Source of the DNA: an uncultured Dialister sp.
GTDB lineage: Bacteria > Bacillota > Negativicutes > Veillonellales > Dialisteraceae
Assembly (NCBI GenBank): GCA_900543165.1
Contig: UQQQ01000003.1
Coordinates: 283-64,282 of the forward strand
DNA: 64,000 nucleotides
Direction of reading: 5' to 3'
Part shown: piece by piece, positions 1 through 64,000 of the stretch
How the letters are laid out: every line of letters begins with the position of its first letter
How positions within the stretch are numbered: position 1 is the first letter of the stretch
Position numbers and translations under genes: made by a program
The notes under the pieces: model-generated
What the model saw: the letters and a program-made list of their open reading frames with translations, nothing else
Told to the model about the DNA's origin: nothing
Database searches by the model: none

Positions 1-881
1 GAGAGCGGGCTCGTAAAGCCGCGGCCGATGACGTCGGTGGTATTCATGATGAAGAGAAAGGCGTGCGGGTCGATTTTCTCGATGTAGTGACGGAGCTTCG
101 TGATCTGCGTCAGGTCGACGATGGCGAAGACGATGCGCTTATCCATGCCGGAGAAGGCGCCCTGCCCATAGAGGAGGGTCGCACCGTGGTGAATGTTGCG
201 GAGGATGGCGTCTGCGATCTCAAGTGGCTTGTCAGAAACGATGAAGGCGGCTTTCCGCTGGGCGAAGCCGATGACGAGACGGCTCGATAGATTCGCATTG
301 ATGTACATCGCGATCAGGGTGCAGATGGCGAGCTCCAGGGCAAAGATCCATGCACTGGCCATGACGATCAGGAAGTTCAGCGCAAAGACGACGTAGCCGA
401 TTTCCAGATTGTAGTATTTCTTCAGGATCGCGCCGATGACATCGAGGCCGCCGGTGTTGCTGTTGTAGCGGTAGAGAAGCCCCATGCCAAGGCCAAGGAT
501 GACGCCGCCTGCGATGGCGGCGACGAGCGGCTCTTTCACGGAGGACATGGTGGCAAGCGGCGCGGTGAGGTCGATGAAGACGGAGCAGAGCACGGTGCCT
601 ATGATGGTGATCAGGGTGTAGAATTTCCCCATGAATTTCAGGGCAAGAAGAAGGATCGGGATATTCAGGATGAGGTTTGCGATACCGATGGGGAAACCCG
701 TCAGGTAGTTCAGGATCATCGCGATGCCGGTGAGCCCGCCTGCCAGAAAGTGATGGGGGACGTAGAAGGCATTGATGCCGACGGAGTAGAGAAATGTCCC
801 GACCACAGTGATAGCCAGGATGAAAAATAGCCGCTGCCAGAAAGTGGGGCTTCTGTAGTCAGCCCCCAACGGGGTGTTCAT
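1..881 (-). CDS. YitT/DUF161-DUF2179 family membrane protein. The C-terminal part lies beyond the window start.
   Basis: The reverse-strand ORF begins MNTPLGADYRSPTFWQRLFFILAITVVGTF... and has the multi-TM plus C-terminal DUF2179-like architecture typical of YitT. Its ATG is at 879-881, preceded by AAAGGA. It is absent from the ORF track because it is truncated by the window edge. Confidence 0.7.
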   Translation of the reverse strand, partial: MNTPLGADYRSPTFWQRLFFILAITVVGTFLYSVGINAFYVPHHFLAGGLTGIAMILNYLTGFPIGIANLILNIPILLLALKFMGKFYTLITIIGTVLCSVFIDLTAPLATMSSVKEPLVAAIAGGVILGLGMGLLYRYNSNTGGLDVIGAILKKYYNLEIGYVVFALNFLIVMASAWIFALELAICTLIAMYINANLSSRLVIGFAQRKAAFIVSDKPLEIADAILRNIHHGATLLYGQGAFSGMDKRIVFAIVDLTQITKLRHYIEKIDPHAFLFIMNTTDVIGRGFTSPL

Positions 882-884
882 GAG

Positions 885-1392
885 TGGGTCCTTTCTTTGG
901 AAAATGGAAGCACCAAGGGTGCGGTGAGAAGATTTACATCATATTATAGCATGAGGGGCAAGGCGAGGGGCGTGCCGCCCTTTGATTGCGTGCGAAAACT
1001 TCGCTTGAATGAGAAATTAGAAATGAGAAATGCGAAATGGTAGTGCTTCGCGCCGTCGTCATCTCGAGCGTAGCCGAGAGATCTTCCTTGCAGAACGGTT
1101 AGTGTACCAATTGCGCTATTTCAATCACCGCTTGCTCCTAATCCCTAATCCCTAGCCACTTATCCCTGCTTTCAAACTTGTGGTGGCGGCTTCGCTGCAA
1201 TATATATGGGGCGATGCCCGAAGGTCTGCCAAAAAGCAGGTTTCCCGTTTTGAATTTTCCAAACATTACCCGCTTGACCGCGAATGACAAAGATCGAGGG
1301 CTGCGCTCGGAATGACGATATGAGAAGGCGGCAGTCTGACGTCTCCTAGTCTCCAGTCTCCAGTCACTAGTCACTAGTCACCAGTCACTCAC
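885..1392. repeat. Mosaic intergenic repeat: GAAATTAGAAATGAGAAATGCGAAATGGT module, a partial TCGTCATCTCGAGCG module, and a heptamer array (CTAGTCT/CACTAGT)n at 1343-1392.
   Basis: The same modules recur more than 30 times in this window in both orientations. Confidence 0.8.
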
Positions 1393-1395
1393 CCC

Positions 1396-1460
1396 GAAAA
1401 AAACTTTCCTCTCCCCCCCTGACCCTGTCACTTGTGACAGGGTCAGGGGGAAAAATTTTT
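1396..1460. terminator. Bidirectional intrinsic terminator: perfect 36-nt palindrome CCCCCTGACCCTGTCACTTGTGACAGGGTCAGGGGG flanked by an A-run and a T-run.
   Basis: A GC-rich hairpin with GAAAAAAA upstream and AAAAATTTTT downstream. Confidence 0.7.
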
Positions 1461-1555
1461 GATACAATGTGTACAAGATAGGGGTAGTGTACCCTTTTTT
1501 AGAAAAAGCAGACGGTATTCTGCGTACTGCCTTTTTTCCGATGGAGGATCTTGCC

Positions 1556-3219
1556 ATGAAACGTACCATACAATCGCTATCTCTTAGTCTTTTGACAGCC
1601 CTTCTTTTTTCAGGCAGTGTGAGTGCTGCGCCGGCGCTGCCGCAGCTCGATCCGAAGGGTCCGGCGGTGCAGAAGGTGACAGATCAGGCGTCGCGCATGA
1701 GTGAGACGAACCAGCAGGTGGCATCGTACTATCAGAAGAGCCGCTACCGCACGCTGGATGCGGTGCATTCCTCAGAGGCGGAAGCTGAAAAGGGCGGGCT
1801 TGTCTTTGAAGTGAAGGAAATCCGTGTGACGCCGTCGAAATTTCTTTCCGCAGAGGAGATCCGGAAGGCCATCCATTTCAAAGGCGCAGGGCCTGCCACT
1901 GTGAAAGAGCTGACGGACATGGTGGCCCGCCTGAATGCGCTGTATCAGGAGAAGCATATCGTGACGGCGCAGGCCGTGCTGCCGCCACAGAAGGTACAGG
2001 ACGGCGTGGTCTACATCCGTCTCATTGAAGGGAAATTCGGCAAGACGGTCATCACGGGAAATCAGCGGATTTCCGAGAAGACGCTCCTCTCGCGCATCCA
2101 TGGAAGGATGGGCGAACTGGTGGACGTGGACCGGCTCGAGGATGAGCTCCGCGTGTATAATTCGACGAATACCTATCAGGTGCGGGCAGAGCTGGTGCCG
2201 GGAGAAGAGGAAGGGACCTCCGACCTCCATCTGGTGCTCGAGGAGAAGGAGAATCCGCTGACATCCTTCATTTTCACGGACAATGCGGGGCAGAAAGAGA
2301 GCGGCCGCTACCGCATCGGCGCGTATACGGAGTACCGCGGGATCGGCGGGCATGATGCGAGCCTCGCAGTGAGCCCGGTGTGGACGGAAGGCATCTGGGG
2401 CGGCTCGGTGATGTACGATACGCCATGGGGGCATCACGGGACGCGGGCGCAGATTTCCTATAGCAGAAATCTGGTGGATATCATCGACGGCACCTTCAAG
2501 GACTATGACATGAAGGCAAATTCGAATGACGCGGCGATTTCCATCACGCATCCTGTGAATATCACGCCGCTTTCCCGTGTGGACGTCTTCCTGGAAGGCC
2601 ATCGGAAATGGTCGGATACCACATACTCCGGGATGGAGCTTTCGAATAGCGCGACGCGCACGGTGAAGGCCGGACTGTCAGCGCGGAGCTTCGATGAGAA
2701 CGGGCTGTGGTTCTTCATGACCAGCGTCACCGGCTACGAAAGCGATGACCGCGTGAATGATAAGGATAACAACGGCTCATATATAGCGCCTACCTCATGC
2801 GCCGGCAGAATCTCAAAAATGACCAGTACATGCTCTACCGCCTCTACGGCCAATACACCGCCTTCGAGTCGCTGCCCTCGACGGAGCAGTTCACGCTGGG
2901 CGGCATGGGGAGTGTCCGCGGATACCAGGAAAGTATCCTTTCGGGCGATAAAGGCTGGTTCACCGGTATGGAGTACGGCTTCCCCATCAGCAGTGACCAT
3001 CAGACATGGCGAGGCTTCGTCTTCCTCGACCACGGTGTCGCATATAACAATTTCACCATCAAAACAACGAAGGACTATCTCACGAGCGCGGGCCTCGGTC
3101 TGGAGTGCAGCAAGGGCGGCTGGTATGGTAAGGCCGTCCTCGGCATCCCGCTCAAGGATTCCGGAAATATCGGAGATGCATCGCCGAGAGTGCATTTCTA
3201 TCTGCAGAGGAATGTGTAA
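1556..3219 (+). CDS. TpsB-type two-partner-secretion transporter (ShlB/FhaC/HecB family), frameshifted near 2779-2785.
   Basis: Signal peptide MKRTIQSLSLSLLTALLFSGSVSA, RBS GGAGG, POTRA-like N-terminus and a beta-barrel C-terminus (...GMEYGFPISSDHQTWRGFVFLDHGVAYNNF...VHFYLQRNV). The ORF track splits it into 1469..3247 (frame 2, Ser/Arg junk after ~2790) and 2797..3219 (frame 1). The shift sits at an ATATATA tract. Removing one TA gives a continuous ...NNGSYSAYLMRRQNLKNDQYMLYRLYGQ... Confidence 0.75.
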
Positions 3220-3566
3220 TTTTGAGGGACTGGTGACTGGTGGCTAGTAGCTAGGGATTAGTGGCTAGGGATTAGGTTTGCGATACGAGAAAACCGCTAG
3301 TTTCAAAACTCCGCGGCGCTTCATTATTTTGCGTCGCACCAACCCCTTTGAACCTCTTAAACCTATAGCGATGAGTAGCTAGGGATTAGGGATTGGGGAT
3401 TAAGAGTGACTAGTGACTGGTGACTTGAATACTGCTTTCGGGCATCGCCCCATACATATTCGCGGCGAAGCCGCCACCACAACCCTGAACCCTGAACCCT
3501 GAACCCTGAACCCTTAAACCCTTCAACCGATCTTCATGATCTTTCGACACAAAGGAGGACCATCTT

Positions 3567-5294
3567 ATGAATAAAATCTACAAAGTCGTCTGGAATGCCA
3601 CGCGTGGCTGCTATGTGGTCGCTTCGGAGCTGGTGAAGACGCACCGGGGGAAGAAGAGCGTGCGCCGCGGCGGGAGCATCCTCTCCCGCGCAGGGACGGC
3701 ACTGCTCCTTGCTATCGCAGGCTGGGGCGCGGCTTGCAATTTCATTTACGCAGATGTCAACGTGGCGGATCCGGCTCACACTGGCAAGGTGGATAAGACC
3801 CCGCTCGCAGGCGGCGGCACGCAGTATGACATCTACAACCAGCAGGTCAACAATGGCAGTGCCCTGAACAAGTTCACGGATTTCGGTATCGGACAGAAGG
3901 ACGTGGCGAATCTTCAGCTCGGCTCCTCGGTCGATCGCCAGATCAACCTAGTCAAGAACCGCATCAACATTGATGGCGTGGTGAATGCGATCAAGGATAA
4001 TAAGATCGGCGGGGACGTGTATTTCTTCTCGAATGCAGGCATTATGGTCGGCAAGACTGGCGTATTCAATGTGGGGCGTCTGACGCTGGGGACGAATGCG
4101 GCGTATGGCGAAGCGCTGTACAATGGCGGGATGGAGAAGCATTTGGCGCAGTCCGCTACGGCGCAGGCGAAGGCTGTCGCTGGCGGCAGTGACATCACGC
4201 TTCAGGGGAAGGTCTATGCCCAAGGCGATGTGATCGTGGGCGCAGGCGATGTATCTCTGAACGGTGCGGCTGTACGCACGCATGTGGATAATGCAGGCAC
4301 TTACGCAGCGCAGAAAACCGCCGATGAATATAGAAATCAGCTGGTGAATATCAATACCCCGTCGGCTACGGTCGCCACTGCTCTCGGCAAGGGCGATGTC
4401 GCACTGGCGGCTGTCGGTGTACCGTCGGAAGCGAAATCCTTCGAGACCAAGGGTGCGATCGTCATTGACAAGGCATACATTGACGCGTCAGGCGGTGACA
4501 CGTCGGTCATCGCCAGCGCGGAACGGAATGGCGGGAATCTCATGGGCAGCCAGGCTTCGGCGTCGGTCGATATTTCGAATGCCACCATCAAAGGGCAGCA
4601 TGTAGGCATTGCGGCGAAGACGGAAGTCAGCGGCAAGGTCGGCTCGGCGGATGCGTATAAAACAGCTGCGGAAGAGGATGGTATCCTCGGACTGCTCCAT
4701 GCGACCTTTGATGAACAGGTGGGAAATCTGGCGTCTGTCGTGAAGACGGGCGCAGACTCTCTCGTGACGGTCAAGGATTCGCAGCTCACCGCGGCGGAAG
4801 ACCTTACGATTTCCTCGAAGGTAAAGTCGGAAATTGGCAGTGAGACGGGCGGCGCTCTCGGCGTCGGGATCAATGTCGGCATCGCGGACGTTTCCTCGAA
4901 AGTAGAGATCCAGGGGACAAGTGCGCTCACGGCAGGGAAGGATCTCGCGATTTCTGAGGAAGGCAGTAACGCTATCGATCTCCAGCGGCAGGGCAGCGCG
5001 GAAGATCTTCCCATCGCGATCGATCTTGGCTGGGCGGAAGCGAAGACAGATGCATCCGTCAATGTAGACAAAGAGGCGACGCTGAAGGCGAAAGAAAATG
5101 TAGACGTATCGGCGAAGGCAGAGAGAAATCTCTCCGTCGAGGTCGAGAACAGCAGCGGCGACGGCACGCTGGGCCTCGCGGTCGGCGTCATCCAGTCCGA
5201 GACGAAGGCAACGGCCGATGTGCAGGGCAAAGTCTATGCAAATGGCAAGGTCAGTGTCAGAGAATACGGTATCGGACGAAGATGGGAAGTATGA
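3567..5294 (+). CDS. TpsA adhesin fragment 1/7 (ESPR signal peptide + TPS domain).
   Basis: See the parent feature. RBS AAAGGAGG. Frame 0. Confidence 0.7.
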   Translation: MNKIYKVVWNATRGCYVVASELVKTHRGKKSVRRGGSILSRAGTALLLAIAGWGAACNFIYADVNVADPAHTGKVDKTPLAGGGTQYDIYNQQVNNGSALNKFTDFGIGQKDVANLQLGSSVDRQINLVKNRINIDGVVNAIKDNKIGGDVYFFSNAGIMVGKTGVFNVGRLTLGTNAAYGEALYNGGMEKHLAQSATAQAKAVAGGSDITLQGKVYAQGDVIVGAGDVSLNGAAVRTHVDNAGTYAAQKTADEYRNQLVNINTPSATVATALGKGDVALAAVGVPSEAKSFETKGAIVIDKAYIDASGGDTSVIASAERNGGNLMGSQASASVDISNATIKGQHVGIAAKTEVSGKVGSADAYKTAAEEDGILGLLHATFDEQVGNLASVVKTGADSLVTVKDSQLTAAEDLTISSKVKSEIGSETGGALGVGINVGIADVSSKVEIQGTSALTAGKDLAISEEGSNAIDLQRQGSAEDLPIAIDLGWAEAKTDASVNVDKEATLKAKENVDVSAKAERNLSVEVENSSGDGTLGLAVGVIQSETKATADVQGKVYANGKVSVREYGIGRRWEV

Positions 5295-6243
5295 TCCCGA
5301 TACGCTCCACATCACGAGCGAGAGCGAAAGCGATGATGGCACCAGCTCGGATCCCATTCACGACATCGTGGACGTAGCGATGACCAAGGGCAAGGGCAAC
5401 CAGCTCATGGCGGGCATCAAGAAGCTTTGGGGTGATAAGTCGACGGAGAAGAAGGCGGCAGACGCCGGGACGACCGCGGCTGACCAGATCGCGGCGACGA
5501 GCGCGGGCGGCGGCCTCGGGCTCAATGCTGCGACGGCTTTCCTCTTCAGTGACAACAGCGCGAAGGCGTCCCTTTCGGGTGAAGTGCGCGGCTATGATGG
5601 AGCAAGCGGTGCGGGCGCAGTCGATGTACACGCGGAGACCTTGTCGCGGACGAAGGTGAAGGCAGGTGTCAGCCAGGGTGCGGACAAGAGCGCCGGCATC
5701 GCGGCGGCGGTGAACTACGTCGACCAGAATGACAAGGCCGAAGCCGAACTCGCGGGTGACATCAAGTCCAAGGGCGATGTGAAGGTCAGCGCGGAAACGA
5801 AGCGCCCCTGGCAGTCGAACCTTGAAGGCTTCGGTGAAAATCTTGCGGATGACTTGGCAACCATTTTCGATCCGAATAATGGTTTTGAACTGTCGTGCCT
5901 GACCGACTCTTGGACGCAGACGGTCGGCGCGGGCGAGAAAGTCTCCGGCGCAGCGGCGCTGAACATCATGGAATACAACCACACCGCGAAAGCAACGGTG
6001 AAGAAGGATACGAAGGTAGACATCGATAATGGCAATCTCGATGTCAGCGCGAAGAATGATATCCACACTGTGAATTTCAGCGGCGACATCAAAGCGCCGA
6101 TCGGCGACCAGCCGGGGAGCCTCGATTTTGGGAAGACATTGGAGGAAGTCCTTTCTCCGGCAGCGGGAAAGCCGCATTGGGCGGCGCGGCGCTTACCGTG
6201 CATCAGAAGAATACCGCCGAAGCCACCGTGGAAGATGGCGTGA
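5218..6243 (+). CDS. TpsA adhesin fragment 2/7.
   Basis: Frame 1 continuation (…SDEDGKYDPDTLHITSESESDDGTSSDP…). The shift lies between ~5250 and 5290. Confidence 0.55.
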   Translation: MCRAKSMQMARSVSENTVSDEDGKYDPDTLHITSESESDDGTSSDPIHDIVDVAMTKGKGNQLMAGIKKLWGDKSTEKKAADAGTTAADQIAATSAGGGLGLNAATAFLFSDNSAKASLSGEVRGYDGASGAGAVDVHAETLSRTKVKAGVSQGADKSAGIAAAVNYVDQNDKAEAELAGDIKSKGDVKVSAETKRPWQSNLEGFGENLADDLATIFDPNNGFELSCLTDSWTQTVGAGEKVSGAAALNIMEYNHTAKATVKKDTKVDIDNGNLDVSAKNDIHTVNFSGDIKAPIGDQPGSLDFGKTLEEVLSPAAGKPHWAARRLPCIRRIPPKPPWKMA

Positions 6244-8905
6244 CTGTGACGAAGGCGAAGGATGTCAGCGTCACGGCGGAGAACAAAGGCTCGAATCTTT
6301 CCATGGCGGCTGCGGGCGGCAAGGGGCAGACCGTTGCCATCGACGGGACAGTCAATGTCAACCGTTTCGAAAACACCACCAAAGCCACGGTCGGCAAAGC
6401 GACCATCAACGCAGACGGTGACGTCAGCGTCAGTGCTGAGGACAATAGCAAGACCATCAACATCGGCGGTGCGATCGCTGTCTCCGAACAGGCAGGCATC
6501 GGCGCCACCGTCGCATACAACCACATCGACCGCCAGACAGAAGCATCGCTCCAGGGGAAGGTCACTTCTACGAAAGACGTCTCCGTCACCGCCAAGAACA
6601 CCGGCGCGATCTACGCCATGTCCGCAGCCGGCGGTGTCACCATGGATAGCACCGAGGCGAACGGCGCAGGCAGTACCGGTCTGAAAGCACAGGAAGGTGA
6701 GGACAGCCAGAGCACCTCTTCGATCGGCGAACTGGCAGAAAAACTGCTGAACGCAGGCAAGTCGGACAAAGATAAGAAAGAGATCCAGAAAAGCGACTCC
6801 GCACTGGACACCATCGCAGGAAAAGATGCGTCCATGGGTGAGAACGTCGGCACCGCAAAGGGCGGCTTTGCCACGGCGGCGAATGTCTCCGTGAATCGTA
6901 TCACCGATACGGCGAAGGCGTATACGAAAGGAAATATGGTCACTGCCGATGCGCTCGCCATCCGTTCCGGCAATGACAGTAAGATCACGACAGGCGCGGG
7001 TGCGATCGCCCTCGGCCTCTCGCAGAACAGCAGTGCCATCGCAGGGAGCTTCATGTACAACGCCATCACGGACAAGAATGAAGCCTATGCCGAAGATGCA
7101 GTGCTGACGCTCCAAGGCAGCGAGAAGGAAGACGCTTCCCTCACTGTCGAAGCGGACAACGCGGCGAAGATCACAAATATCGCAGCGAGCGGCAGTGGTG
7201 CGGCAAAGGGCAGCGCCATCGCGGGCCAGATCAGTCTGAACTGGGTGGATAATGAAACCGACGCCCATGTGAAGGGCGGCCGTCTCACTGCGGATGAAGC
7301 GGCGACCATCGCGGCCAAAGACCGCGGCACCATCGACTCCTACACGGGCGCGGTGGCGATTTCCGCTGGCAATAATGGAGCGGCGGTGGGGGCGTCCATC
7401 GCAGCAAACCTCATCGAAGGGGAAACCACCTCTTCGCTCGAAGATACCACAGTGAACAGCGGCGGCGCCCTCTCCGTCACCGCGGATGAGACCAGCCAGA
7501 TCCAGTCCATCGTGGCGGCCTTCTCGGCGAGCGGGAACTGGATCCACACGAAGACGGATGCCCATATTTCCAATGACAATACCATGAAGACAGGGGCGCT
7601 CTCCGTCCTGGCGAAGAATGGAAGCAATGCGACACTCGGCGTCGGCAGTGCGGCTGTCGGAGGAAACTCCGCCGGCGCATCCATCGGCGTTATGGTGAAC
7701 CAGTCGGAAGTCGCAGCTACGCTTACCGGCGATAAAGATAAGAATCATACCATCACCGCGGACGGCATCACTGTACAGGCGGATAATGCGTACAATGGCG
7801 CGGCTTCGGATACAGATGATAAGACTGCTAGGACCGTCGCTGTCGGCTTCGCTGGCGGCACCTCGCAGTTCGCGGGCTCCGGCTCTGTCACGGTGAATGT
7901 CATCGACCAGAAGACCGATGCGACTATCGGCAAGGGCAAGTACGATGCAGGGCGAAAGGCGGCTCAGGTAGGTGCGACAAGCACCGCGAAGCTCTTCGGC
8001 CTCGCGGGCGGCGCGTCCCTCTCCGCGGGAAGCGGTATTGGCGCAGCTGTCGACGTCCAGACCTACAACGGTCACACCTATGCAGGCATCGCCGACGGTG
8101 CGTCCCTGAAAAATGCGTCCTCCGTCACCGTGAATGCGGACTCGAAAGAACACCTGACCTCTGTCGCAGCGCCCCTCGCCGGCGGAGCCGGTACTTTCGC
8201 AGGGGCAGGGGCAGCTGGCGCACACTCCGTCTCGACCGATACGAAAGCGTATTTGGGCCAGAGTGAAGTGACGGAGGCCGGTGATGTCTCTGCCACCGCC
8301 AAGGATGAAACGGAACTGAAAACCGTCGCAGGCAGTGGTGCTGCCAGCGGAAATACCGGTGTCGGTCTCACCGCAGCGGTCGAAGTGGTGAACAAAAAAG
8401 CTAGTGCGATCGTGGGTGACGATGTGAAAGTGACAGGCAGCAGCCTCACCGTGAAAGCAGAAAACACCAGCAGCAGCGTGACCAGTGCTGCCGGTCTCGG
8501 TGCCGGCGGTACGGCAGGTCTTGCCGGAGCGGCATCGGAAACCTTCATGAAGCAGGAAACCGATGCACATGTCGGCAAGAATGCGAAAGTTACCGTCAAG
8601 AAGGGCGCGGAGATTCTTGCCGATTCGAAGTTTACGCAGGGCGCGGCGGCGGGCAGCGTCGGTGCGGCGGGAACGGTCGGCATGGGGCTCACGAATTCCA
8701 CGGTTTCCTTCACGGGAGACACCGCCGCTTATGCGGATGAGAACGCGGTTATCGATGGCGGGGAAAAAGTCAATATTTCCGCAACCCAGCTGACGAAGGT
8801 AGACTATGGCACGGTCGCGGGCGCGGTGGGCGGCACGGCGTCTCTCTCCGGCACCGTGGGTGTCAATGCGCTGAAGACGACCACGAAAGCCTATGCAGCA
8901 GCCAG
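6177..8905 (+). CDS. TpsA adhesin fragment 3/7.
   Basis: Frame 0 (…AALGGAALTVHQKNTAEATVEDGVTV…). Protein-like text ends near 8905, and the track ORF runs on into junk until 9035. Confidence 0.55.
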
Positions 8906-10074
8906 CTCTCGGCGAAGACAGCAAACGCAGAAGGGATCGCGGTCACGGCCAGCGATGAGACAACGCTCAAAGGTGACAATGGCGGCGTGTCCATCGGCAT
9001 TTCCGGTGGAAGCGCGGGTGCAGCCATCGGCGTGACGAATATTTCCAAAGATACAGAAGCCTTCCTGGGCGGAAGAGCCGCTATTGATACCGCGGGGAAG
9101 ACGAAGATTTCCGCGAAGAATCAGGAAAGCTTCGTGAATGTCACCGTGCAGGCTGCCGGCGGGCTCTATGCCGGCCTTGCGGGCGCAGTGAATGTGACGA
9201 ATCTCTCCGCTGTCACCAAGGCGTACACGGGAGATGACGTTTCTTTCAATCAGGCAGATAAAAAAGGCAGCGATGTCACGGTCGAGGCGAAGCACAATAT
9301 TGACAAGATGACGAGCGCGGTCGCAGGCGCGGCGGTCGGTGCAGGAGCACTGGGGGCGGCGGTAGATATCGGTACGATTCGCACGCAGACGAATGCGTTC
9401 CTGGGGGAAAATAACAAGCTCCACACGGATGGCGCGCTGGTGATCGATGCGGCGGATCACATGGAAGGCATTTCCACGAATGCCATCGCGGCAGCCGTGG
9501 GTGGATTCGGTGTCGCAGGCAGCGTCTCGGTGTACAACTTCTGCAGTATCATGAGTGACAGCGATATTGCCATGCTCTCGGGCAAGACCAGCAAGGATGG
9601 CGGCGAAAGCTCCATGGACGACTGGGTGAATGGCGAAATCAACAAGTCCCAGACGGGCAATGCCATGGGTGTGTACCAGACAGATGCGCTTACGGATGTG
9701 AAAAATAAACTGGAAACGAAATTCCAAAGCGAGACGCCGGATATGGGTGAGAAAGGGACGCTCGCCCAGATCGGGAACGGCAGCACTGTCACGGCAGACA
9801 ACGTCCGGATCAAGGCGGATGATAAGCTCTCCGTCTCGAACCTCATGGGCAATGTCAGCGCAGGCGGCAGCGCGGCGGGCATCTCGGTCAATGTCGTCCG
9901 CACGGATACCTTGACGCAGGCGAAGACGGGAGAGAACTCTTCTATCCGGTCGGTGGGAGATGTCCAGATTTCTGCGGGCTCTGACCATCAGATGAAAAGT
10001 GACATCGTCGGCGCGTCCCTCTCCGGCGGTATCTCCGCTCAGGGGACGGAAGAGACCTGGATGGACAAGAGCAT
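8906..10074 (+). CDS. TpsA adhesin fragment 4/7.
   Basis: Frame 2 (…QLSAKTANAEGIAVTASDETTLKGDNGGVSIGISGG…). It ends at the 7-bp duplication at 10068-10081. Confidence 0.55.
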
Positions 10075-10076
10075 AG

Positions 10077-30909: not shown

Positions 30910-31794
30910 TTGAATACTCGAATCAAAGGCATCCTGCAGTGCGCGCTGGGCGCGCTTTGCTGGGGCGCGAGCGGGATCGCGGGGCAGTACCTGCTCGTGA
31001 ATCGCGACATCGCCCCGGAGTGGTTGACTTTCTGCCGACTGTTGTCAGCAGGTGTGCTGCTCCTTTTTATTTTTTCACTGACAGGGCAAACGAGCATCTG
31101 GCCGATATGGCAAAATAAAAAAGACCGGATACGGATCCTGGTCTTTGGCATGCTGGGAATGATCTGGACGCAGTACGGCTATTTTGCTGCCATCAAGTAC
31201 AGCAATGCGCCGACGGCAACGGTTCTGGAATATCTGATGCCGATCCTCATCATCTTCTGGTACTGCCTCTCGGAGAAGCGTCTGCCGCGCCTGATGGAGA
31301 TTCTCTGTACGGCCTTTGCCTTCGTGGGTACCGTGCTCATCGCGACACATGGAAATTTTGGCAGCCTCGCGCTGTCTGAAAAGGCACTCTTCTGGGGCCT
31401 CTTGGCCGCGGTGGCGTGCGCGCTCTATACGGTAGAGCCGGTCGGCATAATCAGGAGGTACGGCGCGCCCATCGTCGTGGGCTGGGGCATGGTCATCGCG
31501 GGGCTCTCTTTCCTGCCCTTCATGGGGCTCTTTCCCTTCACCGGTATGGTGGATCTACCCGTCAGCCTGGCCTTCCTTTTCGTGGTCATCATTGGCACGA
31601 TCTGTTCCTTCGTCCTCTATCTGGGAAGTACGAAATATATTTCACCCGCTGAAGCCAGTATCATCGCAGCCTTAGAGCCACTCTCCTCCATTCTCCTCGC
31701 CTTCGCTATCTTCGGGCAGGACTTCGGCTTCTTCGAGCTTCTCGGTATGGCACTCATCATCGCTGCCGTCGGCGTGGTGAGTTTGCATCAGTGA
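30910..31794 (+). CDS. EamA/DMT-family transporter.
   Basis: 10-TM protein. Putative TTG start at 30910 with GGAGG 6 nt upstream. The upstream in-frame ORF is repeat sequence. The stop TGA is part of CAGTGACTAGTGACTGG. Confidence 0.6.
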   Translation: MNTRIKGILQCALGALCWGASGIAGQYLLVNRDIAPEWLTFCRLLSAGVLLLFIFSLTGQTSIWPIWQNKKDRIRILVFGMLGMIWTQYGYFAAIKYSNAPTATVLEYLMPILIIFWYCLSEKRLPRLMEILCTAFAFVGTVLIATHGNFGSLALSEKALFWGLLAAVACALYTVEPVGIIRRYGAPIVVGWGMVIAGLSFLPFMGLFPFTGMVDLPVSLAFLFVVIIGTICSFVLYLGSTKYISPAEASIIAALEPLSSILLAFAIFGQDFGFFELLGMALIIAAVGVVSLHQ

Positions 31795-32075
31795 CTAGTG
31801 ACTGGAGTGACTAAATACCGCTTCTGGCAGCGCCCTTTATAAAAATCGGCGCGAAACGTCGCACTTCTTAGCCTTCCCCATCGGGGAAGGGGGACCGCCT
31901 GCGGTGGATAGGGTGCTTTCGTAAACAGCACACTTGAGACGCTTTTCCCCACTCTCTTTCATACCGCTAGTGCCCTATCCGCCCCTTCGGGGCACCTTCC
32001 CCTCGAGGGGAAGGCTGGCGATGCAGGATAATCATCAACTAAAAAGGCGGCGAAGCCGCCACCTGAACCCATCAA

Positions 32076-32110
32076 TAAAAAAAGTTGTAGACAAAGTCTA
32101 CAGCCTTTTT
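32076..32110. terminator. Bidirectional terminator abutting the nitroreductase stop codon.
   Basis: TTGTAGACAAAGTCTACAG hairpin with A/T runs. Confidence 0.55.
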
Positions 32111-32745
32111 TATTTCAGCATAGCCTTCCATTCTTCGGAGTAATCGCCGCGGTATTCGACGACTTCTTCGAGAGGTTTTCTGGGCATCGGCTTGACTTCC
32201 TTGTCGGTGTAGCCGAAAGCGATGGCAGCGACCATTTCCCCCTCTTCGCCGAGCCAATCCTTCAGCTCATCGTAAGCGAAGAAGACGTTGCAGGTCCAGA
32301 GGCTGCCGATGTCATGCGCCGTCGCTTCGAGGCACATGTTCTGGATCGCTGCGCTGATGGACTGGACATCCGCGAGCTCCATCATGTACTGGTCGCTGGT
32401 GTAGGACTTACGGTAGTCATTGCCTTTGGTATTGATGACAAAGACGATGACCGGTGCCTGTTCCAGCACGCGTGCGGTGTAGATGGCAGATGGGATGAAT
32501 TTCTCATAGCCCTTGCTGAAAATGGCCGTCTCGTCGCCCTTGCGGTTTCTCATGATGCCTTCCTTCAGGCGCTTCACCATGACTTTGCGTTCCTGTCCGC
32601 GGATGACGACGAATTTCCACGGCTGGGCATTTTTTTCGGATGGTGCCCAAAGTCCGGCGGTCAGGATCTCATCCAGATCTTCCTGCGGGATCGGCTTCTG
32701 CAGGAAATGACGGATGCTTCTTCTTTTGACGATTTCTTCTATCAC
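32110..32745 (-). CDS. Nitroreductase-family protein.
   Basis: MIEEIVKRRSIRHFLQKPIPQEDLDEILTAGLWAPSEKNAQPWKFVVI... GTG start with AGGAG. Confidence 0.7.
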   Translation of the reverse strand: MIEEIVKRRSIRHFLQKPIPQEDLDEILTAGLWAPSEKNAQPWKFVVIRGQERKVMVKRLKEGIMRNRKGDETAIFSKGYEKFIPSAIYTARVLEQAPVIVFVINTKGNDYRKSYTSDQYMMELADVQSISAAIQNMCLEATAHDIGSLWTCNVFFAYDELKDWLGEEGEMVAAIAFGYTDKEVKPMPRKPLEEVVEYRGDYSEEWKAMLK

Positions 32746-33297
32746 TCTGTGGTTCTCCTCTATCTCTGATAAAACAACATAGAATTTATTATATGTAATT
32801 CGCTGGAAGAAATCAAGAAGGAAATAGACTGGAAGTCGAGAAAGTGGTTGTCAGGTTGAGCGGGGAAAGGTGGCGGCTTCGCCGCATGTTAGAGGATGGT
32901 ATGCCCGTATCGTCAGCCTTCCCCTCGAGGGGAAGGTGCCCCGAAGGGGCGGATAGGGCACAGGCGGCATGAAAGGCGGGTGATGCAGATGGAAAAACGT
33001 TTTTGCACAAATCACTGCTAACGAAAGCACCCTATCCACCGCTGACGCGGTTCCCCTTCCCCGATGGGGAAGGCTAAGCAGAGCGGCGCTTCGCACCGAG
33101 TATAAAAAGGGCGATGCCCGAAGCGTTCTTGGGGAGCGGGTTTCCCGTTTGTGTTTCCTGTCATCGACCGCCTGACCGCGAATAAAAAAGATTTCTCGCT
33201 GGCGCTCGAAATGACGATACAAGAGAGTCCCTAATCCCTAATCCCTAGCCACTAGCTACCAGTCACCAGTCACAAGTCACTCATCCCCAGTCCCCAG

Positions 33298-33768
33298 TCA
33301 CTGATACTGCCCGATCGCCTGCTGCATTTTTTCGGCGCTGTCCATGAGGTGATTGGCTTTCTCCATGAGCGCATCCATGCGGGGGTCTTTGTCTTCGGTG
33401 ACCGTTGCGCCGCTTGCAAGGATACCGGCAGACAAATTTCCGCCCGAGATTTTGACATAGGTGTCGCCGATGAGGCCGGAAGTGGTGATGGAGAATGCCG
33501 CATCCTTGGGGATCATGGCTTTCTGATTGATTTCCAGATGAAGGACGGCCTTGCCTTTTTCGATGGTGATGGCTTTCAGCCGCCCGACCTTGACGCCGGC
33601 GTGGAGCACGGAAGCCCCCGGCGTGATGCCCTGCGCATCATCGAAGACAGCATAGACGGGAAAGGTGGTAGGGAAGAGCCGTTCCATCGGATGCAGAAGG
33701 AGCGCAGCGATGTCGATGGCAAGAAAGAGGAGAAGGGCAGTCATGCCGATTTTGGTTTCTTTGGTCAT
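33298..33768 (-). CDS. MlaD/MCE-domain protein.
   Basis: N-terminal TM helix plus MCE domain (…VGRLKAITIEKGKAVLHLEINQKAMIPKDAAFSITTSGLIGDTYVKISGG…). Confidence 0.6.
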   Translation of the reverse strand: MTKETKIGMTALLLFLAIDIAALLLHPMERLFPTTFPVYAVFDDAQGITPGASVLHAGVKVGRLKAITIEKGKAVLHLEINQKAMIPKDAAFSITTSGLIGDTYVKISGGNLSAGILASGATVTEDKDPRMDALMEKANHLMDSAEKMQQAIGQYQ

Positions 33769-33799
33769 GATGGGGATCCTTTTTGCGAAATAGTAAGGC

Positions 33800-34490
33800 T
33801 GGCGGGGGTTAGCCCTTGGGGCGTGCCGTTCCTTGATTACGTTTGAAAGCCTCGATTGAATGAGAAATTAGAAATGAGAAATACGAAATGGTGGTGCGGC
33901 GCATAAAAACAGGGAAGCGCCGCAGAGTATAGATAATGGCGATGCCCGAAGGTGGTATTTAGTCACCAGTCACTAGTCACTCCTAATCCCTAGTCACTAG
34001 CTACCAGTCCCCAGTCACCAGTCACTTCTCCTCATTATACCCTCTTTTCCCTTCTTGTGCTAAAATAGGATGGAATGGCAAAAGAGCTTTTGCCATTCGG
34101 TATAATCGTTTCGGCCCGGGACAGTGTCTGTTCACGGGTCAGGTGAATTCTATATCGCCAGAGATATAGAAAGCGCAGCATAGAGATGGAGTTAGAAGTT
34201 AGAAGTGGTGGTGGTGGCGGCTTCGCCGCAATTATATATAGGGTGATGCCCGCTTGTGTCTTTCAAGCCTTAAAAACAAGGTTTGAAAGCAGGGATGAGT
34301 GGCTAGGGATTAGGGATGAGAAGCAAGCGGTGATTGAAGTAGCGCAGTTAGCGCGCTGACCGTTCTGCAAGGAGGATCTCTCGGCTACGCTCGAGATGAC
34401 GATGCGCGTGAAGCGCTATTAAAACTCCGCGGTGCTCTATTATTTTTTTGCGCCGCTCCTGCATTTCTCATTTCTAATTAGCTCTCTATG
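33800..34490. repeat. Composite repeat block upstream of the McrBC-like module.
   Basis: Module A, heptamers, GGTGGCGGCTTCGCCGC hairpins and a partial TCTCGGCTACGCTCGAGATGACG module. Confidence 0.75.
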
Positions 34491-34513
34491 CTGCCAACGA
34501 AAGAAGGATGCAT

Positions 34514-36670
34514 ATGGCAAACATGTATATGAATGATTCGTATTCAGCTGTCCGTCAGGCGGATGGCAAGGTGCTCGGGCGGGTGCGTGCTGTGGTGAAG
34601 AGCGCGACGCCGCAGGCGGGGGTGAAGGATTTCCGTTTCTTTGTGGATCCTGTCTCGCCGCTGCCTAAGGGATTCGATGATGGAGAAAAATTCGGCTTCA
34701 CGGGCTTCATGAGCCGTATCGGCTTCGGATACAATTCATTCGCCGATGAGGAGTCGGCACTGGCGAATCTGGAGTCCGTCTTCGGGGATTGTTTCGTGTC
34801 GTTTACACCGTCGCTCCGCAATAACAGGTACTTTGTGCTGGATGATATGGTGAAGGAGGCGGGGACGCCCTTCATGGAGGAGGACCGGAATTATTATCCG
34901 GTGCCGGCTTTCGGCACGGAGGAGATGCCGGTCTTTGATGGGGATATCAATAAGTTCTGCCATCATCTGCTGACGGATCGGCCGCTGCCGGGGCTGTCGA
35001 AGCGTTACTGGAATAATGATGTGCCGCCGCGGCTCATTGTGGCGGCGACGCGCAATTATGAGAATAAGATCGGGTCGTGGGTGGTCTTTGCGCCGCTGTA
35101 TGATGAGGCCTTCGATTCCCGCGTGATCGGGGAGGGCGGAGCGTATTTCCGTGTGAAGAACCGCGGTCAGCTGGGGTATGCGGTGGTGGACGGACAGAAT
35201 TCGGAGCTTTCCTCGCACATCCTTCGCTGCGCGGAGAGTCCGCTCTGGTTCGTACCGGAGGTATTTCTGGCGGATCTCAGGCTGAATCTGAAGCCTGTGC
35301 CGCGGGATGCAGATCTCTTGAAGGACTGCGGGGTCGCGGTGAATCCTTTCGCAGATGAGATGGACGAGGGGGAGCCGGGCCATGAGGTGCGTGAGCAGAT
35401 GACGCAGAAGGCGCTCGATGATCTGGTGCAGAGCCTTGGCATCGGTGCTTCGAGTGAAGAGGCGTATGCCCCGAGAAGAAATCGGCGGGATCCCCGTCTC
35501 TCCCATGAGGCAGAGGCGATAGAGAAGGCGCCTGCCTTTGAGGAAATGCATCAGGAGTCGGCAGCGCCGGTGAAAGAGAGGCCGAAGGCGTTCACGGAGG
35601 CGGATTTCCTCGCCCGCCTGAAGGAGGCGGCGGAAAATGACGGGCTCCTCTATGCAGAGAAGGATCTGTTCCATTTCCATATCTCCATGAAGTCGTCCCG
35701 TCTGGTCATCCTTGCCGGGAAAAGCGGGATCGGCAAGTCCGGCCTGGTGCGTCTTTACGGGCGTGCGCTGGGGCTGCCCGAGGCGCAGGTGCGTTTCCTG
35801 CCGGTCCGTCCGTCGTGGATGGATGACGGGGATGTCCTGGGCTATGTGGATATGAAAAATATGGTGTACCGCAGCGCGGACACGGGGCTCGCTGAGCTTC
35901 TGATCGACGCGGCGGCGCATCCGGAGAAGCAGTACATCGTCTGCTTCGATGAGATGAATCTGGCGCGCGTGGAGCATTATTTCGCACAGTTCATTTCTGT
36001 GCTGGAGAAAGAGGATCATCCGATGATCCGTCTGTACAATCCGTCGCTCGCCCCGCGGCTCTACAACAGCGAGAAGTATCCGCCGGAGATCCCGGTGGGG
36101 AGCAATGTGCTTTTCACAGGGACGGTGAATGTGGATGAGTCCACTTGCCATTTCTCGGATAAGATCCTCGATCGTGCGAATGTGATCACGCTCAGCCAGT
36201 GCCATTTCCGTGATCTGCTGAAGCTGAAGCCGCAAGAAAGAAAGGCGTACAAGGAAATCACGGCCAAGGCGTATGATGATTTCCGCGTGAAGGAGGGGAT
36301 GGGGCTCAATGATCAGGAGCTCGACCTGCTGGATGCGCTGAATGATGCCTTCACGAAGAGCGGTATGCCGTATGGCATCGGCTTCCGCGTGGCGCAGCAG
36401 ATGGGACGCTATCTGGAGAATATTCCCGAGGAGGCGGGGATCAGCCGTGGAGACGGGCTCGATGCCCAGCTCGTGCAGCGCGTCTTCACGAAGCTTCGCG
36501 GCTCCGCTGACCAGCTGTCGGCGCTGCTCTCTCTTTCGGATAAGAATACGGCAGAGGGGCTGCTGCCGGCGATCCTTGTACGGTTTAAGGCGCTCTCGGA
36601 TTTTCAGGAATCTCAGGCCGTGCTGAAACGGAAAGCCGGGGAGCTGAAGCTCTATGACTACACCATGTAA
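34514..36670 (+). CDS. McrB-family AAA+ GTPase with a long (~380 aa) uncharacterised N-terminal domain.
   Basis: Walker A LAGKSGIGKSG, the McrB-type motif CFDEMNLARVEHYFAQFISVLE (compare IIDEINRAN), and ...NVLFTGTVNVDEST...SDKILDRANVITL (compare MNTADRS...ALRRRF). Start ATG 34514 with GAAGG 6 nt upstream. Confidence 0.7.
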   Translation: MANMYMNDSYSAVRQADGKVLGRVRAVVKSATPQAGVKDFRFFVDPVSPLPKGFDDGEKFGFTGFMSRIGFGYNSFADEESALANLESVFGDCFVSFTPSLRNNRYFVLDDMVKEAGTPFMEEDRNYYPVPAFGTEEMPVFDGDINKFCHHLLTDRPLPGLSKRYWNNDVPPRLIVAATRNYENKIGSWVVFAPLYDEAFDSRVIGEGGAYFRVKNRGQLGYAVVDGQNSELSSHILRCAESPLWFVPEVFLADLRLNLKPVPRDADLLKDCGVAVNPFADEMDEGEPGHEVREQMTQKALDDLVQSLGIGASSEEAYAPRRNRRDPRLSHEAEAIEKAPAFEEMHQESAAPVKERPKAFTEADFLARLKEAAENDGLLYAEKDLFHFHISMKSSRLVILAGKSGIGKSGLVRLYGRALGLPEAQVRFLPVRPSWMDDGDVLGYVDMKNMVYRSADTGLAELLIDAAAHPEKQYIVCFDEMNLARVEHYFAQFISVLEKEDHPMIRLYNPSLAPRLYNSEKYPPEIPVGSNVLFTGTVNVDESTCHFSDKILDRANVITLSQCHFRDLLKLKPQERKAYKEITAKAYDDFRVKEGMGLNDQELDLLDALNDAFTKSGMPYGIGFRVAQQMGRYLENIPEEAGISRGDGLDAQLVQRVFTKLRGSADQLSALLSLSDKNTAEGLLPAILVRFKALSDFQESQAVLKRKAGELKLYDYTM

Positions 36671-38372
36671 GCTGCCGTTCAGCGTGGCACTCGGCAAGCG
36701 GGAGGCGATGCGGCCTTTCACCCGCTTCACCACGCACCCGGAGGAGCTCAAGGATGCGCCGCCGGCGTGGCGCTTCACGGAGAATCAGGATCTCTACCTG
36801 CGCTTTGAGGCACCGATGGATTTCCGCTTCACCATGGATGGGCTCGACATCGTGACGATCCCCGGCGAAGAGCGATATGACGGAGAGACATGGGTCCGCC
36901 CGCGGCGCGCCTGGGATACGCTCCTCTTCAAGGGGGAGGATTTTCCCTTAGTCCCCGGCTACTATGTCCTGACCGTCACGGGACGCGGCGAGACATGGTA
37001 CAGCCTTCTGGAGATCACGCCCCGCTACATGGGCAAGCAGAGCTGGCAGGATATGGGCGAGGAGCTCTTGGAGGAAATCAAGCATCTGTCCTTCGATTTC
37101 ATGAAAAAGAGCATCCACATGTCGCGCGCGCTGGATATCAATCCCGATCTCCTGCTGCGCTTCTATACCATCAGCGACAAATCCCGCATGGTGCTGCATG
37201 TGCTGGGAGAGCTCGCCCGCACGGCAAACGGCCGCCTCGTGCGCCGGAAGAAACCAGCCCGCACAGCCGGCGTCTCTCCGGCGGCGTCGCACATCCCGCC
37301 CCAGTCCCTGCGCCCTTCGGCCGGGCAGCATCTGCTGTATACGGAAATGACCTACGATGTCGCGGAGAACCGTTTCGCCAAAGCCATCCTGCTTCGCCTC
37401 GCGAAGAATCTGCGAGACTTCGTCAGTGAAGTCGATGGATTCATCGCGCGCCTCGATGCCAGATGTCAGGCGCTCCTGCCGTACACGCAGAATCAGGAGT
37501 ACCGAAGAGGCGAGGCGGCGCTCGTCAAATTCCGCGACTATCGGAAACAGGCGCTCGCCATTCTTCGCGACATCGAGCGCGTCACCCGCGCGGCATGGTT
37601 CGAAGAAGCCGGCAGCCGGATGCCGCCTCTCATCCCCATGACCGTCCTCTGCGATCCGCGCTACTCGCTCCTCTACCATCTCCATCGGCATCTGGAGAAA
37701 CCGGAGGAAAGCTACTCGGTCGCTGATTTTTATCAGTTCCAGTGGAAACGGACGGATAAGCTCTACGAGCTCTGGGGATTTCTCCAATTTATCAAAGCCC
37801 TCTCCTCGCTGGGATGGGAGATGGAAGAAGGCATGTCCGTCATCAAAGAGGATGGCCGCTACCGCCTCTCCTCGCTGGAGTCCGGCGCCGTTATCACCAT
37901 GAAGAAGGGCGAAGAAGCGATCCGCCTCACCTACGACGGCATCGTCCCCGCTGCGTCCGCCGACACCGACCGCATGACCGCACCGCTCTACACCAATAAC
38001 GCCCACCGCCAGCCCGATCTTCGCATGGACTGCTATCAGGGGCACATGTACTGCGGCTGTCTGGTCGTCGACTTCAAGTACCGTGACATGCTCTTCCTAT
38101 GGAACGATGAAAACCGCGGCGAGGGATTGCGCCGCCAGTTCAACAGCTATCGCGATATGAATACAAAATTCTACCGCGACATGGATGAAACGCAGTCCCT
38201 CCGCGACAGCCGGCCAGTCAAGGAAGTCTGGGCTGTCTTCCCCAGAGAAGTCCCCGGCAGCAGCGATGAGGACTACAGCCTGAGATTCATCCCGCTCTCA
38301 CCGGGCAGCGAAAGCCGTCTGCCCCAGCTTTTGGAAGACTATCTGAAATCATTGGGGCTGGGCGGCGACTAG
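36654..38372 (+). CDS. McrC-like partner with a PD-(D/E)xK nuclease core (DUF2357-like).
   Basis: Overlaps the McrB-like stop by 17 nt (translational coupling). The C-terminal region has PDLRMD...VVDFKYRD, a PD...D/ExK motif. The TAG stop lies in GACTAGTGGCTGGTGACTAGG repeats. Confidence 0.6.
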   Translation: MTTPCKLPFSVALGKREAMRPFTRFTTHPEELKDAPPAWRFTENQDLYLRFEAPMDFRFTMDGLDIVTIPGEERYDGETWVRPRRAWDTLLFKGEDFPLVPGYYVLTVTGRGETWYSLLEITPRYMGKQSWQDMGEELLEEIKHLSFDFMKKSIHMSRALDINPDLLLRFYTISDKSRMVLHVLGELARTANGRLVRRKKPARTAGVSPAASHIPPQSLRPSAGQHLLYTEMTYDVAENRFAKAILLRLAKNLRDFVSEVDGFIARLDARCQALLPYTQNQEYRRGEAALVKFRDYRKQALAILRDIERVTRAAWFEEAGSRMPPLIPMTVLCDPRYSLLYHLHRHLEKPEESYSVADFYQFQWKRTDKLYELWGFLQFIKALSSLGWEMEEGMSVIKEDGRYRLSSLESGAVITMKKGEEAIRLTYDGIVPAASADTDRMTAPLYTNNAHRQPDLRMDCYQGHMYCGCLVVDFKYRDMLFLWNDENRGEGLRRQFNSYRDMNTKFYRDMDETQSLRDSRPVKEVWAVFPREVPGSSDEDYSLRFIPLSPGSESRLPQLLEDYLKSLGLGGD

Positions 38373-38879
38373 TGGCTGGTGACTAGGGACTAAGAGACCA
38401 GGAGACATCAGACGTTCTCGTATCGTCATTTCGAGCGAAGCGAGAAATCTTTCTTGTAGTCCGATAAACGACGCACTTGAGATGCATTTCCCCGCGCTCT
38501 TTCATGCCGCCAGTGCCCTATCCGCCCCTACGGGGCAGCTTCCCCTCGAGGGGAAGGCTGACGATACGAGGGAAACCTGCTATCAAGAGACTTTCGGGCA
38601 TCGCCATTATTTATACGGCGGCAAAGCCGCCACCATAAGTTTGAAAGCAGGGATGAGTAGCTAGTGACTAGTGACTGGTAGCTAGGGATTAGGTTTGCGA
38701 TACGAGAAAACCGCTAGTTTCAAATCTCCGCGGCGCTTCCATATTTTTATGCGCCGCACCACCATTTCGCATTTCTCATTTCTAATTTCTCATTCAATCG
38801 AGGCTTTCAAACGTAATCAAGGGGTGAGCCGCCCCCAGGGCTAACCCTGAACCTTGAACCTTTTTCCTCAGGAGCATCT

Positions 38880-39488
38880 ATGACCATTTACGGACCCTAT
38901 AAAGCCTCTCTCAAAGCTGTCATGGACGGCTTTGCGCAGGGCATCCGCGCCTACAGCGAGGCAGAAAAAGAGAAGACGGGAGAGATGCTTTACGAGCATC
39001 TCTCGTATCGTCTGAAAGCAGAAGACAGCATGAAGGAGAAGCTCACGCGGAAAGGATTTCCCCTCACCGCCGAGTCTGCCTGCTATGCCGTGAAGGATGC
39101 CATCGGATTCCGCATGGTGTGCCGCTTTGTGGATGACATTTATGAAAACGTCTCCCGCTTGAAAGCCCTCCCCGGTGTCGTTGTCGCAAAAGAAAAGGAC
39201 TATATCAAAAACGTCAAACCCAATGGCTACCGCAGCTATCATATGATCCTGGATGTCACCGCTCCCTATGAAGATGCGAAGGGCAGAAATCCGGGGCATT
39301 TCTTCATCGAGATCCAGCTCCGCACCATCGCGATGGACTCATGGGCGGCGCTCGAGCATGAAATGAAGTACAAGCACGAGGTGGAAAATGCGGCGCTCAT
39401 CAGCCGCGAGCTCAAGCGTTGCGCCGATGAACTCGCTTCCTGTGACCTCTCCATGCAGACGATACGGAATCTGATAAGGAAGACATGA
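38880..39488 (+). CDS. Small alarmone synthetase (RelA/SpoT synthetase-domain, RelP/RelQ-like).
   Basis: …DAIGFRMVCRFVDDIYE…NGYRSYHMILDV…FFIEIQLRTIAMDSWAALEH… 202 aa. Confidence 0.7.
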   Translation: MTIYGPYKASLKAVMDGFAQGIRAYSEAEKEKTGEMLYEHLSYRLKAEDSMKEKLTRKGFPLTAESACYAVKDAIGFRMVCRFVDDIYENVSRLKALPGVVVAKEKDYIKNVKPNGYRSYHMILDVTAPYEDAKGRNPGHFFIEIQLRTIAMDSWAALEHEMKYKHEVENAALISRELKRCADELASCDLSMQTIRNLIRKT

Positions 39489-39595
39489 CTGGTAGCTGGT
39501 GGCTGGTGACTAGTCCCTGGTCCCTAGTCCCTAGTCACTAGTCACTTCTATCCCCTAATCCCCACCCTCTTATATTTTTTACTGAGGTCAAACCT

Positions 39596-40270
39596 ATGAA
39601 AATCCTGCTTGCTGAAGATGAAAAAGCATTATCCGATGCCGAAGTCGCGGTGCTCCGTCACTTCGGCTATGAGGTCGATGCGGCCTATGACGGTCTCTCT
39701 GCCTGGCAGATGGCGGAGCGCGAAGCGTATGACTGCATCGTTCTTGATATTATGATGCCGAAAATGAATGGCATCGAAGTCCTTGCCAAGCTCCGCGAGA
39801 GCGGCAGCACGGTGCCGATCATCATGCTCACCGCGAAGACCGAGGTCGATGACCGCATCGCAGGTCTTGATGCGGGCGCAGATGATTACCTGACGAAGCC
39901 CTTCGCGATGGGCGAATTTCTGGCGCGCATCCGCTCGATGACCCGCCGCGCGAATGCCTTCACCCCCGCCGTCCTTTCAGCAGGCGGCGTTACGCTCAAT
40001 GTCGAAGAGCAGGAGCTCTCGGCGGAAAGCGCGATCCGTCTTGGCAGCAAGGAGACAAAGCTCATGAAGTATTTCATGATGAATGCCGGCAAAGCACTCA
40101 CACAGGAGGAGATCCTGCGCTATGTGTGGAGCGATGAGCCTGACGTACCGGCAGATATCGTGTGGATGTATATTTCCTTCCTGAAAGAAAAGCTCGCCGC
40201 CGTCCGAGGCAAGGCGGTGATCGAAGGGGAGAAGGAAGGCCCTTTTGCGCTGCGCGCGATGGGGGATTAG
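39596..40270 (+). CDS. OmpR-family response regulator.
   Basis: Receiver domain (…VLDIMMPKMNGIEVL…MLTAKT…) plus winged-helix C-terminus. TAG stop inside GGGATTAGGAGTGACTGG. Confidence 0.8.
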   Translation: MKILLAEDEKALSDAEVAVLRHFGYEVDAAYDGLSAWQMAEREAYDCIVLDIMMPKMNGIEVLAKLRESGSTVPIIMLTAKTEVDDRIAGLDAGADDYLTKPFAMGEFLARIRSMTRRANAFTPAVLSAGGVTLNVEEQELSAESAIRLGSKETKLMKYFMMNAGKALTQEEILRYVWSDEPDVPADIVWMYISFLKEKLAAVRGKAVIEGEKEGPFALRAMGD

Positions 40271-40592
40271 GAGTGACTGGTGACTGGGAGACTAGGAGAC
40301 TGTAGGCTCTCTCGTATCGTCATTTCGAGCGAAGCCCTCGAATCTTTGTCATTTGCGGTCCGGCAGTCGATGTTTGGAACTCCCAAATGGGAAACCTGTT
40401 ACCCACTCACTTTCGGGCATCGCCCTATTTATACTCGCGGCGCTTTATAATTTTTATGCGCCGCACCACCATTTCGCATTTCTCATTTCTAATTTCTCAT
40501 TCAATCGAGGCTTTCAAACGTAATCAAGGGGTGCCCCGCCCCAGGCTAACCCTGAACCCTTTTTGTTATCCAATGTGCCAAGGACCTCATTC

Positions 40593-41843
40593 ATGGATAT
40601 GATCAAGAAACTGCACCGCCAATTCATACTTCTGGCCACGCTGGCGGTGTTTATCATCGTGGCGGTCGCGCTCTCTGTCATCAATGGGATGATGTACCTC
40701 ATTGTGCGGGGGGACATTCATAATGTGCTGGAAACCATCGCAGACAATGGCGGCGTCATCACCACGCGGCGCACGAGCGGGGAAGGCTGGCTCCCGGATG
40801 GCAGTTGGGTCGAGGATACGCCGGAATTTACGTACCAGACCCGTTATTTTTCCGTCTTGCTGGACAGTGATGGCACAGCCAAGGTGACGAATATCAATCA
40901 CATCGCGGCTTTTTCGGCGGAAAGTGCGGTAGAGGCAGCGGTGGCTGCGGTGAAGACGGGGGAGAGCGAAGGCTATTTCCAAAAACAGAAGGGAACCTAT
41001 GCGTACCATGTGAGCCGCACTGCGGAGGGCGATCTGCTGGTCGTCATTCTGGACTGCACGCGCGATCTCTCGGCGGTGAAGGCCTTCCTGAAATATTCTT
41101 CTCTCTTCGGGCTGCTCTGTCTTCTGCTTTTCGTCGGTATCGTGACGGTGCTTTCGGGGATCGCGATTCGTCCCTTCGTCAGAAATATGGAGAACCAGAA
41201 GCGATTCATTACGAATGCCAGCCATGAGCTGAAGACGCCGATCGCGATCATTTCCGCGAATGCAGAGGCGATGGAGCTGATCAACGGCAAGAACGAGTGG
41301 ACGGGCAATATCATTTCGCAGGTGAAGCGCCTATCGCTCCTCATCAATGACCTTGTGTTGCTCTCCAAGATCGGGGAAACGTCAGCCAAGGACTTGACGC
41401 TTATCGATACGGATCTTTCGGAGGCGGTGAAGAGCAGTACGGGTAGTTTCCGCCAGATGATCGAAGACGCAGGGAAGACGCTCTCTGTAGAAGCGGGAAG
41501 CGGCATCCGCGCGAAGGTCGAGTCGCGGCTCTTCTCAGAAATCGTGAGCATCCTTCTGGACAATGCGGTCAAGTATTGTGATGAGAAGGGAACGATCACC
41601 GCTCATCTGGAGAAAAATAAAAAGGGCGTGATCCTCTCTGTTTCCAATCCTTACAAAGAGGGAGCGTCTGAGGACTATGAACGCTTCTTTGAGCGGTTCT
41701 ATCGCGGAGATACATCGCACAACAGCAAAAAGTCCGGCTATGGCATCGGGCTCTCCATGGCGCGCGACATGGCAAGGCTCATGAAGGGAAGCCTCGATGT
41801 GTCATACAAGGATGGGGTCATCACGTTTAGCGTGAGCCTGTAG
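40593..41843 (+). CDS. Sensor histidine kinase.
   Basis: Two TM helices, H-box NASHELKTPIAII, HATPase_c G-boxes. Confidence 0.75.
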   Translation: MDMIKKLHRQFILLATLAVFIIVAVALSVINGMMYLIVRGDIHNVLETIADNGGVITTRRTSGEGWLPDGSWVEDTPEFTYQTRYFSVLLDSDGTAKVTNINHIAAFSAESAVEAAVAAVKTGESEGYFQKQKGTYAYHVSRTAEGDLLVVILDCTRDLSAVKAFLKYSSLFGLLCLLLFVGIVTVLSGIAIRPFVRNMENQKRFITNASHELKTPIAIISANAEAMELINGKNEWTGNIISQVKRLSLLINDLVLLSKIGETSAKDLTLIDTDLSEAVKSSTGSFRQMIEDAGKTLSVEAGSGIRAKVESRLFSEIVSILLDNAVKYCDEKGTITAHLEKNKKGVILSVSNPYKEGASEDYERFFERFYRGDTSHNSKKSGYGIGLSMARDMARLMKGSLDVSYKDGVITFSVSL

Positions 41844-42272
41844 AGGGCTAGTCCGTGGAGCGGGCTGTTCCCTTGATTACGGGCGAAAGCTTCGCTTGAA
41901 TTAGAAATTAGAAATGAGAAATGCGAAATGGTGGTGCGGTGCCAGATCCTTCGACTCAGTTCTCACTGTTCCGCCTTTACATGATCGAACATCCGACATT
42001 TCACTCCGCTCAGGATGACGAAATGCGCCGCGGAGTATAAATAGGGCGATGCCATGAGCTGGCATTTTAGTTACTAGTCACTGGCTACTCATTGCTACAG
42101 GTTCTATGGGTTCAACGGGTTCTGAAGGTTCTAAGGGTTCAGGTGGCGGCTTCGCCGCAGTATAAAGAAAGGCGATGCCCGAGGGTGGCATTTCAGTCAC
42201 CAGTCACTAGTCACTCCAATCCCCAATCCCTAATCCCGAATCCCTAGCTACTAATTCCTAGTCACAATCACT

Positions 42273-42306
42273 AAAAAACCTCGCCATATGGCGAGGCCTT
42301 TTTTAT
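42273..42306. terminator. Bidirectional terminator (CCTCGCCATATGGCGAGG + T-run) overlapping the Fe-ADH stop.
   Basis: Palindromic hairpin flanked by AAAAAA and TTTTTTATTTTTT. Confidence 0.7.
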
Positions 42307-43358
42307 TTTTTCAGTGCTTCGACATCCGCGATGGCTTTTCTCAAAAGCTCTGCGGTGACAGGATAGGGGACCTTGTTGAGGTCCGGCTTTGTGAGTGCAT
42401 TGGCGATGAGTTCTTCCGGATCGGTGAGGCCGATGTCAGAAAGAGAGTGCGGGAGATGCGTGCGTTCGCAGAAGGCGTAGAGCTTGTTTCTTTCTTCCCG
42501 CTGTCCGTCCAAGGTGAGGAGGACGAGGGTGCCATAGCAGACGACCGCGCCGTGGAGGTGCGCTCCTTCATGGGCTACGCCGGTGTGAGAATTGTAGAGG
42601 GCATGTGCGACGCTGGAGTTGTAGTCTTCCGGTTCCAGATTCGAAATGATGCCGGTGGAGCAGACGATATTCTGGGCTACATACTCGAGGGCTTCGCCGG
42701 CTGTCTTTTCATCAGCAGATTTCAGCGCGGCTTCGCCGTATTCGAGAAGGCCCTGCGAGCAGGTGCCGGCCAGCGTGACGCCGAGATTTCTGCCGTAGGG
42801 GAGGACATCGCCTCTGGCAGAGAATTCGACTTCGTACTGTTTGGAGAGCGCGTCGCCGATGCCGGCCCAGAGGTATTCTCTTGGCGCATTTGCGATGACG
42901 CCGGTATGGATGAAGGTGTGGTAGGACGGACGATCAACGTAGTAGACCTGGCGGAAGGTGTGGTCTTCGTAGTAGTATGCGCCGACAGCGGTGACGGGAG
43001 CGCAGTTCGAGGCGAGGGTCGGGAAGGTGAAGTAGGGCTTGCCTGCTTCAGCAGCTGCTTTCTTCGCCGTGTCGATGGCGCGGCCGCCGCCCATGGCAAA
43101 GACCATGTCCGCTTTCTGGAAGGCTTCGTTTTCTTTCAGCGCTTCGGCGTTTTCAAATGTCGCATCGCCGCCGTAGTAGAGGGAGTCGAGGATCTCCATC
43201 TTGCCTTCCAGCGCTTTCCGAAGGAGCGGCTCGGCAGCGGCTCTGGACTTGTGCCCGCCGATGAGGACGGCGGTCTTTCCGAAGTGATGGCAGACATCGT
43301 AGACGCTGTCATATGCGTCAGTACCGATGGTATAGCTGGGGAGGAACTGGTTTGTCAT
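42303..43358 (-). CDS. Iron-containing alcohol dehydrogenase family (glycerol-dehydrogenase-like).
   Basis: MTNQFLPSYTIGTDAYDSV…LIGGHKS…GGGRAIDTAK… ATG at 43356-43358 with GAAGG. The upstream track extension has no RBS. Confidence 0.65.
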   Translation of the reverse strand: MTNQFLPSYTIGTDAYDSVYDVCHHFGKTAVLIGGHKSRAAAEPLLRKALEGKMEILDSLYYGGDATFENAEALKENEAFQKADMVFAMGGGRAIDTAKKAAAEAGKPYFTFPTLASNCAPVTAVGAYYYEDHTFRQVYYVDRPSYHTFIHTGVIANAPREYLWAGIGDALSKQYEVEFSARGDVLPYGRNLGVTLAGTCSQGLLEYGEAALKSADEKTAGEALEYVAQNIVCSTGIISNLEPEDYNSSVAHALYNSHTGVAHEGAHLHGAVVCYGTLVLLTLDGQREERNKLYAFCERTHLPHSLSDIGLTDPEELIANALTKPDLNKVPYPVTAELLRKAIADVEALKK

Positions 43359-43505
43359 GGGATGGCCTTCTTTTGTAAATGATGTGTGGAAATGGATGAT
43401 TTCTATTGTAGTAGATTTTGGGGTATGGTTCAATGGGGTTCAGGGTTCAGGGTTCAGGGTTCAACGGGGACGGTGCCCCGTCTCCTAGTCACCAGTCACC
43501 AGGCA

Positions 43506-44507
43506 CTAGTCTGTCGCAAGCTCGCGGACGTTGACGGCTTCGGTTTCTTCTTCTTCGCTGAATCTCGGGTTTAGGTAGTTGACGCAGGCCCAGGCGAGGA
43601 CAGCACCGGAGATGGTGAACCAAGCGGAGAAGATCGCGCCCGGTACGACGGCTGCCGGCATGGAAGCGAAGTGGACTTTGGCAAGACCGGTGGCGAGGCC
43701 GGAATTCTGCATGCCGACTTCGACGGAGAGAGTGACGGCTTTCTTCCAAGAGAGGCCGCAGAGTTTGGCTACGGCAAGACCTAAGACATAGCCGAGCGTA
43801 TTGAAGAGGACGACGACTGCGAGGATGACGCCGAGGTTATCCATGATGGCTTTGTGGGAGGCACCGACGACGCCGGCGATGATGAGGCAGATGGTGACAG
43901 AGGAGACGGCGGGGGTGTAGTCTGTTGCGACAGCGGCTGCTTTCGGGAGGAAGTATTTCAGCGCAAGGCCGAGGCATACGGGGAGGATGACGATCTGCAG
44001 GATGGAGAGGAACATGCCGACCGGATCGAAGGCGATTTCCTTACCGATGAGGAAGAAGGTCAGCGCCGGGGTGAGGACCGGAGAAAGCAGGGTGGAGACG
44101 GAGGTCATGGTGACGGAGTACGCGAGGTCGCCTTTGCTCATATAAGTGATGACGTTGCTCGTCGTGCCGCCGGGGCAGGCGCCGAGGAGGCTGAGGCCGG
44201 CGGTGAGGCCAGGCTCGAGGGCAAAGAGTGTACCCAGTGCGAAGGCGAGGAATGGCATGATGGTGTACTGCGCGAGCGTACCGAGGAAGATGTCGCGCGG
44301 ACGGCGGAAGATGACGAGGAAGTCTTTGAGGTCAAGCGTGGTGCCCATGCCGAACATGATGACGCTGAGCAGTACGGAGAGGACGGAGACGCCCTGGACT
44401 TTGCCTAAGATCCAAAGCCAGCTAGTCGGGGTGACAAGACCGAGTACAAGAAAGACGACGGCCATGACGCCGAAATATTTCGCAAGCATTTGACAACATT
44501 TTTTCAT
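43506..44507 (-). CDS. Bile acid:sodium symporter (BASS) family transporter.
   Basis: 333 aa, ~9-10 TM. RBS AGGAG 8 nt upstream. Confidence 0.7.
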   Translation of the reverse strand: MKKCCQMLAKYFGVMAVVFLVLGLVTPTSWLWILGKVQGVSVLSVLLSVIMFGMGTTLDLKDFLVIFRRPRDIFLGTLAQYTIMPFLAFALGTLFALEPGLTAGLSLLGACPGGTTSNVITYMSKGDLAYSVTMTSVSTLLSPVLTPALTFFLIGKEIAFDPVGMFLSILQIVILPVCLGLALKYFLPKAAAVATDYTPAVSSVTICLIIAGVVGASHKAIMDNLGVILAVVVLFNTLGYVLGLAVAKLCGLSWKKAVTLSVEVGMQNSGLATGLAKVHFASMPAAVVPGAIFSAWFTISGAVLAWACVNYLNPRFSEEEETEAVNVRELATD

Positions 44508-44649
44508 GGTAGAGCTCCTTGGGGAAATGAATACAGGGTTCAGATCGAATGAGGATGGGGACTATGCCGCCGGTCTTTTGGGGCATAGCCTTTCAGGCAG
44601 AATGTTCAATATCACTTTCCATAAGGATCCCTTCTTTCTGCAAAACTCG

Positions 44650-44945
44650 CGGTAGAGCAGGGATTGGAAATAAAAAAATCCGTCCCTCGACTGAGGGACG
44701 GATACTGGTTCCGCGTTACCACCCTGATTCCTGAAGGATATGACTATCCCAGGCGCTCTACAACGTACAAACATACGCGTTTCCTGTAACGTGGAAATGA
44801 CGTCGGCGCTTAATAGGTTTCAGCACCGCACCTCAGGGATGATTTTCATATGTCCTGTCCTGCCGGATTGCACCAGACTCCGGCTCTCTGAGAAGATCTC
44901 GGAAATACTACTCTTTCCCTTCAAAGGGTTTTCTTCGTGTGAAGA
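44650..44945 (-). promoter_or_regulatory. T-box riboswitch leader with sigma70-like promoter (TTGACA 44977-44982, TATAAT 44953-44958) and terminator (44672-44704).
   Basis: On the minus strand: the T-box sequence AATCAGGGTGGTAACGCGG (plus 44711-44729); an AGAGA/GUA stem I; a candidate specifier loop ...GAAAAUCAUCCC (AUC = Ile, tentative); and a terminator hairpin ATCCGTCCCTCAGTCGAGGGACGGAT followed by a U-run. Confidence 0.75.
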
Positions 44946-45147
44946 TGAGCTGATTATACAGGACGGGATATGCATCTGTCAAGCGTTTGCAAAATATGGA
45001 AAATGGGACGTTCTCATGGGCAAGGATGAGAAATTTAGATAATTAGTGGCTAGTCACCAGTCACTCATCCCAAGCTACTCATCCCTGCTTTCAAACTGTT
45101 TCTCTTGTAGTATAATAGAAAAAACTTTTTTCGAAGGAGATACATGT

Positions 45148-46049
45148 ATGGATGCCATATTGCAAGGTCTTTCCGGCATTTTTGAAGTGGTTCTCATGGC
45201 GGGGCTGGGCTTTTTCTTAGCGAAGAAGGGCTGGTTCTGGGAGAATGCGGCGAAGAATCTGACATAGCTCACGATGACTGTCGCGCTGCCGCCGCTCATG
45301 ATTCATTCGCTGTATGCGAATTTCACGCATGATGCACTGATCGCGGCGGCGCCGGATCTGGTGCTGCCCTTTGTTTCTATCTTCGCCAGTTACCTCGCTG
45401 GGCATGTGCTCGCATCCGTGCTTCATATCTCCAAGGGACGCCGCGGCATTTTTATCTGTACCTGCTGCATTGCGAATGCCATCTTCATCGGCGTGCCGTC
45501 GTGCATGCTGTACTATCTGGCGAATACGACGATGTTCTGGGCGCTGGGGCGTACCTCATCATACGGGATGCCGGCGGGGATCACCATTTCACGCCGCGGG
45601 AGATGCTCTTGAAGCTCCGCACTCCGCCGCTCATGGGATTCGCAGCGGGCGTCATCCTGCTCCTTGTGAATGTCCCCATCCCGCACTTTGCGATGGCAGC
45701 GATGAAGTATGTGGGCGGTATGGCGACGCCGATGGCGCTCATGGTCATCGGTATCCAGATGAGCCAGATCCCTCTTTCCTCCATCCATTTCGATAAGGAC
45801 TTGGTGGGGGCGATGGCGGGCCGTTTCCTTCTGGCACCGCTCTGCCTCTTCCTGCTTCTTCCCGTCATTCCGGTTTCCGAGATGTCTTCCAAGGTCTTTC
45901 TCATGCAGGCGGGGATGCCGGCGATGACGAATATGACGATCCTCGCGACTGCGGTCGGAGCGGATGCGGAGTACTCGACGACGGTGAACTGCGTCTCGCT
46001 CGCTTTGGGCGTATTCTTCGTGCCGTTTTACATGTATATGCTGGCGTGA
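45148..46049 (+). pseudogene. AEC (auxin efflux carrier/malate permease) family transporter, disrupted by an in-frame TAG (45265-45267) and a G-tract frameshift (~45545).
   Basis: The three track ORFs 45046..45267, 45274..45612 and 45501..46049 are contiguous AEC sequence. Adding one G at GCTGGGGCG restores ...MFWALGAYLII... Confidence 0.65.
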
Positions 46050-46059
46050 GGGGGCTGCG

Positions 46060-46615
46060 CCAATTAGAAATGAGAAATGAGAAATTAGAAATGGTGGTGG
46101 CAGCTTCGCTGCATTTTAGATGATGGTATTCCCGTATCGTCAGCCTTCCCCTCGAGGGGAAGGTGCCCCGAAGGGGCGGATAAGGCACAGGCGGCATGAA
46201 AGAGAGCGGGAAGGAGCGTCTCAAGTCGACGATTTACGAAAGCACCCGAGCGCCGCTCCGCGGTCCCCCTTCCCCGATGGGGAAGGCTAAGAGGTGCGAC
46301 GCTTCGCGTCGATTTTTTATAAAGGGCGATGCCCGAAAGTGGTATTTAAGTCACTAGTCCCCAGTCCCTAGCTACTCATCCCTGCTTTGAAACGTCAGGG
46401 GTTGTGGTGGCGGCTTCGCCGCATTTTAGATGATGATACGAGGGAACCTGCTATCAAGAGCCCTTCGGGCATCGCCCTGTTTATACTCCGCGGCGATGCT
46501 GATTTTTATGCGCCGCACTACCATTTCTCATTTCTCATTCAAGCGAGGGTTTCAAACGTAATCAAAGGGCGACTCGCTCCACGGGCTAACCCTGAACCCT
46601 ATATTTTCCCCAAGG
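46060..46615. repeat. Composite repeat block (module A, full GC-hairpin module 46110-46350, heptamers, and inverted module A).
   Basis: Near-identical to 20936-21195 and 27826-28030. Confidence 0.8.
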
Positions 46616-46623
46616 AGTCTTCT

Positions 46624-48312
46624 ATGAAATCTAGCGAATGGTCGATTTCCTTTCTCCAGCAGCTCTTCTCGCTGACGAGCCGCTACTGGAGATCCGAAGA
46701 AAAGAAGAGTGCCTATGCCTATCTTTTTGGCATCGTGATCCTTACGATCGCAGCGGTCTACATGACACTGCTCCTGAACGACTGGTTCAATGAATTTTAC
46801 AGCGCGCTGCAGAATTACGATGCGGATGCGGTCTATCACGGGCTGATCCGTTTCACCGGGCTCGCCTTTGCACACATCGCCTTTGCGGTCTATGCGTACT
46901 ATCTGCAGCAGCAGCTCGCGCTCCGCTGGCGGCGCTGGCTGACGGAGGAATACCTCGCCCGATGGACGGAGCGGGAGATGTACTACCGCATGGATATGTT
47001 CTCCAAGGAGGCGGACAATCCGGATCAGCGAATTTCAGAAGACATCAATCTTTTCACGGCGCGCACGCTTTCTTTCATGTCGGGGCTTCTGAAGGCCATC
47101 ACCACCATCGTCTGTTTTATTTTCGTGCTGTGGCAGCTGTCGGAGCCGCTGCCCTTCACCGTGGGCGGCGAGACGTATCATATCTATGGCTATCTCGTGT
47201 GGACGGCGCTCATCTACTCCCTCATCGGCACGTGGATCACGCATCGGGTCGGGCATCGGCTTGTGGGGCTGAATTTTGTGCAGCAGAAGCTGGAAGCAGA
47301 CTTCCGTTATGCCATGGTGCGGCTTCGCGAAACGGCGGAAAGTGTTGCTTTCTATGAGGGCGCGGCGCGCGAGCGGGGGATACTTTCTACCCGTTTTGGG
47401 AAGCTCATCGAGAATACGATCTACATCATCAAGAAGCAGAAGCAGCTTTCTTGGCTCACCAATTCCTATGGGCAGATCGCGATCATTTTCCCCTTCGTCG
47501 TCGCGGCGCCCCGCTATCTTTCGAAGCATATTTCCTTAGGCGGGCTCATGCAGGTGGCGAACTGCTTCGGCAAGGTGCAGGAGTCGATGTCCTACTTCGT
47601 CGACGTGTACAGCTCGCTGGCGGAGTGGCAGTCCTGTGTGGATAGGCTGCTCACCTTCGATGCGCACATGGCGGACATCCGGGAAGAGACGGACCGCGCA
47701 GGGAAGATGGAGCGGCGCGAGGGGAAGGAGCTCCGTCTCTCGGATGTAGAAATCGATGTCCCCGGCGGCCGTGTGCTCTGCCGTCATCTGGATGCGGTCA
47801 TCCATGCGGGGGAGAAGGTCATCATCAAGGGTCCTTCCGGTTCTGGGAAATCGACGCTCCTTCGCGTGCTCGCTGGTTTCTGGCCCTATGCGAAGGGCGA
47901 GATGATCCTGCCTCTCAAAAAGGAAACCATGTTCATCCCGCAGAAACCCTACATGCCGATGGGAACGCTCGCCGAAGCTGTCGCATATCCGGATATCGGG
48001 CTTTCGCGGAAGGAGTGGGAAGCGCTGCTTGCGTTCTCCGGGCTTTCCCACCTGATTCCGCTGCTGGACAGCGAAGGCGACTGGAGCCATATCCTCTCTC
48101 TGGGCGAGCAGCAGAAGCTCGCTTTTGCGCGCGTCTTCGCGAAGCGGCCCCGCTGGGTCTTCCTCGATGAAGCGACATCCGCGATGGATGAGGAGACCGA
48201 GAGTCGTCTCTACGGGCATCTCGCCTCCCTCCCCGGCATCACCGTCGTCAGCGTGGGCCATCGCTCGACATTGGACAAGTGGCATGGGAGGGTGTGGGAG
48301 ATAGGAGAGTGA
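46624..48312 (+). CDS. ABC transporter, fused permease/ATPase (SbmA/BacA-YddA-like, ABCD-type).
   Basis: MKSSEWSISFLQQLF…NPDQRISEDIN (ABCD-family signature). Walker A GPSGSGKST, LSLGEQQKLAFAR signature. RBS AAGGAG. Confidence 0.7.
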   Translation: MKSSEWSISFLQQLFSLTSRYWRSEEKKSAYAYLFGIVILTIAAVYMTLLLNDWFNEFYSALQNYDADAVYHGLIRFTGLAFAHIAFAVYAYYLQQQLALRWRRWLTEEYLARWTEREMYYRMDMFSKEADNPDQRISEDINLFTARTLSFMSGLLKAITTIVCFIFVLWQLSEPLPFTVGGETYHIYGYLVWTALIYSLIGTWITHRVGHRLVGLNFVQQKLEADFRYAMVRLRETAESVAFYEGAARERGILSTRFGKLIENTIYIIKKQKQLSWLTNSYGQIAIIFPFVVAAPRYLSKHISLGGLMQVANCFGKVQESMSYFVDVYSSLAEWQSCVDRLLTFDAHMADIREETDRAGKMERREGKELRLSDVEIDVPGGRVLCRHLDAVIHAGEKVIIKGPSGSGKSTLLRVLAGFWPYAKGEMILPLKKETMFIPQKPYMPMGTLAEAVAYPDIGLSRKEWEALLAFSGLSHLIPLLDSEGDWSHILSLGEQQKLAFARVFAKRPRWVFLDEATSAMDEETESRLYGHLASLPGITVVSVGHRSTLDKWHGRVWEIGE

Positions 48313-48699
48313 AGGTTCGGGGTTAGCCCGCGGGCGCCTCGCCCATGGATGGCGGTTGAAAGCTTTGCTCGAATGAAAAATGAGAAATGGTGGTGCGGCG
48401 CATAAAAATATGGAAGCGCCGCGAAGTATACATACTGGTGATGCCCGAAGGGCTCTTGATAGCAGGTTCCCTCGTATCGTCAGCCCCCTTGCGGGGAAGG
48501 TGCCCCGAAGGGGCGGATAGGGCACAGGCGGTATGAAAGACAAATGAGGAAGAATGCCTCCCAGTCTCCCAGTCCCCTAGTCCCTAGTCACCAGTCACTA
48601 GCTACTAGCTACTCATCCCTGCTTTCAAACTTAGGGAAACGCTGAATGCAATGGGACAATAGGCAGCAGATTGGCTGCGCTTATTGTTAGTTATTCATC

Positions 48700-48780
48700 A
48701 TTGTTAATCTTGACAATCTCCGGTCAACCTCTTTATACTATTAGTCATAAGCCGAAGCGGAGGCTTCGGCTATCTTTTTG
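48700..48780 (+). promoter_or_regulatory. Putative bio promoter (TTGACA 48710-15 / TATACT 48734-39) with a candidate BirA operator half-site pair (ATTGTTAATC…GGTCAACCTC).
   Basis: The -35/-10 elements have 18-nt spacing. The imperfect inverted repeat resembles the Firmicute BirA box TTGTTAAC-N-GTTAACAA. A second imperfect palindrome AGTTAACTTCAAATGTCAATATATGTTGACAA lies at ~48795-48830. Confidence 0.4.
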
Positions 48781-48912
48781 AAATGATAGTTAACTTCAAA
48801 TGTCAATATATGTTGACAAATAAAGAAGGCAAGAAGGGATCAGACGAAGAGACTGGAAGACATCTGAAGTCAAACGTCTTCCAGTCTCCATTTTTCCAAA
48901 GGAGTGACACCA

Positions 48913-49671
48913 TTGTTGTACAGTGTAAAGATGCGTTCGAGCCTTGGCGGCTCACATGGCGTGGGGGGACGCCATATTTCCGGAGCCGAAAGGATCGTGC
49001 CCGAGGATGGACTCGAGGAGCAGGTGATCGCCATGCTGCGCCGTGCGAGGATGCACGAGCGCGGGCGAGCCGATTTCATTCAGGTGAAAGTGGAAGAGAT
49101 CAAAGAGAAAGACATCATGACCTGCCCGCTGATCCCGATGTACCAGATGAATACCGTAACGAAGGACGAGGGGCGGCAGGCTGCGAGGAAGGAGCTTCTC
49201 CGCATCGGTGTCAGCAAGACCGCGGTAGAGAGTGCCTTCCGTGAGCTGGAATCTTTGACTGACAGCATGCGCGGGGCGATCGTGATGGATGCGGTGACGG
49301 GCGAGCGTCTCGATGACCGCGCCGAGCGCGGTGTGCGCTGCAGCAACATGGACTGCGAAGATACGGCGCTCTATGAAGCGCGCATGGCAGAAAAAGGGCT
49401 CGGCGGAGATCATCCGCGCGAAGCCCTCGTCCTCGCCTCGAAGGTGGCCTATGGCCCCGGCACGGTCGCCGAGCTCTGCTGGTCGGATGATCCGGACTAT
49501 GTGACAGGCTATGTGGGCTCCAAAAAATTCGGCTATGGACGTATCACTGTCATGAAGGACATGGGGGATCCCGTAGGCGGCCGTGTCTTCTTCGTCGAGC
49601 ACGGCACCGATGCGGCGGAGTATGACGACTATATGCAGAATCAGGTCGTGCTTGTGCGGATGGGAGAGTAG
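48913..49671 (+). CDS. bioW: 6-carboxyhexanoate-CoA ligase (pimeloyl-CoA synthetase) BioW.
   Basis: Strong similarity pattern to B. subtilis BioW (YSVKMRSS…HISGAERIV…AELCWSDDPDYVTGYVGSKKFGYGRITVMK…). TTG start with AAAGGAG. Confidence 0.75.
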   Translation: MLYSVKMRSSLGGSHGVGGRHISGAERIVPEDGLEEQVIAMLRRARMHERGRADFIQVKVEEIKEKDIMTCPLIPMYQMNTVTKDEGRQAARKELLRIGVSKTAVESAFRELESLTDSMRGAIVMDAVTGERLDDRAERGVRCSNMDCEDTALYEARMAEKGLGGDHPREALVLASKVAYGPGTVAELCWSDDPDYVTGYVGSKKFGYGRITVMKDMGDPVGGRVFFVEHGTDAAEYDDYMQNQVVLVRMGE

Positions 49672-49965
49672 GGACTGGTGGCTAAGAGATTAGGAGATTA
49701 GGAGACTAAGAGACATCAGACTCTCGTATCGTCATTTCGAGCGTAAGCGAGAAATCTTCCTTGCAGACCGAAAAACGAAGGATGTGTGAAAGTAGAAATA
49801 CGTAGCACAAAGGCGTCGTTTCCCTGCAGTGCCCATGTGATACTGACGCAGTGCAAGAAAGACCCTCGGCTGCGCTTTCGATGACGACGGCGCGAAGCGC
49901 TATCAAAATTCCGCGGCGCTTAGATCCTTCGACTCAGTTCTCCTATTTCAGATAAGCCATTATTT

Positions 49966-50129
49966 AAGGAAACGCTGATTCAATCGCAGAGTCAGCTTCC
50001 ACAAGAATTTTTATACATAGCTTCGTCATAACCTTCCTTAAATAGCTCGCTATTCGCGTCAGGTTATTCCTTGCTATGCCTAAAAATTCAAGAGTAAAAT
50101 CTGACAATGATTTAATCAGTGTTTCCTTA
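49966..50129. mobile_element. MITE (~164 bp) with 21-bp imperfect TIRs AAGGAAACGCTGATTCAATCG / AAGGAAACACTGATTAAATC.
   Basis: A second full copy is at 51521-51684. A right half is at ~53075-53146, a left part at 27769-27836, and a 47-bp hairpin mini-version at 52623-52669. Confidence 0.7.
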
Positions 50130-50304
50130 ACATACGACGTTTTTCTCCGTTCAGGATGACGAAATGCGCCGTACCACCCCGCTGAACCTATAGAACCCTT
50201 TGAACCTATAGAACCTATAGAACCCGCTCCCCCTCTTTTGCAAACAATCAAAGAGCGCCCTGCCCGCGGGCTAATCCTGAACCCATTTTTAGTGAGGTAT
50301 ACCC

Positions 50305-51462
50305 ATGAAACTACAAGACATTCCATCAGCACTGTCCGCCATTGCGGACGAAGGCCGTTTCCGGCGGGTCGAAGACCTGCGGATGGTGACGGCATCCCGC
50401 GGCATGAGGCGGGACGGGAAGGAATACATCGTATTCAATTCCAATGACTATCTGGGCATGACCCATGAAAGCGAAGTCATGGCGGCCGCGCGGCGCGCTG
50501 TGATCTATGGCACCGGTTCGGGCGGTGCGCGGCTGACCTCGGGCGCTGTTTTCGAACTCTCCGAGCTGGAGAAGGCGCTCGCGGCTTTCAAGCACGCAGA
50601 AGATGCGGTGATCTTCAATACAGGCTATATGACGAACCTCGGCGTCCTGTATGCGCTTGCCGGCAAGGGCGACGTGATTTTTTCCGATGCGTTGAATCAT
50701 GCGAGCATCGTGGATGGCTGCCGGATTTCCAAAGCGAAGGTCGTCGTCTATGCGCACTCCGATATGGAGGACCTCACCCGGCTTCTGGCCGAGACGCCCT
50801 GCGAAGGACAGCGCTTCATCGTGACCGATGGCGTTTTTTCCATGGACGGCGACATCTGCCCGTTGCCGGCGCTGCTTTCTTTGAAAAAGAAATACGAGGC
50901 CTGCCTCATCGTCGATGATGCACACGGCGTGGGTGTCATCGGCGACACCGGACGCGGCACGGCAGAGTACTATCACGAGAGCGGCATCGACATCCAAGTG
51001 GGGACGCTCTCCAAGTCGCTCGGCGCCGAGGGCGGCTACGCGGCGGCTTCGAAGGAGATCACGGACTATCTCAGGAATGCCTCCCGCCCCTTCATCTTCT
51101 CCACCTCGATCTCTGCCGTGACAGGAGCGAGTGCGCTGGCTGCGCTTCGACTTCTGGAGGGAAATCCTTCTCTCTACATGGGACGGCTCCGCTTCAATAC
51201 CGCTTACATGAAAGCGAAGCTCTCAGAAGCCGGCATCCCCGTTCTTCCGGGCGATACGTCCATCATTCCGATCGTCATCGGTGATGAGAAGCGGACGCTC
51301 GCTTATGCAGAGGCCTGCCGCGAAGACGGCATCCTTCTCTCTGCCATTCGCCCGCCGACGGTACCCGCCGGTACGAGCCGCATCCGCCTCACCGTCACCG
51401 CCGCGCACACGAAAGATGAACTCGACCGCGCGGCGGAAGTGATGAAGAGGCATTGGAGGTAG
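50305..51462 (+). CDS. bioF: 8-amino-7-oxononanoate synthase BioF (PLP-dependent).
   Basis: 385 aa. PLP lysine region …GTLSKSLGAEGGYAAAS… Located downstream of bioW. Confidence 0.75.
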   Translation: MKLQDIPSALSAIADEGRFRRVEDLRMVTASRGMRRDGKEYIVFNSNDYLGMTHESEVMAAARRAVIYGTGSGGARLTSGAVFELSELEKALAAFKHAEDAVIFNTGYMTNLGVLYALAGKGDVIFSDALNHASIVDGCRISKAKVVVYAHSDMEDLTRLLAETPCEGQRFIVTDGVFSMDGDICPLPALLSLKKKYEACLIVDDAHGVGVIGDTGRGTAEYYHESGIDIQVGTLSKSLGAEGGYAAASKEITDYLRNASRPFIFSTSISAVTGASALAALRLLEGNPSLYMGRLRFNTAYMKAKLSEAGIPVLPGDTSIIPIVIGDEKRTLAYAEACREDGILLSAIRPPTVPAGTSRIRLTVTAAHTKDELDRAAEVMKRHWR

Positions 51463-51520
51463 AAAGGGTTCAGGTTGGCGGGTTCAGGGTGGGGTTACGC
51501 CAATTAGAAATGAGAAATTG

Positions 51521-51684
51521 GGGAAACGCTGATTAAATCGCAGAGTCAGATTCTACAAGAATTTTTATACATAGCTTCGTCATAGCCTTCCTTAAATAGC
51601 TCGCTATTCGCGTCAGGTTATTCCTCGCTATGCATAAAAATTCAAGAGTAAAATCTGACAACGATTTAATCAGTGTTTCCTTAG
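51521..51684. mobile_element. MITE copy 2.
   Basis: GGGGAAACGCTGATTAAATCGCAGAGTCAGATTC…GATTTAATCAGTGTTTCCTTA. Confidence 0.7.
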
Positions 51685-52072
51685 AAATGCGAAATGAAGG
51701 TGGCGGCTTCGCCGCAAGTATATATGGGGCGATGCCTGAAGGCTTTATGAGCGGATGCTATTCTCGTATCGTCAGCCTTCCCCTCTAGGGGAAGGTGCCC
51801 CGAAGGGGCGGATAGGGTGACTATGGTATGAAAAACAGATGAGAAAAGCGGAGGGGTGCGCGGCACATACGGGAAAAACGTGCGCCTCTGACCGCGAATG
51901 ACAAAGCTTTCTCGCTTCGCCCGAAATGACGATGCGGGAGTCTCCCCGTCTCTTAATCTCCTAGTCACCAGTCACTAGTCCCTGGCTACTCATCCCTGTT
52001 TTCAAACTTAGCCCCAGAGGCTAACCCTGAACCCGCTATCCCCGTCCACCCATTTTCAAAAAGGAGAAAATC

Positions 52073-52576
52073 ATGCAAAATGAAAAGGCCATCAGCGCCA
52101 CCAGTGAAAGAAAACTCATCATCGACTGCTGTGAGACTGCGCTCCTTGCAGTCCTGATCGCCGTATCCGGTACCTTCCGCATCCCTGGCATCGTGCCCGG
52201 GACGGAGTTCCAGCTCTCCGCACCGATCGCCGTCGCGATCTGCGGTGTCTTCGGCTTCAAGAAATATATCACGGCGGGGATCCTCGCTTCGCTCATCGGG
52301 CTCTCACTCGGGACAGCGACGCTCCTCAATGTGGCGATCCAGATGTCCTTCCGCTTGGGCGTCGGTGCGCTTTGGCTTGTGACCGGGTCAAACAAACTCT
52401 TCTACATCATTTCCGGCCCCATTGGCACAGCGCTCGCGCGCGTGGTGATGTACTTCCTCCTTGGCAAGGGCCTCACCTTGATGCTCATCGCCGCAGCACC
52501 CGGTATGGCTTTCACCGCCGCGACCGCGTGGATCTTTGCGAAGGTATTCAAGCGCTGCCGGATCAGCGGTGAATGA
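52073..52576 (+). CDS. Small polytopic membrane protein (ECF-transporter S-component-like).
   Basis: 167 aa, 5-6 TM. RBS AAAAGGAGA. It lies next to the biotin genes, but BioY motifs are not convincing. Confidence 0.4.
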   Translation: MQNEKAISATSERKLIIDCCETALLAVLIAVSGTFRIPGIVPGTEFQLSAPIAVAICGVFGFKKYITAGILASLIGLSLGTATLLNVAIQMSFRLGVGALWLVTGSNKLFYIISGPIGTALARVVMYFLLGKGLTLMLIAAAPGMAFTAATAWIFAKVFKRCRISGE

Positions 52577-52622
52577 GAGCAGAGATTAGTGACTGGTGAC
52601 TGGTAGCTAGTGACTGGGGATT

Positions 52623-52669
52623 AAGGAAACGCGGATTCAATCGAACAACGATTGAATCCGTGTTTCCTT
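52623..52669. mobile_element. Mini-MITE / solo TIR pair forming a perfect hairpin.
   Basis: AAGGAAACGCGGATTCAATCGAACAACGATTGAATCCGTGTTTCCTT. Confidence 0.6.
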
Positions 52670-52769
52670 AGAATTAGAGACTAGGAGACATCAGACGGTC
52701 AGACATTTATTTCTAATCCCTAATCCCCCGTCCCCCGTCCCTGGTCACTATATTCCCCTCATAAATCTC

Positions 52770-52990
52770 CTTGACAAGCCTGTTCGTATAGAGTATTCTT
52801 TTGGTCGTAGAGAAAGGGCGGAGCAGTATCCCCGGGAGCTGTATCCGAAAAAGCCCTGACGCCGCACGACAAGTATCGCTTGGATTGTCACTGACCGAGA
52901 CGAATGTACAAGAGCTGCATCCTCTTGGGATGCCTTTTTTATGGCTGCACGCAAAGAGCCGCATTCCTTTTGGAGTGCGGCTTTTTTTAT
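52770..52990 (+). ncRNA. Candidate structured leader or sRNA: promoter (TTGACA…TATTCT), a closed stem GGTCGT…ACGAC, then two tandem intrinsic terminators.
   Basis: GCATCCTCTTGGGATGCCTTTTTTAT and AGCCGCATTCCTTTTGGAGTGCGGCTTTTTTTAT. The class is not recognised. Confidence 0.35.
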
Positions 52991-53294
52991 AATTAGGAAT
53001 GAGGAATTAGGAGGAATGAGGAATTAGGAATGGTGGTACGGCGCATCATCATATGAAGGCGCCGAAGTTTTAAAGAAATACTGATTTCTCGCCATGTATA
53101 AAACTTCAAGAGTAAAATCTGATAACGATTTAATCAGTGTTTCCTTAAGAAAATATCCATTGCTTTTGGCATCGCCCGGTTTTATATTCGCGACGCTTCT
53201 AAATTTTATGCGTCGCACCTTCATTCCTCATTCCTAATTTATGCCATTCGGCATGGATGACAAATGATGCGTTCTTTTTTGAAAGGAAATCCTC

Positions 53295-54539
53295 ATGTTT
53301 TACATTGAAAGCGCTGCACCGGTGAAGAGCCAGGCAGCAGCCAGCGGACTCAAAACGAGCCGCCTCACCTTCTGTGAAGCGGCGATGATGATCGTCGGAT
53401 CCACCATCGGATCCGGTGTATTAGGACTTGCGTATGCTTCGCGGAGAGCGGGCTGGCCGGTGCTTGTCATCTGGCTTGCCGTGGCGGCTTTGATCTCTGC
53501 GGTTTCTATGCTCTATGTCGCCGAGGCATCGCTTAGGACACGCCTGCCCCTGCAGCTCTCGGGGCTTGCCGAGAAGTATATCGGCAAAGCCGGCTCTTGG
53601 CTTCTCTTCTTCGCGGTGGGGGCGACGAGCTTTTGCAGCCTCATCGCCTATACGAATGGCTGCGGGAAAATCCTTGCAGACCTTCTGGGGATTTCCTTCG
53701 AGGCGGGGAGTCTGCTCTTCATCCTGCCTGCGGTCGGCGTCATCTGGTTCGGCCTCAAGGCGACGGGCGTCGCGGAGAAATTCATCAGCAGCGGCATGAT
53801 CGCGATGCTTCTCGTGCTGGCTGGCGCTTCTTTCCTCTCTTCACGCGTGCCGGTGGGGGATATCCTCTACGCGGACTGGACGTATGCGATGCCGATCTTC
53901 AATATCACGGTCTTCTGCTATGCGGTGCAGTACATGGTGCCGGAAGTCGCGCGCGGCTTTGCGCACCAGCCGGGGAAACTCGTGCCGTCGATCCTCGCGG
54001 GCTTTGTGATTTCCTTCGTGATCCTTGCGATCGTTCCGCTCTCTGTCTTCCTGATGCTGCCGCTCTCAGAAATCACTGAGGTCGCGTCGCTCTCCTGGGG
54101 CCGGGCGCTTTCGCATCCGATCTTTTACCTGCTGGTGAATGTATTCGCCTTCTGCGCGATGCTGACATCCTTCTGGGTCATTTCGGAAAGTTTCTTGACG
54201 AACATGGTCGACCAGTTCAAGCTGAAGGATGAATTCCATGTCCCGACCAGGATCGCGATGCTCGCCTTCATCGTCCTTCCGCCATTCCTTCTTGCCTTCT
54301 TCGGCGCGGTGAGCTTCGTGAATGCCATCTTCTTCGCGGGGACGTTCGGCGGCATCATCATGTCCATCCTCCCCGTCTTCATGCTGCGGGGAGCCAGGAA
54401 ATCGGGAGATATGGATCCCGTCTGGACCTGCGGCTGGATCGCCGCCCGTCCGATCCAGCACCTCCTCATCGTCATCTTCTCCGCGGCCGGTCTTTACGCG
54501 CTGGCCAGCATGGCAGGGATGCTTCCGGCGGGATGGTAG
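53295..54539 (+). CDS. HAAAP-family amino-acid permease (aromatic amino acid/serine transporter-like).
   Basis: 414 aa, 11 TM, …IGSGVLGLAYASRRAGWP… RBS GAAAGGAAA. Confidence 0.6.
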   Translation: MFYIESAAPVKSQAAASGLKTSRLTFCEAAMMIVGSTIGSGVLGLAYASRRAGWPVLVIWLAVAALISAVSMLYVAEASLRTRLPLQLSGLAEKYIGKAGSWLLFFAVGATSFCSLIAYTNGCGKILADLLGISFEAGSLLFILPAVGVIWFGLKATGVAEKFISSGMIAMLLVLAGASFLSSRVPVGDILYADWTYAMPIFNITVFCYAVQYMVPEVARGFAHQPGKLVPSILAGFVISFVILAIVPLSVFLMLPLSEITEVASLSWGRALSHPIFYLLVNVFAFCAMLTSFWVISESFLTNMVDQFKLKDEFHVPTRIAMLAFIVLPPFLLAFFGAVSFVNAIFFAGTFGGIIMSILPVFMLRGARKSGDMDPVWTCGWIAARPIQHLLIVIFSAAGLYALASMAGMLPAGW

Positions 54540-54544
54540 AAGAA

Positions 54545-54885
54545 GGGGTCAGGGTTAGCCCCTAGGGCGCAGCGTCCCCTTGATTACGATTGAAAGCCTC
54601 GCTTGAATGAGAAATTAGAAATGAGAAATGCGAAATGGTGGTGCGGCGCATAAAAGTATAGAAGCGCCGCGAAGTAAAGATAGTGGCGATGCCCAAAGGT
54701 AGTATTTACTCACCAGCCTCAAGTGACTGGTGACTTGAATACTACTTTCGGGCATCGCCCTATATATACTCGCGGCGAAGCCGCCACCACCATTTCTAAT
54801 TTTTCATTTCTAATTCCTCATTTGGGCAGAGCTTTCACACGCAATCAAAGGACGGTACGCCCGAGCGGATAACCCTGAACCTGCA
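54545..54885. repeat. Pair of module-A copies in inverted orientation (~140-bp arms) around a heptamer core.
   Basis: GGTTAGCCCCTAGGGCGCAGCG…GCGATGCCCAAAGG // CCTTTCGGGCATCGCC…GGATAACCCTGAACC. Confidence 0.8.
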
Positions 54886-54886
54886 C

Positions 54887-55624
54887 TCACATGACTTTTA
54901 ATGATTCCATCCCAATTTCCAGTGCAGCATTTCTTCCGTAGTAGCCCCAGCCGCGCTGGTCGTGGGAGAGAGCGGCGAGCGTGTCTGCGGTGAAGAGGAT
55001 CTGTGCGAATTCCTTCCCGCGGAAGCGGGCGCACGCAGCGAGTGCTGCGGCTTCCATATCGACGACGTTACAGCCTGCCCTGCGGCGGGCTTTTATTTTT
55101 TCCTTCGTCTCGCGAAAGAAGCCGTCGCTTGTCCATGTGACAGCAGGCGTGAAGGGGATGCCCTTCTCCTTCATCCATGCCTCGATACGAAGGCGCGGTG
55201 CTTCATCGAAGGAAATCCAGTCTCCAGCCTCCTGATAGTGGAAGGACGTCCCTTCCTCGCGGAAGGCTTTTTCTACGGGGAGGAAGGCGTTCTCCGGCAG
55301 GTCAGTGAGCGCGCCGCAGCAGCCTATGGCGAGGATCTTTTCTCCGCCATAGGCATAGAGACGCTCCTCCATCAGAACGGCCGCAGGCGCACCGACGGGG
55401 GCCTGCATGAGCGCGATGGGGCCGGCGGGCGTTTGGATCTCATAGATGGGGAAACTTTTTGTGATCGAGGCGAAGTATCCGAGGGGCACTCCGCCTTTTT
55501 CCATGGCAAAACGCTCGATGCGTGCTTCGCTTAGGAAGGCGAAGAGGCAGCGGGCGGGCAGGCGGAGGGAAAGATGTTCGAAGTCCGGAGCGATGAGCCC
55601 CGGCGCGGGATCAAATGGGGTCAT
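54887..55624 (-). CDS. Nucleoside phosphorylase-family protein (MTA/SAH nucleosidase or futalosine hydrolase-like).
   Basis: MTPFDPAPG… …GCNVVDMEAAALAACA… The track's N-terminal extension (…SLVTSHQPPV) is translated heptamer repeat. Confidence 0.55.
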   Translation of the reverse strand: MTPFDPAPGLIAPDFEHLSLRLPARCLFAFLSEARIERFAMEKGGVPLGYFASITKSFPIYEIQTPAGPIALMQAPVGAPAAVLMEERLYAYGGEKILAIGCCGALTDLPENAFLPVEKAFREEGTSFHYQEAGDWISFDEAPRLRIEAWMKEKGIPFTPAVTWTSDGFFRETKEKIKARRRAGCNVVDMEAAALAACARFRGKEFAQILFTADTLAALSHDQRGWGYYGRNAALEIGMESLKVM

Positions 55625-55668
55625 GATGGAGGCCTTTCTGACGATGACTGGTGGCTGGTGACTGGTGA

Positions 55669-56601
55669 CTAGTGACTGGGGATTAGGAAATGAGAAGTCA
55701 GCTCCTCGATCTGATTTCTCCAATTATCCGTATCGTACTCGATCTGCTCCGACCAGCGGGAGACGGCGCGGAAGGGATCTTTTGTGTGCACGGCCTCAAG
55801 GTAGATGAAGAGCGTACTCTCCTCGGCAAACCGGGCGAGTACGGAGACGGGAACGGCGGGCTGATCCCAGTCTTCGGGGCTGGCAAGGTCCAGCTGGCGA
55901 TAGAGGATGTATTGGTAGATGGCATCCCAGAATCCCGCAGGGACTTTGGGCGGGTGCGCCTTGGCCTCGTTCACCAGCTCTTCGGCGTGCGCCTGCATCC
56001 ATGCGAGGTCCCTTGTCCACGCGGCATCGATGGGCTCCGTGCCTTCCATCGCGCGCAGCATGGCGGATACGGATTTCATGGAAAGGTCGAGGGTGAAATG
56101 GCATTCTTTGTCGGAAAGGGACAGAAGCAGTTCATCCATGAGCTGGGAAAATGTCACGGTCATGCCGTCATACCCGGCTGCTTCCGGATCCTGAAGATCG
56201 AATGTGAGGGGCAGGTGCTCGGCGATCTGTTCTACCGTGCGCTCACAGCAGAGCCCCGTACCCGAGAGCTCGGCGCCGCATGGATATTTGTAGAAACGCG
56301 GGTGCTCCCGGCAGATGTCGCAGAGCGCATCCTCGCCGAGCTCCAGTACCAGACGGCAGAGGCCGGCTTTGTTCAGGAAATGGCAGTAGCCTTTCTCGTT
56401 CAGCGTAAAACAGGTGGAACCATCCTCCGACGTTCCCATCCATTGCCGGATCTCCTGACACAGCGGGCTCTTGAGCGTTTGGTAATAGTCCTTCGTGTCT
56501 TCGTCGATGTCGATCTCCCATGTCTGGCAGCAGGTGTGCCGGCAAGCGCCTGCCTTGCAGCGGAAGTCAGGGAAGAATGTGGGGAAAATGGTCAGGGACA
56601 T
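55669..56601 (-). CDS. YkgJ/FliB-like cysteine-cluster protein (CxxxC…CC).
   Basis: …FRCKAGACRHTCCQTWEID… The C-terminal FLIPSH* is encoded by a CCTAATCCCCAGTCACTAG repeat. Confidence 0.45.
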   Translation of the reverse strand: MSLTIFPTFFPDFRCKAGACRHTCCQTWEIDIDEDTKDYYQTLKSPLCQEIRQWMGTSEDGSTCFTLNEKGYCHFLNKAGLCRLVLELGEDALCDICREHPRFYKYPCGAELSGTGLCCERTVEQIAEHLPLTFDLQDPEAAGYDGMTVTFSQLMDELLLSLSDKECHFTLDLSMKSVSAMLRAMEGTEPIDAAWTRDLAWMQAHAEELVNEAKAHPPKVPAGFWDAIYQYILYRQLDLASPEDWDQPAVPVSVLARFAEESTLFIYLEAVHTKDPFRAVSRWSEQIEYDTDNWRNQIEELTSHFLIPSH

Positions 56602-56885
56602 GGGGATGCCTTCTTTCAAAAAATAAGGGTTCAGGGTTGTGGTGGCGGCTTTGCCGCAGTATAAATAATGGCGATGCCAGAAAGTCTCTTGATAGCAGGC
56701 TTCCCTCGTATCATCAGCCTTCCCCTCGAGGGGAAGGTGCCCCGAAGGGGCGGATAGGGGGTGACTTTGGTAGGAAAGATGAATGACCGAAAGAGCCCTA
56801 ATGACTGGAGTGCCAGCTCATGGCACTGCCATTTCTCATGCAAGCGAGACTTTCAACTGTCATCAAGGACGGCACGCCCCAGGGG

Positions 56886-57296
56886 CTAAATTAACTTTCC
56901 TTCCAGATGATCCATCTCGTGCTGGATGACTTCTGCGACGAAGCCCTTGAATTTCTTTTTCTTCACGCGGAAGAGCTCATCGCGATACTTGATCTCGATT
57001 TCCTCATAGCGCGTGGTCTTTCGCTCGCCGGAAAGGGAGAGGCAGCCCTCTTCGGCCTCATAGGGACGGGCAGCGGAGAGGCGCTCGGGATTGTACATGA
57101 CGACGATATCCTTCCCCTGACGGAAGGCGATGATGGCTTTCGCAAAGCCGATCATGTTCGCAGCGAGCCCCGCGCAGGTGTCTCTATGGGCGGCGAGGGT
57201 GTCTTTCAGGTCTTCGGCGATGGCCTTGTCCTCGCGAGCGGCGGGCGCGGCCTTCTGCTGAAGAAATATGATGTCTTTCACAATGTCTCTTTTCAT
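56886..57296 (-). CDS. def: Peptide deformylase.
   Basis: GLAANMIG, EGCLS, HEMDHLEG motifs. The track's long N-terminal extension lacks an RBS. Confidence 0.7.
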   Translation of the reverse strand: MKRDIVKDIIFLQQKAAPAAREDKAIAEDLKDTLAAHRDTCAGLAANMIGFAKAIIAFRQGKDIVVMYNPERLSAARPYEAEEGCLSLSGERKTTRYEEIEIKYRDELFRVKKKKFKGFVAEVIQHEMDHLEGKLI

Positions 57297-57431
57297 GAGA
57301 TATCCTTTCTGAGGGAGGGGGAACGTGGTAAAATGGGGAAAAGGGGTCACCGGCCTGTTTGGGAGAGTCCTTTTGAACCGGCAGGACCCATTGAATCTGC
57401 TTTTTTCTATTATACGAAAGAAGGAATCATT

Positions 57432-57992
57432 ATGGCAAAGGTTATTGTAATTTCCGGTCATCCGCATCTGGAACGTTCCATCATGAACAAGACCATTCTG
57501 GAAGAATTGAAAAAGGCTGCCGAAGGCGGTGCATCGATCGCGATCGATGATATCGCAGAGAAGGGCTGCTGCCATTTGGATGTGGCAGCGGAGCAGGCTC
57601 TTCTGAAAGAAGCGGACACCATCGTCTTCCAGTTCCCTGTCTACTGGTTCAATGCACCGGCCATGCTGAAGCACTGGTACGAAGAAGTCTTTACTCCGGG
57701 CTTCGCACACGGCGAAGGTGCGATCGGGCTTAAGGGTAAAAAGCTCATCATCTCTGCGACGGCCGGCGCTCCGGACGGCGCGTACAGCACCGCCGGCATG
57801 GGCCATACGCTCGATGAATTCTTCGATAACTTCTATGTCATGGCGGCTATGACCGGTATGGAAATGGCCAAGCCGATCCTAACCTATGGCGCGATGTTCA
57901 TCCCGGGCGTTTCCACCGAGGCTGACAAAGAGAAGCTCGTCGCGCTCGCCAAGGAGCATGCGAAGAAGCTGCTTGAGGAAATCGGGGACTAG
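57432..57992 (+). CDS. Flavodoxin-like fold NAD(P)H dehydrogenase (quinone) / KefF-like.
   Basis: MAKVIVISGHPHLERSIMNKTILEEL… RBS AAGGAA. TAG stop inside GGGGACTAGGGACTGG. Confidence 0.65.
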   Translation: MAKVIVISGHPHLERSIMNKTILEELKKAAEGGASIAIDDIAEKGCCHLDVAAEQALLKEADTIVFQFPVYWFNAPAMLKHWYEEVFTPGFAHGEGAIGLKGKKLIISATAGAPDGAYSTAGMGHTLDEFFDNFYVMAAMTGMEMAKPILTYGAMFIPGVSTEADKEKLVALAKEHAKKLLEEIGD

Positions 57993-58056
57993 GGACTGGT
58001 AGCTGGTGACTAGTGACTAGGATTACTTTTTCTGTTCTTACACGGATTTCCCAACC

Positions 58057-58137
58057 AAAAAGTCCCGCTGCTTCGTAAGAAGCGGCGGGACTTTTTGGTC
58101 TGAAGTCTGAAGTCTGAAGTCTCAAAGTCTCGGTGTC
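58057..58137. terminator. Bidirectional terminator followed by an (AGTCTGA)4 heptamer array.
   Basis: AAAAAGTCCCGCTGCTTCGTAAGAAGCGGCGGGACTTTTTGG, then GTCTGAAGTCTGAAGTCTGAAGTCTCAAAGTCTC. Confidence 0.75.
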
Positions 58138-58197
58138 CAGAAATCCTAATCCCCAGCTATTAATCCCTAGCCACCAGTCACTAGTCCCCAGTCCCCA

Positions 58198-58698
58198 TCA
58201 CAGCGAGAATCCGTCTGTGGCATCGCCCGGTTTATCGAGACGGCGGGCGACGTCTTCGTAGCATTCACCCAGATGGAAGACGAGGACATTCAGCGTGTCG
58301 CGGATGGTCTCGGGGTCGAAGTGTTCGTTCGTGTAGGTCACGCAGACATCGAGGAAGACGTTGTCATCGCTGCCGATCGTGTATTTCACGATGGCATGCT
58401 CCCCATTCAGCTTGTTCAGGAAAGGGACGAAGGTCTTTCTGGCCGGGCCCTTCGGCGCGGTGCCGAGGTGGATGCGGATCAGGGTGTACATGCTGTTGTC
58501 CGTGATGACAGCGCAGACCAGCCGGTGCTTGCCCGCAGGCAGCGCGGTCATGAAGACGACCGTGTCGTAGGAGTCATGTGCATCTTGACGGCGGAAGAAA
58601 TTCAGCCCTTCCTTCTTGAGGTAGGACTCGAATGCATCTGCTTTGAGATTTTTTTTGAAATTGCCTTTCGTCGGGAATGGAATCGTATTGTCAGCCAT
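58198..58698 (-). CDS. Hypothetical protein (YbjN-like?).
   Basis: MADNTIPFPTKGNFKKNLKADAFESYLKKEGL… Start chosen for the AAAGG RBS. Confidence 0.45.
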   Translation of the reverse strand: MADNTIPFPTKGNFKKNLKADAFESYLKKEGLNFFRRQDAHDSYDTVVFMTALPAGKHRLVCAVITDNSMYTLIRIHLGTAPKGPARKTFVPFLNKLNGEHAIVKYTIGSDDNVFLDVCVTYTNEHFDPETIRDTLNVLVFHLGECYEDVARRLDKPGDATDGFSL

Positions 58699-59072
58699 GA
58701 GAGAGCCTTTCTGCACCATGTGCGGAGAAATTTTTAATGTGACTTTATTATAGCGGTTCGAGGGGCAGGGGGCAAGGCTTTGCAGCTGCCTGTAGATCGC
58801 GTTTGAACGCCTCGATTGAATGAGAAATTAGAAATGCGAAATGGTGGTACGGCGCATAACAATATAGAAGCGCCGCGGAGTATAGATGGTGGCGATGCCC
58901 GCTTGAGACGTTAGACTTGGAGACCAGGAGATTTTAGAAGTCAGAAGCCTGAAGTCTAAAATCTGAAGTCTCCCGTCTCCTAGTCTATTAGTCTATTAGT
59001 CTATTAGTCTCTTAGTCTCCTAGTCACAAGTCACTAGTCACACTAGTCACGCTACGCCCCCAATAAATTTTC

Positions 59073-59302
59073 TTGACAATCCTAAAGGCGCTGGCTATAC
59101 TTGGTATAACTTCGAACGAAAGGAAGAACCACCATGAGACAGATCTCTGACACCATGAGAACTGCATATGCGTATGACTTTACCGTCAGCTATTATTATG
59201 GCTGCGGCTATTTGGCGTACACGAATTCTCATGAGCGTATCACCCCTTCCAGATAAGCAGGATAGGAATCGAGGACAGGCCCACGAGAGCCTGTCCTTTT
59301 TT
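59073..59302 (+). promoter_or_regulatory. Promoter (TTGACA 59073-78 / TATACT 59096-101), a 40-codon Tyr-rich leader peptide ORF (59133-59255), and a terminator (59272-59302). This is a candidate Tyr-responsive attenuator for the aro cluster.
   Basis: Leader MRQISDTMRTAYAYDFTVSYYYGCGYLAYTNSHERITPSR has 7 Tyr and 1 Phe, RBS GGAAG. It is followed by GGACAGGCCCACGAGAGCCTGTCC plus T6. Confidence 0.5.
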
Positions 59303-59649
59303 GTTAGGGGAATGGTTCAGGGTTAGCCCGTGGGGTGTGTCGCCCTTTGATTGTGAATGAAACTTTGTCTGAATGAGGAATTAGGAATGAGGAATTAGGA
59401 ATGGTGGTGCGGCGCATAAAAATCAGAAGCGCCGCGGAGTATAAATAGTGGCGATGCCCAAAGGCGGTATTCAAGTCACCAGTCACTAGTCACTAGTCAC
59501 TCCTAATCCCTAATCCCCAGCCACTCATCCTTCATCCCCGCTTTCAAACGTAGTTTGTGGGCGTCCCCTGAATCCATAAATCCATTTCTTTCGAAGAACG
59601 TATACCGTAGGATAGAAGCATTGCCTGAAGGCAAAGAGGAGGAATTCGT

Positions 59650-60666
59650 ATGATTATCGTTATGAAACAGAGTGCACCGCTGACAGAGATCGAAAGACTC
59701 GAAGATGAGCTTCGCGAGAAGGGTTTCCAAGTCGACAGAAGCCGCGGCTCGAGCAAGGTTGTGCTGGGACTTGTCGGAGACACGACGAGCCTCGATGAGC
59801 GCGATTTCCTGAGTAATGAATGGGTCGACAAGGTCATGCGCGTGCAGGAACCATACAAGCGGGCGAGCCGCGCCTTCCATCCGCAGGACTCGGTCATCGA
59901 TGTCGCGGGCGTGAAGGTCGGCGGGAAGAAGCTCGTCGTCATGGCAGGGCCGTGCTCCATCGAGACACCGGCGCAGATCGGCGCCATTGCATCGGCGGTG
60001 AAGGCATCCGGCGCATCGATGCTGCGCGGCGGCGCGTTCAAGCCGAGAACGTCCCCCTACTCTTTTCAGGGACTTGGCGAGAAAGGGCTCGATATGCTGA
60101 TCTCCGCGGCCAGAGAAGAGAAGCTCCCCGTCGTGACCGAGCTCATGAGTGCAGACAAGATCGGCATGTTCCTGGAGAAGAAGGTCGACCTCATCCAGAT
60201 CGGCGCGAGAAATATGCAGAACTTCGATCTTCTGAAAGCGGTCGGCCGTCTCCATGTGCCGGTGCTTCTGAAGCGCGGCATGTCGGCGACGATCGAGGAA
60301 TGGCTGATGAGTGCGGAATACATCATGTCGGAAGGAAATCACAACGTCATCCTCTGCGAGCGCGGCATTCGTACTTTTGAAAAGGCGACAAGAAATACAC
60401 TCGACCTTTCGGCGGTGGTAGCGGTGAAGCGCATGAGCCACCTGCCGATCATCGTCGATCCGAGCCACGCGACCGGCCGCCGCTGGATGGTAGAGTCCAT
60501 GGCCATGGCAGCGATCGCCGCCGGCGCCGATGGCATCATGTGCGAGGTACATAATGATCCCGAGCATGCATGGTGCGATGGCGCAGAGTCCATCACGCCG
60601 GAGACTTTTGATCATATGATGGGAAATCTCAGAAAACTCGCCCCGATCGTGGGAAGAGAAATATAG
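59650..60666 (+). CDS. aroG: 3-deoxy-7-phosphoheptulonate (DAHP) synthase, class I-beta, with N-terminal regulatory domain.
   Basis: …LVVMAGPCSIE…GGAFKPRTSPYSFQG… …IVDPSHATGRR… RBS GAGGAGG. TAG stop followed by heptamer repeats. Confidence 0.75.
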   Translation: MIIVMKQSAPLTEIERLEDELREKGFQVDRSRGSSKVVLGLVGDTTSLDERDFLSNEWVDKVMRVQEPYKRASRAFHPQDSVIDVAGVKVGGKKLVVMAGPCSIETPAQIGAIASAVKASGASMLRGGAFKPRTSPYSFQGLGEKGLDMLISAAREEKLPVVTELMSADKIGMFLEKKVDLIQIGARNMQNFDLLKAVGRLHVPVLLKRGMSATIEEWLMSAEYIMSEGNHNVILCERGIRTFEKATRNTLDLSAVVAVKRMSHLPIIVDPSHATGRRWMVESMAMAAIAAGADGIMCEVHNDPEHAWCDGAESITPETFDHMMGNLRKLAPIVGREI

Positions 60667-60669
60667 GGG

Positions 60670-61520
60670 AATCAGTGACTGGTGACTAGTGACTGGTGAC
60701 TGGGAGATGGCAGACTCTTGTATCGTCATTTCGAGCGTAAGCGAGAAATCTTTGTCATTTGCGGTCAGAAGTACGATGTCAGAAAATCCCAAACGGGAAA
60801 CCTGTTATCCTCCAGACTTCGGGCATCGCCCTTTATAAAAATCGACGCGAAGCGTCGCTCCGCCTAAGCCTTCCCCATGGCGGGAAGGACTTTGGACTTC
60901 TCCCTCCTTTCTTTGGAAGGAGGTGCCCCGAAGGGGCGGAGGTTGGCTCCCGCAGCGGGATGAGACGAAATGTGAGACAGCCCGTCCTCCCGTTTCGTCA
61001 TCCCGAGCGCAGCCGAGGGATTTTTCTTGTCGCAGCGGTGTACGGCATGCATGCGGCTGCTCAGAAAACCGCTCAGGCGCTCATCTCACACTCTCCGTTT
61101 CACCGGTGTGCAAGGGAAGATTTCTCGCTTCGCTCGAAATGACAATACGGGGAAGGCGATACTCTCATTTTCCGCCCTTGAGACGTATTTCCTCTCTCTT
61201 TCATACCGCCGGTGCCCTATCCGCCCCTACGGGGCACCTTCCCCTCGAGGGGAAGGCTGATGATGCGAGAATACCATCATCTAACATGGCGGCGAAGCCG
61301 CCAACATAAGTTCGAAAGCAGGGATGATTAGTAGCTAGGGATTAGGAGCCTCGAGTGACTAGTGACTTGTGACTGGTGACTTAAATGCCACTTTCGGGTA
61401 TCGCTATTATTTTTACTCGCGGCGCTTCCTTATTTTTATGCGCCGCACCAGCACTCCTAACTCCTCACTGGCGAGCAAAGCTTTCATCCCCGATCAAAGG
61501 ACAGCACGCCCCACGGGCTA
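60670..61520. repeat. 850-bp composite repeat block between aroG and tyrA.
   Basis: TCGTATCGTCATTTCGAGCG modules, GC-hairpin modules in both orientations, heptamers, module A. Confidence 0.8.
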
Positions 61521-61593
61521 ACCCTTGAACCCGCTCCCTATCATATATTACAATGACCATAGCAACACAATTTCAATAGAAAAGAGCACACAC

Positions 61594-62463
61594 ATGGACA
61601 GCAATCACGACTTTAGCCACTTTACGATCGCCGTCATCGGCCTTGGACTGATGGGCGGCTCCTTCGCCAAACGTTTTAAGGCCATCGGCAGCCGCGTCAT
61701 CGGGATCAACCGCACGACCAGTGTCGCGCAGGAAGCGCTTCGGATGGGGATCGTGGATTCGATTTCCGAAGAGGATCTGAAAGACGCAGACATCGTCATT
61801 TTCTGCACGCCGGAAAAGGGGACGATGGCATTCATTGAAAAGAAACTCGGCCTTTTGAAGAAGGATGCCGTGCTGACAGACATCGCCGGCGTGAAGAATG
61901 ATTTCGCGGAAAAGATCCAGGCGAAGCTCCCGGAAGGGATGGATTTCATCAGTGGGCATCCGATGTGCGGGCATGAGGGCGCAGGACTCTCGCAGTCGGA
62001 CGCAGAGATTTTCCTCGGTGCGAACTACGTCATCATCCCGCAGGAGGGAAACAGTGCCTCGCACATCGCGCTCATCGAGGAGATGGCGCGCGCTCTCGGC
62101 TGCCGGCATGTGCCGAAGGTGACGGCCGATGCGCATGACCGCGCGATCGCTTACACGAGCGATCTCACGCATGTCATCGCGACGGCGCTCATTCAGAGCG
62201 AGTCCTATAATAAAGAAACGAAGTATTTCATGGGCGGCTCTTTCCGCGATGAGACACGCGTGGCGGATATCAATGACCGTCTGTGGACATCGCTTTTCCT
62301 GTCGAACCGGCAGAAGCTGCTGGATGAGATCGACCGCTTCAGCGAGAAGCTGCAGGTGCTGCGGGATGCGATCGAGAGAGAGGACAGCGAGGGGATGGAG
62401 GATTTTCTGAATGAGGCAGGCAGACGAAGGAGGGAACTCATGCATGAAGACAGTGAAGGTTGA
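61594..62463 (+). CDS. tyrA: Prephenate dehydrogenase.
   Basis: …FTIAVIGLGLMGGSFAKR… Rossmann fold plus TyrA C-terminal domain. Confidence 0.7.
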   Translation: MDSNHDFSHFTIAVIGLGLMGGSFAKRFKAIGSRVIGINRTTSVAQEALRMGIVDSISEEDLKDADIVIFCTPEKGTMAFIEKKLGLLKKDAVLTDIAGVKNDFAEKIQAKLPEGMDFISGHPMCGHEGAGLSQSDAEIFLGANYVIIPQEGNSASHIALIEEMARALGCRHVPKVTADAHDRAIAYTSDLTHVIATALIQSESYNKETKYFMGGSFRDETRVADINDRLWTSLFLSNRQKLLDEIDRFSEKLQVLRDAIEREDSEGMEDFLNEAGRRRRELMHEDSEG

Positions 62464-63511
62464 TCTGGGAAGTGATTCGTATCGGATCGAGATCGGGCGC
62501 GGTCTTCTTTCAAGCGTCGGTGAAAAGCTGAAGCAGCTGACGAAGGCGGAGAAGATCGCCGTCGTGACGGATGACCATGTGCGCCGCATCTATGGAGAAA
62601 GGATCAGAGAGGTCCTCAAGGGAGCCGGCTTTGATGTGAAAGTGATCGCCATACCGGCAGGGGAGGCCAGCAAGAATCTCCGTGTCTTCGGTGATGTACT
62701 GGAGGCGCTTGCCGGCTTTGATATGTCAAGAAGCGATGCGCTCGTGACACTCTCCGGCGGCGTCCCGGGGGATCTCGGGGGATTTGCCGCCGCCTCCTAC
62801 ATGAGAGGCATTGATTTCTTCCAGATCCCGACCACCATCCTGGCGCAGATCGACAGCTCTGTCGGCGGCAAGGTCGCTGTCGACCTTCCGAGCGGGAAGA
62901 ATCTGGCAGGCGCGTTCTATCAGCCCAAGGGCGTCTTCATCGATCCAGACCTGCTCTCCACCCTGCCGCCCCGCTATGTGCATGACGGTCTGGCTGAAGC
63001 GGTGAAGTACGGATGCATCGGCGACCGTGAGCTTTTCGAGCTCTTCGAGTCCATTGAGACGGAGGAAGATCTGGAGAAGAACATCGAGGAAATCATCCTG
63101 CGGAGCGTCCTGCAGAAGACGAAATTCGTAGAAGAAGACCAGTACGACAATGGCAGCCGGCAGATGTTGAACTTCGGTCACACCATCGGGCATGCCATCG
63201 AGCGTTACTTCCATTACAATACCTACACCCACGGCGAAGGCGTCGCGATCGGCATGAGTCTCCTCTCTGCGCAGAGTGAGAAGCTCGGCTATACAGAGCG
63301 CGGATGCACCGACCGCCTGCGCGCCGTCCTGAAGAAGCTCGCTCTTCCGACCGCCATCGGTGTTTCGGCAAAGGAGCTCATCCCGCATGTGCTGCACGAT
63401 AAGAAACGCCGCGGTAAAGAAATCACCTTAGTCGTCATGAAAGAAATCGGCCGCGCTGAACTCGTGAAAGTCCCGACAGAAGAGCTCGCCGACTGGATCG
63501 TGACGGAATAG
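62444..63511 (+). CDS. aroB: 3-dehydroquinate synthase.
   Basis: MKTVKVDLGSDSYRIEIGRG… RBS AAGGAGG. Overlaps the tyrA end. Confidence 0.75.
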   Translation: MKTVKVDLGSDSYRIEIGRGLLSSVGEKLKQLTKAEKIAVVTDDHVRRIYGERIREVLKGAGFDVKVIAIPAGEASKNLRVFGDVLEALAGFDMSRSDALVTLSGGVPGDLGGFAAASYMRGIDFFQIPTTILAQIDSSVGGKVAVDLPSGKNLAGAFYQPKGVFIDPDLLSTLPPRYVHDGLAEAVKYGCIGDRELFELFESIETEEDLEKNIEEIILRSVLQKTKFVEEDQYDNGSRQMLNFGHTIGHAIERYFHYNTYTHGEGVAIGMSLLSAQSEKLGYTERGCTDRLRAVLKKLALPTAIGVSAKELIPHVLHDKKRRGKEITLVVMKEIGRAELVKVPTEELADWIVTE

Positions 63512-63958
63512 AAGAAGGGGTTTAGGGTTCAGGGTTGTGGTGGCGGCTTCGCCGCAAATATAAATTCGGCGCTTTGCGCCGTACCACTTAGCCTTCCCCA
63601 TTGGGGAAGGGGGACCGCGCTAGCGGTGGATAGGGTACCGCCGTTATCCGCACACTGACACGAACGCATTTTCGGCTGATTCATTTACCTTTCATGCCGC
63701 TTGTGCCCTATCCGCCTCGCTTTGCTCGGCACCTTCCCCGCAAGGGGGGCTGACGATACGAGGGAAACCTGCGATCAAGAGACCTTCGGGCATCGCCCTA
63801 TTTATACTTTGCGGCGCTTCTGATTTTTATGCGCCGCACCACCACTCCTAACTCCTAACTCCTCACTTCTAACTTAGAGAGCAAAGCTTTCATCCCCAAT
63901 CAAGGGGCGGCACGCCCCGAATCCCTAAACCTCGAACCCTTTCCTCCAAGGAGTACCA

Positions 63959-64000
63959 CTATGCATATCACCATCACCCCCACGCCGCTTTCCGGCGTGA
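63959..64000 (+). CDS. Start of next gene (possibly EPSP synthase AroA), partial.
   Basis: RBS AAGGAG. MHITITPTPLSGV…. Confidence 0.3.
   Translation, partial: LCISPSPPRRFPA

What the first reader, a model, noticed from the sequence alone, without database searches (positions are those of the whole stretch)
885..63950. Intergenic space saturated by a single family of modular (BOX-like) mosaic repeat elements.
Nearly every intergenic region (more than 30 in this window) is built from the same shuffled modules in either orientation. A: …CCTTTGATTACGTTTGAAAGCCTCGATTGAATGAGAAATTAGAAATGAGAAATGCGAAATGGTGGTGCGGCGCATAAAAATATAGAAGCGCCGCGGAGTATAAATGGGGCGATGCCCGAAGG. B: the ~230-bp GC-hairpin unit TCGTATCGTCAGCCTTCCCCTCGAGGGGAAGGTGCCCCGAAGGGGCGGATAGGGCACAGGCGGCATGAAAGAG…GCGTCTCAAGTCGACGATTTACGAAAGCACCCGAGCGCCGCTGACGCGGTCCCCCTTCCCCGATGGGGAAGGCTAAGAGGAGCGACGCTTCGCGTCGATTTTTTATAAAGGGCGATGCCCGAAAGTGG. 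C: CTCGTATCGTCATTTCGAGCGAAGCGAGAAATCTTCCTTGCAGACCG…GCAAGAAAGA.CCTCGGCTGCGCTCGGGATGACG. D: GGTGGCGGCTTCGCCGC tetraloop hairpins. E: heptamer arrays. Module A copies often occur as inverted pairs with ~140-bp arms (e.g. 54545-54885, 53000-53250). Module B ends in a terminator-like hairpin + T6 (GCGACGCTTCGCGTCGATTTTTTAT). The density, nesting and modularity suggest an active non-autonomous element family, or a family of structured RNAs/terminator-insulators. They account for about 20-25% of this window.
Basis: seen in the sequence. Interest (0 to 1): 0.75.

Follow-up and report, generated by a model that had tools for sequence, protein, structure and literature searches.

The report
Mosaic intergenic repeats in gut Dialister
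Almost every gap between genes in this human-gut Dialister genome is filled with the same small hairpin-rich repeats and 7-base tandem arrays. They look like nested, recombining selfish DNA rather than one functional RNA or one BOX-like element, and they differ from strain to strain.

Summary
The window comes from an uncultured human-gut Dialister sp. (Negativicutes).

It is not one family. The parts are:
- **M**: a true MITE with inverted ends and TA/YTAR flanks, found nested inside another module.
- **B and C**: two inverted-doublet hairpin families that resemble REPINs. F and G are relatives of C.
- **A**: a ~160-nt composite whose GGGTTCA end always faces a gene.
- **D and J1**: short palindromic junction atoms.
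- **Heptamer arrays**: about 55 period-7 tracts, resembling cyanobacterial STRRs.

The same modules occur in eight Dialister genomes. They are absent from the one Allisonella locus examined.

Among 26 conspecific strains nearly every intergenic region has its own allele. Of 172 indels, 70 are multiples of 7 bp. Larger changes are deletions, duplications and one inversion with ends in shared repeats.

There is no Rfam match and no covariation, and B's terminator-like tail is randomly oriented. No cognate transposase was found.

Best reading: nested non-autonomous elements, slippage and short-homology recombination, with orientation filtered by selection. This is a new variant of known kinds and I found no description of it.

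The parts
962..1390 (.). Block: A> (with GAGAAAT heptamers), H1<, D>, F>, H1<. Lies between divergent genes.
3225..3522 (.). Block: H1> array that contains the stop codon of the ShlB-type gene, then A< fragments, H1>, D<, (TGAACCC)6.
18302..18751 (.). Block: C> (inverted doublet of the R2 hairpin), then full B> with a hairpin+T5 tail.
18991..19155 (.). C> copy.
20626..21285 (.). Block: A> F> H1< D> B> H1<x14. This is the canonical A-F-H1 cassette plus an inserted B. It runs from the LarA 5' side to the cupin stop codon.
21675..21966 (.). Block: A> fragment, right half of B>, H1<x9 overlapping the Lon-like gene's stop codon.
23967..23983 (+). Solo D hairpin GGTGGCGGCTTCGCCGC.
24446..24652 (.). 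B< plus D< (the D hairpin is followed by a T run on the minus strand).
25075..25349 (.). A> left half, D-like hairpin, G>, J1, H1<, K motif (CATCCCTGCTTTCAAACTT).
25752..25901 (-). A< with its a1 end 15 nt upstream of a unique TGCTATAAT promoter-like box.
27768..28100 (.). Half of MITE M fused to B>, then H1<.
29323..29736 (.). H1>x6, C>, then G> sitting in the loop of the a4 hairpin of a partial A<.
30596..30879 (.). Canonical cassette H1> F< A< filling the whole YdjC-EamA spacer. The YdjC stop codon TGA lies in the first heptamer.
31790..32063 (.). H1>, B<, D<. The core of B is deleted in strains L001 and L122 and B is duplicated in L123 and L124.
32869..33282 (.). D> B> F> H1<x8, ending at the MlaD gene's stop codon.
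33806..34027 (.). A> then H1< arrays. Some strains carry an extra 205-bp unit (H2-D-J1-F-H1) here, bounded by CCTAATCCCTA repeats.
34169..34479 (.). A> fragment, D>, C> right part, A< fragment.
38372..38868 (.). H1> (starts at the stop codon), F<, B< left arm, D<, H1>, A<, (TGAACCY)n abutting the RBS of the RelA_SpoT-family gene.
39486..39549 (.). H1> switching to H1< (a palindromic array) that fills the spacer. The stop codon TGA lies inside the array. Strain alleles are 93, 100 and 107 bp.
40272..40558 (.). H1> F< A< cassette lying between a response-regulator gene and its histidine-kinase gene.
41844..42247 (.). A> carrying G in its a4 loop, GGGTTC-type 9-mers, D>, J1, H1<x8.
43433..43511 (.). 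(GGGTTCA)4-5 and H1< between two minus-strand genes. Strain alleles are 126, 133, 140 and 154 bp.
45044..45101 (.). H1< plus K motif.
46060..46598 (.). H3>, D>, full B>, J1, H1<, K, D>, A< abutting the RBS of the ABC gene. In strain L122, B is absent and the J1-H1-K-D segment is inverted.
48314..48636 (.). A> starting 2 nt after the ABC gene's stop codon, B> left arm, H1<, K.
49673..50178 (.). H1-type 7- and 8-mers, C>, then G> interrupted by MITE M (49965-50130) at a TTAA/TA site. Lies between bioW and the aminotransferase gene.
51467..52011 (.). GGGTTCA units, M inserted in a GAGAAAT array, D>, J1, B> left arm, F>, H1<, K. Strain L127 has a 54-bp deletion between TTTTCAAA repeats.
52581..52673 (.). 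H1> directly after the stop codon, then a mini-M made only of the two inverted ends (52617-52670).
52707..52749 (-). H1< array.
52990..53242 (.). Inverted pair of partial A copies (~77-bp arms) with half an M between them.
54546..54881 (.). Clean inverted pair A> <A (about 160- and 145-bp arms) between convergent genes. Both a1 ends face the genes.
55643..55682 (+). H1> array.
56626..56889 (.). GGGTTCA units, D>, J1, B> left arm, A< left part.
57984..58022 (+). H1> at the stop codon of the flavodoxin-like gene.
58094..58198 (.). (GAAGTCT)n array, expanded by up to 56 bp in other strains, then H1< ending at a gene's stop codon.
58786..59072 (.). A>, octamer and heptamer arrays, H1<.
59314..59568 (.). 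A>, H1<x7, K.
60673..61525 (.). aroF-tyrA spacer: H1> F< [B< tail, B fragment, C<, B< left arm, D<, K, H1>] A<. The bracketed ~560 bp is missing from species L096 and lies between two copies of the atom TTCGGGCATCGCC.
63516..63953 (.). aroB-aroA spacer: GGGTTCA units, D>, B<, A<, abutting the RBS.

Best explanation
The window belongs to an uncultured human-gut Dialister species. Its intergenic DNA has been colonised by a lineage-specific set of small, non-coding, hairpin-rich repeats that sit inside and next to one another.

**Components**
1. M is a ~156-bp palindromic MITE that inserts at TA (YTAR) sites.
2. B is an inverted doublet of a 43-nt two-hairpin unit: GCCTTCCCC-N4-GGGGAAGG, then GCCCC-GAA-GGGGC, then GGATAGGG.
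3. C is an inverted doublet of the hairpin TCGTCAT-NNN-GAGCGNAGCGA-NNN-ATC. F (one such end plus a tail) and G (a long-loop form) are its relatives. B and C have the form of REPINs.
4. A is a ~160-nt composite of heptamers and three small hairpins.
5. D (GGTGGCGGCTTCGCCGC) and J1 (GGGCGATGCCCGAA) are short palindromic atoms that recur at module junctions.
6. There are imperfect heptanucleotide arrays of several unit families: GTGACTR/GGGATTA, GGGTTCA and GAGAAAT.

**How it works**
- New copies are made by enzymes supplied in trans. That is a DDE-type transposase for M (inferred) and a hairpin-recognising enzyme for B and C (inferred; none was found).
- Elements preferentially land in, or recombine with, existing elements, because only there are they harmless.
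- Blocks are then reshaped by 7-bp replication slippage in the arrays.
- They are also reshaped by deletion, duplication and inversion between the many short shared palindromes and arrays.
- Selection removes copies that damage promoters, ribosome-binding sites, terminators or reading frames. That leaves blocks running exactly from the stop codon to the next gene's promoter or RBS, with strongly biased end orientation.
- GTGACTR arrays give a stop codon in all three frames, so they can overrun a gene's 3' end at little cost.
- Any role as terminator or insulator is secondary and local.
For: **Shown**
- The repeats are strictly intergenic, make up 16-18% of the window, and occupy 31 of 31 spacers.
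- They occur in eight Dialister genomes with the same heptamer units. They are absent from the Allisonella aro operon, where the aroF-tyrA spacer is 106 bp against 927 bp here. A 92%-identical relative has diverged unit sequences.
- M has inverted ends and Y-TA-R flanks in 19 full copies. It splits a G module at 49965-50130; an intact G is at 29580-29671.
- The B arm occurs as 232 copies (196 distinct). Its stems are nearly invariant and its loops variable. The left-arm and right-arm versions of hairpin 2 differ by two fully compensatory pairs.
- B, C, G and M lie in either orientation relative to genes.
- Orthologous spacers differ in module content between species.
- A ~560-bp indel is bounded by two J1 atoms.
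- Conspecific strains carry 5-16 alleles per spacer. Of 172 indels, 70 are multiples of 7.
- A 205-bp unit is bounded by heptamer repeats. The B core is deleted between its own terminal hairpins, B is tandemly duplicated, and a 54-bp deletion lies between TTTTCAAA repeats.
- One strain has an inversion plus loss of B.
- Block ends face genes. H1 at stop codons is 85:5; the A a1 end faces the gene 73:4 at 5' ends and 36:9 at 3' ends.
- 49 of 477 genes have their stop codon inside an array.
- Beyond the a1 end come unique TGnTATAAT promoters, an RBS or terminators.
- Independent assemblies, including polished contigs of 2.38 and 2.46 Mb, show the same blocks.
Against: - No transposase or RAYT was found for any module in the sequence held. 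This was about 1.2 Mb, partly redundant and biased towards B-containing regions.
- Apart from M, no module shows target-site duplications.
- No clean insertion event was caught among strains. Every large strain-level change can be read as recombination.
- The A-F-H1 cassette has a 3-4:1 orientation preference relative to transcription. It also sits inside presumed operons (RR-HK, bioW-bioF, aro). Function could explain this as well as selection could.
- Genome-wide density was not measured. Only this window and pattern-selected loci were examined.
Confidence: 0.6

Rival explanations
1. The blocks are host-serving regulatory cassettes. The oriented unit stop-(GTGACTR)n-F-A-RBS acts as a standard intercistronic spacer, working as a terminator, insulator, or 5'/3'-UTR stabiliser. 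Heptamer slippage would tune expression from strain to strain.
For: - Polarity is strong. A is 56:14 and F is 30:9 anti-oriented in co-directional gene pairs, and H1 at stop codons is 85:5.
- Cassettes sit between genes normally co-transcribed: RR-HK at 40272-40558, bioW-bioF, and the aro genes.
- A abuts the RBS of several genes.
- Terminator-like hairpins are enriched, 53 found against 18.5 expected.
- The arrays are hypervariable.
Against: - The same spacer carries different modules in sister species, and none in Allisonella.
- Strains differ freely.
- A contains no sigma-70-like promoter, and promoter-like sites are not enriched: 11 found against 10 expected, mostly in unique DNA.
- B's terminator tail is randomly oriented, 7 versus 10.
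- There is no covariation.
Confidence: 0.2
2. The whole system is one REP/REPIN-RAYT system. A single domesticated Y1 (HUH) transposase recognises the hairpins and moves every module. The heptamers would be by-products.
For: - B and C are inverted doublets of conserved hairpin units, with both singlets and doublets present.
- Conserved flanking motifs sit next to the hairpins: GGATAGGG and TCGTCA.
- The B-arm motif recurs in Oscillospiraceae and Geobacteraceae MAGs with compensatory stem changes, as widespread REP types do.
Against: - No RAYT or IS200-like ORF turned up by motif scan, by tblastn, or as a multi-copy ORF in the 1.2 Mb held. None lies next to the out-group copies either.
- At least three unrelated hairpin types plus a TA-duplicating MITE would need more than one enzyme.
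- No B or C insertion site was defined.
Confidence: 0.1
3. Modules, especially B, are genes for a family of structured non-coding RNAs.
For: B folds into a long helix with side hairpins. The minus strand gives z = -2.7.
Against: - No Rfam family matches at any threshold.
- The plus-strand z is only -1.7.
- RNAalifold gives a covariation term of +1.17 and nearly all pairs are invariant.
- Half copies and either orientation are common.
- The core of B is deleted in some strains.
Confidence: 0.04
4. The pattern is an assembly or chimera artefact of a metagenome-derived sequence.
For: Short-read MAG contigs often break in these repeats, and L096 has an N gap inside one.
Against: The same blocks, with small allelic differences, appear in 26 independent conspecific assemblies. 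These include polished contigs of 2.38 and 2.46 Mb, and there is also an isolate genome of a sister species.
Confidence: 0.01

Closest known systems
BIMEs (bacterial interspersed mosaic elements) of E. coli and NIMEs of Neisseria
   Same: Intergenic mosaics built from a small vocabulary of palindromic units and linker motifs, in both orientations and clustered between genes. This comparison rests on established knowledge; no comparison was run here.
   Different: Sequences and host phylum differ. There are many more module types here, heptamer arrays form part of the mosaic, and density is far higher (16-18% of the DNA). IHF, gyrase or RAYT binding is unknown.
REPINs mobilised by RAYTs (Bertels & Rainey 2011, PMC3116915)
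   Same: B and C are inverted doublets of a conserved extragenic hairpin unit. Singlets and tandem clusters also occur, and elements insert next to or into one another.
   Different: No RAYT was found. The units are longer (43 nt with two hairpins, against ~20-nt REPs). The doublet spacer is ~60-110 nt and carries extra motifs, including a terminator-like hairpin.
MITEs such as Correia elements of Neisseria (TA target), and IS630- or IS5-derived MITEs
   Same: M is ~156 bp and non-coding, with terminal inverted repeats, TA (YTAR) flanks, many copies, and nested insertion into another repeat.
   Different: M is an almost perfect palindrome along its whole length. Its parent IS is unknown. M is only a minor part of the repeat load.
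STRR heptanucleotide repeats and small dispersed repeats of heterocystous cyanobacteria (Mazel 1990 and Elhai 2008, from memory; SDRs are cited in PMC3116915)
   Same: Several families of tandem 7-nt units confined to intergenic DNA, often just downstream of genes and mixed with small mobile repeats. The unit CCCCAGT (STRR1, as I recall it) occurs here, for example at 21908-21921.
   Different: The host is a diderm Firmicute of the human gut. The arrays are imperfect mixtures of unit variants with a strict orientation relative to gene ends. Strain-level 7-bp polymorphism is documented here.
BOX elements of Streptococcus pneumoniae
   Same: Modular, intergenic, hairpin-forming, non-autonomous repeats.
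   Different: BOX has a fixed boxA-(boxB)n-boxC order and about 100 copies. Here many unrelated modules combine variably and no sequence relation was shown.

Membership tests
MITE (for module M) | Terminal inverted repeats | tested here: met
   RGGAAACGCTGATTNAATCG is present at both ends of 19 full copies.
MITE (for module M) | Target-site duplication | tested here: met
   Y-TA-R is present on both flanks of most copies. Comparing filled G (49965-50130) with intact G (29580-29671) is consistent with a TA or TTAA duplication.
MITE (for module M) | Small, non-coding and multi-copy | tested here: met
   ~156 bp. About 42 loci in 824 kb and 4-5 in the window.
MITE (for module M) | Parent IS with matching ends that encodes the transposase | tested here: inconclusive
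   No long TIR pair enclosing an ORF and no multi-copy ORF was found in the loci held. Whole genomes could not be searched.
REP / REPIN-RAYT (for B and C) | Short, highly repeated, extragenic palindromic unit | tested here: met
   The B arm occurs 232 times (196 distinct), all intergenic, with near-invariant stems and variable loops. The C ends carry the TCGTCAT... hairpin.
REP / REPIN-RAYT (for B and C) | Units mostly arranged as inverted doublets able to form one long hairpin | tested here: inconclusive
   In the window there are about 8 full B doublets and about 7 single arms. Only 21 of the B HMM hits across all held sequence span both arms at full length. The doublet does fold as a long helix.
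REP / REPIN-RAYT (for B and C) | Cognate single-copy RAYT (Y1 HUH transposase) flanked by the same REPs | tested here: inconclusive
   Nothing was found by HUH/Y motif scan, by tblastn with a recalled E. coli RayT sequence (the only hit was inside uvrA), or next to the out-group copies. Only ~1.2 Mb was available.
BOX element | Fixed boxA-(boxB)n-boxC architecture | tested here: not met
   Module order is variable. The only recurrent order is H1-F-A, and B, C, G and M occur anywhere within blocks.
BOX element | Sequence similarity to pneumococcal boxA, boxB and boxC | not tested
   No BOX reference sequence was available in the tools.
BIME-like mosaic | Mosaic of palindromic units in alternating orientation joined by a small set of linker motifs | tested here: met
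   Hairpin units (B arm, R2, D/a4, J1) recur in both orientations and are joined by recurrent linkers (K, J2, AT-rich spacers).
BIME-like mosaic | Binding by IHF, DNA gyrase or Pol I | not testable with these tools
   This needs biochemistry.
STRR-type heptamer repeats | Tandem 7-nt units of several families, confined to intergenic DNA | tested here: met
   About 55-65 period-7 tracts totalling 2.0 kb, in 4 or more unit families, none inside genes except at stop codons.
Intrinsic terminator (tail of B, and D followed by a T run) | GC hairpin followed by a T run | tested here: met
   CGACGCTTCGCGTCG followed by T5-6 at 21135, 21818, 27989, 18704 and 46298. D followed by T5-6 at 24635 and 32046 on the minus strand.
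Intrinsic terminator (tail of B, and D followed by a T run) | Located downstream of, and co-oriented with, a transcription unit | tested here: not met
   B copies carrying the tail lie 7 co-oriented against 10 anti-oriented in co-directional gene pairs, p = 0.63.
Structured RNA family | Match to a curated family, or covariation supporting a fold | tested here: not met
   Rfam returned only the T-box. For B the RNAalifold covariation term is +1.17, and 4 of 46 pairs show any double change.

The most novel reading that the evidence does not exclude
The oriented stop-(GTGACTR)n-F-A-RBS unit is not just tolerated junk. On this reading it is a domesticated, genome-wide 'standard spacer'. The heptamer ends give frame-independent stops and shield flanking genes from transcription and translation signals inside the block. 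Their 7-bp slippage makes most gene boundaries contingency loci, so each strain has its own expression set-up. The parallel with cyanobacterial STRRs would then point to a general, still unknown mechanism that makes or maintains 7-nt arrays.
Probability: 0.12. Interest if true: 0.8.

Novelty: new variant of a known kind. Interest (0 to 1): 0.55.

Why it matters
- **Scale.** This Dialister species is very common in human gut metagenomes. The two proteins looked up occur in over 1,000 blocks of the assembly collection. If the window is typical, about one sixth of its genome is short non-coding repeats, which is an unusually high load for a 2.4-2.5-Mb bacterium.
- **Practical consequences.** The repeats break short-read assemblies and MAGs. 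They also give dozens of VNTR-like markers for strain tracking. And they are spurious ORF calls waiting to happen.
- **Biology.** The system offers a tractable case for three questions. How do REPIN-like hairpins, MITEs and microsatellite arrays co-evolve? How far can intergenic DNA, and even operon spacers, be stuffed without harm? Why do 7-nt arrays arise independently in distant phyla?

Tried and rejected
- **Rfam.** Searches at gathering and at E<=1 found only a T-box and spurious miRNA hits on a unique terminator.
- **Plasmid collection.** Two composite blocks gave no match.
- **Literature.** Searches for Dialister or Negativicutes with repeat, MITE or REP terms found nothing relevant. 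The STRR search was uninformative.
- **Transposase hunt.**
  - Clustering multi-copy ORFs gave only orthologues.
  - The HUH/Y regex found nothing.
  - tblastn with a recalled RayT sequence gave one hit at E = 0.16, which lies inside uvrA.
  - The 3.4-kb strain-specific insertion in L121 and the replacement in L130 are Sel1-repeat genes, not mobile-element genes.
- **Promoter in A.** No consensus promoter is present in either direction, and promoter-like sites are not enriched.
- **B as a terminator.** Rejected on orientation.
- **Rho-loading idea.** I considered that the C-rich strand of the end arrays, which always reads towards the gene, might load Rho. I set it aside because arrays upstream of internal operon genes would then be harmful and are mostly too short. 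It was not tested.
- **An apparent 272-bp 'heptamer array' in L096.** This turned out to be a run of N.

Full report
**Source**

GC content is about 55%. The window carries a T-box leader and a ShlB/ESPR two-partner secretion locus, which points to a diderm Firmicute. Exact protein look-ups name it 'uncultured Dialister sp.'. The B-core pattern GGTGCCCCNNAGGGGCGGATAGGG hit more than 110 stretches of the genome collection. Almost all lie in eight Dialister genomes, including a 2.52-Mb isolate genome. The closest loci are ~94-95% identical in genes, and one metagenome contig is 100% identical over 6.9 kb.

Yes.
- Self-BLAST finds 42 repeat blocks covering 18% of the window, all outside long ORFs.
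- HMM plus period-7 annotation gives 41 blocks and 16.8%. All 31 spacers of at least 100 bp outside the adhesin locus are occupied.
- Short atoms are far above chance: 36 against 3.6 expected, and 18 against 0.05 expected.
- TRF shows that period 7 dominates the tandem repeats.

**Anatomy**

- **A (~160 nt).** It runs (GGGTTCA)n, GGGTTAGCCC, a small hairpin, TTGAAAGCCTCGCTTGAATGAG, (GAGAAAT/TAGAAAT)n, the hairpin GGTGGTGCGGCGC...GCGCCGC, then TATAAAT and the atom GGGGCGATGCCCGAAGG (J1).
- **B (~215 nt).** It is an inverted pair of a 43-nt arm, GCCTTCCCC-N4-GGGGAAGG-T-GCCCC-GAA-GGGGC-GGATAGGG, around a ~60-nt core. A GC hairpin with T5-6 and then J1 follow.
  - The arm occurs 232 times in window plus loci. 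Stems are almost invariant and loops are variable.
  - The left-arm and right-arm versions of hairpin 2 differ by two fully compensatory pairs.
- **C (~182 nt).** It has inverted ends, each holding the hairpin TCGTCAT-NNN-GAGCGNAGCGA-NNN-ATC.
- **F and G.** F is one such end plus a tail that runs to J1. G is the same hairpin with a ~55-nt loop, and it sits inside the loop of A's hairpin in either orientation.
- **D.** This is the 17-nt hairpin GGTGGCGGCTTCGCCGC, a short-loop form of A's hairpin.
- **M.** This is a ~156-bp, nearly perfectly palindromic MITE.
- **Heptamers.** The families are H1 (GTGACTR, GGGACTR, GGGATTA, GTAGCTA), H2 (GGGTTCA), H3 (GAGAAAT and variants) and GAAGTCT. There are also a few 8- and 9-mers.

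**Evidence for mobility**

M has Y-TA-R on both flanks in 19 full copies. In the window it splits a G module at 49965-50130, and comparison with the intact G at 29580-29671 shows a TA/TTAA duplication. B, C, G and M lie in either orientation relative to genes.

**Turnover between species**

At orthologous spacers (genes ~90-95% identical) the module strings differ.
- B is single here but tandem elsewhere.
- C replaces F in some species.
- A is present in some and absent in others.
- In the aroF-tyrA spacer the window carries ~560 extra bp lying between two copies of the J1 atom.
- Allisonella histaminiformans, about 85% identical in AroF, has a compact aro operon with no repeats.
- A 92%-identical relative has related repeats whose heptamer units have diverged (GCGTAAT, TAAACCC, GTAGCTA). 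That implies homogenisation within each lineage.
- All eight Dialister genomes share the window's units.

**Turnover between strains**

Twenty-six conspecific contigs were compared. Nearly every strain has its own allele at each of 23 spacers. Of 172 indel events, 70 are multiples of 7 and 53 are exactly 7 bp. The larger events are:
- a 205-bp H2-D-J1-F-H1 unit bounded by CCTAATCCCTA;
- deletion of the B core between its two terminal hairpins;
- tandem B duplications;
- a 54-bp deletion between TTTTCAAA repeats;
- heptamer expansions of 42-56 bp;
- in L122, loss of B together with inversion of the neighbouring J1-H1-K-D segment.

So current change is dominated by slippage and short-homology (or site-specific) recombination.

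**Polarity**

Across 477-493 called genes:
- H1 arrays at stop codons read GTGACTR on the sense strand 85:5.
- A's GGGTTCA end faces the gene 73:4 at 5' ends and 36:9 at 3' ends.
- H1 arrays at 5' ends follow the same outward rule, 23:2.
- In co-directional gene pairs, A and F are anti-oriented 56:14 and 30:9, while B is 10:7.
- 49 genes have their stop codon inside an array.
- Just beyond A's outer end come unique TGnTATAAT promoters, an RBS or terminators.

My inference is that blocks expand until they meet an essential signal, and that orientation is filtered. GTGACTR units put TGA or TAG in all three frames, and the C-rich strand lacks SD-like and GTG motifs upstream of start codons. This is unproven.

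**Functional readings**

- No Rfam family matches.
- B shows no covariation.
- B folds only modestly better than shuffled sequence.
- Promoter-like sites are not enriched. Terminator-like hairpins are enriched, but B's tail is not oriented with transcription.
- Cassettes lie inside likely operons, so they must be transcribed through or tolerated.

**Enzymes**

No transposase or RAYT was found in the ~1.2 Mb available. This is the main gap. The B-arm core also occurs in Oscillospiraceae and Geobacteraceae MAGs with compensatory stem variants and no RAYT nearby. That suggests the arm belongs to a widespread REP-like hairpin type.

**Verdict**

It is best read as a dense mosaic of nested non-autonomous elements and hypervariable heptamer arrays. 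The literature searches I ran found no description of it. It is a new variant of known kinds (REPIN/BIME-like, MITE, STRR-like), not a BOX relative and not an RNA family.

Noticed in passing
44691-44933 (-): T-box leader (132 bits) upstream of an SBF-family (bile acid:sodium symporter-type) transporter gene at 43506-44507. This is an unusual cargo for a T-box.
   Followed up: no
1619-18198: A ShlB-type transporter gene followed by an ESPR-led giant adhesin region, split over several overlapping plus-strand frames. It has no Pfam hits beyond ESPR and is completely free of the repeats.
   Followed up: partly
24684-24731: A perfect 20-bp-stem hairpin with T runs on both strands, which looks like a bidirectional terminator in unique DNA. 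It produced spurious miRNA hits in Rfam.
   Followed up: no
45274-46049: The Mem_trans (auxin-efflux-type) transporter gene is split in two in the window and in strains L118 and L135. It is an intact 312-aa gene in most other strains, so this is a frameshift allele or pseudogene.
   Followed up: partly
34514-38372: A McrBC-like pair: an AAA_5 ATPase gene plus a DUF2357/PDDEXK_7 nuclease gene. Probably a restriction or defence system.
   Followed up: no
L110:1754-1807; L041:3667-3712: The B-arm core (GCCCCGAAGGGGC followed by GGATAGGG) also occurs in an Oscillospiraceae MAG and a Geobacteraceae MAG. There hairpin 1 is changed in a compensatory way (CCTCTCCC/GGGAGAGG; CCTTCTCC/GGAGAAGG). L041 also has an ACCAGTC heptamer pair. 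No RAYT lies nearby.
   Followed up: partly
L016, L022, L024, L028, L032 and others (CAVBQN01...): The GTDB representative genome labelled Fusicatenibacter saccharivorans (CAVBQN) carries Dialister genes (90-96% identical to the window) and the Dialister repeats. The bin is mislabelled or contaminated.
   Followed up: partly
L137 (Allisonella histaminiformans); L139: The aro operon is compact and free of repeats in Allisonella. A closer relative (92% AroF identity, GC 47.6%) has homologous repeats with different heptamer units, so the units evolve in concert within each lineage.
   Followed up: partly
L020, L034, L040, L054, L056, L064; L096:6223-6494: Many short-read MAG contigs end within a few tens of bases of a B arm, and L096 has an N gap inside a repeat block. 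The repeats fragment assemblies.
   Followed up: partly
L121:13238-16808; L130:1766-2671: Strain-specific gene content between the histidine-kinase gene and the Fe-ADH or Mem_trans genes. Sel1-repeat protein genes are inserted there (L121) or replace Fe-ADH and SBF (L130).
   Followed up: partly
49686-49713; 58981-59018; 23925-23963; 50184-50224: Besides the heptamers there are a few 8-mer arrays (GAGATTAG, TAGTCTAT) and 9-mer arrays (GGGTTCAAC, GAACCTATA) in the same blocks.
   Followed up: no

Follow-up and report, generated by a model that had tools for sequence, protein, structure and literature searches.

The minus strand of the window (the whole 64-kb stretch of DNA that was analysed) carries, at positions 44691-44933, an RNA leader that is almost certainly a T-box and that is very likely specific for isoleucine. 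It precedes two genes, one for a BASS-family transporter and one for an Fe-ADH/glycerol-dehydrogenase-like oxidoreductase. The T-box itself is ordinary and it is the regulated cargo that is new. The best explanation, and one that we consider probable, is that the T-box reads tRNA-Ile and drives an operon for the salvage of an isoleucine precursor in an isoleucine auxotroph.

A sigma-70-type promoter, TTGACA-18-TATAAT, lies at positions 44953-44982 of the minus strand, as reported in the first-pass annotation; it matches the consensus at 12 of 12 positions, and equally perfect promoters (TTGACA-17-TATAAT) occupy the corresponding position in L012 and L019, two distant orthologous loci. The T-box leader that had also been proposed was recovered in a covariance-model scan with Rfam RF00230, which aligned along the full length of the model (positions 1-219 of 219) with 132.2 bits against a gathering score of 93 (E = 3.8e-29) and gave no other Rfam match within the 64 kb. 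The architecture comprises Stem I (with K-turn, specifier loop, AG bulge and distal loop), Stem II, the IIA/B region, Stem III and the antiterminator. When 19 homologous leaders were aligned, compensatory changes were found at 19 of 59 predicted pairs, and these fall in Stems I, II and III.

The antiterminator helix given by the covariance-model structure line (AGGG-UGGUAAC-GCGGA...UCCGU-CCCU, 44694-44725, minus strand) folds by itself at only -8.7 kcal/mol, whereas the region of the intrinsic terminator has a folding energy of -24.8 kcal/mol (z = -4.2). This terminator (AUCCGUCCCUC-AGUC-GAGGGACGGAU, 44671-44703, minus strand) has an 11-bp stem that closes a 4-nt loop and is followed by a U7 tract. 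The antiterminator uses the 5' arm of this stem as its own 3' strand (UCCGUCCCU, 44702-44694), so that the two folds are mutually exclusive and the predicted alternative between a terminator and a weaker antiterminator does exist. An overlap of this 5' arm with the T-box sequence had been claimed as well. The T-box sequence AAUCAGGGUGGUAACGCGG can be read directly on the minus strand at 44729-44711, but it ends at 44711, and the overlap is with the antiterminator 3' strand.

The specifier had been read tentatively as AUC (Ile), the usual isoleucine specifier, and this reading is upheld both by its position in the covariance model and by its conservation. Specifically, the 3' side of the Stem I specifier loop reads GAA-A-AUC-A, followed by UCCC. 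The covariance-model alignment places AUC (44841-44843, minus strand) in the codon slot, immediately 5' of the conserved purine next to the closing helix GGGA/UCCC. All 19 of 19 leaders have AUC here, whereas the preceding base is A or G and the following base A or C. Because AUC is constant while both flanking bases vary, the alternative frames AAU (Asn) and UCA (Ser) are broken, by L015 (GAAGAUCA) and by L011 and L012 (AAUCCU), all of which keep AUC.

At the other end of the leader, UGGU (44718-44721, minus strand; GGGUGGUAACGCGG read directly, bulge UGGUAAC) occupies the antiterminator bulge and is unchanged in all 19 leaders; its predicted partner is ACCA at the tRNA 3' end, in keeping with an A73 discriminator. 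No tRNA gene, including one for tRNA-Ile, was found in the window or in 35 related loci. T-boxes in general pair with both the acceptor end and the anticodon of their tRNA, and such pairing is predicted here for tRNA-Ile. For an extra Stem I copy in one related locus (L117), minimum-free-energy folding gave no Stem I shape.

The order T-box, BASS transporter (43506-44507), Fe-ADH (42303-43358) and terminator, all on the minus strand, is conserved across Dialister. The Fe-ADH gene follows the BASS gene in every Dialister locus of the clade that is long enough to show it, and the pairing holds down to 65% identity for Fe-ADH and 69% for BASS. The spacer between the two genes (43359-43505, minus strand) contains period-7 repeats and an RBS, AAAGAAGG, and is without a canonical terminator; in L008, L012 and L019 the equivalent spacer shrinks to 39-58 nt, again with an RBS and without a terminator. 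A weak promoter-like site (9/12) inside the 147-nt spacer of the window counts against the reading as a single operon. The terminator CCUCGCC-AUAU-GGCGAGG + U6 (42273-42296, minus strand; read directly) lies 6 nt past the Fe-ADH stop codon, and L012 and L019 likewise have strong hairpins after Fe-ADH. From this arrangement we infer that BASS and Fe-ADH are co-transcribed as one operon. Repeats of GTGACTGGTGACTAG sit on both sides of the T-box/BASS/Fe-ADH unit. They were considered as the boundaries of a mobile cassette, an idea that was rejected: there are 84 matches in the window where 0.24 would be expected, and period-7 arrays fill many intergenic gaps.

Between the terminator U-tract and the start of the BASS gene lie 163 nt (about 170 nt when counted from the stem), and this interval contains a mini-ORF, MESDIEHSA* (44593-44622, minus strand), preceded by the RBS GAAAGAAGGGA. 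The RBS and the start ATG/TTG-GAA-AGT-GAT-ATT are kept in the window and in 10 of 10 other leaders checked (L001, L004-L010, L012 and L019), with two synonymous GAT-to-GAC changes within the conserved start; the L011 leader of the same clade is without this start. In L012 the mini-ORF has the sequence MESDIRKK, and its stop codon shares bases with the start codon of BASS (TGATG).

This small reading frame can be traced to a paralogous operon. In six Dialister loci (L013-L017 and L117) a T-box with the specifier AUC is followed by ilvD and then by a BASS gene, with a gap of 13 nt between ilvD and BASS in the complete genome CP181256.1. The ilvD genes of L014 and L015 are bona fide members of TIGR00110 (785.6 and 791.5 bits against a cutoff of 618). 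The ilvD of this operon starts ATG-AGA-AGT-GAC-ATT-GTT-AAA-AAG (MRSDIVKK), and this comparison identifies the mini-ORF as a five-codon relic (MESDI) of the 5' end of ilvD. The two operons have homologous leaders, the same specifier and the same transporter family. They differ in that the paralogous operon keeps ilvD and a transporter with His294/Asn295 (ASBT_NM numbering) and has no Fe-ADH, while that of the window has the MESDI relic and a transporter with Phe/Thr, and has gained Fe-ADH. The T-box-ilvD-BASS operon is the evolutionary parent of the operon in the window. The relic in the leader, taken together with the paralogous operon, indicates that the operon of the window arose by deletion of the dehydratase. 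The ancestral operon would itself have served to salvage a dihydroxy acid.

The first gene encodes a protein of 333 aa that is PanS/ASBT_NM-like, and its assignment to the BASS/SBF family (TC 2.A.28) in the first-pass annotation holds, with a match to Pfam SBF (PF01758) at 148.1 bits against a gathering score of 24.3. Its closest solved homologue is ASBT_NM (chain 3zuy_A; 238.6 bits, about 45-50% identity). Residues Gln77, Ser114, Asn115, Glu260, Met263 and Gln264, at the sodium-site and crossover-helix positions (assigned in part from PMC10645422), are all identical to those of ASBT_NM. A residue alignment shows that Thr112, Asn265 and Gly267 of the head-group site are conserved as well. ASBT_NM binds pantoate and not ketopantoate, and its His294/Asn295 contact the distal (second, C4) hydroxyl of pantoate (PMC10645422). 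Phe/Thr stands in their place throughout the full-length members of the clade, the window protein included, save for Phe/Asn in L019 and P0181, and the change co-varies with residue 113 (Ala113 to Thr in the window). The other homologues in the locus table have His/Asn, except for the tandem paralogues L033b (His/Ser) and L050b (Gln/Asn); across a wider set the 294/295 signature varies in 4 of 134 proteins. The window clade is a fast-evolving BASS branch, with 63% identity to Phascolarctobacterium compared with 74% for the ilvD-linked paralogue. Neither a regular expression nor Rfam found a T-box upstream of the Phascolarctobacterium/Acidaminococcaceae orthologues.

The second gene encodes a protein of 351 aa that matches PF00465 and PF13685. 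It scores 179.6 bits with the GldA family PRK09423 (cutoff 336) and shares 24% identity with E. coli GldA. Among 13 aligned sequences, the Zn ligands Asp169, His252 and His269 never vary, nor does the NAD motif GGGR..DT.K. A metagenome scan with the Fe-ADH protein returned the same species only and added no further gene context. Homologues at 48-59% identity stand alone, without BASS or T-box, which means that the enzyme family is not intrinsically tied to isoleucine. The distant homologues P0046, P0036 and P0060 have no BASS gene, T-box or ilv genes nearby, and thus neither support nor explain the role of the enzyme. Activity on 2-hydroxy acids is not known for any enzyme of the glycerol dehydrogenase family.

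From these features we infer the binding of tRNA, the substrate of the transporter and the reaction of the enzyme as follows. When tRNA-Ile is highly charged, the leader would fold into the 11-bp terminator and transcription would stop at 44671. As uncharged tRNA-Ile builds up, its anticodon would pair with the AUC codon of Stem I, and the UGGU bulge would take up its free ACCA end, stabilizing the weak antiterminator and allowing RNA polymerase to read through. The resulting transcript would carry the mini-ORF, the sodium-coupled BASS transporter and the Zn-dependent glycerol-dehydrogenase-like oxidoreductase. Under isoleucine starvation the transporter may then import a branched-chain 2-hydroxy-carboxylate, of which 2-hydroxy-3-methylvalerate fits best, a compound that bacteria are documented to produce by fermentation (PMC8924213); the dehydrogenase would oxidize it to 2-keto-3-methylvalerate, from which a transaminase would yield isoleucine. 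In evolutionary terms, the operon descends from an ilvD-BASS operon by deletion of the dehydratase, recruitment of the dehydrogenase and replacement of the two transporter residues that bind the second hydroxyl.

The first-pass annotation had suggested that the transporter imports either isoleucine or a keto-acid precursor; it had mentioned neither the second gene, nor the ilvD relic, nor the paralogous operon. The part of this proposal that stands is the precursor, which is favoured over isoleucine by the paralogous T-box(AUC)-ilvD-BASS operon, by the co-transcribed dehydrogenase and by the predicted isoleucine/valine auxotrophy of gut Dialister. The prediction (Ile_Val = 0 and Leu = 0; PMC9026213 Table S5) concerns the named species Dialister invisus and D. 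succinatiphilus rather than the strain of the window. We therefore think it probable that the operon salvages an isoleucine precursor instead of importing isoleucine. The keto acid is less favoured, and that the imported precursor is specifically a 2-hydroxy acid we offer tentatively, as a possibility on the doubtful side.

If the T-box acts in the same way and the transporter imports the keto acid 2-keto-3-methylvalerate, the neighbouring dehydrogenase would be unrelated or serve some other purpose. We regard this as unlikely, although several observations speak for it. Plant BASS5 carries 2-keto acids and BASS2 pyruvate, PanS has been implicated in ketopantoate uptake (PMC10645422), 2-keto-3-methylvalerate is one transamination from isoleucine, and Fe-ADH homologues elsewhere are unaccompanied by BASS. 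Three points argue against it. First, the transporter retains the Thr112/Asn265 pair of pantoate binders and not the Gln/Ser pair that plant keto-acid BASS transporters carry in its place (PMC10645422). Second, ASBT_NM did not bind ketopantoate; Salmonella PanS is reported to carry ketopantoate besides pantoate (PMC10645422), so that the Thr/Asn signature is compatible with keto acids. Third, an imported keto acid would call for no dehydratase or dehydrogenase, and yet across species each of the transporter paralogues comes with one of these enzymes.

Import of isoleucine itself, or of branched-chain amino acids, as by the T-box-regulated brnQ, would accord with what is usual for transporters under T-box control, namely carriage of the cognate amino acid (PMC2494555). 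We nevertheless consider it very unlikely, as the BASS substrates known so far are organic anions (bile acids, pyruvate, glycolate, keto acids and pantoate; PMC10645422), BASS is absent among the transporter families tabulated in the T-box survey (ABC/APC/DAACS/LIVCS/MFS/NHAC/NSS; PMC2494555), the head-group site is of the type that binds 2-hydroxy-carboxylates, and both the ilvD-BASS ancestry and the co-transcribed dehydrogenase would be left without a role. There is a similarly slight chance that the precursor is 2,3-dihydroxy-3-methylvalerate or another compound, for example 2-hydroxybutyrate, with the dehydrogenase acting on it or on a vicinal diol. Enzymes of the glycerol dehydrogenase family do act on vicinal diols, and BASS was paired with ilvD in the ancestral operon. 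However, ilvD is deleted here and no ilvD-linked paralogue was found among the best 80 hits in the four closest genomes; isoleucine is not reached when the dihydroxy acid is oxidized at C2, and the loss of His294/Asn295 points to a substrate with fewer hydroxyls. Finally, we also consider it very unlikely that the transporter has remained a carrier of CoA precursors (pantoate/ketopantoate) like PanS, with an isoleucine T-box inherited from the ilvD operon and uninformative on the substrate: the PanS model NF047939 is the second-best NCBIfam match (222.5 bits) and a Succiniclasticum tandem paralogue sits behind a pan motif RNA, but this score is far under the equivalog cutoff of 400, both residues that bind the C4 hydroxyl of pantoate are lost specifically in the window clade, and the T-box, AUC and perfect promoter are kept under selection across species at 69-75% transporter identity.

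Precursor salvage under an isoleucine T-box, the reading that we prefer, differs from each of the characterized systems that it resembles. The full architecture, the GAA + codon + purine arrangement, the UGGN bulge and the competing terminator are shared with class I transcriptional T-box leaders (RF00230), among them that of B. subtilis tyrS and the AUC ileS leaders. Their cargo is an aminoacyl-tRNA synthetase, an ilv/leu gene or an LIVCS/ABC transporter, whereas that of the window is BASS with a dehydrogenase, and in the window a conserved mini-ORF also separates the terminator from the first gene. The T-box-regulated brnQ/LIVCS transporters (Wels et al. 2008; Sun et al. 2013) are similar in that an isoleucine T-box raises uptake as charging of Ile-tRNA falls, but they belong to another transporter family, and the substrate in the window is probably a precursor and not the amino acid. 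BASS is absent from the portions of the supplements of these two studies that were available to us, and a literature search returned no paper joining T-box with BASS. Among the pantoate-type BASS proteins (Salmonella PanS, N. meningitidis ASBT_NM (3zuy_A, 8oyf_A) and plant BASS1), ASBT_NM is identical to the window protein in the sodium site and in Thr112/Asn265/Gly267; the latter is set apart by Phe/Thr at 294/295, Thr at 113 and its sub-cutoff PanS score, and by an isoleucine T-box without linkage to pan genes. The closest parallel in logic is that of the thiamin-precursor transporters under TPP riboswitches (PMC3766115), in which a sensor of the end product induces uptake of an intermediate in organisms with an incomplete pathway; in the window the sensor is a tRNA-binding T-box and the pathway is that of an amino acid, not a cofactor.

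Taken as a whole, the locus may represent an undescribed route of isoleucine salvage in gut auxotrophs, although in this full form we consider the proposal speculative. It would combine the T-box with a BASS transporter specialized for 2-hydroxy acids and a 2-hydroxy-acid dehydrogenase of the glycerol dehydrogenase family, and would have evolved from ilvD-BASS by an enzyme swap and the retuning of two pocket residues, with the MESDI relic (Ile codon at position 5) kept as a functional upstream ORF that affects transporter expression.

The T-box serves here as a functional label that connects a BASS subfamily and an uncharacterized glycerol-dehydrogenase-like enzyme with the supply of isoleucine in Dialister, a genus that is abundant in the gut and for which auxotrophy for branched-chain amino acids is predicted. 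The ilvD relic offers a clear example of a T-box module re-used for new cargo. If the salvage model is true, the known substrate range of bacterial BASS proteins would be wider, and the two paralogues (His/Asn with a dehydratase, Phe/Thr with a dehydrogenase) would provide a natural pair for dissecting BASS substrate recognition. Hydroxy- and dihydroxy-acid intermediates would then join the currencies of amino-acid cross-feeding in the gut.

A full-length T-box leader lies on the minus strand at bp 44933-44691 (RF00230, 132.2 bits against a gathering score of 93, E = 3.8e-29) and is the sole Rfam hit in the window. The leader follows a sigma-70 promoter that matches TTGACA-18-TATAAT perfectly (44982-44953, minus strand), and the T-box sequence AAUCAGGGUGGUAACGCGG can be read directly at 44729-44711 on the same strand; all three elements had been claimed in the first-pass annotation. 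That annotation had further described the T-box sequence as overlapping the 5' arm of an intrinsic terminator. The terminator is present (44703-44671, minus strand, an 11-bp stem with a U7 tract), but it is the antiterminator 3' strand UCCGUCCCU, and not the T-box sequence, that doubles as its 5' arm. Folding energy is -24.8 kcal/mol (z = -4.2) for the terminator region and -8.7 kcal/mol for the antiterminator alone, as expected for a switch whose antiterminator depends on tRNA for its stability. It is a typical RNA of the RF00230 family, and that it is a T-box is virtually certain.

The specifier was assessed in an alignment of the window leader with 18 homologous leaders from related loci (n = 19). 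Aligned to the covariance model, the specifier loop has GAA-A-AUC-A on its 3' side ahead of the closing helix UCCC, which places AUC (44843-44841, minus strand) in the codon position. AUC is kept in 19/19 leaders, while the base 5' of it (A) is G in locus L015 and the base 3' of it (A) is C in L011 and L012. These flanking changes break the frames AAU and UCA, which overlap it, in some leaders, so that only AUC survives. The tentative isoleucine assignment made at first pass is thus borne out by codon position and invariance. RNAalifold predicts 59 consensus pairs for the 19 leaders, 19 of them with compensatory changes, across Stem I, Stem II and Stem III. The bulge UGGU is unchanged in all 19; its last U would presumably match the A73 discriminator of bacterial tRNA-Ile and would be unsuited to the G73 of tRNA-Asn. 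Neither the window nor 35 related loci contained a tRNA gene. Isoleucine is very probably the amino acid sensed.

The window is from a Dialister species (Veillonellaceae). The first gene downstream of the leader (43506-44507, minus strand) encodes a BASS/SBF transporter (PF01758, 148 bits), the cargo originally proposed, and is 95-98% identical to loci of Dialister MAGs and Dialister sp. i34-0019-2H8. The second (42303-43358, minus strand) encodes an Fe-ADH-family protein that is nearest to glycerol dehydrogenases, although far under their cutoffs; it shares 24% identity with E. coli GldA, with three Zn ligands and the NAD motif invariant. BASS is followed by Fe-ADH in every long-enough Dialister locus of the window's clade, down to 65% enzyme identity. 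In L008, L012 and L019, the two genes are separated by 39-58 nt containing an RBS and no terminator; the window gap has been widened to 147 nt by inserted period-7 repeats. A clean terminator (42296-42273, minus strand) starts 6 nt past the Fe-ADH stop codon. Based on the conserved order, the short terminator-free spacers elsewhere and this terminator, we infer that promoter, T-box, BASS, Fe-ADH and terminator are co-transcribed as one operon. Fe-ADH homologues at 48-59% identity occur alone, without BASS or a T-box nearby. In Dialister micraerophilus DSM 19965 (L011, 4001-6112), the T-box is intact (137.5 bits), BASS stops in frame after codon 151, a frameshift cuts Fe-ADH in two and the mini-ORF described below is missing; these lesions reflect either pseudogenes or draft-assembly errors.

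Many intergenic gaps across the window contain tandem arrays of 7-nt period (AGTGACT/GGTGACT, GGGTTCA, AATGAGA, CCTAATC), for example at 1341-1389, 3225-3528, 21187-21284, 21870-21961, 29324-29370, 33226-33299, 33960-34026, 43436-43511, 45050-45065 and 55645-55679. The sequence GGTGACTGGTGACTAG occurs 84 times with ≤3 mismatches (0.24 expected). The arrays border the T-box unit, yet are not specific to it. Divergent to the operon is an auxin-efflux-carrier-family (PF03547) pseudogene (45154-46049, plus strand). Its orthologues in L002, L003 and L005 are intact at 312 aa; compared with them, the window copy carries a TAG nonsense codon, a frameshift and a deletion of 12 aa.

A functional clue comes from a paralogous operon. 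At six loci (L013-L017 and L117; L118 is an identical copy of L117), a homologous T-box with AUC precedes ilvD and then a BASS paralogue, with 13 nt between the two genes in complete genome CP181256.1. By its TIGR00110 score (785 bits, cutoff 618), this ilvD encodes a genuine dihydroxy-acid dehydratase. IlvD converts 2,3-dihydroxy-3-methylvalerate into 2-keto-3-methylvalerate, and its substrate and pantoate, which the nearest BASS homologue of known structure binds, are constitutional isomers. Three assemblies carry both operons (L008 with L014, L009 with L017 and L004 with L013); in the four nearest the window (L001, L002, L003 and L005), the ilvD-linked paralogue was not found in the best 80 hits, where it would have ranked. 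L117 also carries a stand-alone Fe-ADH homologue (1227-2291, plus strand; 54% identical to the window enzyme) 6 kb upstream of its T-box-ilvD-BASS operon. Upstream of the complete Ile T-box of this operon, part of Stem I and the start of Stem II occur once more (L117 7868-8005, Dialister genome CP181256.1; also in L118), with GAA-GUC-G (GUC = Val) at the specifier position and neither a T-box sequence nor a terminator attached. Rfam gives this additional copy no score, and minimum-free-energy folding yields no Stem-I-like shape; it may be a decayed duplicate or an additional domain at which a tRNA docks.

The ilvD operon is the ancestor of the window's operon. A mini-ORF beginning MESDI (44622-44593, minus strand; RBS at approximately 44628-44637) follows the T-box terminator and precedes BASS. 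An RBS, ATG/TTG and GAA-AGT-GAT-ATT are present in the window and in 10/11 other leaders examined in its clade (the exception is L011), with two synonymous GAT-to-GAC changes inside the MESDI block; the surrounding sequence is otherwise unalignable across species and full of repeat insertions. The ilvD of the paralogous operon starts ATG-AGA-AGT-GAC-ATT-GTT-AAA-AAG (MRSDIVKK), and the L012 mini-ORF reads MESDIRKK, its stop overlapping the BASS start codon as TGATG, an arrangement predicted to couple their translation. This resemblance and the conserved RBS mark the mini-ORF as a remnant of the start of ilvD, and the stretch up to the BASS start codon, 163 nt long from the end of the U-tract (approximately 170 nt counted from the stem), as what an ilvD deletion left behind. 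The first five codons may have been conserved because a short upstream ORF is translated there, through coupling to BASS or because they protect the mRNA.

The window transporter matches ASBT_NM of Neisseria meningitidis with 238.6 bits. In the ASBT_NM-pantoate complex, backbone contacts at Thr112, Ala113 and Gly267, together with Asn265, hold the carboxylate and 2-hydroxyl, and His294 and Asn295 hold the distal hydroxyl (PMC10645422). All aligned homologues retain Thr112, Asn265, Gly267 and the residues of the sodium site. At positions 294/295, the window protein and all full-length proteins of its clade carry Phe/Thr (Phe/Asn in L019), and the other homologues compared, including the ilvD-linked paralogue, Phascolarctobacterium and Bacteroidales, carry His/Asn; the exceptions, both tandem paralogues, are His/Ser (L033b) and Gln/Asn (L050b). 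Among 134 database homologues, Phe/Thr co-varies with Thr113 and His/Asn with Ser113 without exception, and Phe/Thr is limited to homologues at least 70% identical to the window protein. The window's clade is the faster-evolving branch (63% identity to Phascolarctobacterium versus 74% for the ilvD-linked paralogue). The resulting pattern is that a transporter with a second-hydroxyl site pairs with a dehydratase and one without it with a dehydrogenase. In Succiniclasticum sp. UMGS663 (L050), a pan motif RNA (RF01749, 46.5 bits versus 36.2; 5099-5196, plus strand) is directly upstream of the second, tandem BASS paralogue (Gln294/Asn295), linking that paralogue to pantothenate-precursor metabolism. 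Phascolarctobacterium and other Acidaminococcaceae (L020, L022, L046, L049, L050 and L051) have a BASS orthologue without a T-box, always divergently adjoining a YigZ/IMPACT-family gene (approximately 3100-3870, minus strand; TIGR00257, 181.8 bits).

In our proposed mechanism, a build-up of uncharged tRNA-Ile would stabilize the antiterminator and allow transcription; the transporter would import a branched 2-hydroxy-carboxylate, the dehydrogenase would oxidize it to 2-keto-3-methylvalerate and a transaminase would turn this into isoleucine. We know of no precedent for the glycerol-dehydrogenase-like Fe-ADH family acting on 2-hydroxy acids. This, the stand-alone Fe-ADH homologues and the reported carriage of ketopantoate by Salmonella PanS (PMC10645422) are weaknesses of the salvage model. 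The last also bears on a rival in which the imported compound is a keto acid; ASBT_NM does not bind ketopantoate, and in plant carriers of keto acids the places of its Thr112 and Asn265 are taken by Gln and Ser (PMC10645422). Import of a different precursor is a further rival, as is import of isoleucine itself. Retained pantoate transport, another rival, would have to accommodate Phe/Thr at the positions that hold the distal hydroxyl in ASBT_NM. In a genome-based reconstruction, Dialister invisus and D. succinatiphilus, strains other than the window's, are scored as auxotrophic (Ile_Val = 0, Leu = 0; PMC9026213 Table S5). Bacterial catabolism of branched-chain amino acids is documented to yield 2-hydroxy acids with branched chains, 2-hydroxy-3-methylvalerate among them (PMC8924213).

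BASS is absent from the transporter families tabulated in the T-box survey of Wels et al. 2008 and from supplementary material of that study and of Sun et al. 2013, and a full-text search combining T-box, bile acid symporter and isoleucine returned unrelated papers only; no record of a BASS transporter in a T-box regulon was found in the literature searched. The operon probably serves precursor salvage rather than isoleucine uptake, and a 2-hydroxy acid specifically is a tentative, rather doubtful choice of precursor. While the T-box is of a known kind, the content of its regulon, a BASS transporter with an Fe-ADH, is new and biologically suggestive.

Follow-up and report, generated by a model that had tools for sequence, protein, structure and literature searches.

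A 159-bp MITE family with IS5-type ends and a well-preserved hairpin in human-gut Dialister

The bioW-bioF locus and its repeat copies

The window (the whole stretch of 64,000 nucleotides of Dialister DNA that was analyzed) has a G+C content of ~55% and carries a T-box leader, and its intergenic regions are dense mosaics in which heptamer arrays and dozens of repeat families crowd together. A full copy of a short inverted-repeat element, one of five copies of the same MITE within the 64-kb window, is located in the spacer that separates bioW (48904-49671) from a bioF-like gene (50305-51462) and lies inside another repeat module of ~130 bp. A sequence-only reading of this DNA had described a MITE family with terminal inverted repeats, and all of its sequences were found where it had placed them, with the 21-mer AAGGAAACGCTGATTCAATCG recovering 8 matches in the window at ≤3 mismatches versus 0 in 100 shuffles. 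That reading had given the full copies ~164 bp and terminal repeats of 21 bp. The copies stand, although their boundaries had to be moved: an alignment (A2) of 15 full copies from the window and Dialister genomes places the MITE proper at 159 bp, GGAAAC...GTTTCC, and the outer "AA" and "TT" belong to the target duplication. The terminal inverted repeats are 18 to 19 bp long (GGAAACGCTGATTNAATC), invariant across the 15 aligned copies, and 16-17/19 complementary in copy 1. The features discussed below are as follows.

49964..49967, unstranded: left target-site duplication TTAA of full copy 1 (read directly; same 4 bp at 50127-50130)
49968..50126, plus strand: full MITE copy 1, 159 bp (sequence, alignments, long-hairpin fold)
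49968..49985, plus strand: left terminal inverted repeat of copy 1, GGAAACGCTGATTCAATC (comparison with ISBmu2 and the L077 insertion sequence)
50014..50080, plus strand: conserved MITE core (alignments A2 and A4, 74-sequence alignment, covariance model)
50071..50100, plus strand: promoter-like TTGCTA-18-TAAAAT in the right arm, directed outward to the bioF-like gene (consensus scan only)
50109..50126, minus strand: right terminal inverted repeat of copy 1, reverse complement GGAAACACTGATTAAATC (sequence, alignment)
50127..50130, unstranded: right target-site duplication TTAA of copy 1 (read directly; empty-site comparison)
51518..51521, unstranded: left target-site duplication of full copy 2, TTGG, decayed from an original TTAG (read directly)
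51522..51680, plus strand: full MITE copy 2, 159 bp, followed by the TTAG duplication at 51681-51684
52625..52667, unstranded: 43-bp mini copy, a perfect hairpin (flanks TTAA at 52621-52624 and TTAG at 52668-52671)
53074..53144, plus strand: 71-bp internally deleted copy with both ends kept (TTAA at 53070-53073 and 53145-53148)
27767..27770, unstranded: target TTAA of the truncated copy, holding the TAA stop of a GSP_synth-family gene (sequence)
27771..27839, plus strand: truncated copy, left 69 bp of the MITE (left flank TTAA; no right flank, fused)
29548..29677, plus strand: paralogous empty site, the uninterrupted form of the repeat module that hosts copy 1 elsewhere (92% over 131 bp)

The two full copies are ~96% identical over their entire length, and copy 2 lies 59 bp downstream of the bioF-like gene. 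They contain neither a transposase gene nor a long open reading frame, the sole open frame being a micro-ORF of 16 to 21 codons. The conserved core reads, in order, as a stem, the loop CTTCGTC, a hypervariable 7-bp stem, an apical hairpin TCCTTAAATAGC-TCGC-GCTATTCGCGTC with its loops, and ATTCCTYGC.

The shorter copies are of three kinds. The 43-bp mini consists of 19 nt of the left end and 24 nt of the right end and lies, as had been described, in a 47-bp palindrome (52623-52669) that folds with a perfect 22-bp stem (DNA folding energy, -23.9 kcal/mol; z, -10.8); minis of 33 to 49 bp also occur in three other Dialister loci (L028, L054, and L116). Two further stretches, at ~53075-53146 and 27769-27836, had been called half copies. 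Their sequences are confirmed; that label does not hold for the first, in which a degenerate left terminal repeat, AGAAATACTGATT, is followed directly by the final ~55 bp of the right arm, so that both ends are present in 71 bp. The second is a 69-bp left end, fused to a GGTGCC(C/A)CGAAGGGGCGGATAGGG repeat module at a common TCGTCA(T)AGCCTTCC stretch. The mini, the 71-bp copy, and the fused copy would be later products of internal deletion or short-homology recombination. Together with the mosaic repeats, the MITE inflates intergenic regions, e.g., the 634-bp spacer inside the bioW-bioF pair, and recognition of the family prevents false gene, small RNA, and CRISPR-like calls.

Target-site duplications and nested insertion

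In the 15-copy alignment, the sequences immediately outside the 159 bp are TTAA/TTAA six times, TAAA/TAAA twice, and CTAG/CTAG and CTAA/CTAA in other copies. Since CTAA and TAAA are not palindromic, these 4-bp flanks are target-site duplications rather than an extension of the inverted repeat. The terminal-repeat scan had demanded "AA" before the repeat and was biased in that respect; hence, the metagenomes were rescanned via the central motif ATAGCTCGCTATTCGCG. This end-independent scan yielded at least 142 full copies, nearly all of 158 to 160 bp, at no fewer than 126 distinct sites in gut-metagenome and Dialister contigs, bearing out the expectation of further copies. A perfect 4-bp direct repeat flanks 68 of the 126 distinct sites listed (54%), the remainder being mostly one base off, and target-site duplications, the other predicted signature, are thereby established. 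Among the sites listed, the duplications are CTAG (32 sites), TTAA (20 sites), CTAA (8 sites), and TTAG (3 sites), i.e., YTAR. A preference for YTAR targets is a hallmark of the IS5 group.

The proposed nesting of the MITEs in larger mosaic blocks could be examined directly for copy 1. When its flanks are joined via a single TTAA, they give an uninterrupted module of ~130 bp, which is matched across the junction at 29548-29677 in the window and is also found at five places in four Dialister loci (L028 twice, L052, L054, and L059). The empty site reads ...AGCCGTTTTTTAACATACG..., and the filled site reads ...AGCCATTATTTAA[MITE]TTAACATACG.... The single TTAA in the paralogous empty site thus demonstrates both the duplication and the nested insertion of copy 1. 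Comparable settings are seen for copy 2, which sits in a tract of the heptamer GAAATTAGAAATG that recurs as uninterrupted GAAATTAGAAATG tracts elsewhere in the window, and for the mini, which sits in a tract of GGGATTAAGGATTAG with an uninterrupted counterpart at 30630-30650. The heptamers of the window (CTAGTCC, CTAATCC, GAAATTA, and others) are rich in YTAR, which would explain the location of the copies inside mosaic blocks. Mechanistically, the copies would have moved by cut-and-paste transposition, performed in trans by an IS5-group transposase that recognizes the terminal repeats, with insertion favoring CTAG-, CTAA-, and TTAG-rich heptamer arrays and the stop codons at gene ends.

An instance of the latter is the truncated copy. 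The GSP_synth-family (ATP-grasp) gene at 26475-27770, whose nearest named homolog is from Dialister, ends in a TAA stop (27768-27770) lying directly before GGAAAC. The sequence-only reading had put this stop inside the terminal repeat; it does adjoin the element, but it belongs to the duplicated target TTAA. Orthologs of the gene in three other Dialister species (72 to 82% identity) have their terminal codon at the same position, where it is TGA with no MITE, and are followed by short, repeat-free spacers. A MITE end abuts a gene stop codon in 5 of 17 Dialister copies and at 10 of the 126 sites in the larger listed set. As YTAR includes a stop codon (TAA or TAG) and the left target stays intact in the duplication, such insertions leave the protein unchanged, and the target rule would explain the adjacency to stop codons.

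Distribution and fixation in Dialister

The repeats are a real MITE family, found in human-gut Dialister-like genomes at well over 100 intergenic sites that are unrelated to one another. The window copies, copy 1 among them, are 92 to 97% identical to copies in "Dialister sp." genomes, with which the window also has other repeat modules in common. Within the species, we used the identical BioF-like protein as a handle: it recovered 285 assembly-index blocks, of which 10 places were fetched, comprising ENA metagenome assemblies and one NCBI genome. The four MITE copies near bioWF, including copy 2, occupy the same positions in all 11 strains (the window and the 10 fetched), with 3 to 4 variable sites per copy. 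Among the 10 other strains, we recovered no empty sites and no presence/absence polymorphism. The identical positions in 11 strains indicate that the family is fixed in the species with no sign of recent movement, and it is probably old and no longer mobile there. We found no paper describing Dialister MITEs in the searchable literature; the 159-bp family is a new one within a well-known kind, the insertion sequence (IS)-derived bacterial MITE.

A hairpin maintained through compensatory change

As a type of element the MITE is ordinary; its hairpin shape is unusually well preserved. Copy 1 folds as one long hairpin, with RNA folding energies of -54.6 kcal/mol on the plus strand (z, -8.7) and -67 kcal/mol on the minus strand (z, -9.5). 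In the 15-copy set, 16 of 54 pairs have changed on both sides, compared to 7.7 ± 1.6 in shuffles (0/500 reach the observed value) and 0 to 4 in slid controls. The larger set comprises 74 nonredundant copies of 67 to 97% identity, and for it the shuffles, which do not correct for common ancestry, and the slid controls gave the following comparison: 94.9% of cells are paired (shuffles, 85.0 ± 0.3%; slid controls, 26 to 42%), double changes are seen in 29 of 49 pairs (shuffles, 19.3 ± 1.4; slid controls, 8 to 14), and cells with double changes number 409 (shuffles, 130 ± 12; slid controls, 23 to 49). At several pairs, three or four Watson-Crick types occur, and the central 7-bp stem differs in nearly every subfamily and remains complementary. 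Mean consensus identity is 0.91 in the internal loops (17 search nucleotides excluded), 0.77 in the inner stems, and 0.93 in the terminal repeats.

The full-length hairpin is kept through many compensatory substitutions, and a passively decaying selfish MITE predicts neither loops more conserved than stems nor 29 of 49 covarying pairs. Its retention may reflect selection on "master" copies for transposition competence; the hairpin may also have a role for the host at the RNA or DNA level, by analogy with the Correia or ERIC elements (see below). If functional, its maintenance offers a tractable case for studying MITE co-option or the substrate needs of short DDE transposons.

Covariation can, however, arise without selection if intramolecular template switching or gene conversion repeatedly homogenizes the two arms of a long quasi-palindrome. 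Mutation through quasi-palindrome correction is well established; in the mini, one private change is found in both arms (GCGGATTC/GAATCCGT), and the hairpin remains perfect; and chimeric copies with mismatched arm subfamilies show that exchange between copies occurs. Such homogenization should nevertheless erase asymmetric internal loops, yet the loops are the best-conserved part of the core, both across subfamilies and in a related element at locus L050; accordingly, we regard it as a possible, if somewhat doubtful, source of the pattern.

A different explanation holds that the MITE functions first and foremost as a structured RNA, or as a DNA/RNA hairpin bound by protein, and is spread or retained through its use by the host, e.g., as a signal for mRNA processing or stability, a protein sponge, or a small RNA, its transposon ends being secondary. 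This would accommodate the pairing and double compensation in the 74 copies, the same trend in the end-ascertained 15-copy set, and the greater conservation of the unpaired core than of the stems. The minus-strand loops are purine rich, and A·C cells, which correspond to G·U on the minus strand, number 88 versus 59 G·U cells. Moreover, a covariance model trained solely on the 67-nt core of Dialister copies detects diverged cores in other, Negativicutes-like genomes: that of a terminal-repeat-bounded element at L050 scores 56 bits (E = 1e-11), and those at L027 and L104, from an uncultured Veillonellaceae genome, are only marginal, at 22 to 24 bits. (The cores of Clostridial MITEs sharing the same ends look similar by eye, but we did not adopt them as homologs, the model failing to detect them at E ≤ 1.) Against a primary RNA or protein-binding function, Rfam returned nothing relevant at gathering score for the whole window and, at E ≤ 1 for 49600-53400, only a chance-level match to a miRNA family (26.9 bits versus a gathering score of 72). 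We found no promoter or terminator that is conserved in the MITE: the promoter-like TTGCTA-18-TAAAAT, with 9/12 consensus matches, is a weak site of one subfamily whose -35 part is not kept in all subfamilies. An apparent orientation bias relative to genes, 13 to 4 in 17 copies, was not upheld at the 126 listed sites (33 co-oriented versus 24 anti-oriented in tandem contexts). Substitutions within the species strike the core and stems alike, the shuffle control is uncorrected for common ancestry, and the target duplications, the IS5-type ends (see below), and the empty site mark the element as a transposon whatever else it may be. We therefore consider a primarily functional hairpin unlikely.

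We grade in much the same way, as an improbable though specific proposal, the narrower idea that in the Dialister/Negativicutes branch the MITE carries a selected structured core of 67 nt, comprising the apical hairpin, the hypervariable 7-bp stem, whose strands always remain complementary, and two invariant asymmetric internal loops, purine rich on the minus strand, which include a perfect AAGGAGG. Such a core would act as an RNA or single-stranded-DNA module (a decoy binding proteins or ribosomes, an RNase target, or a structure that the transposase needs on very short substrates), and the element would be domesticated or functionally constrained rather than decaying junk.

The AAGGAGG can also be read as a Shine-Dalgarno sequence for a minus-strand peptide of 16 to 21 aa beginning ATG ACG AAG..., MTK(L/Q)CIKIL(V/I)K(S/A)DSA(I/N). 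The frame is open in ~66 of the 74 nonredundant copies, and its entropy is highest at codon position 3 (0.69 versus 0.40 and 0.47 at positions 1 and 2); however, a frame has a 1-in-3 chance of having its most variable position third, the variable codons mostly alter the amino acid (L/H, V/I/M/A, E/K, S/A/F), the conserved codons are fixed at all three positions, which points to constraint at the nucleotide level, and the start codon, placed in the hypervariable stem, has shifted position in one subfamily. A translated peptide is accordingly very unlikely.

Relationship to IS5-family elements

A scan for the terminal repeat in one genome per species recovered >117 loci from many phyla. Most of these are lineage-specific short elements of 110 to 220 bp or solo palindromes of 27 bp, and some are the left ends of ISs in which the first codons, MKQ.SF..EY, give an InsH-like start (L010, L014, L038, L042, and L055). 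One locus, L077 from Accumulibacter, has two complete IS copies of ~1.25 kb with a 328-aa product that scores 331.8 bits on the NCBIfam model NF033581, "IS5 family transposase" (cutoff, 140), and contains the Pfam domains DDE_Tnp_1 and DUF772. The left repeat of this IS is identical to the window GGAAACGCTGATTCAATC at 17/18 positions. ISBmu2 is the closest named relative (63% amino acid identity), and its left repeat, GGAAACGCTGATTTATTC, is 16/18 identical to that of the window. In plasmid pBMUL01, ISBmu2 is found as CTAG|GGAAACGCTGATTTATTC......GATCAGCGTTTCC|CTAG, i.e., with a 4-bp CTAG duplication. ISBmu2 is described as a 1,210-bp IS5-like element with 16-bp inverted repeats and a preference for CTAA (PMC3091744). 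A tblastn search against plasmids added a degraded IS copy with related ends and an ATAA duplication from a plasmid of the gut Firmicute Subdoligranulum (L255). Sequence comparison thus shows the MITE terminal repeats to be the same as those of 1.1- to 1.25-kb ISs that encode a DDE_Tnp_1/NF033581 transposase.

An autonomous parent flanked by the same repeats had been anticipated by the sequence-only reading. Elements with the same or related ends exist, namely, ISBmu2 and the Accumulibacter and Subdoligranulum ISs, and none is present in the window or the fetched Dialister sequence: tblastn recovered no IS5-family transposase in the window, and the ~1.9 Mb of fetched loci, ~1 Mb of which is Dialister-type contigs, contained none except in the non-Dialister loci L077 and L128. 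Metagenome assemblies often break at, or lose, IS copies, so this absence is weak evidence. The metagenome matches listed for the central motif ATAGCTCGCTATTCGCG are MITE copies and fragments, with no parent IS among them, and the central ~100 bp of the MITE is not traceable to any full-length IS examined. A protein search for a gut-Firmicute transposase had only a 31-aa fragment as the query, which is too short.

The TTAA flanks of the window copies, with their embedded TA, might suggest a Stowaway-like (Tc1/IS630-type) MITE that duplicates TA, or else a piggyBac-like inserter into TTAA. Either is exceedingly improbable, given that CTAG is the commonest duplication (32 sites) in the end-independent set, that CTAA/CTAA and TAAA/TAAA occur as 4-bp direct repeats, and that the terminal repeats match ISs whose transposases are typed as IS5 family. 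We interpret the repeats instead as a nonautonomous transposon of the deletion type (a MITE) that belongs to the IS5 group of the IS5 family and has ISBmu2-like ends, a reading to which we assign a probability of about 0.9. The same 18-bp end occurs in Firmicutes, Bacteroidota, Proteobacteria, Verrucomicrobiota, Synergistota, and others, where it bounds lineage-specific MITEs and 27-bp solo palindromes, and this broad distribution shows wide seeding of small repeats by one IS5-group clade.

Comparison with known systems

Mechanistically, the Dialister MITE is closest to the ISBmu2-type IS5 elements, and in lifestyle it is closest to MITEAba12, Correia, and ERIC. ISBmu2, ISBmu23, and their relatives (IS5 group, Burkholderia multivorans) have the terminal repeat GGAAACGCTGATT... 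(16/18 identical) and duplicate 4 bp of CTAG/CTAA-type targets (PMC3091744), and the related full-length ISs at L077 and L255 have these ends in common with it. In contrast to the 159-bp MITE, which has no transposase, ISBmu2 is 1,210 bp long and encodes a 330-aa DDE transposase; the MITE interior has no recognizable similarity to it beyond a possible short GCTTCGTCAT match, and the host of ISBmu2 and Dialister belong to different phyla.

MITEAba12 of Acinetobacter, mobilized by ISAba12, resembles the Dialister MITE in having terminal repeats and a duplication length that match those of an IS, and in both only part of the copies have perfect duplications (40% versus 54% in Dialister). It has putative outward promoters (PMC6382973). 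It differs in its size of 113 bp, its 9-bp duplications, its co-resident parent IS, and its observed transposition.

The Correia elements (CREE/NEMIS) of Neisseria are likewise multicopy intergenic hairpin MITEs of ~100 to 160 bp with nested and deleted variants. They are reported to have outward promoters, a site for IHF, and a hairpin that is cleaved by RNase III when transcribed (review, PMC10969869), and this behavior is, by analogy, a plausible model for the action of the Dialister hairpin. Unlike the Dialister MITE, they have a TA duplication, terminal repeats of 26 bp, and no known parent IS, and of their functional features the Dialister MITE has only the weak, nonconserved promoter-like site. 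The ERIC/IRU elements of enterobacteria share with the Dialister MITE a long imperfect palindrome in intergenic regions; they lie in transcribed regions, and RNA-level effects on mRNA stability have been reported (PMC10969869). They differ in having no identified parent IS with matching ends, and their sequence and hosts are unrelated to those of the Dialister MITE.

The intergenic regions of the window, as mosaics of many short repeat modules, are also reminiscent of REP/BIME arrays. REPs are palindromes of 20 to 40 bp without target duplication that are linked to RAYT transposases, and we rejected an identity with them in view of the 159-bp length, IS5-type ends, and 4-bp duplications of the Dialister MITE. 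In practical terms, the MITE and the surrounding mosaics break the metagenome assemblies of an abundant human-gut genus.

Elements with the same terminal repeats outside Dialister

Searching beyond Dialister, we found families of 159- to 173-bp MITEs with the same type of terminal repeat in Clostridia and Ruminococcus MAGs (fetched loci L015, L017, L030, L031, L046, L075, L081, and L094). These Clostridial MITEs pair a left-repeat-type end (GATTAAATC) with a right-repeat-type end (GAATAAATC), as does the IS5-group element on a Subdoligranulum variabile plasmid. Their centre (TCCTTGAAATAC-GTCA-GTATTCCTGCG) resembles the 67-nt core of the Dialister MITE as judged by eye only; the covariance model of the Dialister core detected none of the Clostridial centres. 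The IS5-group elements were located as follows:

L255, 1424-2488: internally deleted, unannotated element (S. variabile plasmid OY725846.1)
L077, ~250-2740: two element copies (Accumulibacter MAG)

The plasmid element has the target-site duplication ATAA, and its record is nearly without annotation. The Accumulibacter copies are 94% identical and lie head-to-tail about 40 bp apart, with imperfect 4-bp flanks (TTAA/ATAG and CTAA/CTAT).

Possible loss of the interior and further nesting

Alistipes, Lachnospiraceae, and other genomes contain solo palindromes of 27 bp (GGAAACGCTGATTNAATCAGCGTTTCC), each bordered by 4-bp flanks (at L060, L061, L074, L078, L090, L095, and L113, besides the three loci listed here):

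L003, 3546-3572: 27-bp solo palindrome
L012, 2874-2900: 27-bp solo palindrome
L049, 93-119: 27-bp solo palindrome

Within the terminal repeat, the inner 9 bp (GATTNAATC) are a palindrome in their own right, so both element ends have a direct repeat in common; slippage between these direct repeats would remove the entire interior. Dialister-type copies at two fetched loci carry an extra insertion of ~78 bp within the left arm (CCAAGAATAAAAGGAAGG...), which is an additional level of nesting:

L163, ~8480-8700: MITE copy with insertion
L165, ~3190, - strand: MITE copy with insertion

Mosaic intergenic DNA, a T-box leader, and a possible second leader

All intergenic regions of the window are mosaics (e.g., 20600-21300, 21780-21980, 33800-34050, and 46050-46600) of at least 20 families of repeat modules, such as GGTGCCCCGAAGGGGCGGATAGGGCA, GGTGGCGGCTTCGCCGC, and ATGCGCCGCACCACC, and there are also heptamer tandem arrays (AGTCACT, CTAGTCC, AATGAGA, AACCCTG, and CTGGTGA). 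The modules recur in other Dialister genomes. bioW and the bioF-like gene are as a rule adjacent; here, repeat modules and the MITE fill a 633-bp spacer (49672-50304) between them. Measured alike, this spacer is 634 bp in the window versus 599 to 643 bp in the 10 other strains fetched.

A T-box was the sole Rfam family above threshold in the 64-kb window:

44691-44933, - strand: T-box leader (132 bits; gathering score, 93)
52820-52907, + strand: pan motif-like match (RF01749), subthreshold (31.3 versus 36.2 bits; E = 0.011)
52917-52933 and 52953-52986: two terminator-like hairpins 3' of the pan motif-like match

A Trp_Tyr_perm-family transporter gene (53295-54539) lies downstream of the latter match and both hairpins, which together could represent a diverged riboswitch-like leader.

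Follow-up and report, generated by a model that had tools for sequence, protein, structure and literature searches.

Amino-acid genes of Firmicutes are mostly placed under T-boxes; reports of leader-peptide attenuators in this phylum are sporadic (PMC2965389, PMC9413887). According to a review, aroR of C. glutamicum, located upstream of aroF, is a leader-peptide attenuator with Phe-Tyr-Phe codons that gives read-through on uncharged aromatic tRNA, and it responded to Phe, not to Tyr (Neshat et al. 2014, as summarised in PMC11802643). In Acholeplasma, the uORFC-13-1 motif was predicted computationally upstream of aroF; it combines promoter and RBS with Phe codons and an adjacent intrinsic terminator (Brewer et al. 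2021, PMC8632094). In the E. coli leaders pheL-pheA and trpL-trpEDCBA, region 1 includes the regulatory codons, so that it is masked by a single stalled ribosome.

We analysed a leader preceding a DAHP synthase gene in a 64-kb window (the whole stretch of DNA under study) from the genome of a gut Dialister. Its features are collected in Table 1. It very probably constitutes a ribosome-mediated (leader-peptide) transcription attenuator of the DAHP synthase-tyrA-aroB-aroA operon, sensing the charging of aromatic tRNAs, chiefly of tRNA-Tyr in this lineage and, family-wide, of the tRNAs for Tyr, Phe and Trp. The original prediction had proposed ribosome-mediated attenuation tuned to Tyr/Phe; its support comes from comparison across relatives, not from the window alone.

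The nearest known counterparts of the locus are aroR-aroF and uORFC-13-1. As far as the descriptions allow, it resembles aroR-aroF in having a leader-peptide attenuator with aromatic regulatory codons before a DAHP synthase operon. The locus differs from aroR, an actinobacterial leader that the review describes with a single F-Y-F cluster, in that Veillonellaceae leaders comprise 33-55 codons, 8-13 of them aromatic and arranged in several clusters, and precede another operon (PMC11802643). With uORFC-13-1, also compared by description, it shares a uORF and an intrinsic terminator before the same enzyme gene; unlike the window leader, that motif occurs only in Acholeplasma and in environmental sequences, and its defining trait is a U-run that codes for Phe (PMC8632094). 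The E. coli pheL and trpL leaders have the same 1:2/2:3/3:4 logic, a stop codon beside region 2, codons for the end product and an intrinsic terminator. In the window leader, however, region 1 consists of the leader's SD and start codon, with the aromatic codons 30-90 nt further 3', at and near the tip of a long rod, and the peptide is 2-3 times longer. T-box leaders, by which Firmicutes usually sense amino acids, share with it conditional termination and the position before amino-acid genes; unlike the tRNA-binding T-box, the window leader is proposed to sense via translation of an ORF. A cmscan of the leader region (58700-59700, E <= 10) against Rfam returned only chance miRNA/lncRNA matches, and no Phe, Trp, His, Leu or Thr leader nor T-box (RF00230). 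In the whole window, at gathering threshold, the sole match was a T-box at 44691-44933, and uORFC-13-1 was not among the Rfam matches for the window. T-box and riboswitch readings of the leader were rejected, as no Rfam match supported them at gathering threshold or at E <= 10.

Table 1. Features of the leader and of the operon downstream (window coordinates)
Feature	Position	Strand	Remarks
Sigma-70-type promoter of leader transcript	59073..59101	+	TTGACA-17 nt-TATACT; 11/12 consensus positions; same place in all 31 related loci
Shine-Dalgarno of leader ORF	59120-59126	+	AAGGAAG; 7 nt 5' of ATG at 59134
Region 1, the leader's own translation-initiation region	59120..59139	+	SD GGAAG 59122-59126 and start-codon stretch CAUGAGA 59133-59139
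Leader peptide ORF	59134..59256	+	40 codons + stop, 7 Tyr + 1 Phe, MRQISDTMRTAYAYDFTVSYYYGCGYLAYTNSHERITPSR; open in 24/24 distinct relatives
Regulatory aromatic codons (predicted role)	59167..59220	+	Tyr12 (59167), Tyr14 (59173), Phe16 (59179), Tyr20-22 (59191-59199), Tyr26 (59209), Tyr29 (59218)
Apical hairpin	59183..59207	+	Tyr-Tyr-Tyr codons in stem and loop; CCG-U-CAGCUAU / UAUU / AUGGCUG-CGG
Region 2	59226..59251	+	last ORF codons, UUCUCAUGAGCGUAUCACCCCUUCCA; pairs with region 1 or region 3
Region 3	59264..59290	+	terminator 5' arm and loop; pairs with region 2 to give the antiterminator
Intrinsic terminator (regions 3:4)	59271..59305	+	GAGGACAGGC/GCCUGUCCUU stem, then U-run
Dispersed repeat, one copy	59319..59529	+	abundant composite repeat of ~190-210 nt; variable sequence around it spans ~59311-59575 (block ~260 nt)
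SD of DAHP synthase gene	59635-59642	+	AGAGGAGG
DAHP synthase, type I-beta, first structural gene	59650..60666	+	N-terminal ferredoxin-like domain; PF00793 1.8e-78; PF18152 1.8e-21
Prephenate dehydrogenase (tyrA)	61525-62463	+	Pfam
3-dehydroquinate synthase (aroB)	62411-63511	+	Pfam
Presumed EPSP synthase gene (aroA)	ORF from 63961, cut by window end	+	position matches that of the relatives' EPSP synthase gene

The consensus promoter, the 40-aa ORF (7 Tyr, 1 Phe) and the strong intrinsic terminator named in the original prediction were all recovered. In a consensus scan of 58000-62000, the leader promoter ranked first among 8 promoter-like sites (shuffles: 2.6), and the leader transcript is inferred to start around 59108. 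The terminator consists of a 10-bp stem (59271-59298) followed by TTTTTTGTT, with an energy of -17.9 kcal/mol (z = -3.3 compared to shuffles). It was kept in 31/31 related loci, with 95% pairing and both-side changes in 5 pairs. We rejected its assignment to an upstream gene, on account of the opposite orientation of the neighbouring ORF (58198-58719) and of the leader's own conserved promoter. The leader is about 200 nt long, with its conserved promoter at the front and the terminator at the end, and the terminated transcript would be about 190 nt. The genes announced downstream were aroG, tyrA, aroB and aroA; Pfam supports the first three, aroA being presumed from its position. The same gene order was found in three relatives (L014, L024 and L029). 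The conserved operon serves aromatic amino-acid synthesis, and the leader ORF is enriched in codons for products of this pathway.

In Dialister, Allisonella, Megasphaera and other Veillonellaceae, 31 loci carry the cassette of promoter, SD, ORF and terminator before this operon; in relatives that lack the repeat listed in Table 1, 60-120 nt separate the cassette from the DAHP synthase gene. At every locus, the promoter kept its position and conformed to TTGACAA-N17/18-TAnAnT. With nhmmer, a profile built from one clade recovered the other clades, and a single copy was found per locus and in the window.

Conservation of the small ORF in relatives was borne out: it was open, preceded by an SD and rich in aromatic codons in all 31 loci, which belong to three clades. 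Among the 24 distinct leaders, frame 1 stayed open in every one, through indels and always with SD and ATG, while frames 2 and 3 were closed by a mean of 2.4 and 2.8 stops. Tyr, Phe and Trp made up 19-29% of codons in the leader frame compared to 8-13% in the other frames, a three-fold enrichment. For the window ORF, the probability of at least 7 Tyr in 40 codons was ~3e-5 against the composition of the window's long ORFs (Tyr 2.25%), an approximate background as some of these ORFs are probably spurious. A scan of the 64-kb window for other aromatic-rich small ORFs found none comparable. The aromatic positions persisted across clades, with Tyr, Phe and Trp replacing each other, and the remaining peptide drifted freely; the common motif reads AY.(F/Y).(F/Y)..(S/G)(Y/F)(Y/F)(Y/F)G.G(Y/F)(F/L). 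The first aromatic codon was codon 10-13 in all relatives, and the stop codon (59254-59256 in the window) occupied a fixed position adjoining region 2. Judging from these codons, the predicted sensor is aromatic in general across the family, and a strong Tyr bias is specific to the window lineage.

Substitutions in the leader ORF were spread flat over codon positions and were mostly nonsynonymous, which indicates a peptide sequence without purifying selection. Such a pattern fits a putative sensor ORF rather than a functional protein. Conservation of an invariant Gly and of a C-terminal H-E-S in the peptide is probably imposed by the RNA pairings described below.

We then come to the alternative structures. 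Three mutually exclusive pairings with compensatory changes were found: 1:2 joins the leader SD and start codon to the last ORF codons (anti-antiterminator), 2:3 joins these last codons to the 5' arm and loop of the terminator (antiterminator), and 3:4 is the terminator itself. In a covariation set of 16 sequences only, whose relatedness affects the slid controls, the terminator-state structure had 93% of cells paired compared to 36-54% in these controls, with 12 pairs changed on both sides, and the antiterminator had 77% compared to 36-49%, with 5 pairs changed on both sides. The double changes in the antiterminator take in bases of the terminator loop, as in CAUGAG/CUCAUG, CCGGG/CUCCGG, GAUGAG/CUCAUC and GCUGAG/CUCAGGC. 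For the 1:2 closing stem, which pairs the SD with the 3' end of the ORF (RNAalifold), 5 of the 7 helix pairs showed compensatory changes, and in the MFE fold of the window CAUGAGA pairs with UCUCAUG. In A1, 94% pairing was seen for the helix of the apical hairpin, and 2 of its pairs carried double changes; from its fold, this hairpin could possibly act as a pause hairpin.

In relatives, the 2:3 pairing had energies of -15.5 to -28 kcal/mol, a stability comparable to that of the terminators. It was the MFE structure of the prefix RNA in four of them: L014 (-21.0 kcal/mol, z = -2.65), L016 (-17.9, z = -2.96), L010 (-20.2) and L027 (-27.9). The corresponding pairing of the window, 59226-59251 with 59264-59290, contains two A.C mismatches and large internal loops, and its energy of about -14.2 kcal/mol (range -14 to -16.5), with z about -0.6, is no better than that of shuffles and is to be compared to -17.9 for the terminator. 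The MFE fold of the full leader, computed on the window alone, consisted of the terminator and a long hairpin, with no convincing antiterminator. As the window antiterminator does not exceed shuffles, folding the window alone could not prove an attenuator, and comparative analysis was used. It disclosed the alternative antiterminator whose existence the original prediction had left to be checked: the last ORF codons pair with the terminator 5' arm and loop, with compensatory changes. At the level of predicted structures, an antiterminator is thus found for the family, and its homologue in the window is present but weak.

The attenuator would function as follows. With ample Tyr- and Phe-tRNA, the ribosome would reach the stop codon and cover region 2, so that 3:4 forms and transcription terminates before aroG. 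When charged tRNA is scarce, the ribosome would stall on the aromatic codons and leave region 2 free; following ribosomes would occupy the initiation region, region 1, during the stall, and region 2 would pair with the emerging region 3, blocking the terminator and allowing transcription of the operon. Without translation, the 1:2 pairing would fold the ORF over its full length into a rod, and the terminator would form. Region 1 is the ribosome-binding site, separate from the stretch of regulatory codons, and would stay uncovered by a single ribosome stalled at codons 12-29. The model would therefore depend either on further ribosomes, trailing the first or initiating, or on the local 2:3 hairpin being kinetically favoured.

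A more elaborate version of this scheme, a distinct attenuator design in which region 1 is the leader's own RBS, read-through requires a queue of ribosomes, and the leader RNA or peptide perhaps acts in trans as well, seems to us rather unlikely. In this version, starvation would halt the lead ribosome at the first aromatic cluster, which lies about one footprint after the start, and an initiating ribosome would be trapped on the SD and AUG; the several aromatic clusters, roughly a footprint apart, would serve the queue. The abundant terminated leader RNA, or the 40-aa aromatic peptide, might act in trans. If the queue were real, the switch would integrate tRNA charging with translation-initiation capacity.

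Turning to readings that depart from a working attenuator, we considered its decay in the window lineage, with a weakened antiterminator, a 260-nt repeat insertion, and aroG expressed from elsewhere or at a constitutively low level. The repeat is composed of a GGGGYG hairpin, 7-nt tandem tracts and a GCGGCGC..GCGCCGC hairpin core. This core had 13 matches in the 64-kb window, to which a diverged copy at 61418-61453 is added, giving at least 14, and an inverted copy of the repeat, 78-84% complementary, lies at 61326-61525. As the original prediction had it, the block was inserted between attenuator and aroG: it was present in the window, L003, L006 and L025, with a different tract length in L006, and absent from the near-identical relatives L001, L002, L004, L005 and L007 (leaders 95-97% identical). 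Located 3' of the terminator, it would lengthen the 5' UTR of read-through transcripts. Repeats have broken up the operon further down, the aroG-to-tyrA spacer reaching 860 nt in the window lineage; in L014, L022 and L029 the genes lie close together or overlap. Together with a 2:3 helix no better than shuffles, this interruption would suit decay, but each of the nine lineage members, with or without the insertion, had an intact ORF, aromatic codons, SD, promoter and terminator, and the terminator-antiterminator energy gap of +4.7 kcal/mol falls inside the family range (L011 +8.3, L020 +4.8, L022 +4.7). Moreover, in a consensus scan the + strand showed no promoter-like site from 59101 to 61525, and hence none in the block. 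We consider decay improbable. A promoter or strong terminator inside the block was likewise rejected, since apart from the lack of such a promoter site, only one weak hairpin-plus-T site was present (59332-59346, a standard repeat module); the GCGGCGC..GCGCCGC hairpin has no U-run. That the block may uncouple regulation or contribute terminators, as was proposed from the sequence, finds neither support nor refutation in these results.

The leader could also be an independent small gene, whose ~190-nt terminated transcript would produce a functional 40-aa micro-protein and/or a trans-acting sRNA, the terminator merely separating it from aroG. Trans functions are known for sRNAs and peptides that stem from attenuators, such as rnTrpL/peTrpL in Sinorhizobium. 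Promoter and terminator are both strong, and the peptide (33-55 aa) is longer than classical leader peptides and has a recognisable motif. This is nevertheless very improbable: the cassette is linked to the same operon at every locus, and the covarying antiterminator makes sense only for conditional read-through. The peptide had no protein family match, be it in Pfam (window peptide, default cut-off) or in NCBIfam (four family members, E <= 10), and a functional micro-protein as main reading was rejected because of the flat, mostly nonsynonymous substitutions. The leader RNA or peptide may still have a trans role alongside attenuation.

Control of the terminator by a leader acting as RNA only (a riboswitch, a T-box-like element or a protein-binding RNA), the ORF being incidental to a conserved rod-like RNA, is most improbable: the long rod fold, the highly conserved apical hairpin, the covarying stems, the Gly and H-E-S conservation and the use of a T-box elsewhere in the same genome would agree with it, but Rfam gave no family match even at E <= 10, the frame with its SD and ATG survived indels in all distinct leaders with the other frames closed, the stop codon is fixed beside region 2, and neither the aromatic enrichment nor the interchange of Tyr, Phe and Trp is demanded by RNA pairing.

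The conserved aro leader of Veillonellaceae is absent from Rfam, Pfam and NCBIfam models and from the literature searched, in which we found no description of an aromatic leader in Veillonellaceae or Negativicutes, nor of relevant Tyr-codon leaders. The mechanism itself is familiar, and being textbook, it makes the gain incremental, not conceptual. Aromatic uORFs recur, in several unrelated lineages, before DAHP synthase genes of type I-beta. Annotators gain a small ORF and a cis-regulatory RNA that lie outside all models of these three databases, and the 24 natural variants offer a ready mutational series on how a long multi-cluster leader with the RBS as region 1 may turn stalling into antitermination. 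For Negativicutes, including the common human gut and oral genera Dialister, Megasphaera and Allisonella, a well-supported, family-wide aromatic attenuator is added, and the predicted control by this leader would bear on the first step of the shikimate pathway and on tyrA.

The elements found upstream of aroG, the DAHP synthase gene and first gene of its operon, are listed in the table. The original prediction of a promoter, a 40-codon tyrosine-rich ORF and a terminator in front of this gene was confirmed in every detail. Under the window's own composition, the chance of seven Tyr among 40 codons is about 3×10−5. The leader is followed by genes for a type I-beta DAHP synthase that has a ferredoxin-like domain at its N-terminus, for prephenate dehydrogenase and for 3-dehydroquinate synthase, and by a further ORF truncated by the window end, at the position where relatives have EPSP synthase. 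The window belongs to a Dialister species (Veillonellaceae, Negativicutes), and its DAHP synthase is 98-99% identical to counterparts in several Dialister genomes.

Features of the aro leader, repeat and T-box in the window
Feature	Position	Strand	Details
Promoter	59073-59101	+	TTGACA-17-TATACT, 11/12 consensus positions
Shine-Dalgarno (SD)	59120-59126	+	AAGGAAG
Region 1	59120-59139		leader SD and start codon
Leader ORF	59134-59256	+	40 codons, peptide MRQISDTMRTAYAYDFTVSYYYGCGYLAYTNSHERITPSR
Region 2	59226-59251		last ORF codons
Region 3	59264-59290		terminator 5′ arm and loop
Intrinsic terminator	59271-59298	+	followed by TTTTTTGTT; −17.9 kcal/mol, z = −3.3
aroG	59650-60666	+	DAHP synthase
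T-box	44691-44933	-	full-length, 132 bits, E = 3.8e-29
Repeat cores	3305, 20733, 25779, 30776, 33914, 38722, 42022, 46482, 48413, 54661, 58867, 59426, 61424, 63803		

The window leader folds into the terminator plus a long hairpin that pairs CAUGAGA (59133-59139, start codon region) with UCUCAUG (59227-59233). The only alternative pairing touching the terminator joins regions 2 and 3; it contains many mismatches, and its −14 to −16.5 kcal/mol does not improve on shuffled sequences (z = −0.6). An Rfam search of the leader region (E ≤ 10) returned no relevant family. The window sequence by itself cannot decide the attenuator reading. The T-box is the sole curated RNA in the whole window, and the genome therefore has both T-box and predicted leader-peptide sensing.

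It was the comparison with relatives that supported an attenuator, through a conserved cassette, a sensor-like ORF and alternative pairings. With DAHP synthase as query and one genome per species, 80 loci were collected. In each of the 31 Dialister, Allisonella, Megasphaera and other Veillonellaceae loci, the gene is preceded by the same cassette (TTGACAA-N17/18-TAnAnT, SD, a 33-55-codon ORF, then a hairpin with a U-run). The operon DAHP synthase-tyrA-aroB-aroA is likewise conserved. A nucleotide profile made from Dialister/Allisonella leaders picks up the two other clades as well (E 1e-7 to 1e-3), so the leaders form one homologous family; matches are single-copy per locus and in the window. 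A second Veillonellaceae clade carries an additional 5′ hairpin before the SD, at the transcript start (L024:3717-3740, L026:3727-3750, L027:3747-3765, L028:3733-3755 and L032:3720-3742, L numbers denoting DAHP synthase loci of other genomes; e.g. ACUCACCGGACGUUCGGUGGG), whose stem sequence varies by species with pairing retained, and which is absent from the window lineage. At one locus deposited as Fusicatenibacter saccharivorans (Lachnospiraceae; L004, CAVBQN010000091.1), both leader and DAHP synthase are 97-99% identical to those of the window; this contig is probably mis-binned or a contaminant.

The aromatic frame is open in 24 of 24 distinct leaders, with 19-29% Tyr+Phe+Trp, while the other two frames average 2.4 and 2.8 stops and 8% and 13% aromatic residues. 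Aromatic positions are kept and residues swap, following the motif AY.(F/Y).(F/Y)..(S/G)(Y/F)(Y/F)(Y/F)G.G(Y/F)(F/L); Trp is additionally present in most relatives. Between relatives, substitutions fall evenly on first, second and third codon positions, and most are nonsynonymous; the peptide sequence as such is not under purifying selection. The leaders retain an open frame, the start, the stop position and the aromatic codons, and RNA pairing can account for the other conserved residues. We rejected an ordinary protein gene as the main reading, given this flat substitution pattern and the lack of any Pfam or NCBIfam match to the peptides. Judged from these patterns, the ORF behaves as a sensor.

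An RNAalifold consensus was derived from 16 Dialister/Allisonella leaders. Its closing stem joins the leader's own SD region to a CCCUUUCC-type sequence right before the stop codon, its apical hairpin holds the Tyr-Tyr-Tyr codons, and the terminator is its third element. In this consensus, 93% of cells pair (36-54% with slid partners), and 12 pairs changed on both sides. Region 2 is also complementary to region 3: duplex energies run from −15 to −23 kcal/mol for Dialister/Allisonella leaders and from −18 to −29.5 for those of the two remaining clades. With columns fixed, 77% of cells pair (36-49% when slid), and 5 pairs carry double changes. Terminator-loop bases that are unpaired in the terminator covary with region 2: CAUGAG with CUCAUG, CCGGG with CUCCGG (L010, L012), GAUGAG with CUCAUC (L016, L019) and GCUGAG with CUCAGGC (L022). 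For relatives, the RNA present before the terminator 3′ arm is synthesised has this antiterminator as its minimum-energy fold (L014 −21.0, z = −2.65; L016 −17.9, z = −2.96; L009 −15.5; L010 −20.2; L027 −27.9), and the antiterminator roughly equals the terminator in stability. The alternative structure that the original prediction called for thus exists, and covaries, in relatives.

In the window lineage the terminator loop is CCCACGAGA where others have ACUCAUGAGA, which places two A.C mismatches in the antiterminator and leaves one fewer in the terminator. These mismatches could mean that the attenuator has decayed in this lineage. We consider this very unlikely, since ORF, aromatic codons, SD, promoter and terminator are all intact in 9 of 9 members, and the energy gap favouring the terminator (+4.7 kcal/mol) is within the family range (L011 +8.3, L020 +4.8, L022 +4.7). 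We therefore read the weaker antiterminator as tuning in preference to decay.

Applied to the elements and alternative pairings observed here, the established trp/phe attenuation model suggests the following dynamics, which would be those of trpL and pheL. An unhindered ribosome would reach the stop codon (59254-59256) and mask region 2, at most about 30 nt upstream, so that the terminator forms. A starved ribosome would stall on the aromatic codons (59167-59220), and the exposed region 2 would pair with the emerging region 3, letting RNA polymerase continue into aroG. Without translation, regions 1 and 2 would pair, closing the whole ORF into a rod, and transcription would terminate. As in classical attenuators, region 1 resembles region 3, and region 2 resembles region 4 (the terminator 3′ arm). 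Textbook attenuators, however, carry their regulatory codons within region 1; here the SD and start codon make up region 1, so a single stalled ribosome would leave it unmasked. Trailing ribosomes may sit on it; all family members have their first aromatic codon at codon 10-13, about one footprint past the start. Alternatively, the local 2:3 hairpin may kinetically beat a 1:2 helix that has to close around the ribosome. We regard the freeing of region 2 from region 1 as the weakest step of the model.

That a repeat block has inserted between attenuator and aroG, as proposed originally, was borne out by its differing presence among near-identical leaders. A block of about 260 nt lies between terminator and aroG SD in the window, L003, L006 (with a 7-nt tandem tract of different length) and L025, and is absent in L001, L002, L004, L005 and L007, five loci with leaders 95-97% identical. 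It is a single copy of a modular dispersed repeat of about 190-210 nt, made of a GGGGYG hairpin (GGTTAGCCC..GGGGCG), heptamer tracts (GAATGAG/GAATTAG, AGTCACT, TAATCCC) and a GCGGCGC..GCGCCGC hairpin core (TGGTGGTGCGGCGC-loop-GCGCCGCGGAGTATA). The core has 13 matches in the 64-kb window; with the more diverged copy at 61326-61525 this makes at least 14, intergenic and in both orientations; the copy at 42022 has an insertion of about 83 nt within the core loop. The repeat had no Rfam match. Copies at 59319-59529 and 61326-61525 flank the DAHP synthase gene, mutually inverted and 78-84% complementary. Operon spacers of the window lineage are long and repeat-filled (aroG-tyrA about 860 nt, aroB-next gene about 450 nt); the same genes adjoin or overlap in L014, L022 and L029. 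The block sits 3′ of the terminator decision point, shows no promoter-like site on its + strand, and contains a single weak hairpin-plus-T site.

Of leader peptides preceding a DAHP synthase gene, aroR-aroF of C. glutamicum is a documented case (PMC11802643) and uORFC-13-1 of Acholeplasma a predicted one (PMC8632094), and reports of leader-peptide attenuators in Firmicutes are only sporadic (PMC2965389; PMC9413887). Short aromatic-rich ORFs, e.g. MKNNNFVFYFGYFYFRPY and ..SSSWDFDYFFYFFLTP, each with a downstream hairpin and T7-T8 run, also lie immediately 5′ of type I-beta DAHP synthase genes in the unrelated Christensenellaceae/Clostridia, Oscillospiraceae and Peribacteria MAGs (L033:3193-3352, L034:3842-4000, L039:3813-4000, L042:3760-4000). 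Aromatic leader peptides have apparently originated several times at this gene. Conserved aromatic uORFs (MKAGNNSGKLNSGSFNLAYSFYYFSY and ..IGFAFYRLFSSFKYFFFYFRF) precede DAHP synthase in MAGs labelled Woesearchaeota or Methanosarcinales (L044:3688-3768, L045, L048:3758-3838; L035, L037:3832-3930, L057); no obvious hairpin terminator was seen with them, and their Phe codons themselves form long T-runs. Mis-binning is a possible explanation; if the bins are truly archaeal, they would point to leader-peptide-like control in DPANN archaea.

At the sequence level, the aro leader shows every feature expected of the leader-peptide attenuator class. It matched no curated family model (Rfam, Pfam, NCBIfam), a literature search found no aromatic leader in Veillonellaceae/Negativicutes, and the Veillonellaceae family is apparently undescribed. 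The principle is not new; the aro leaders form a clean, conserved family that occurs in common gut bacteria and whose design is unusual in one respect.
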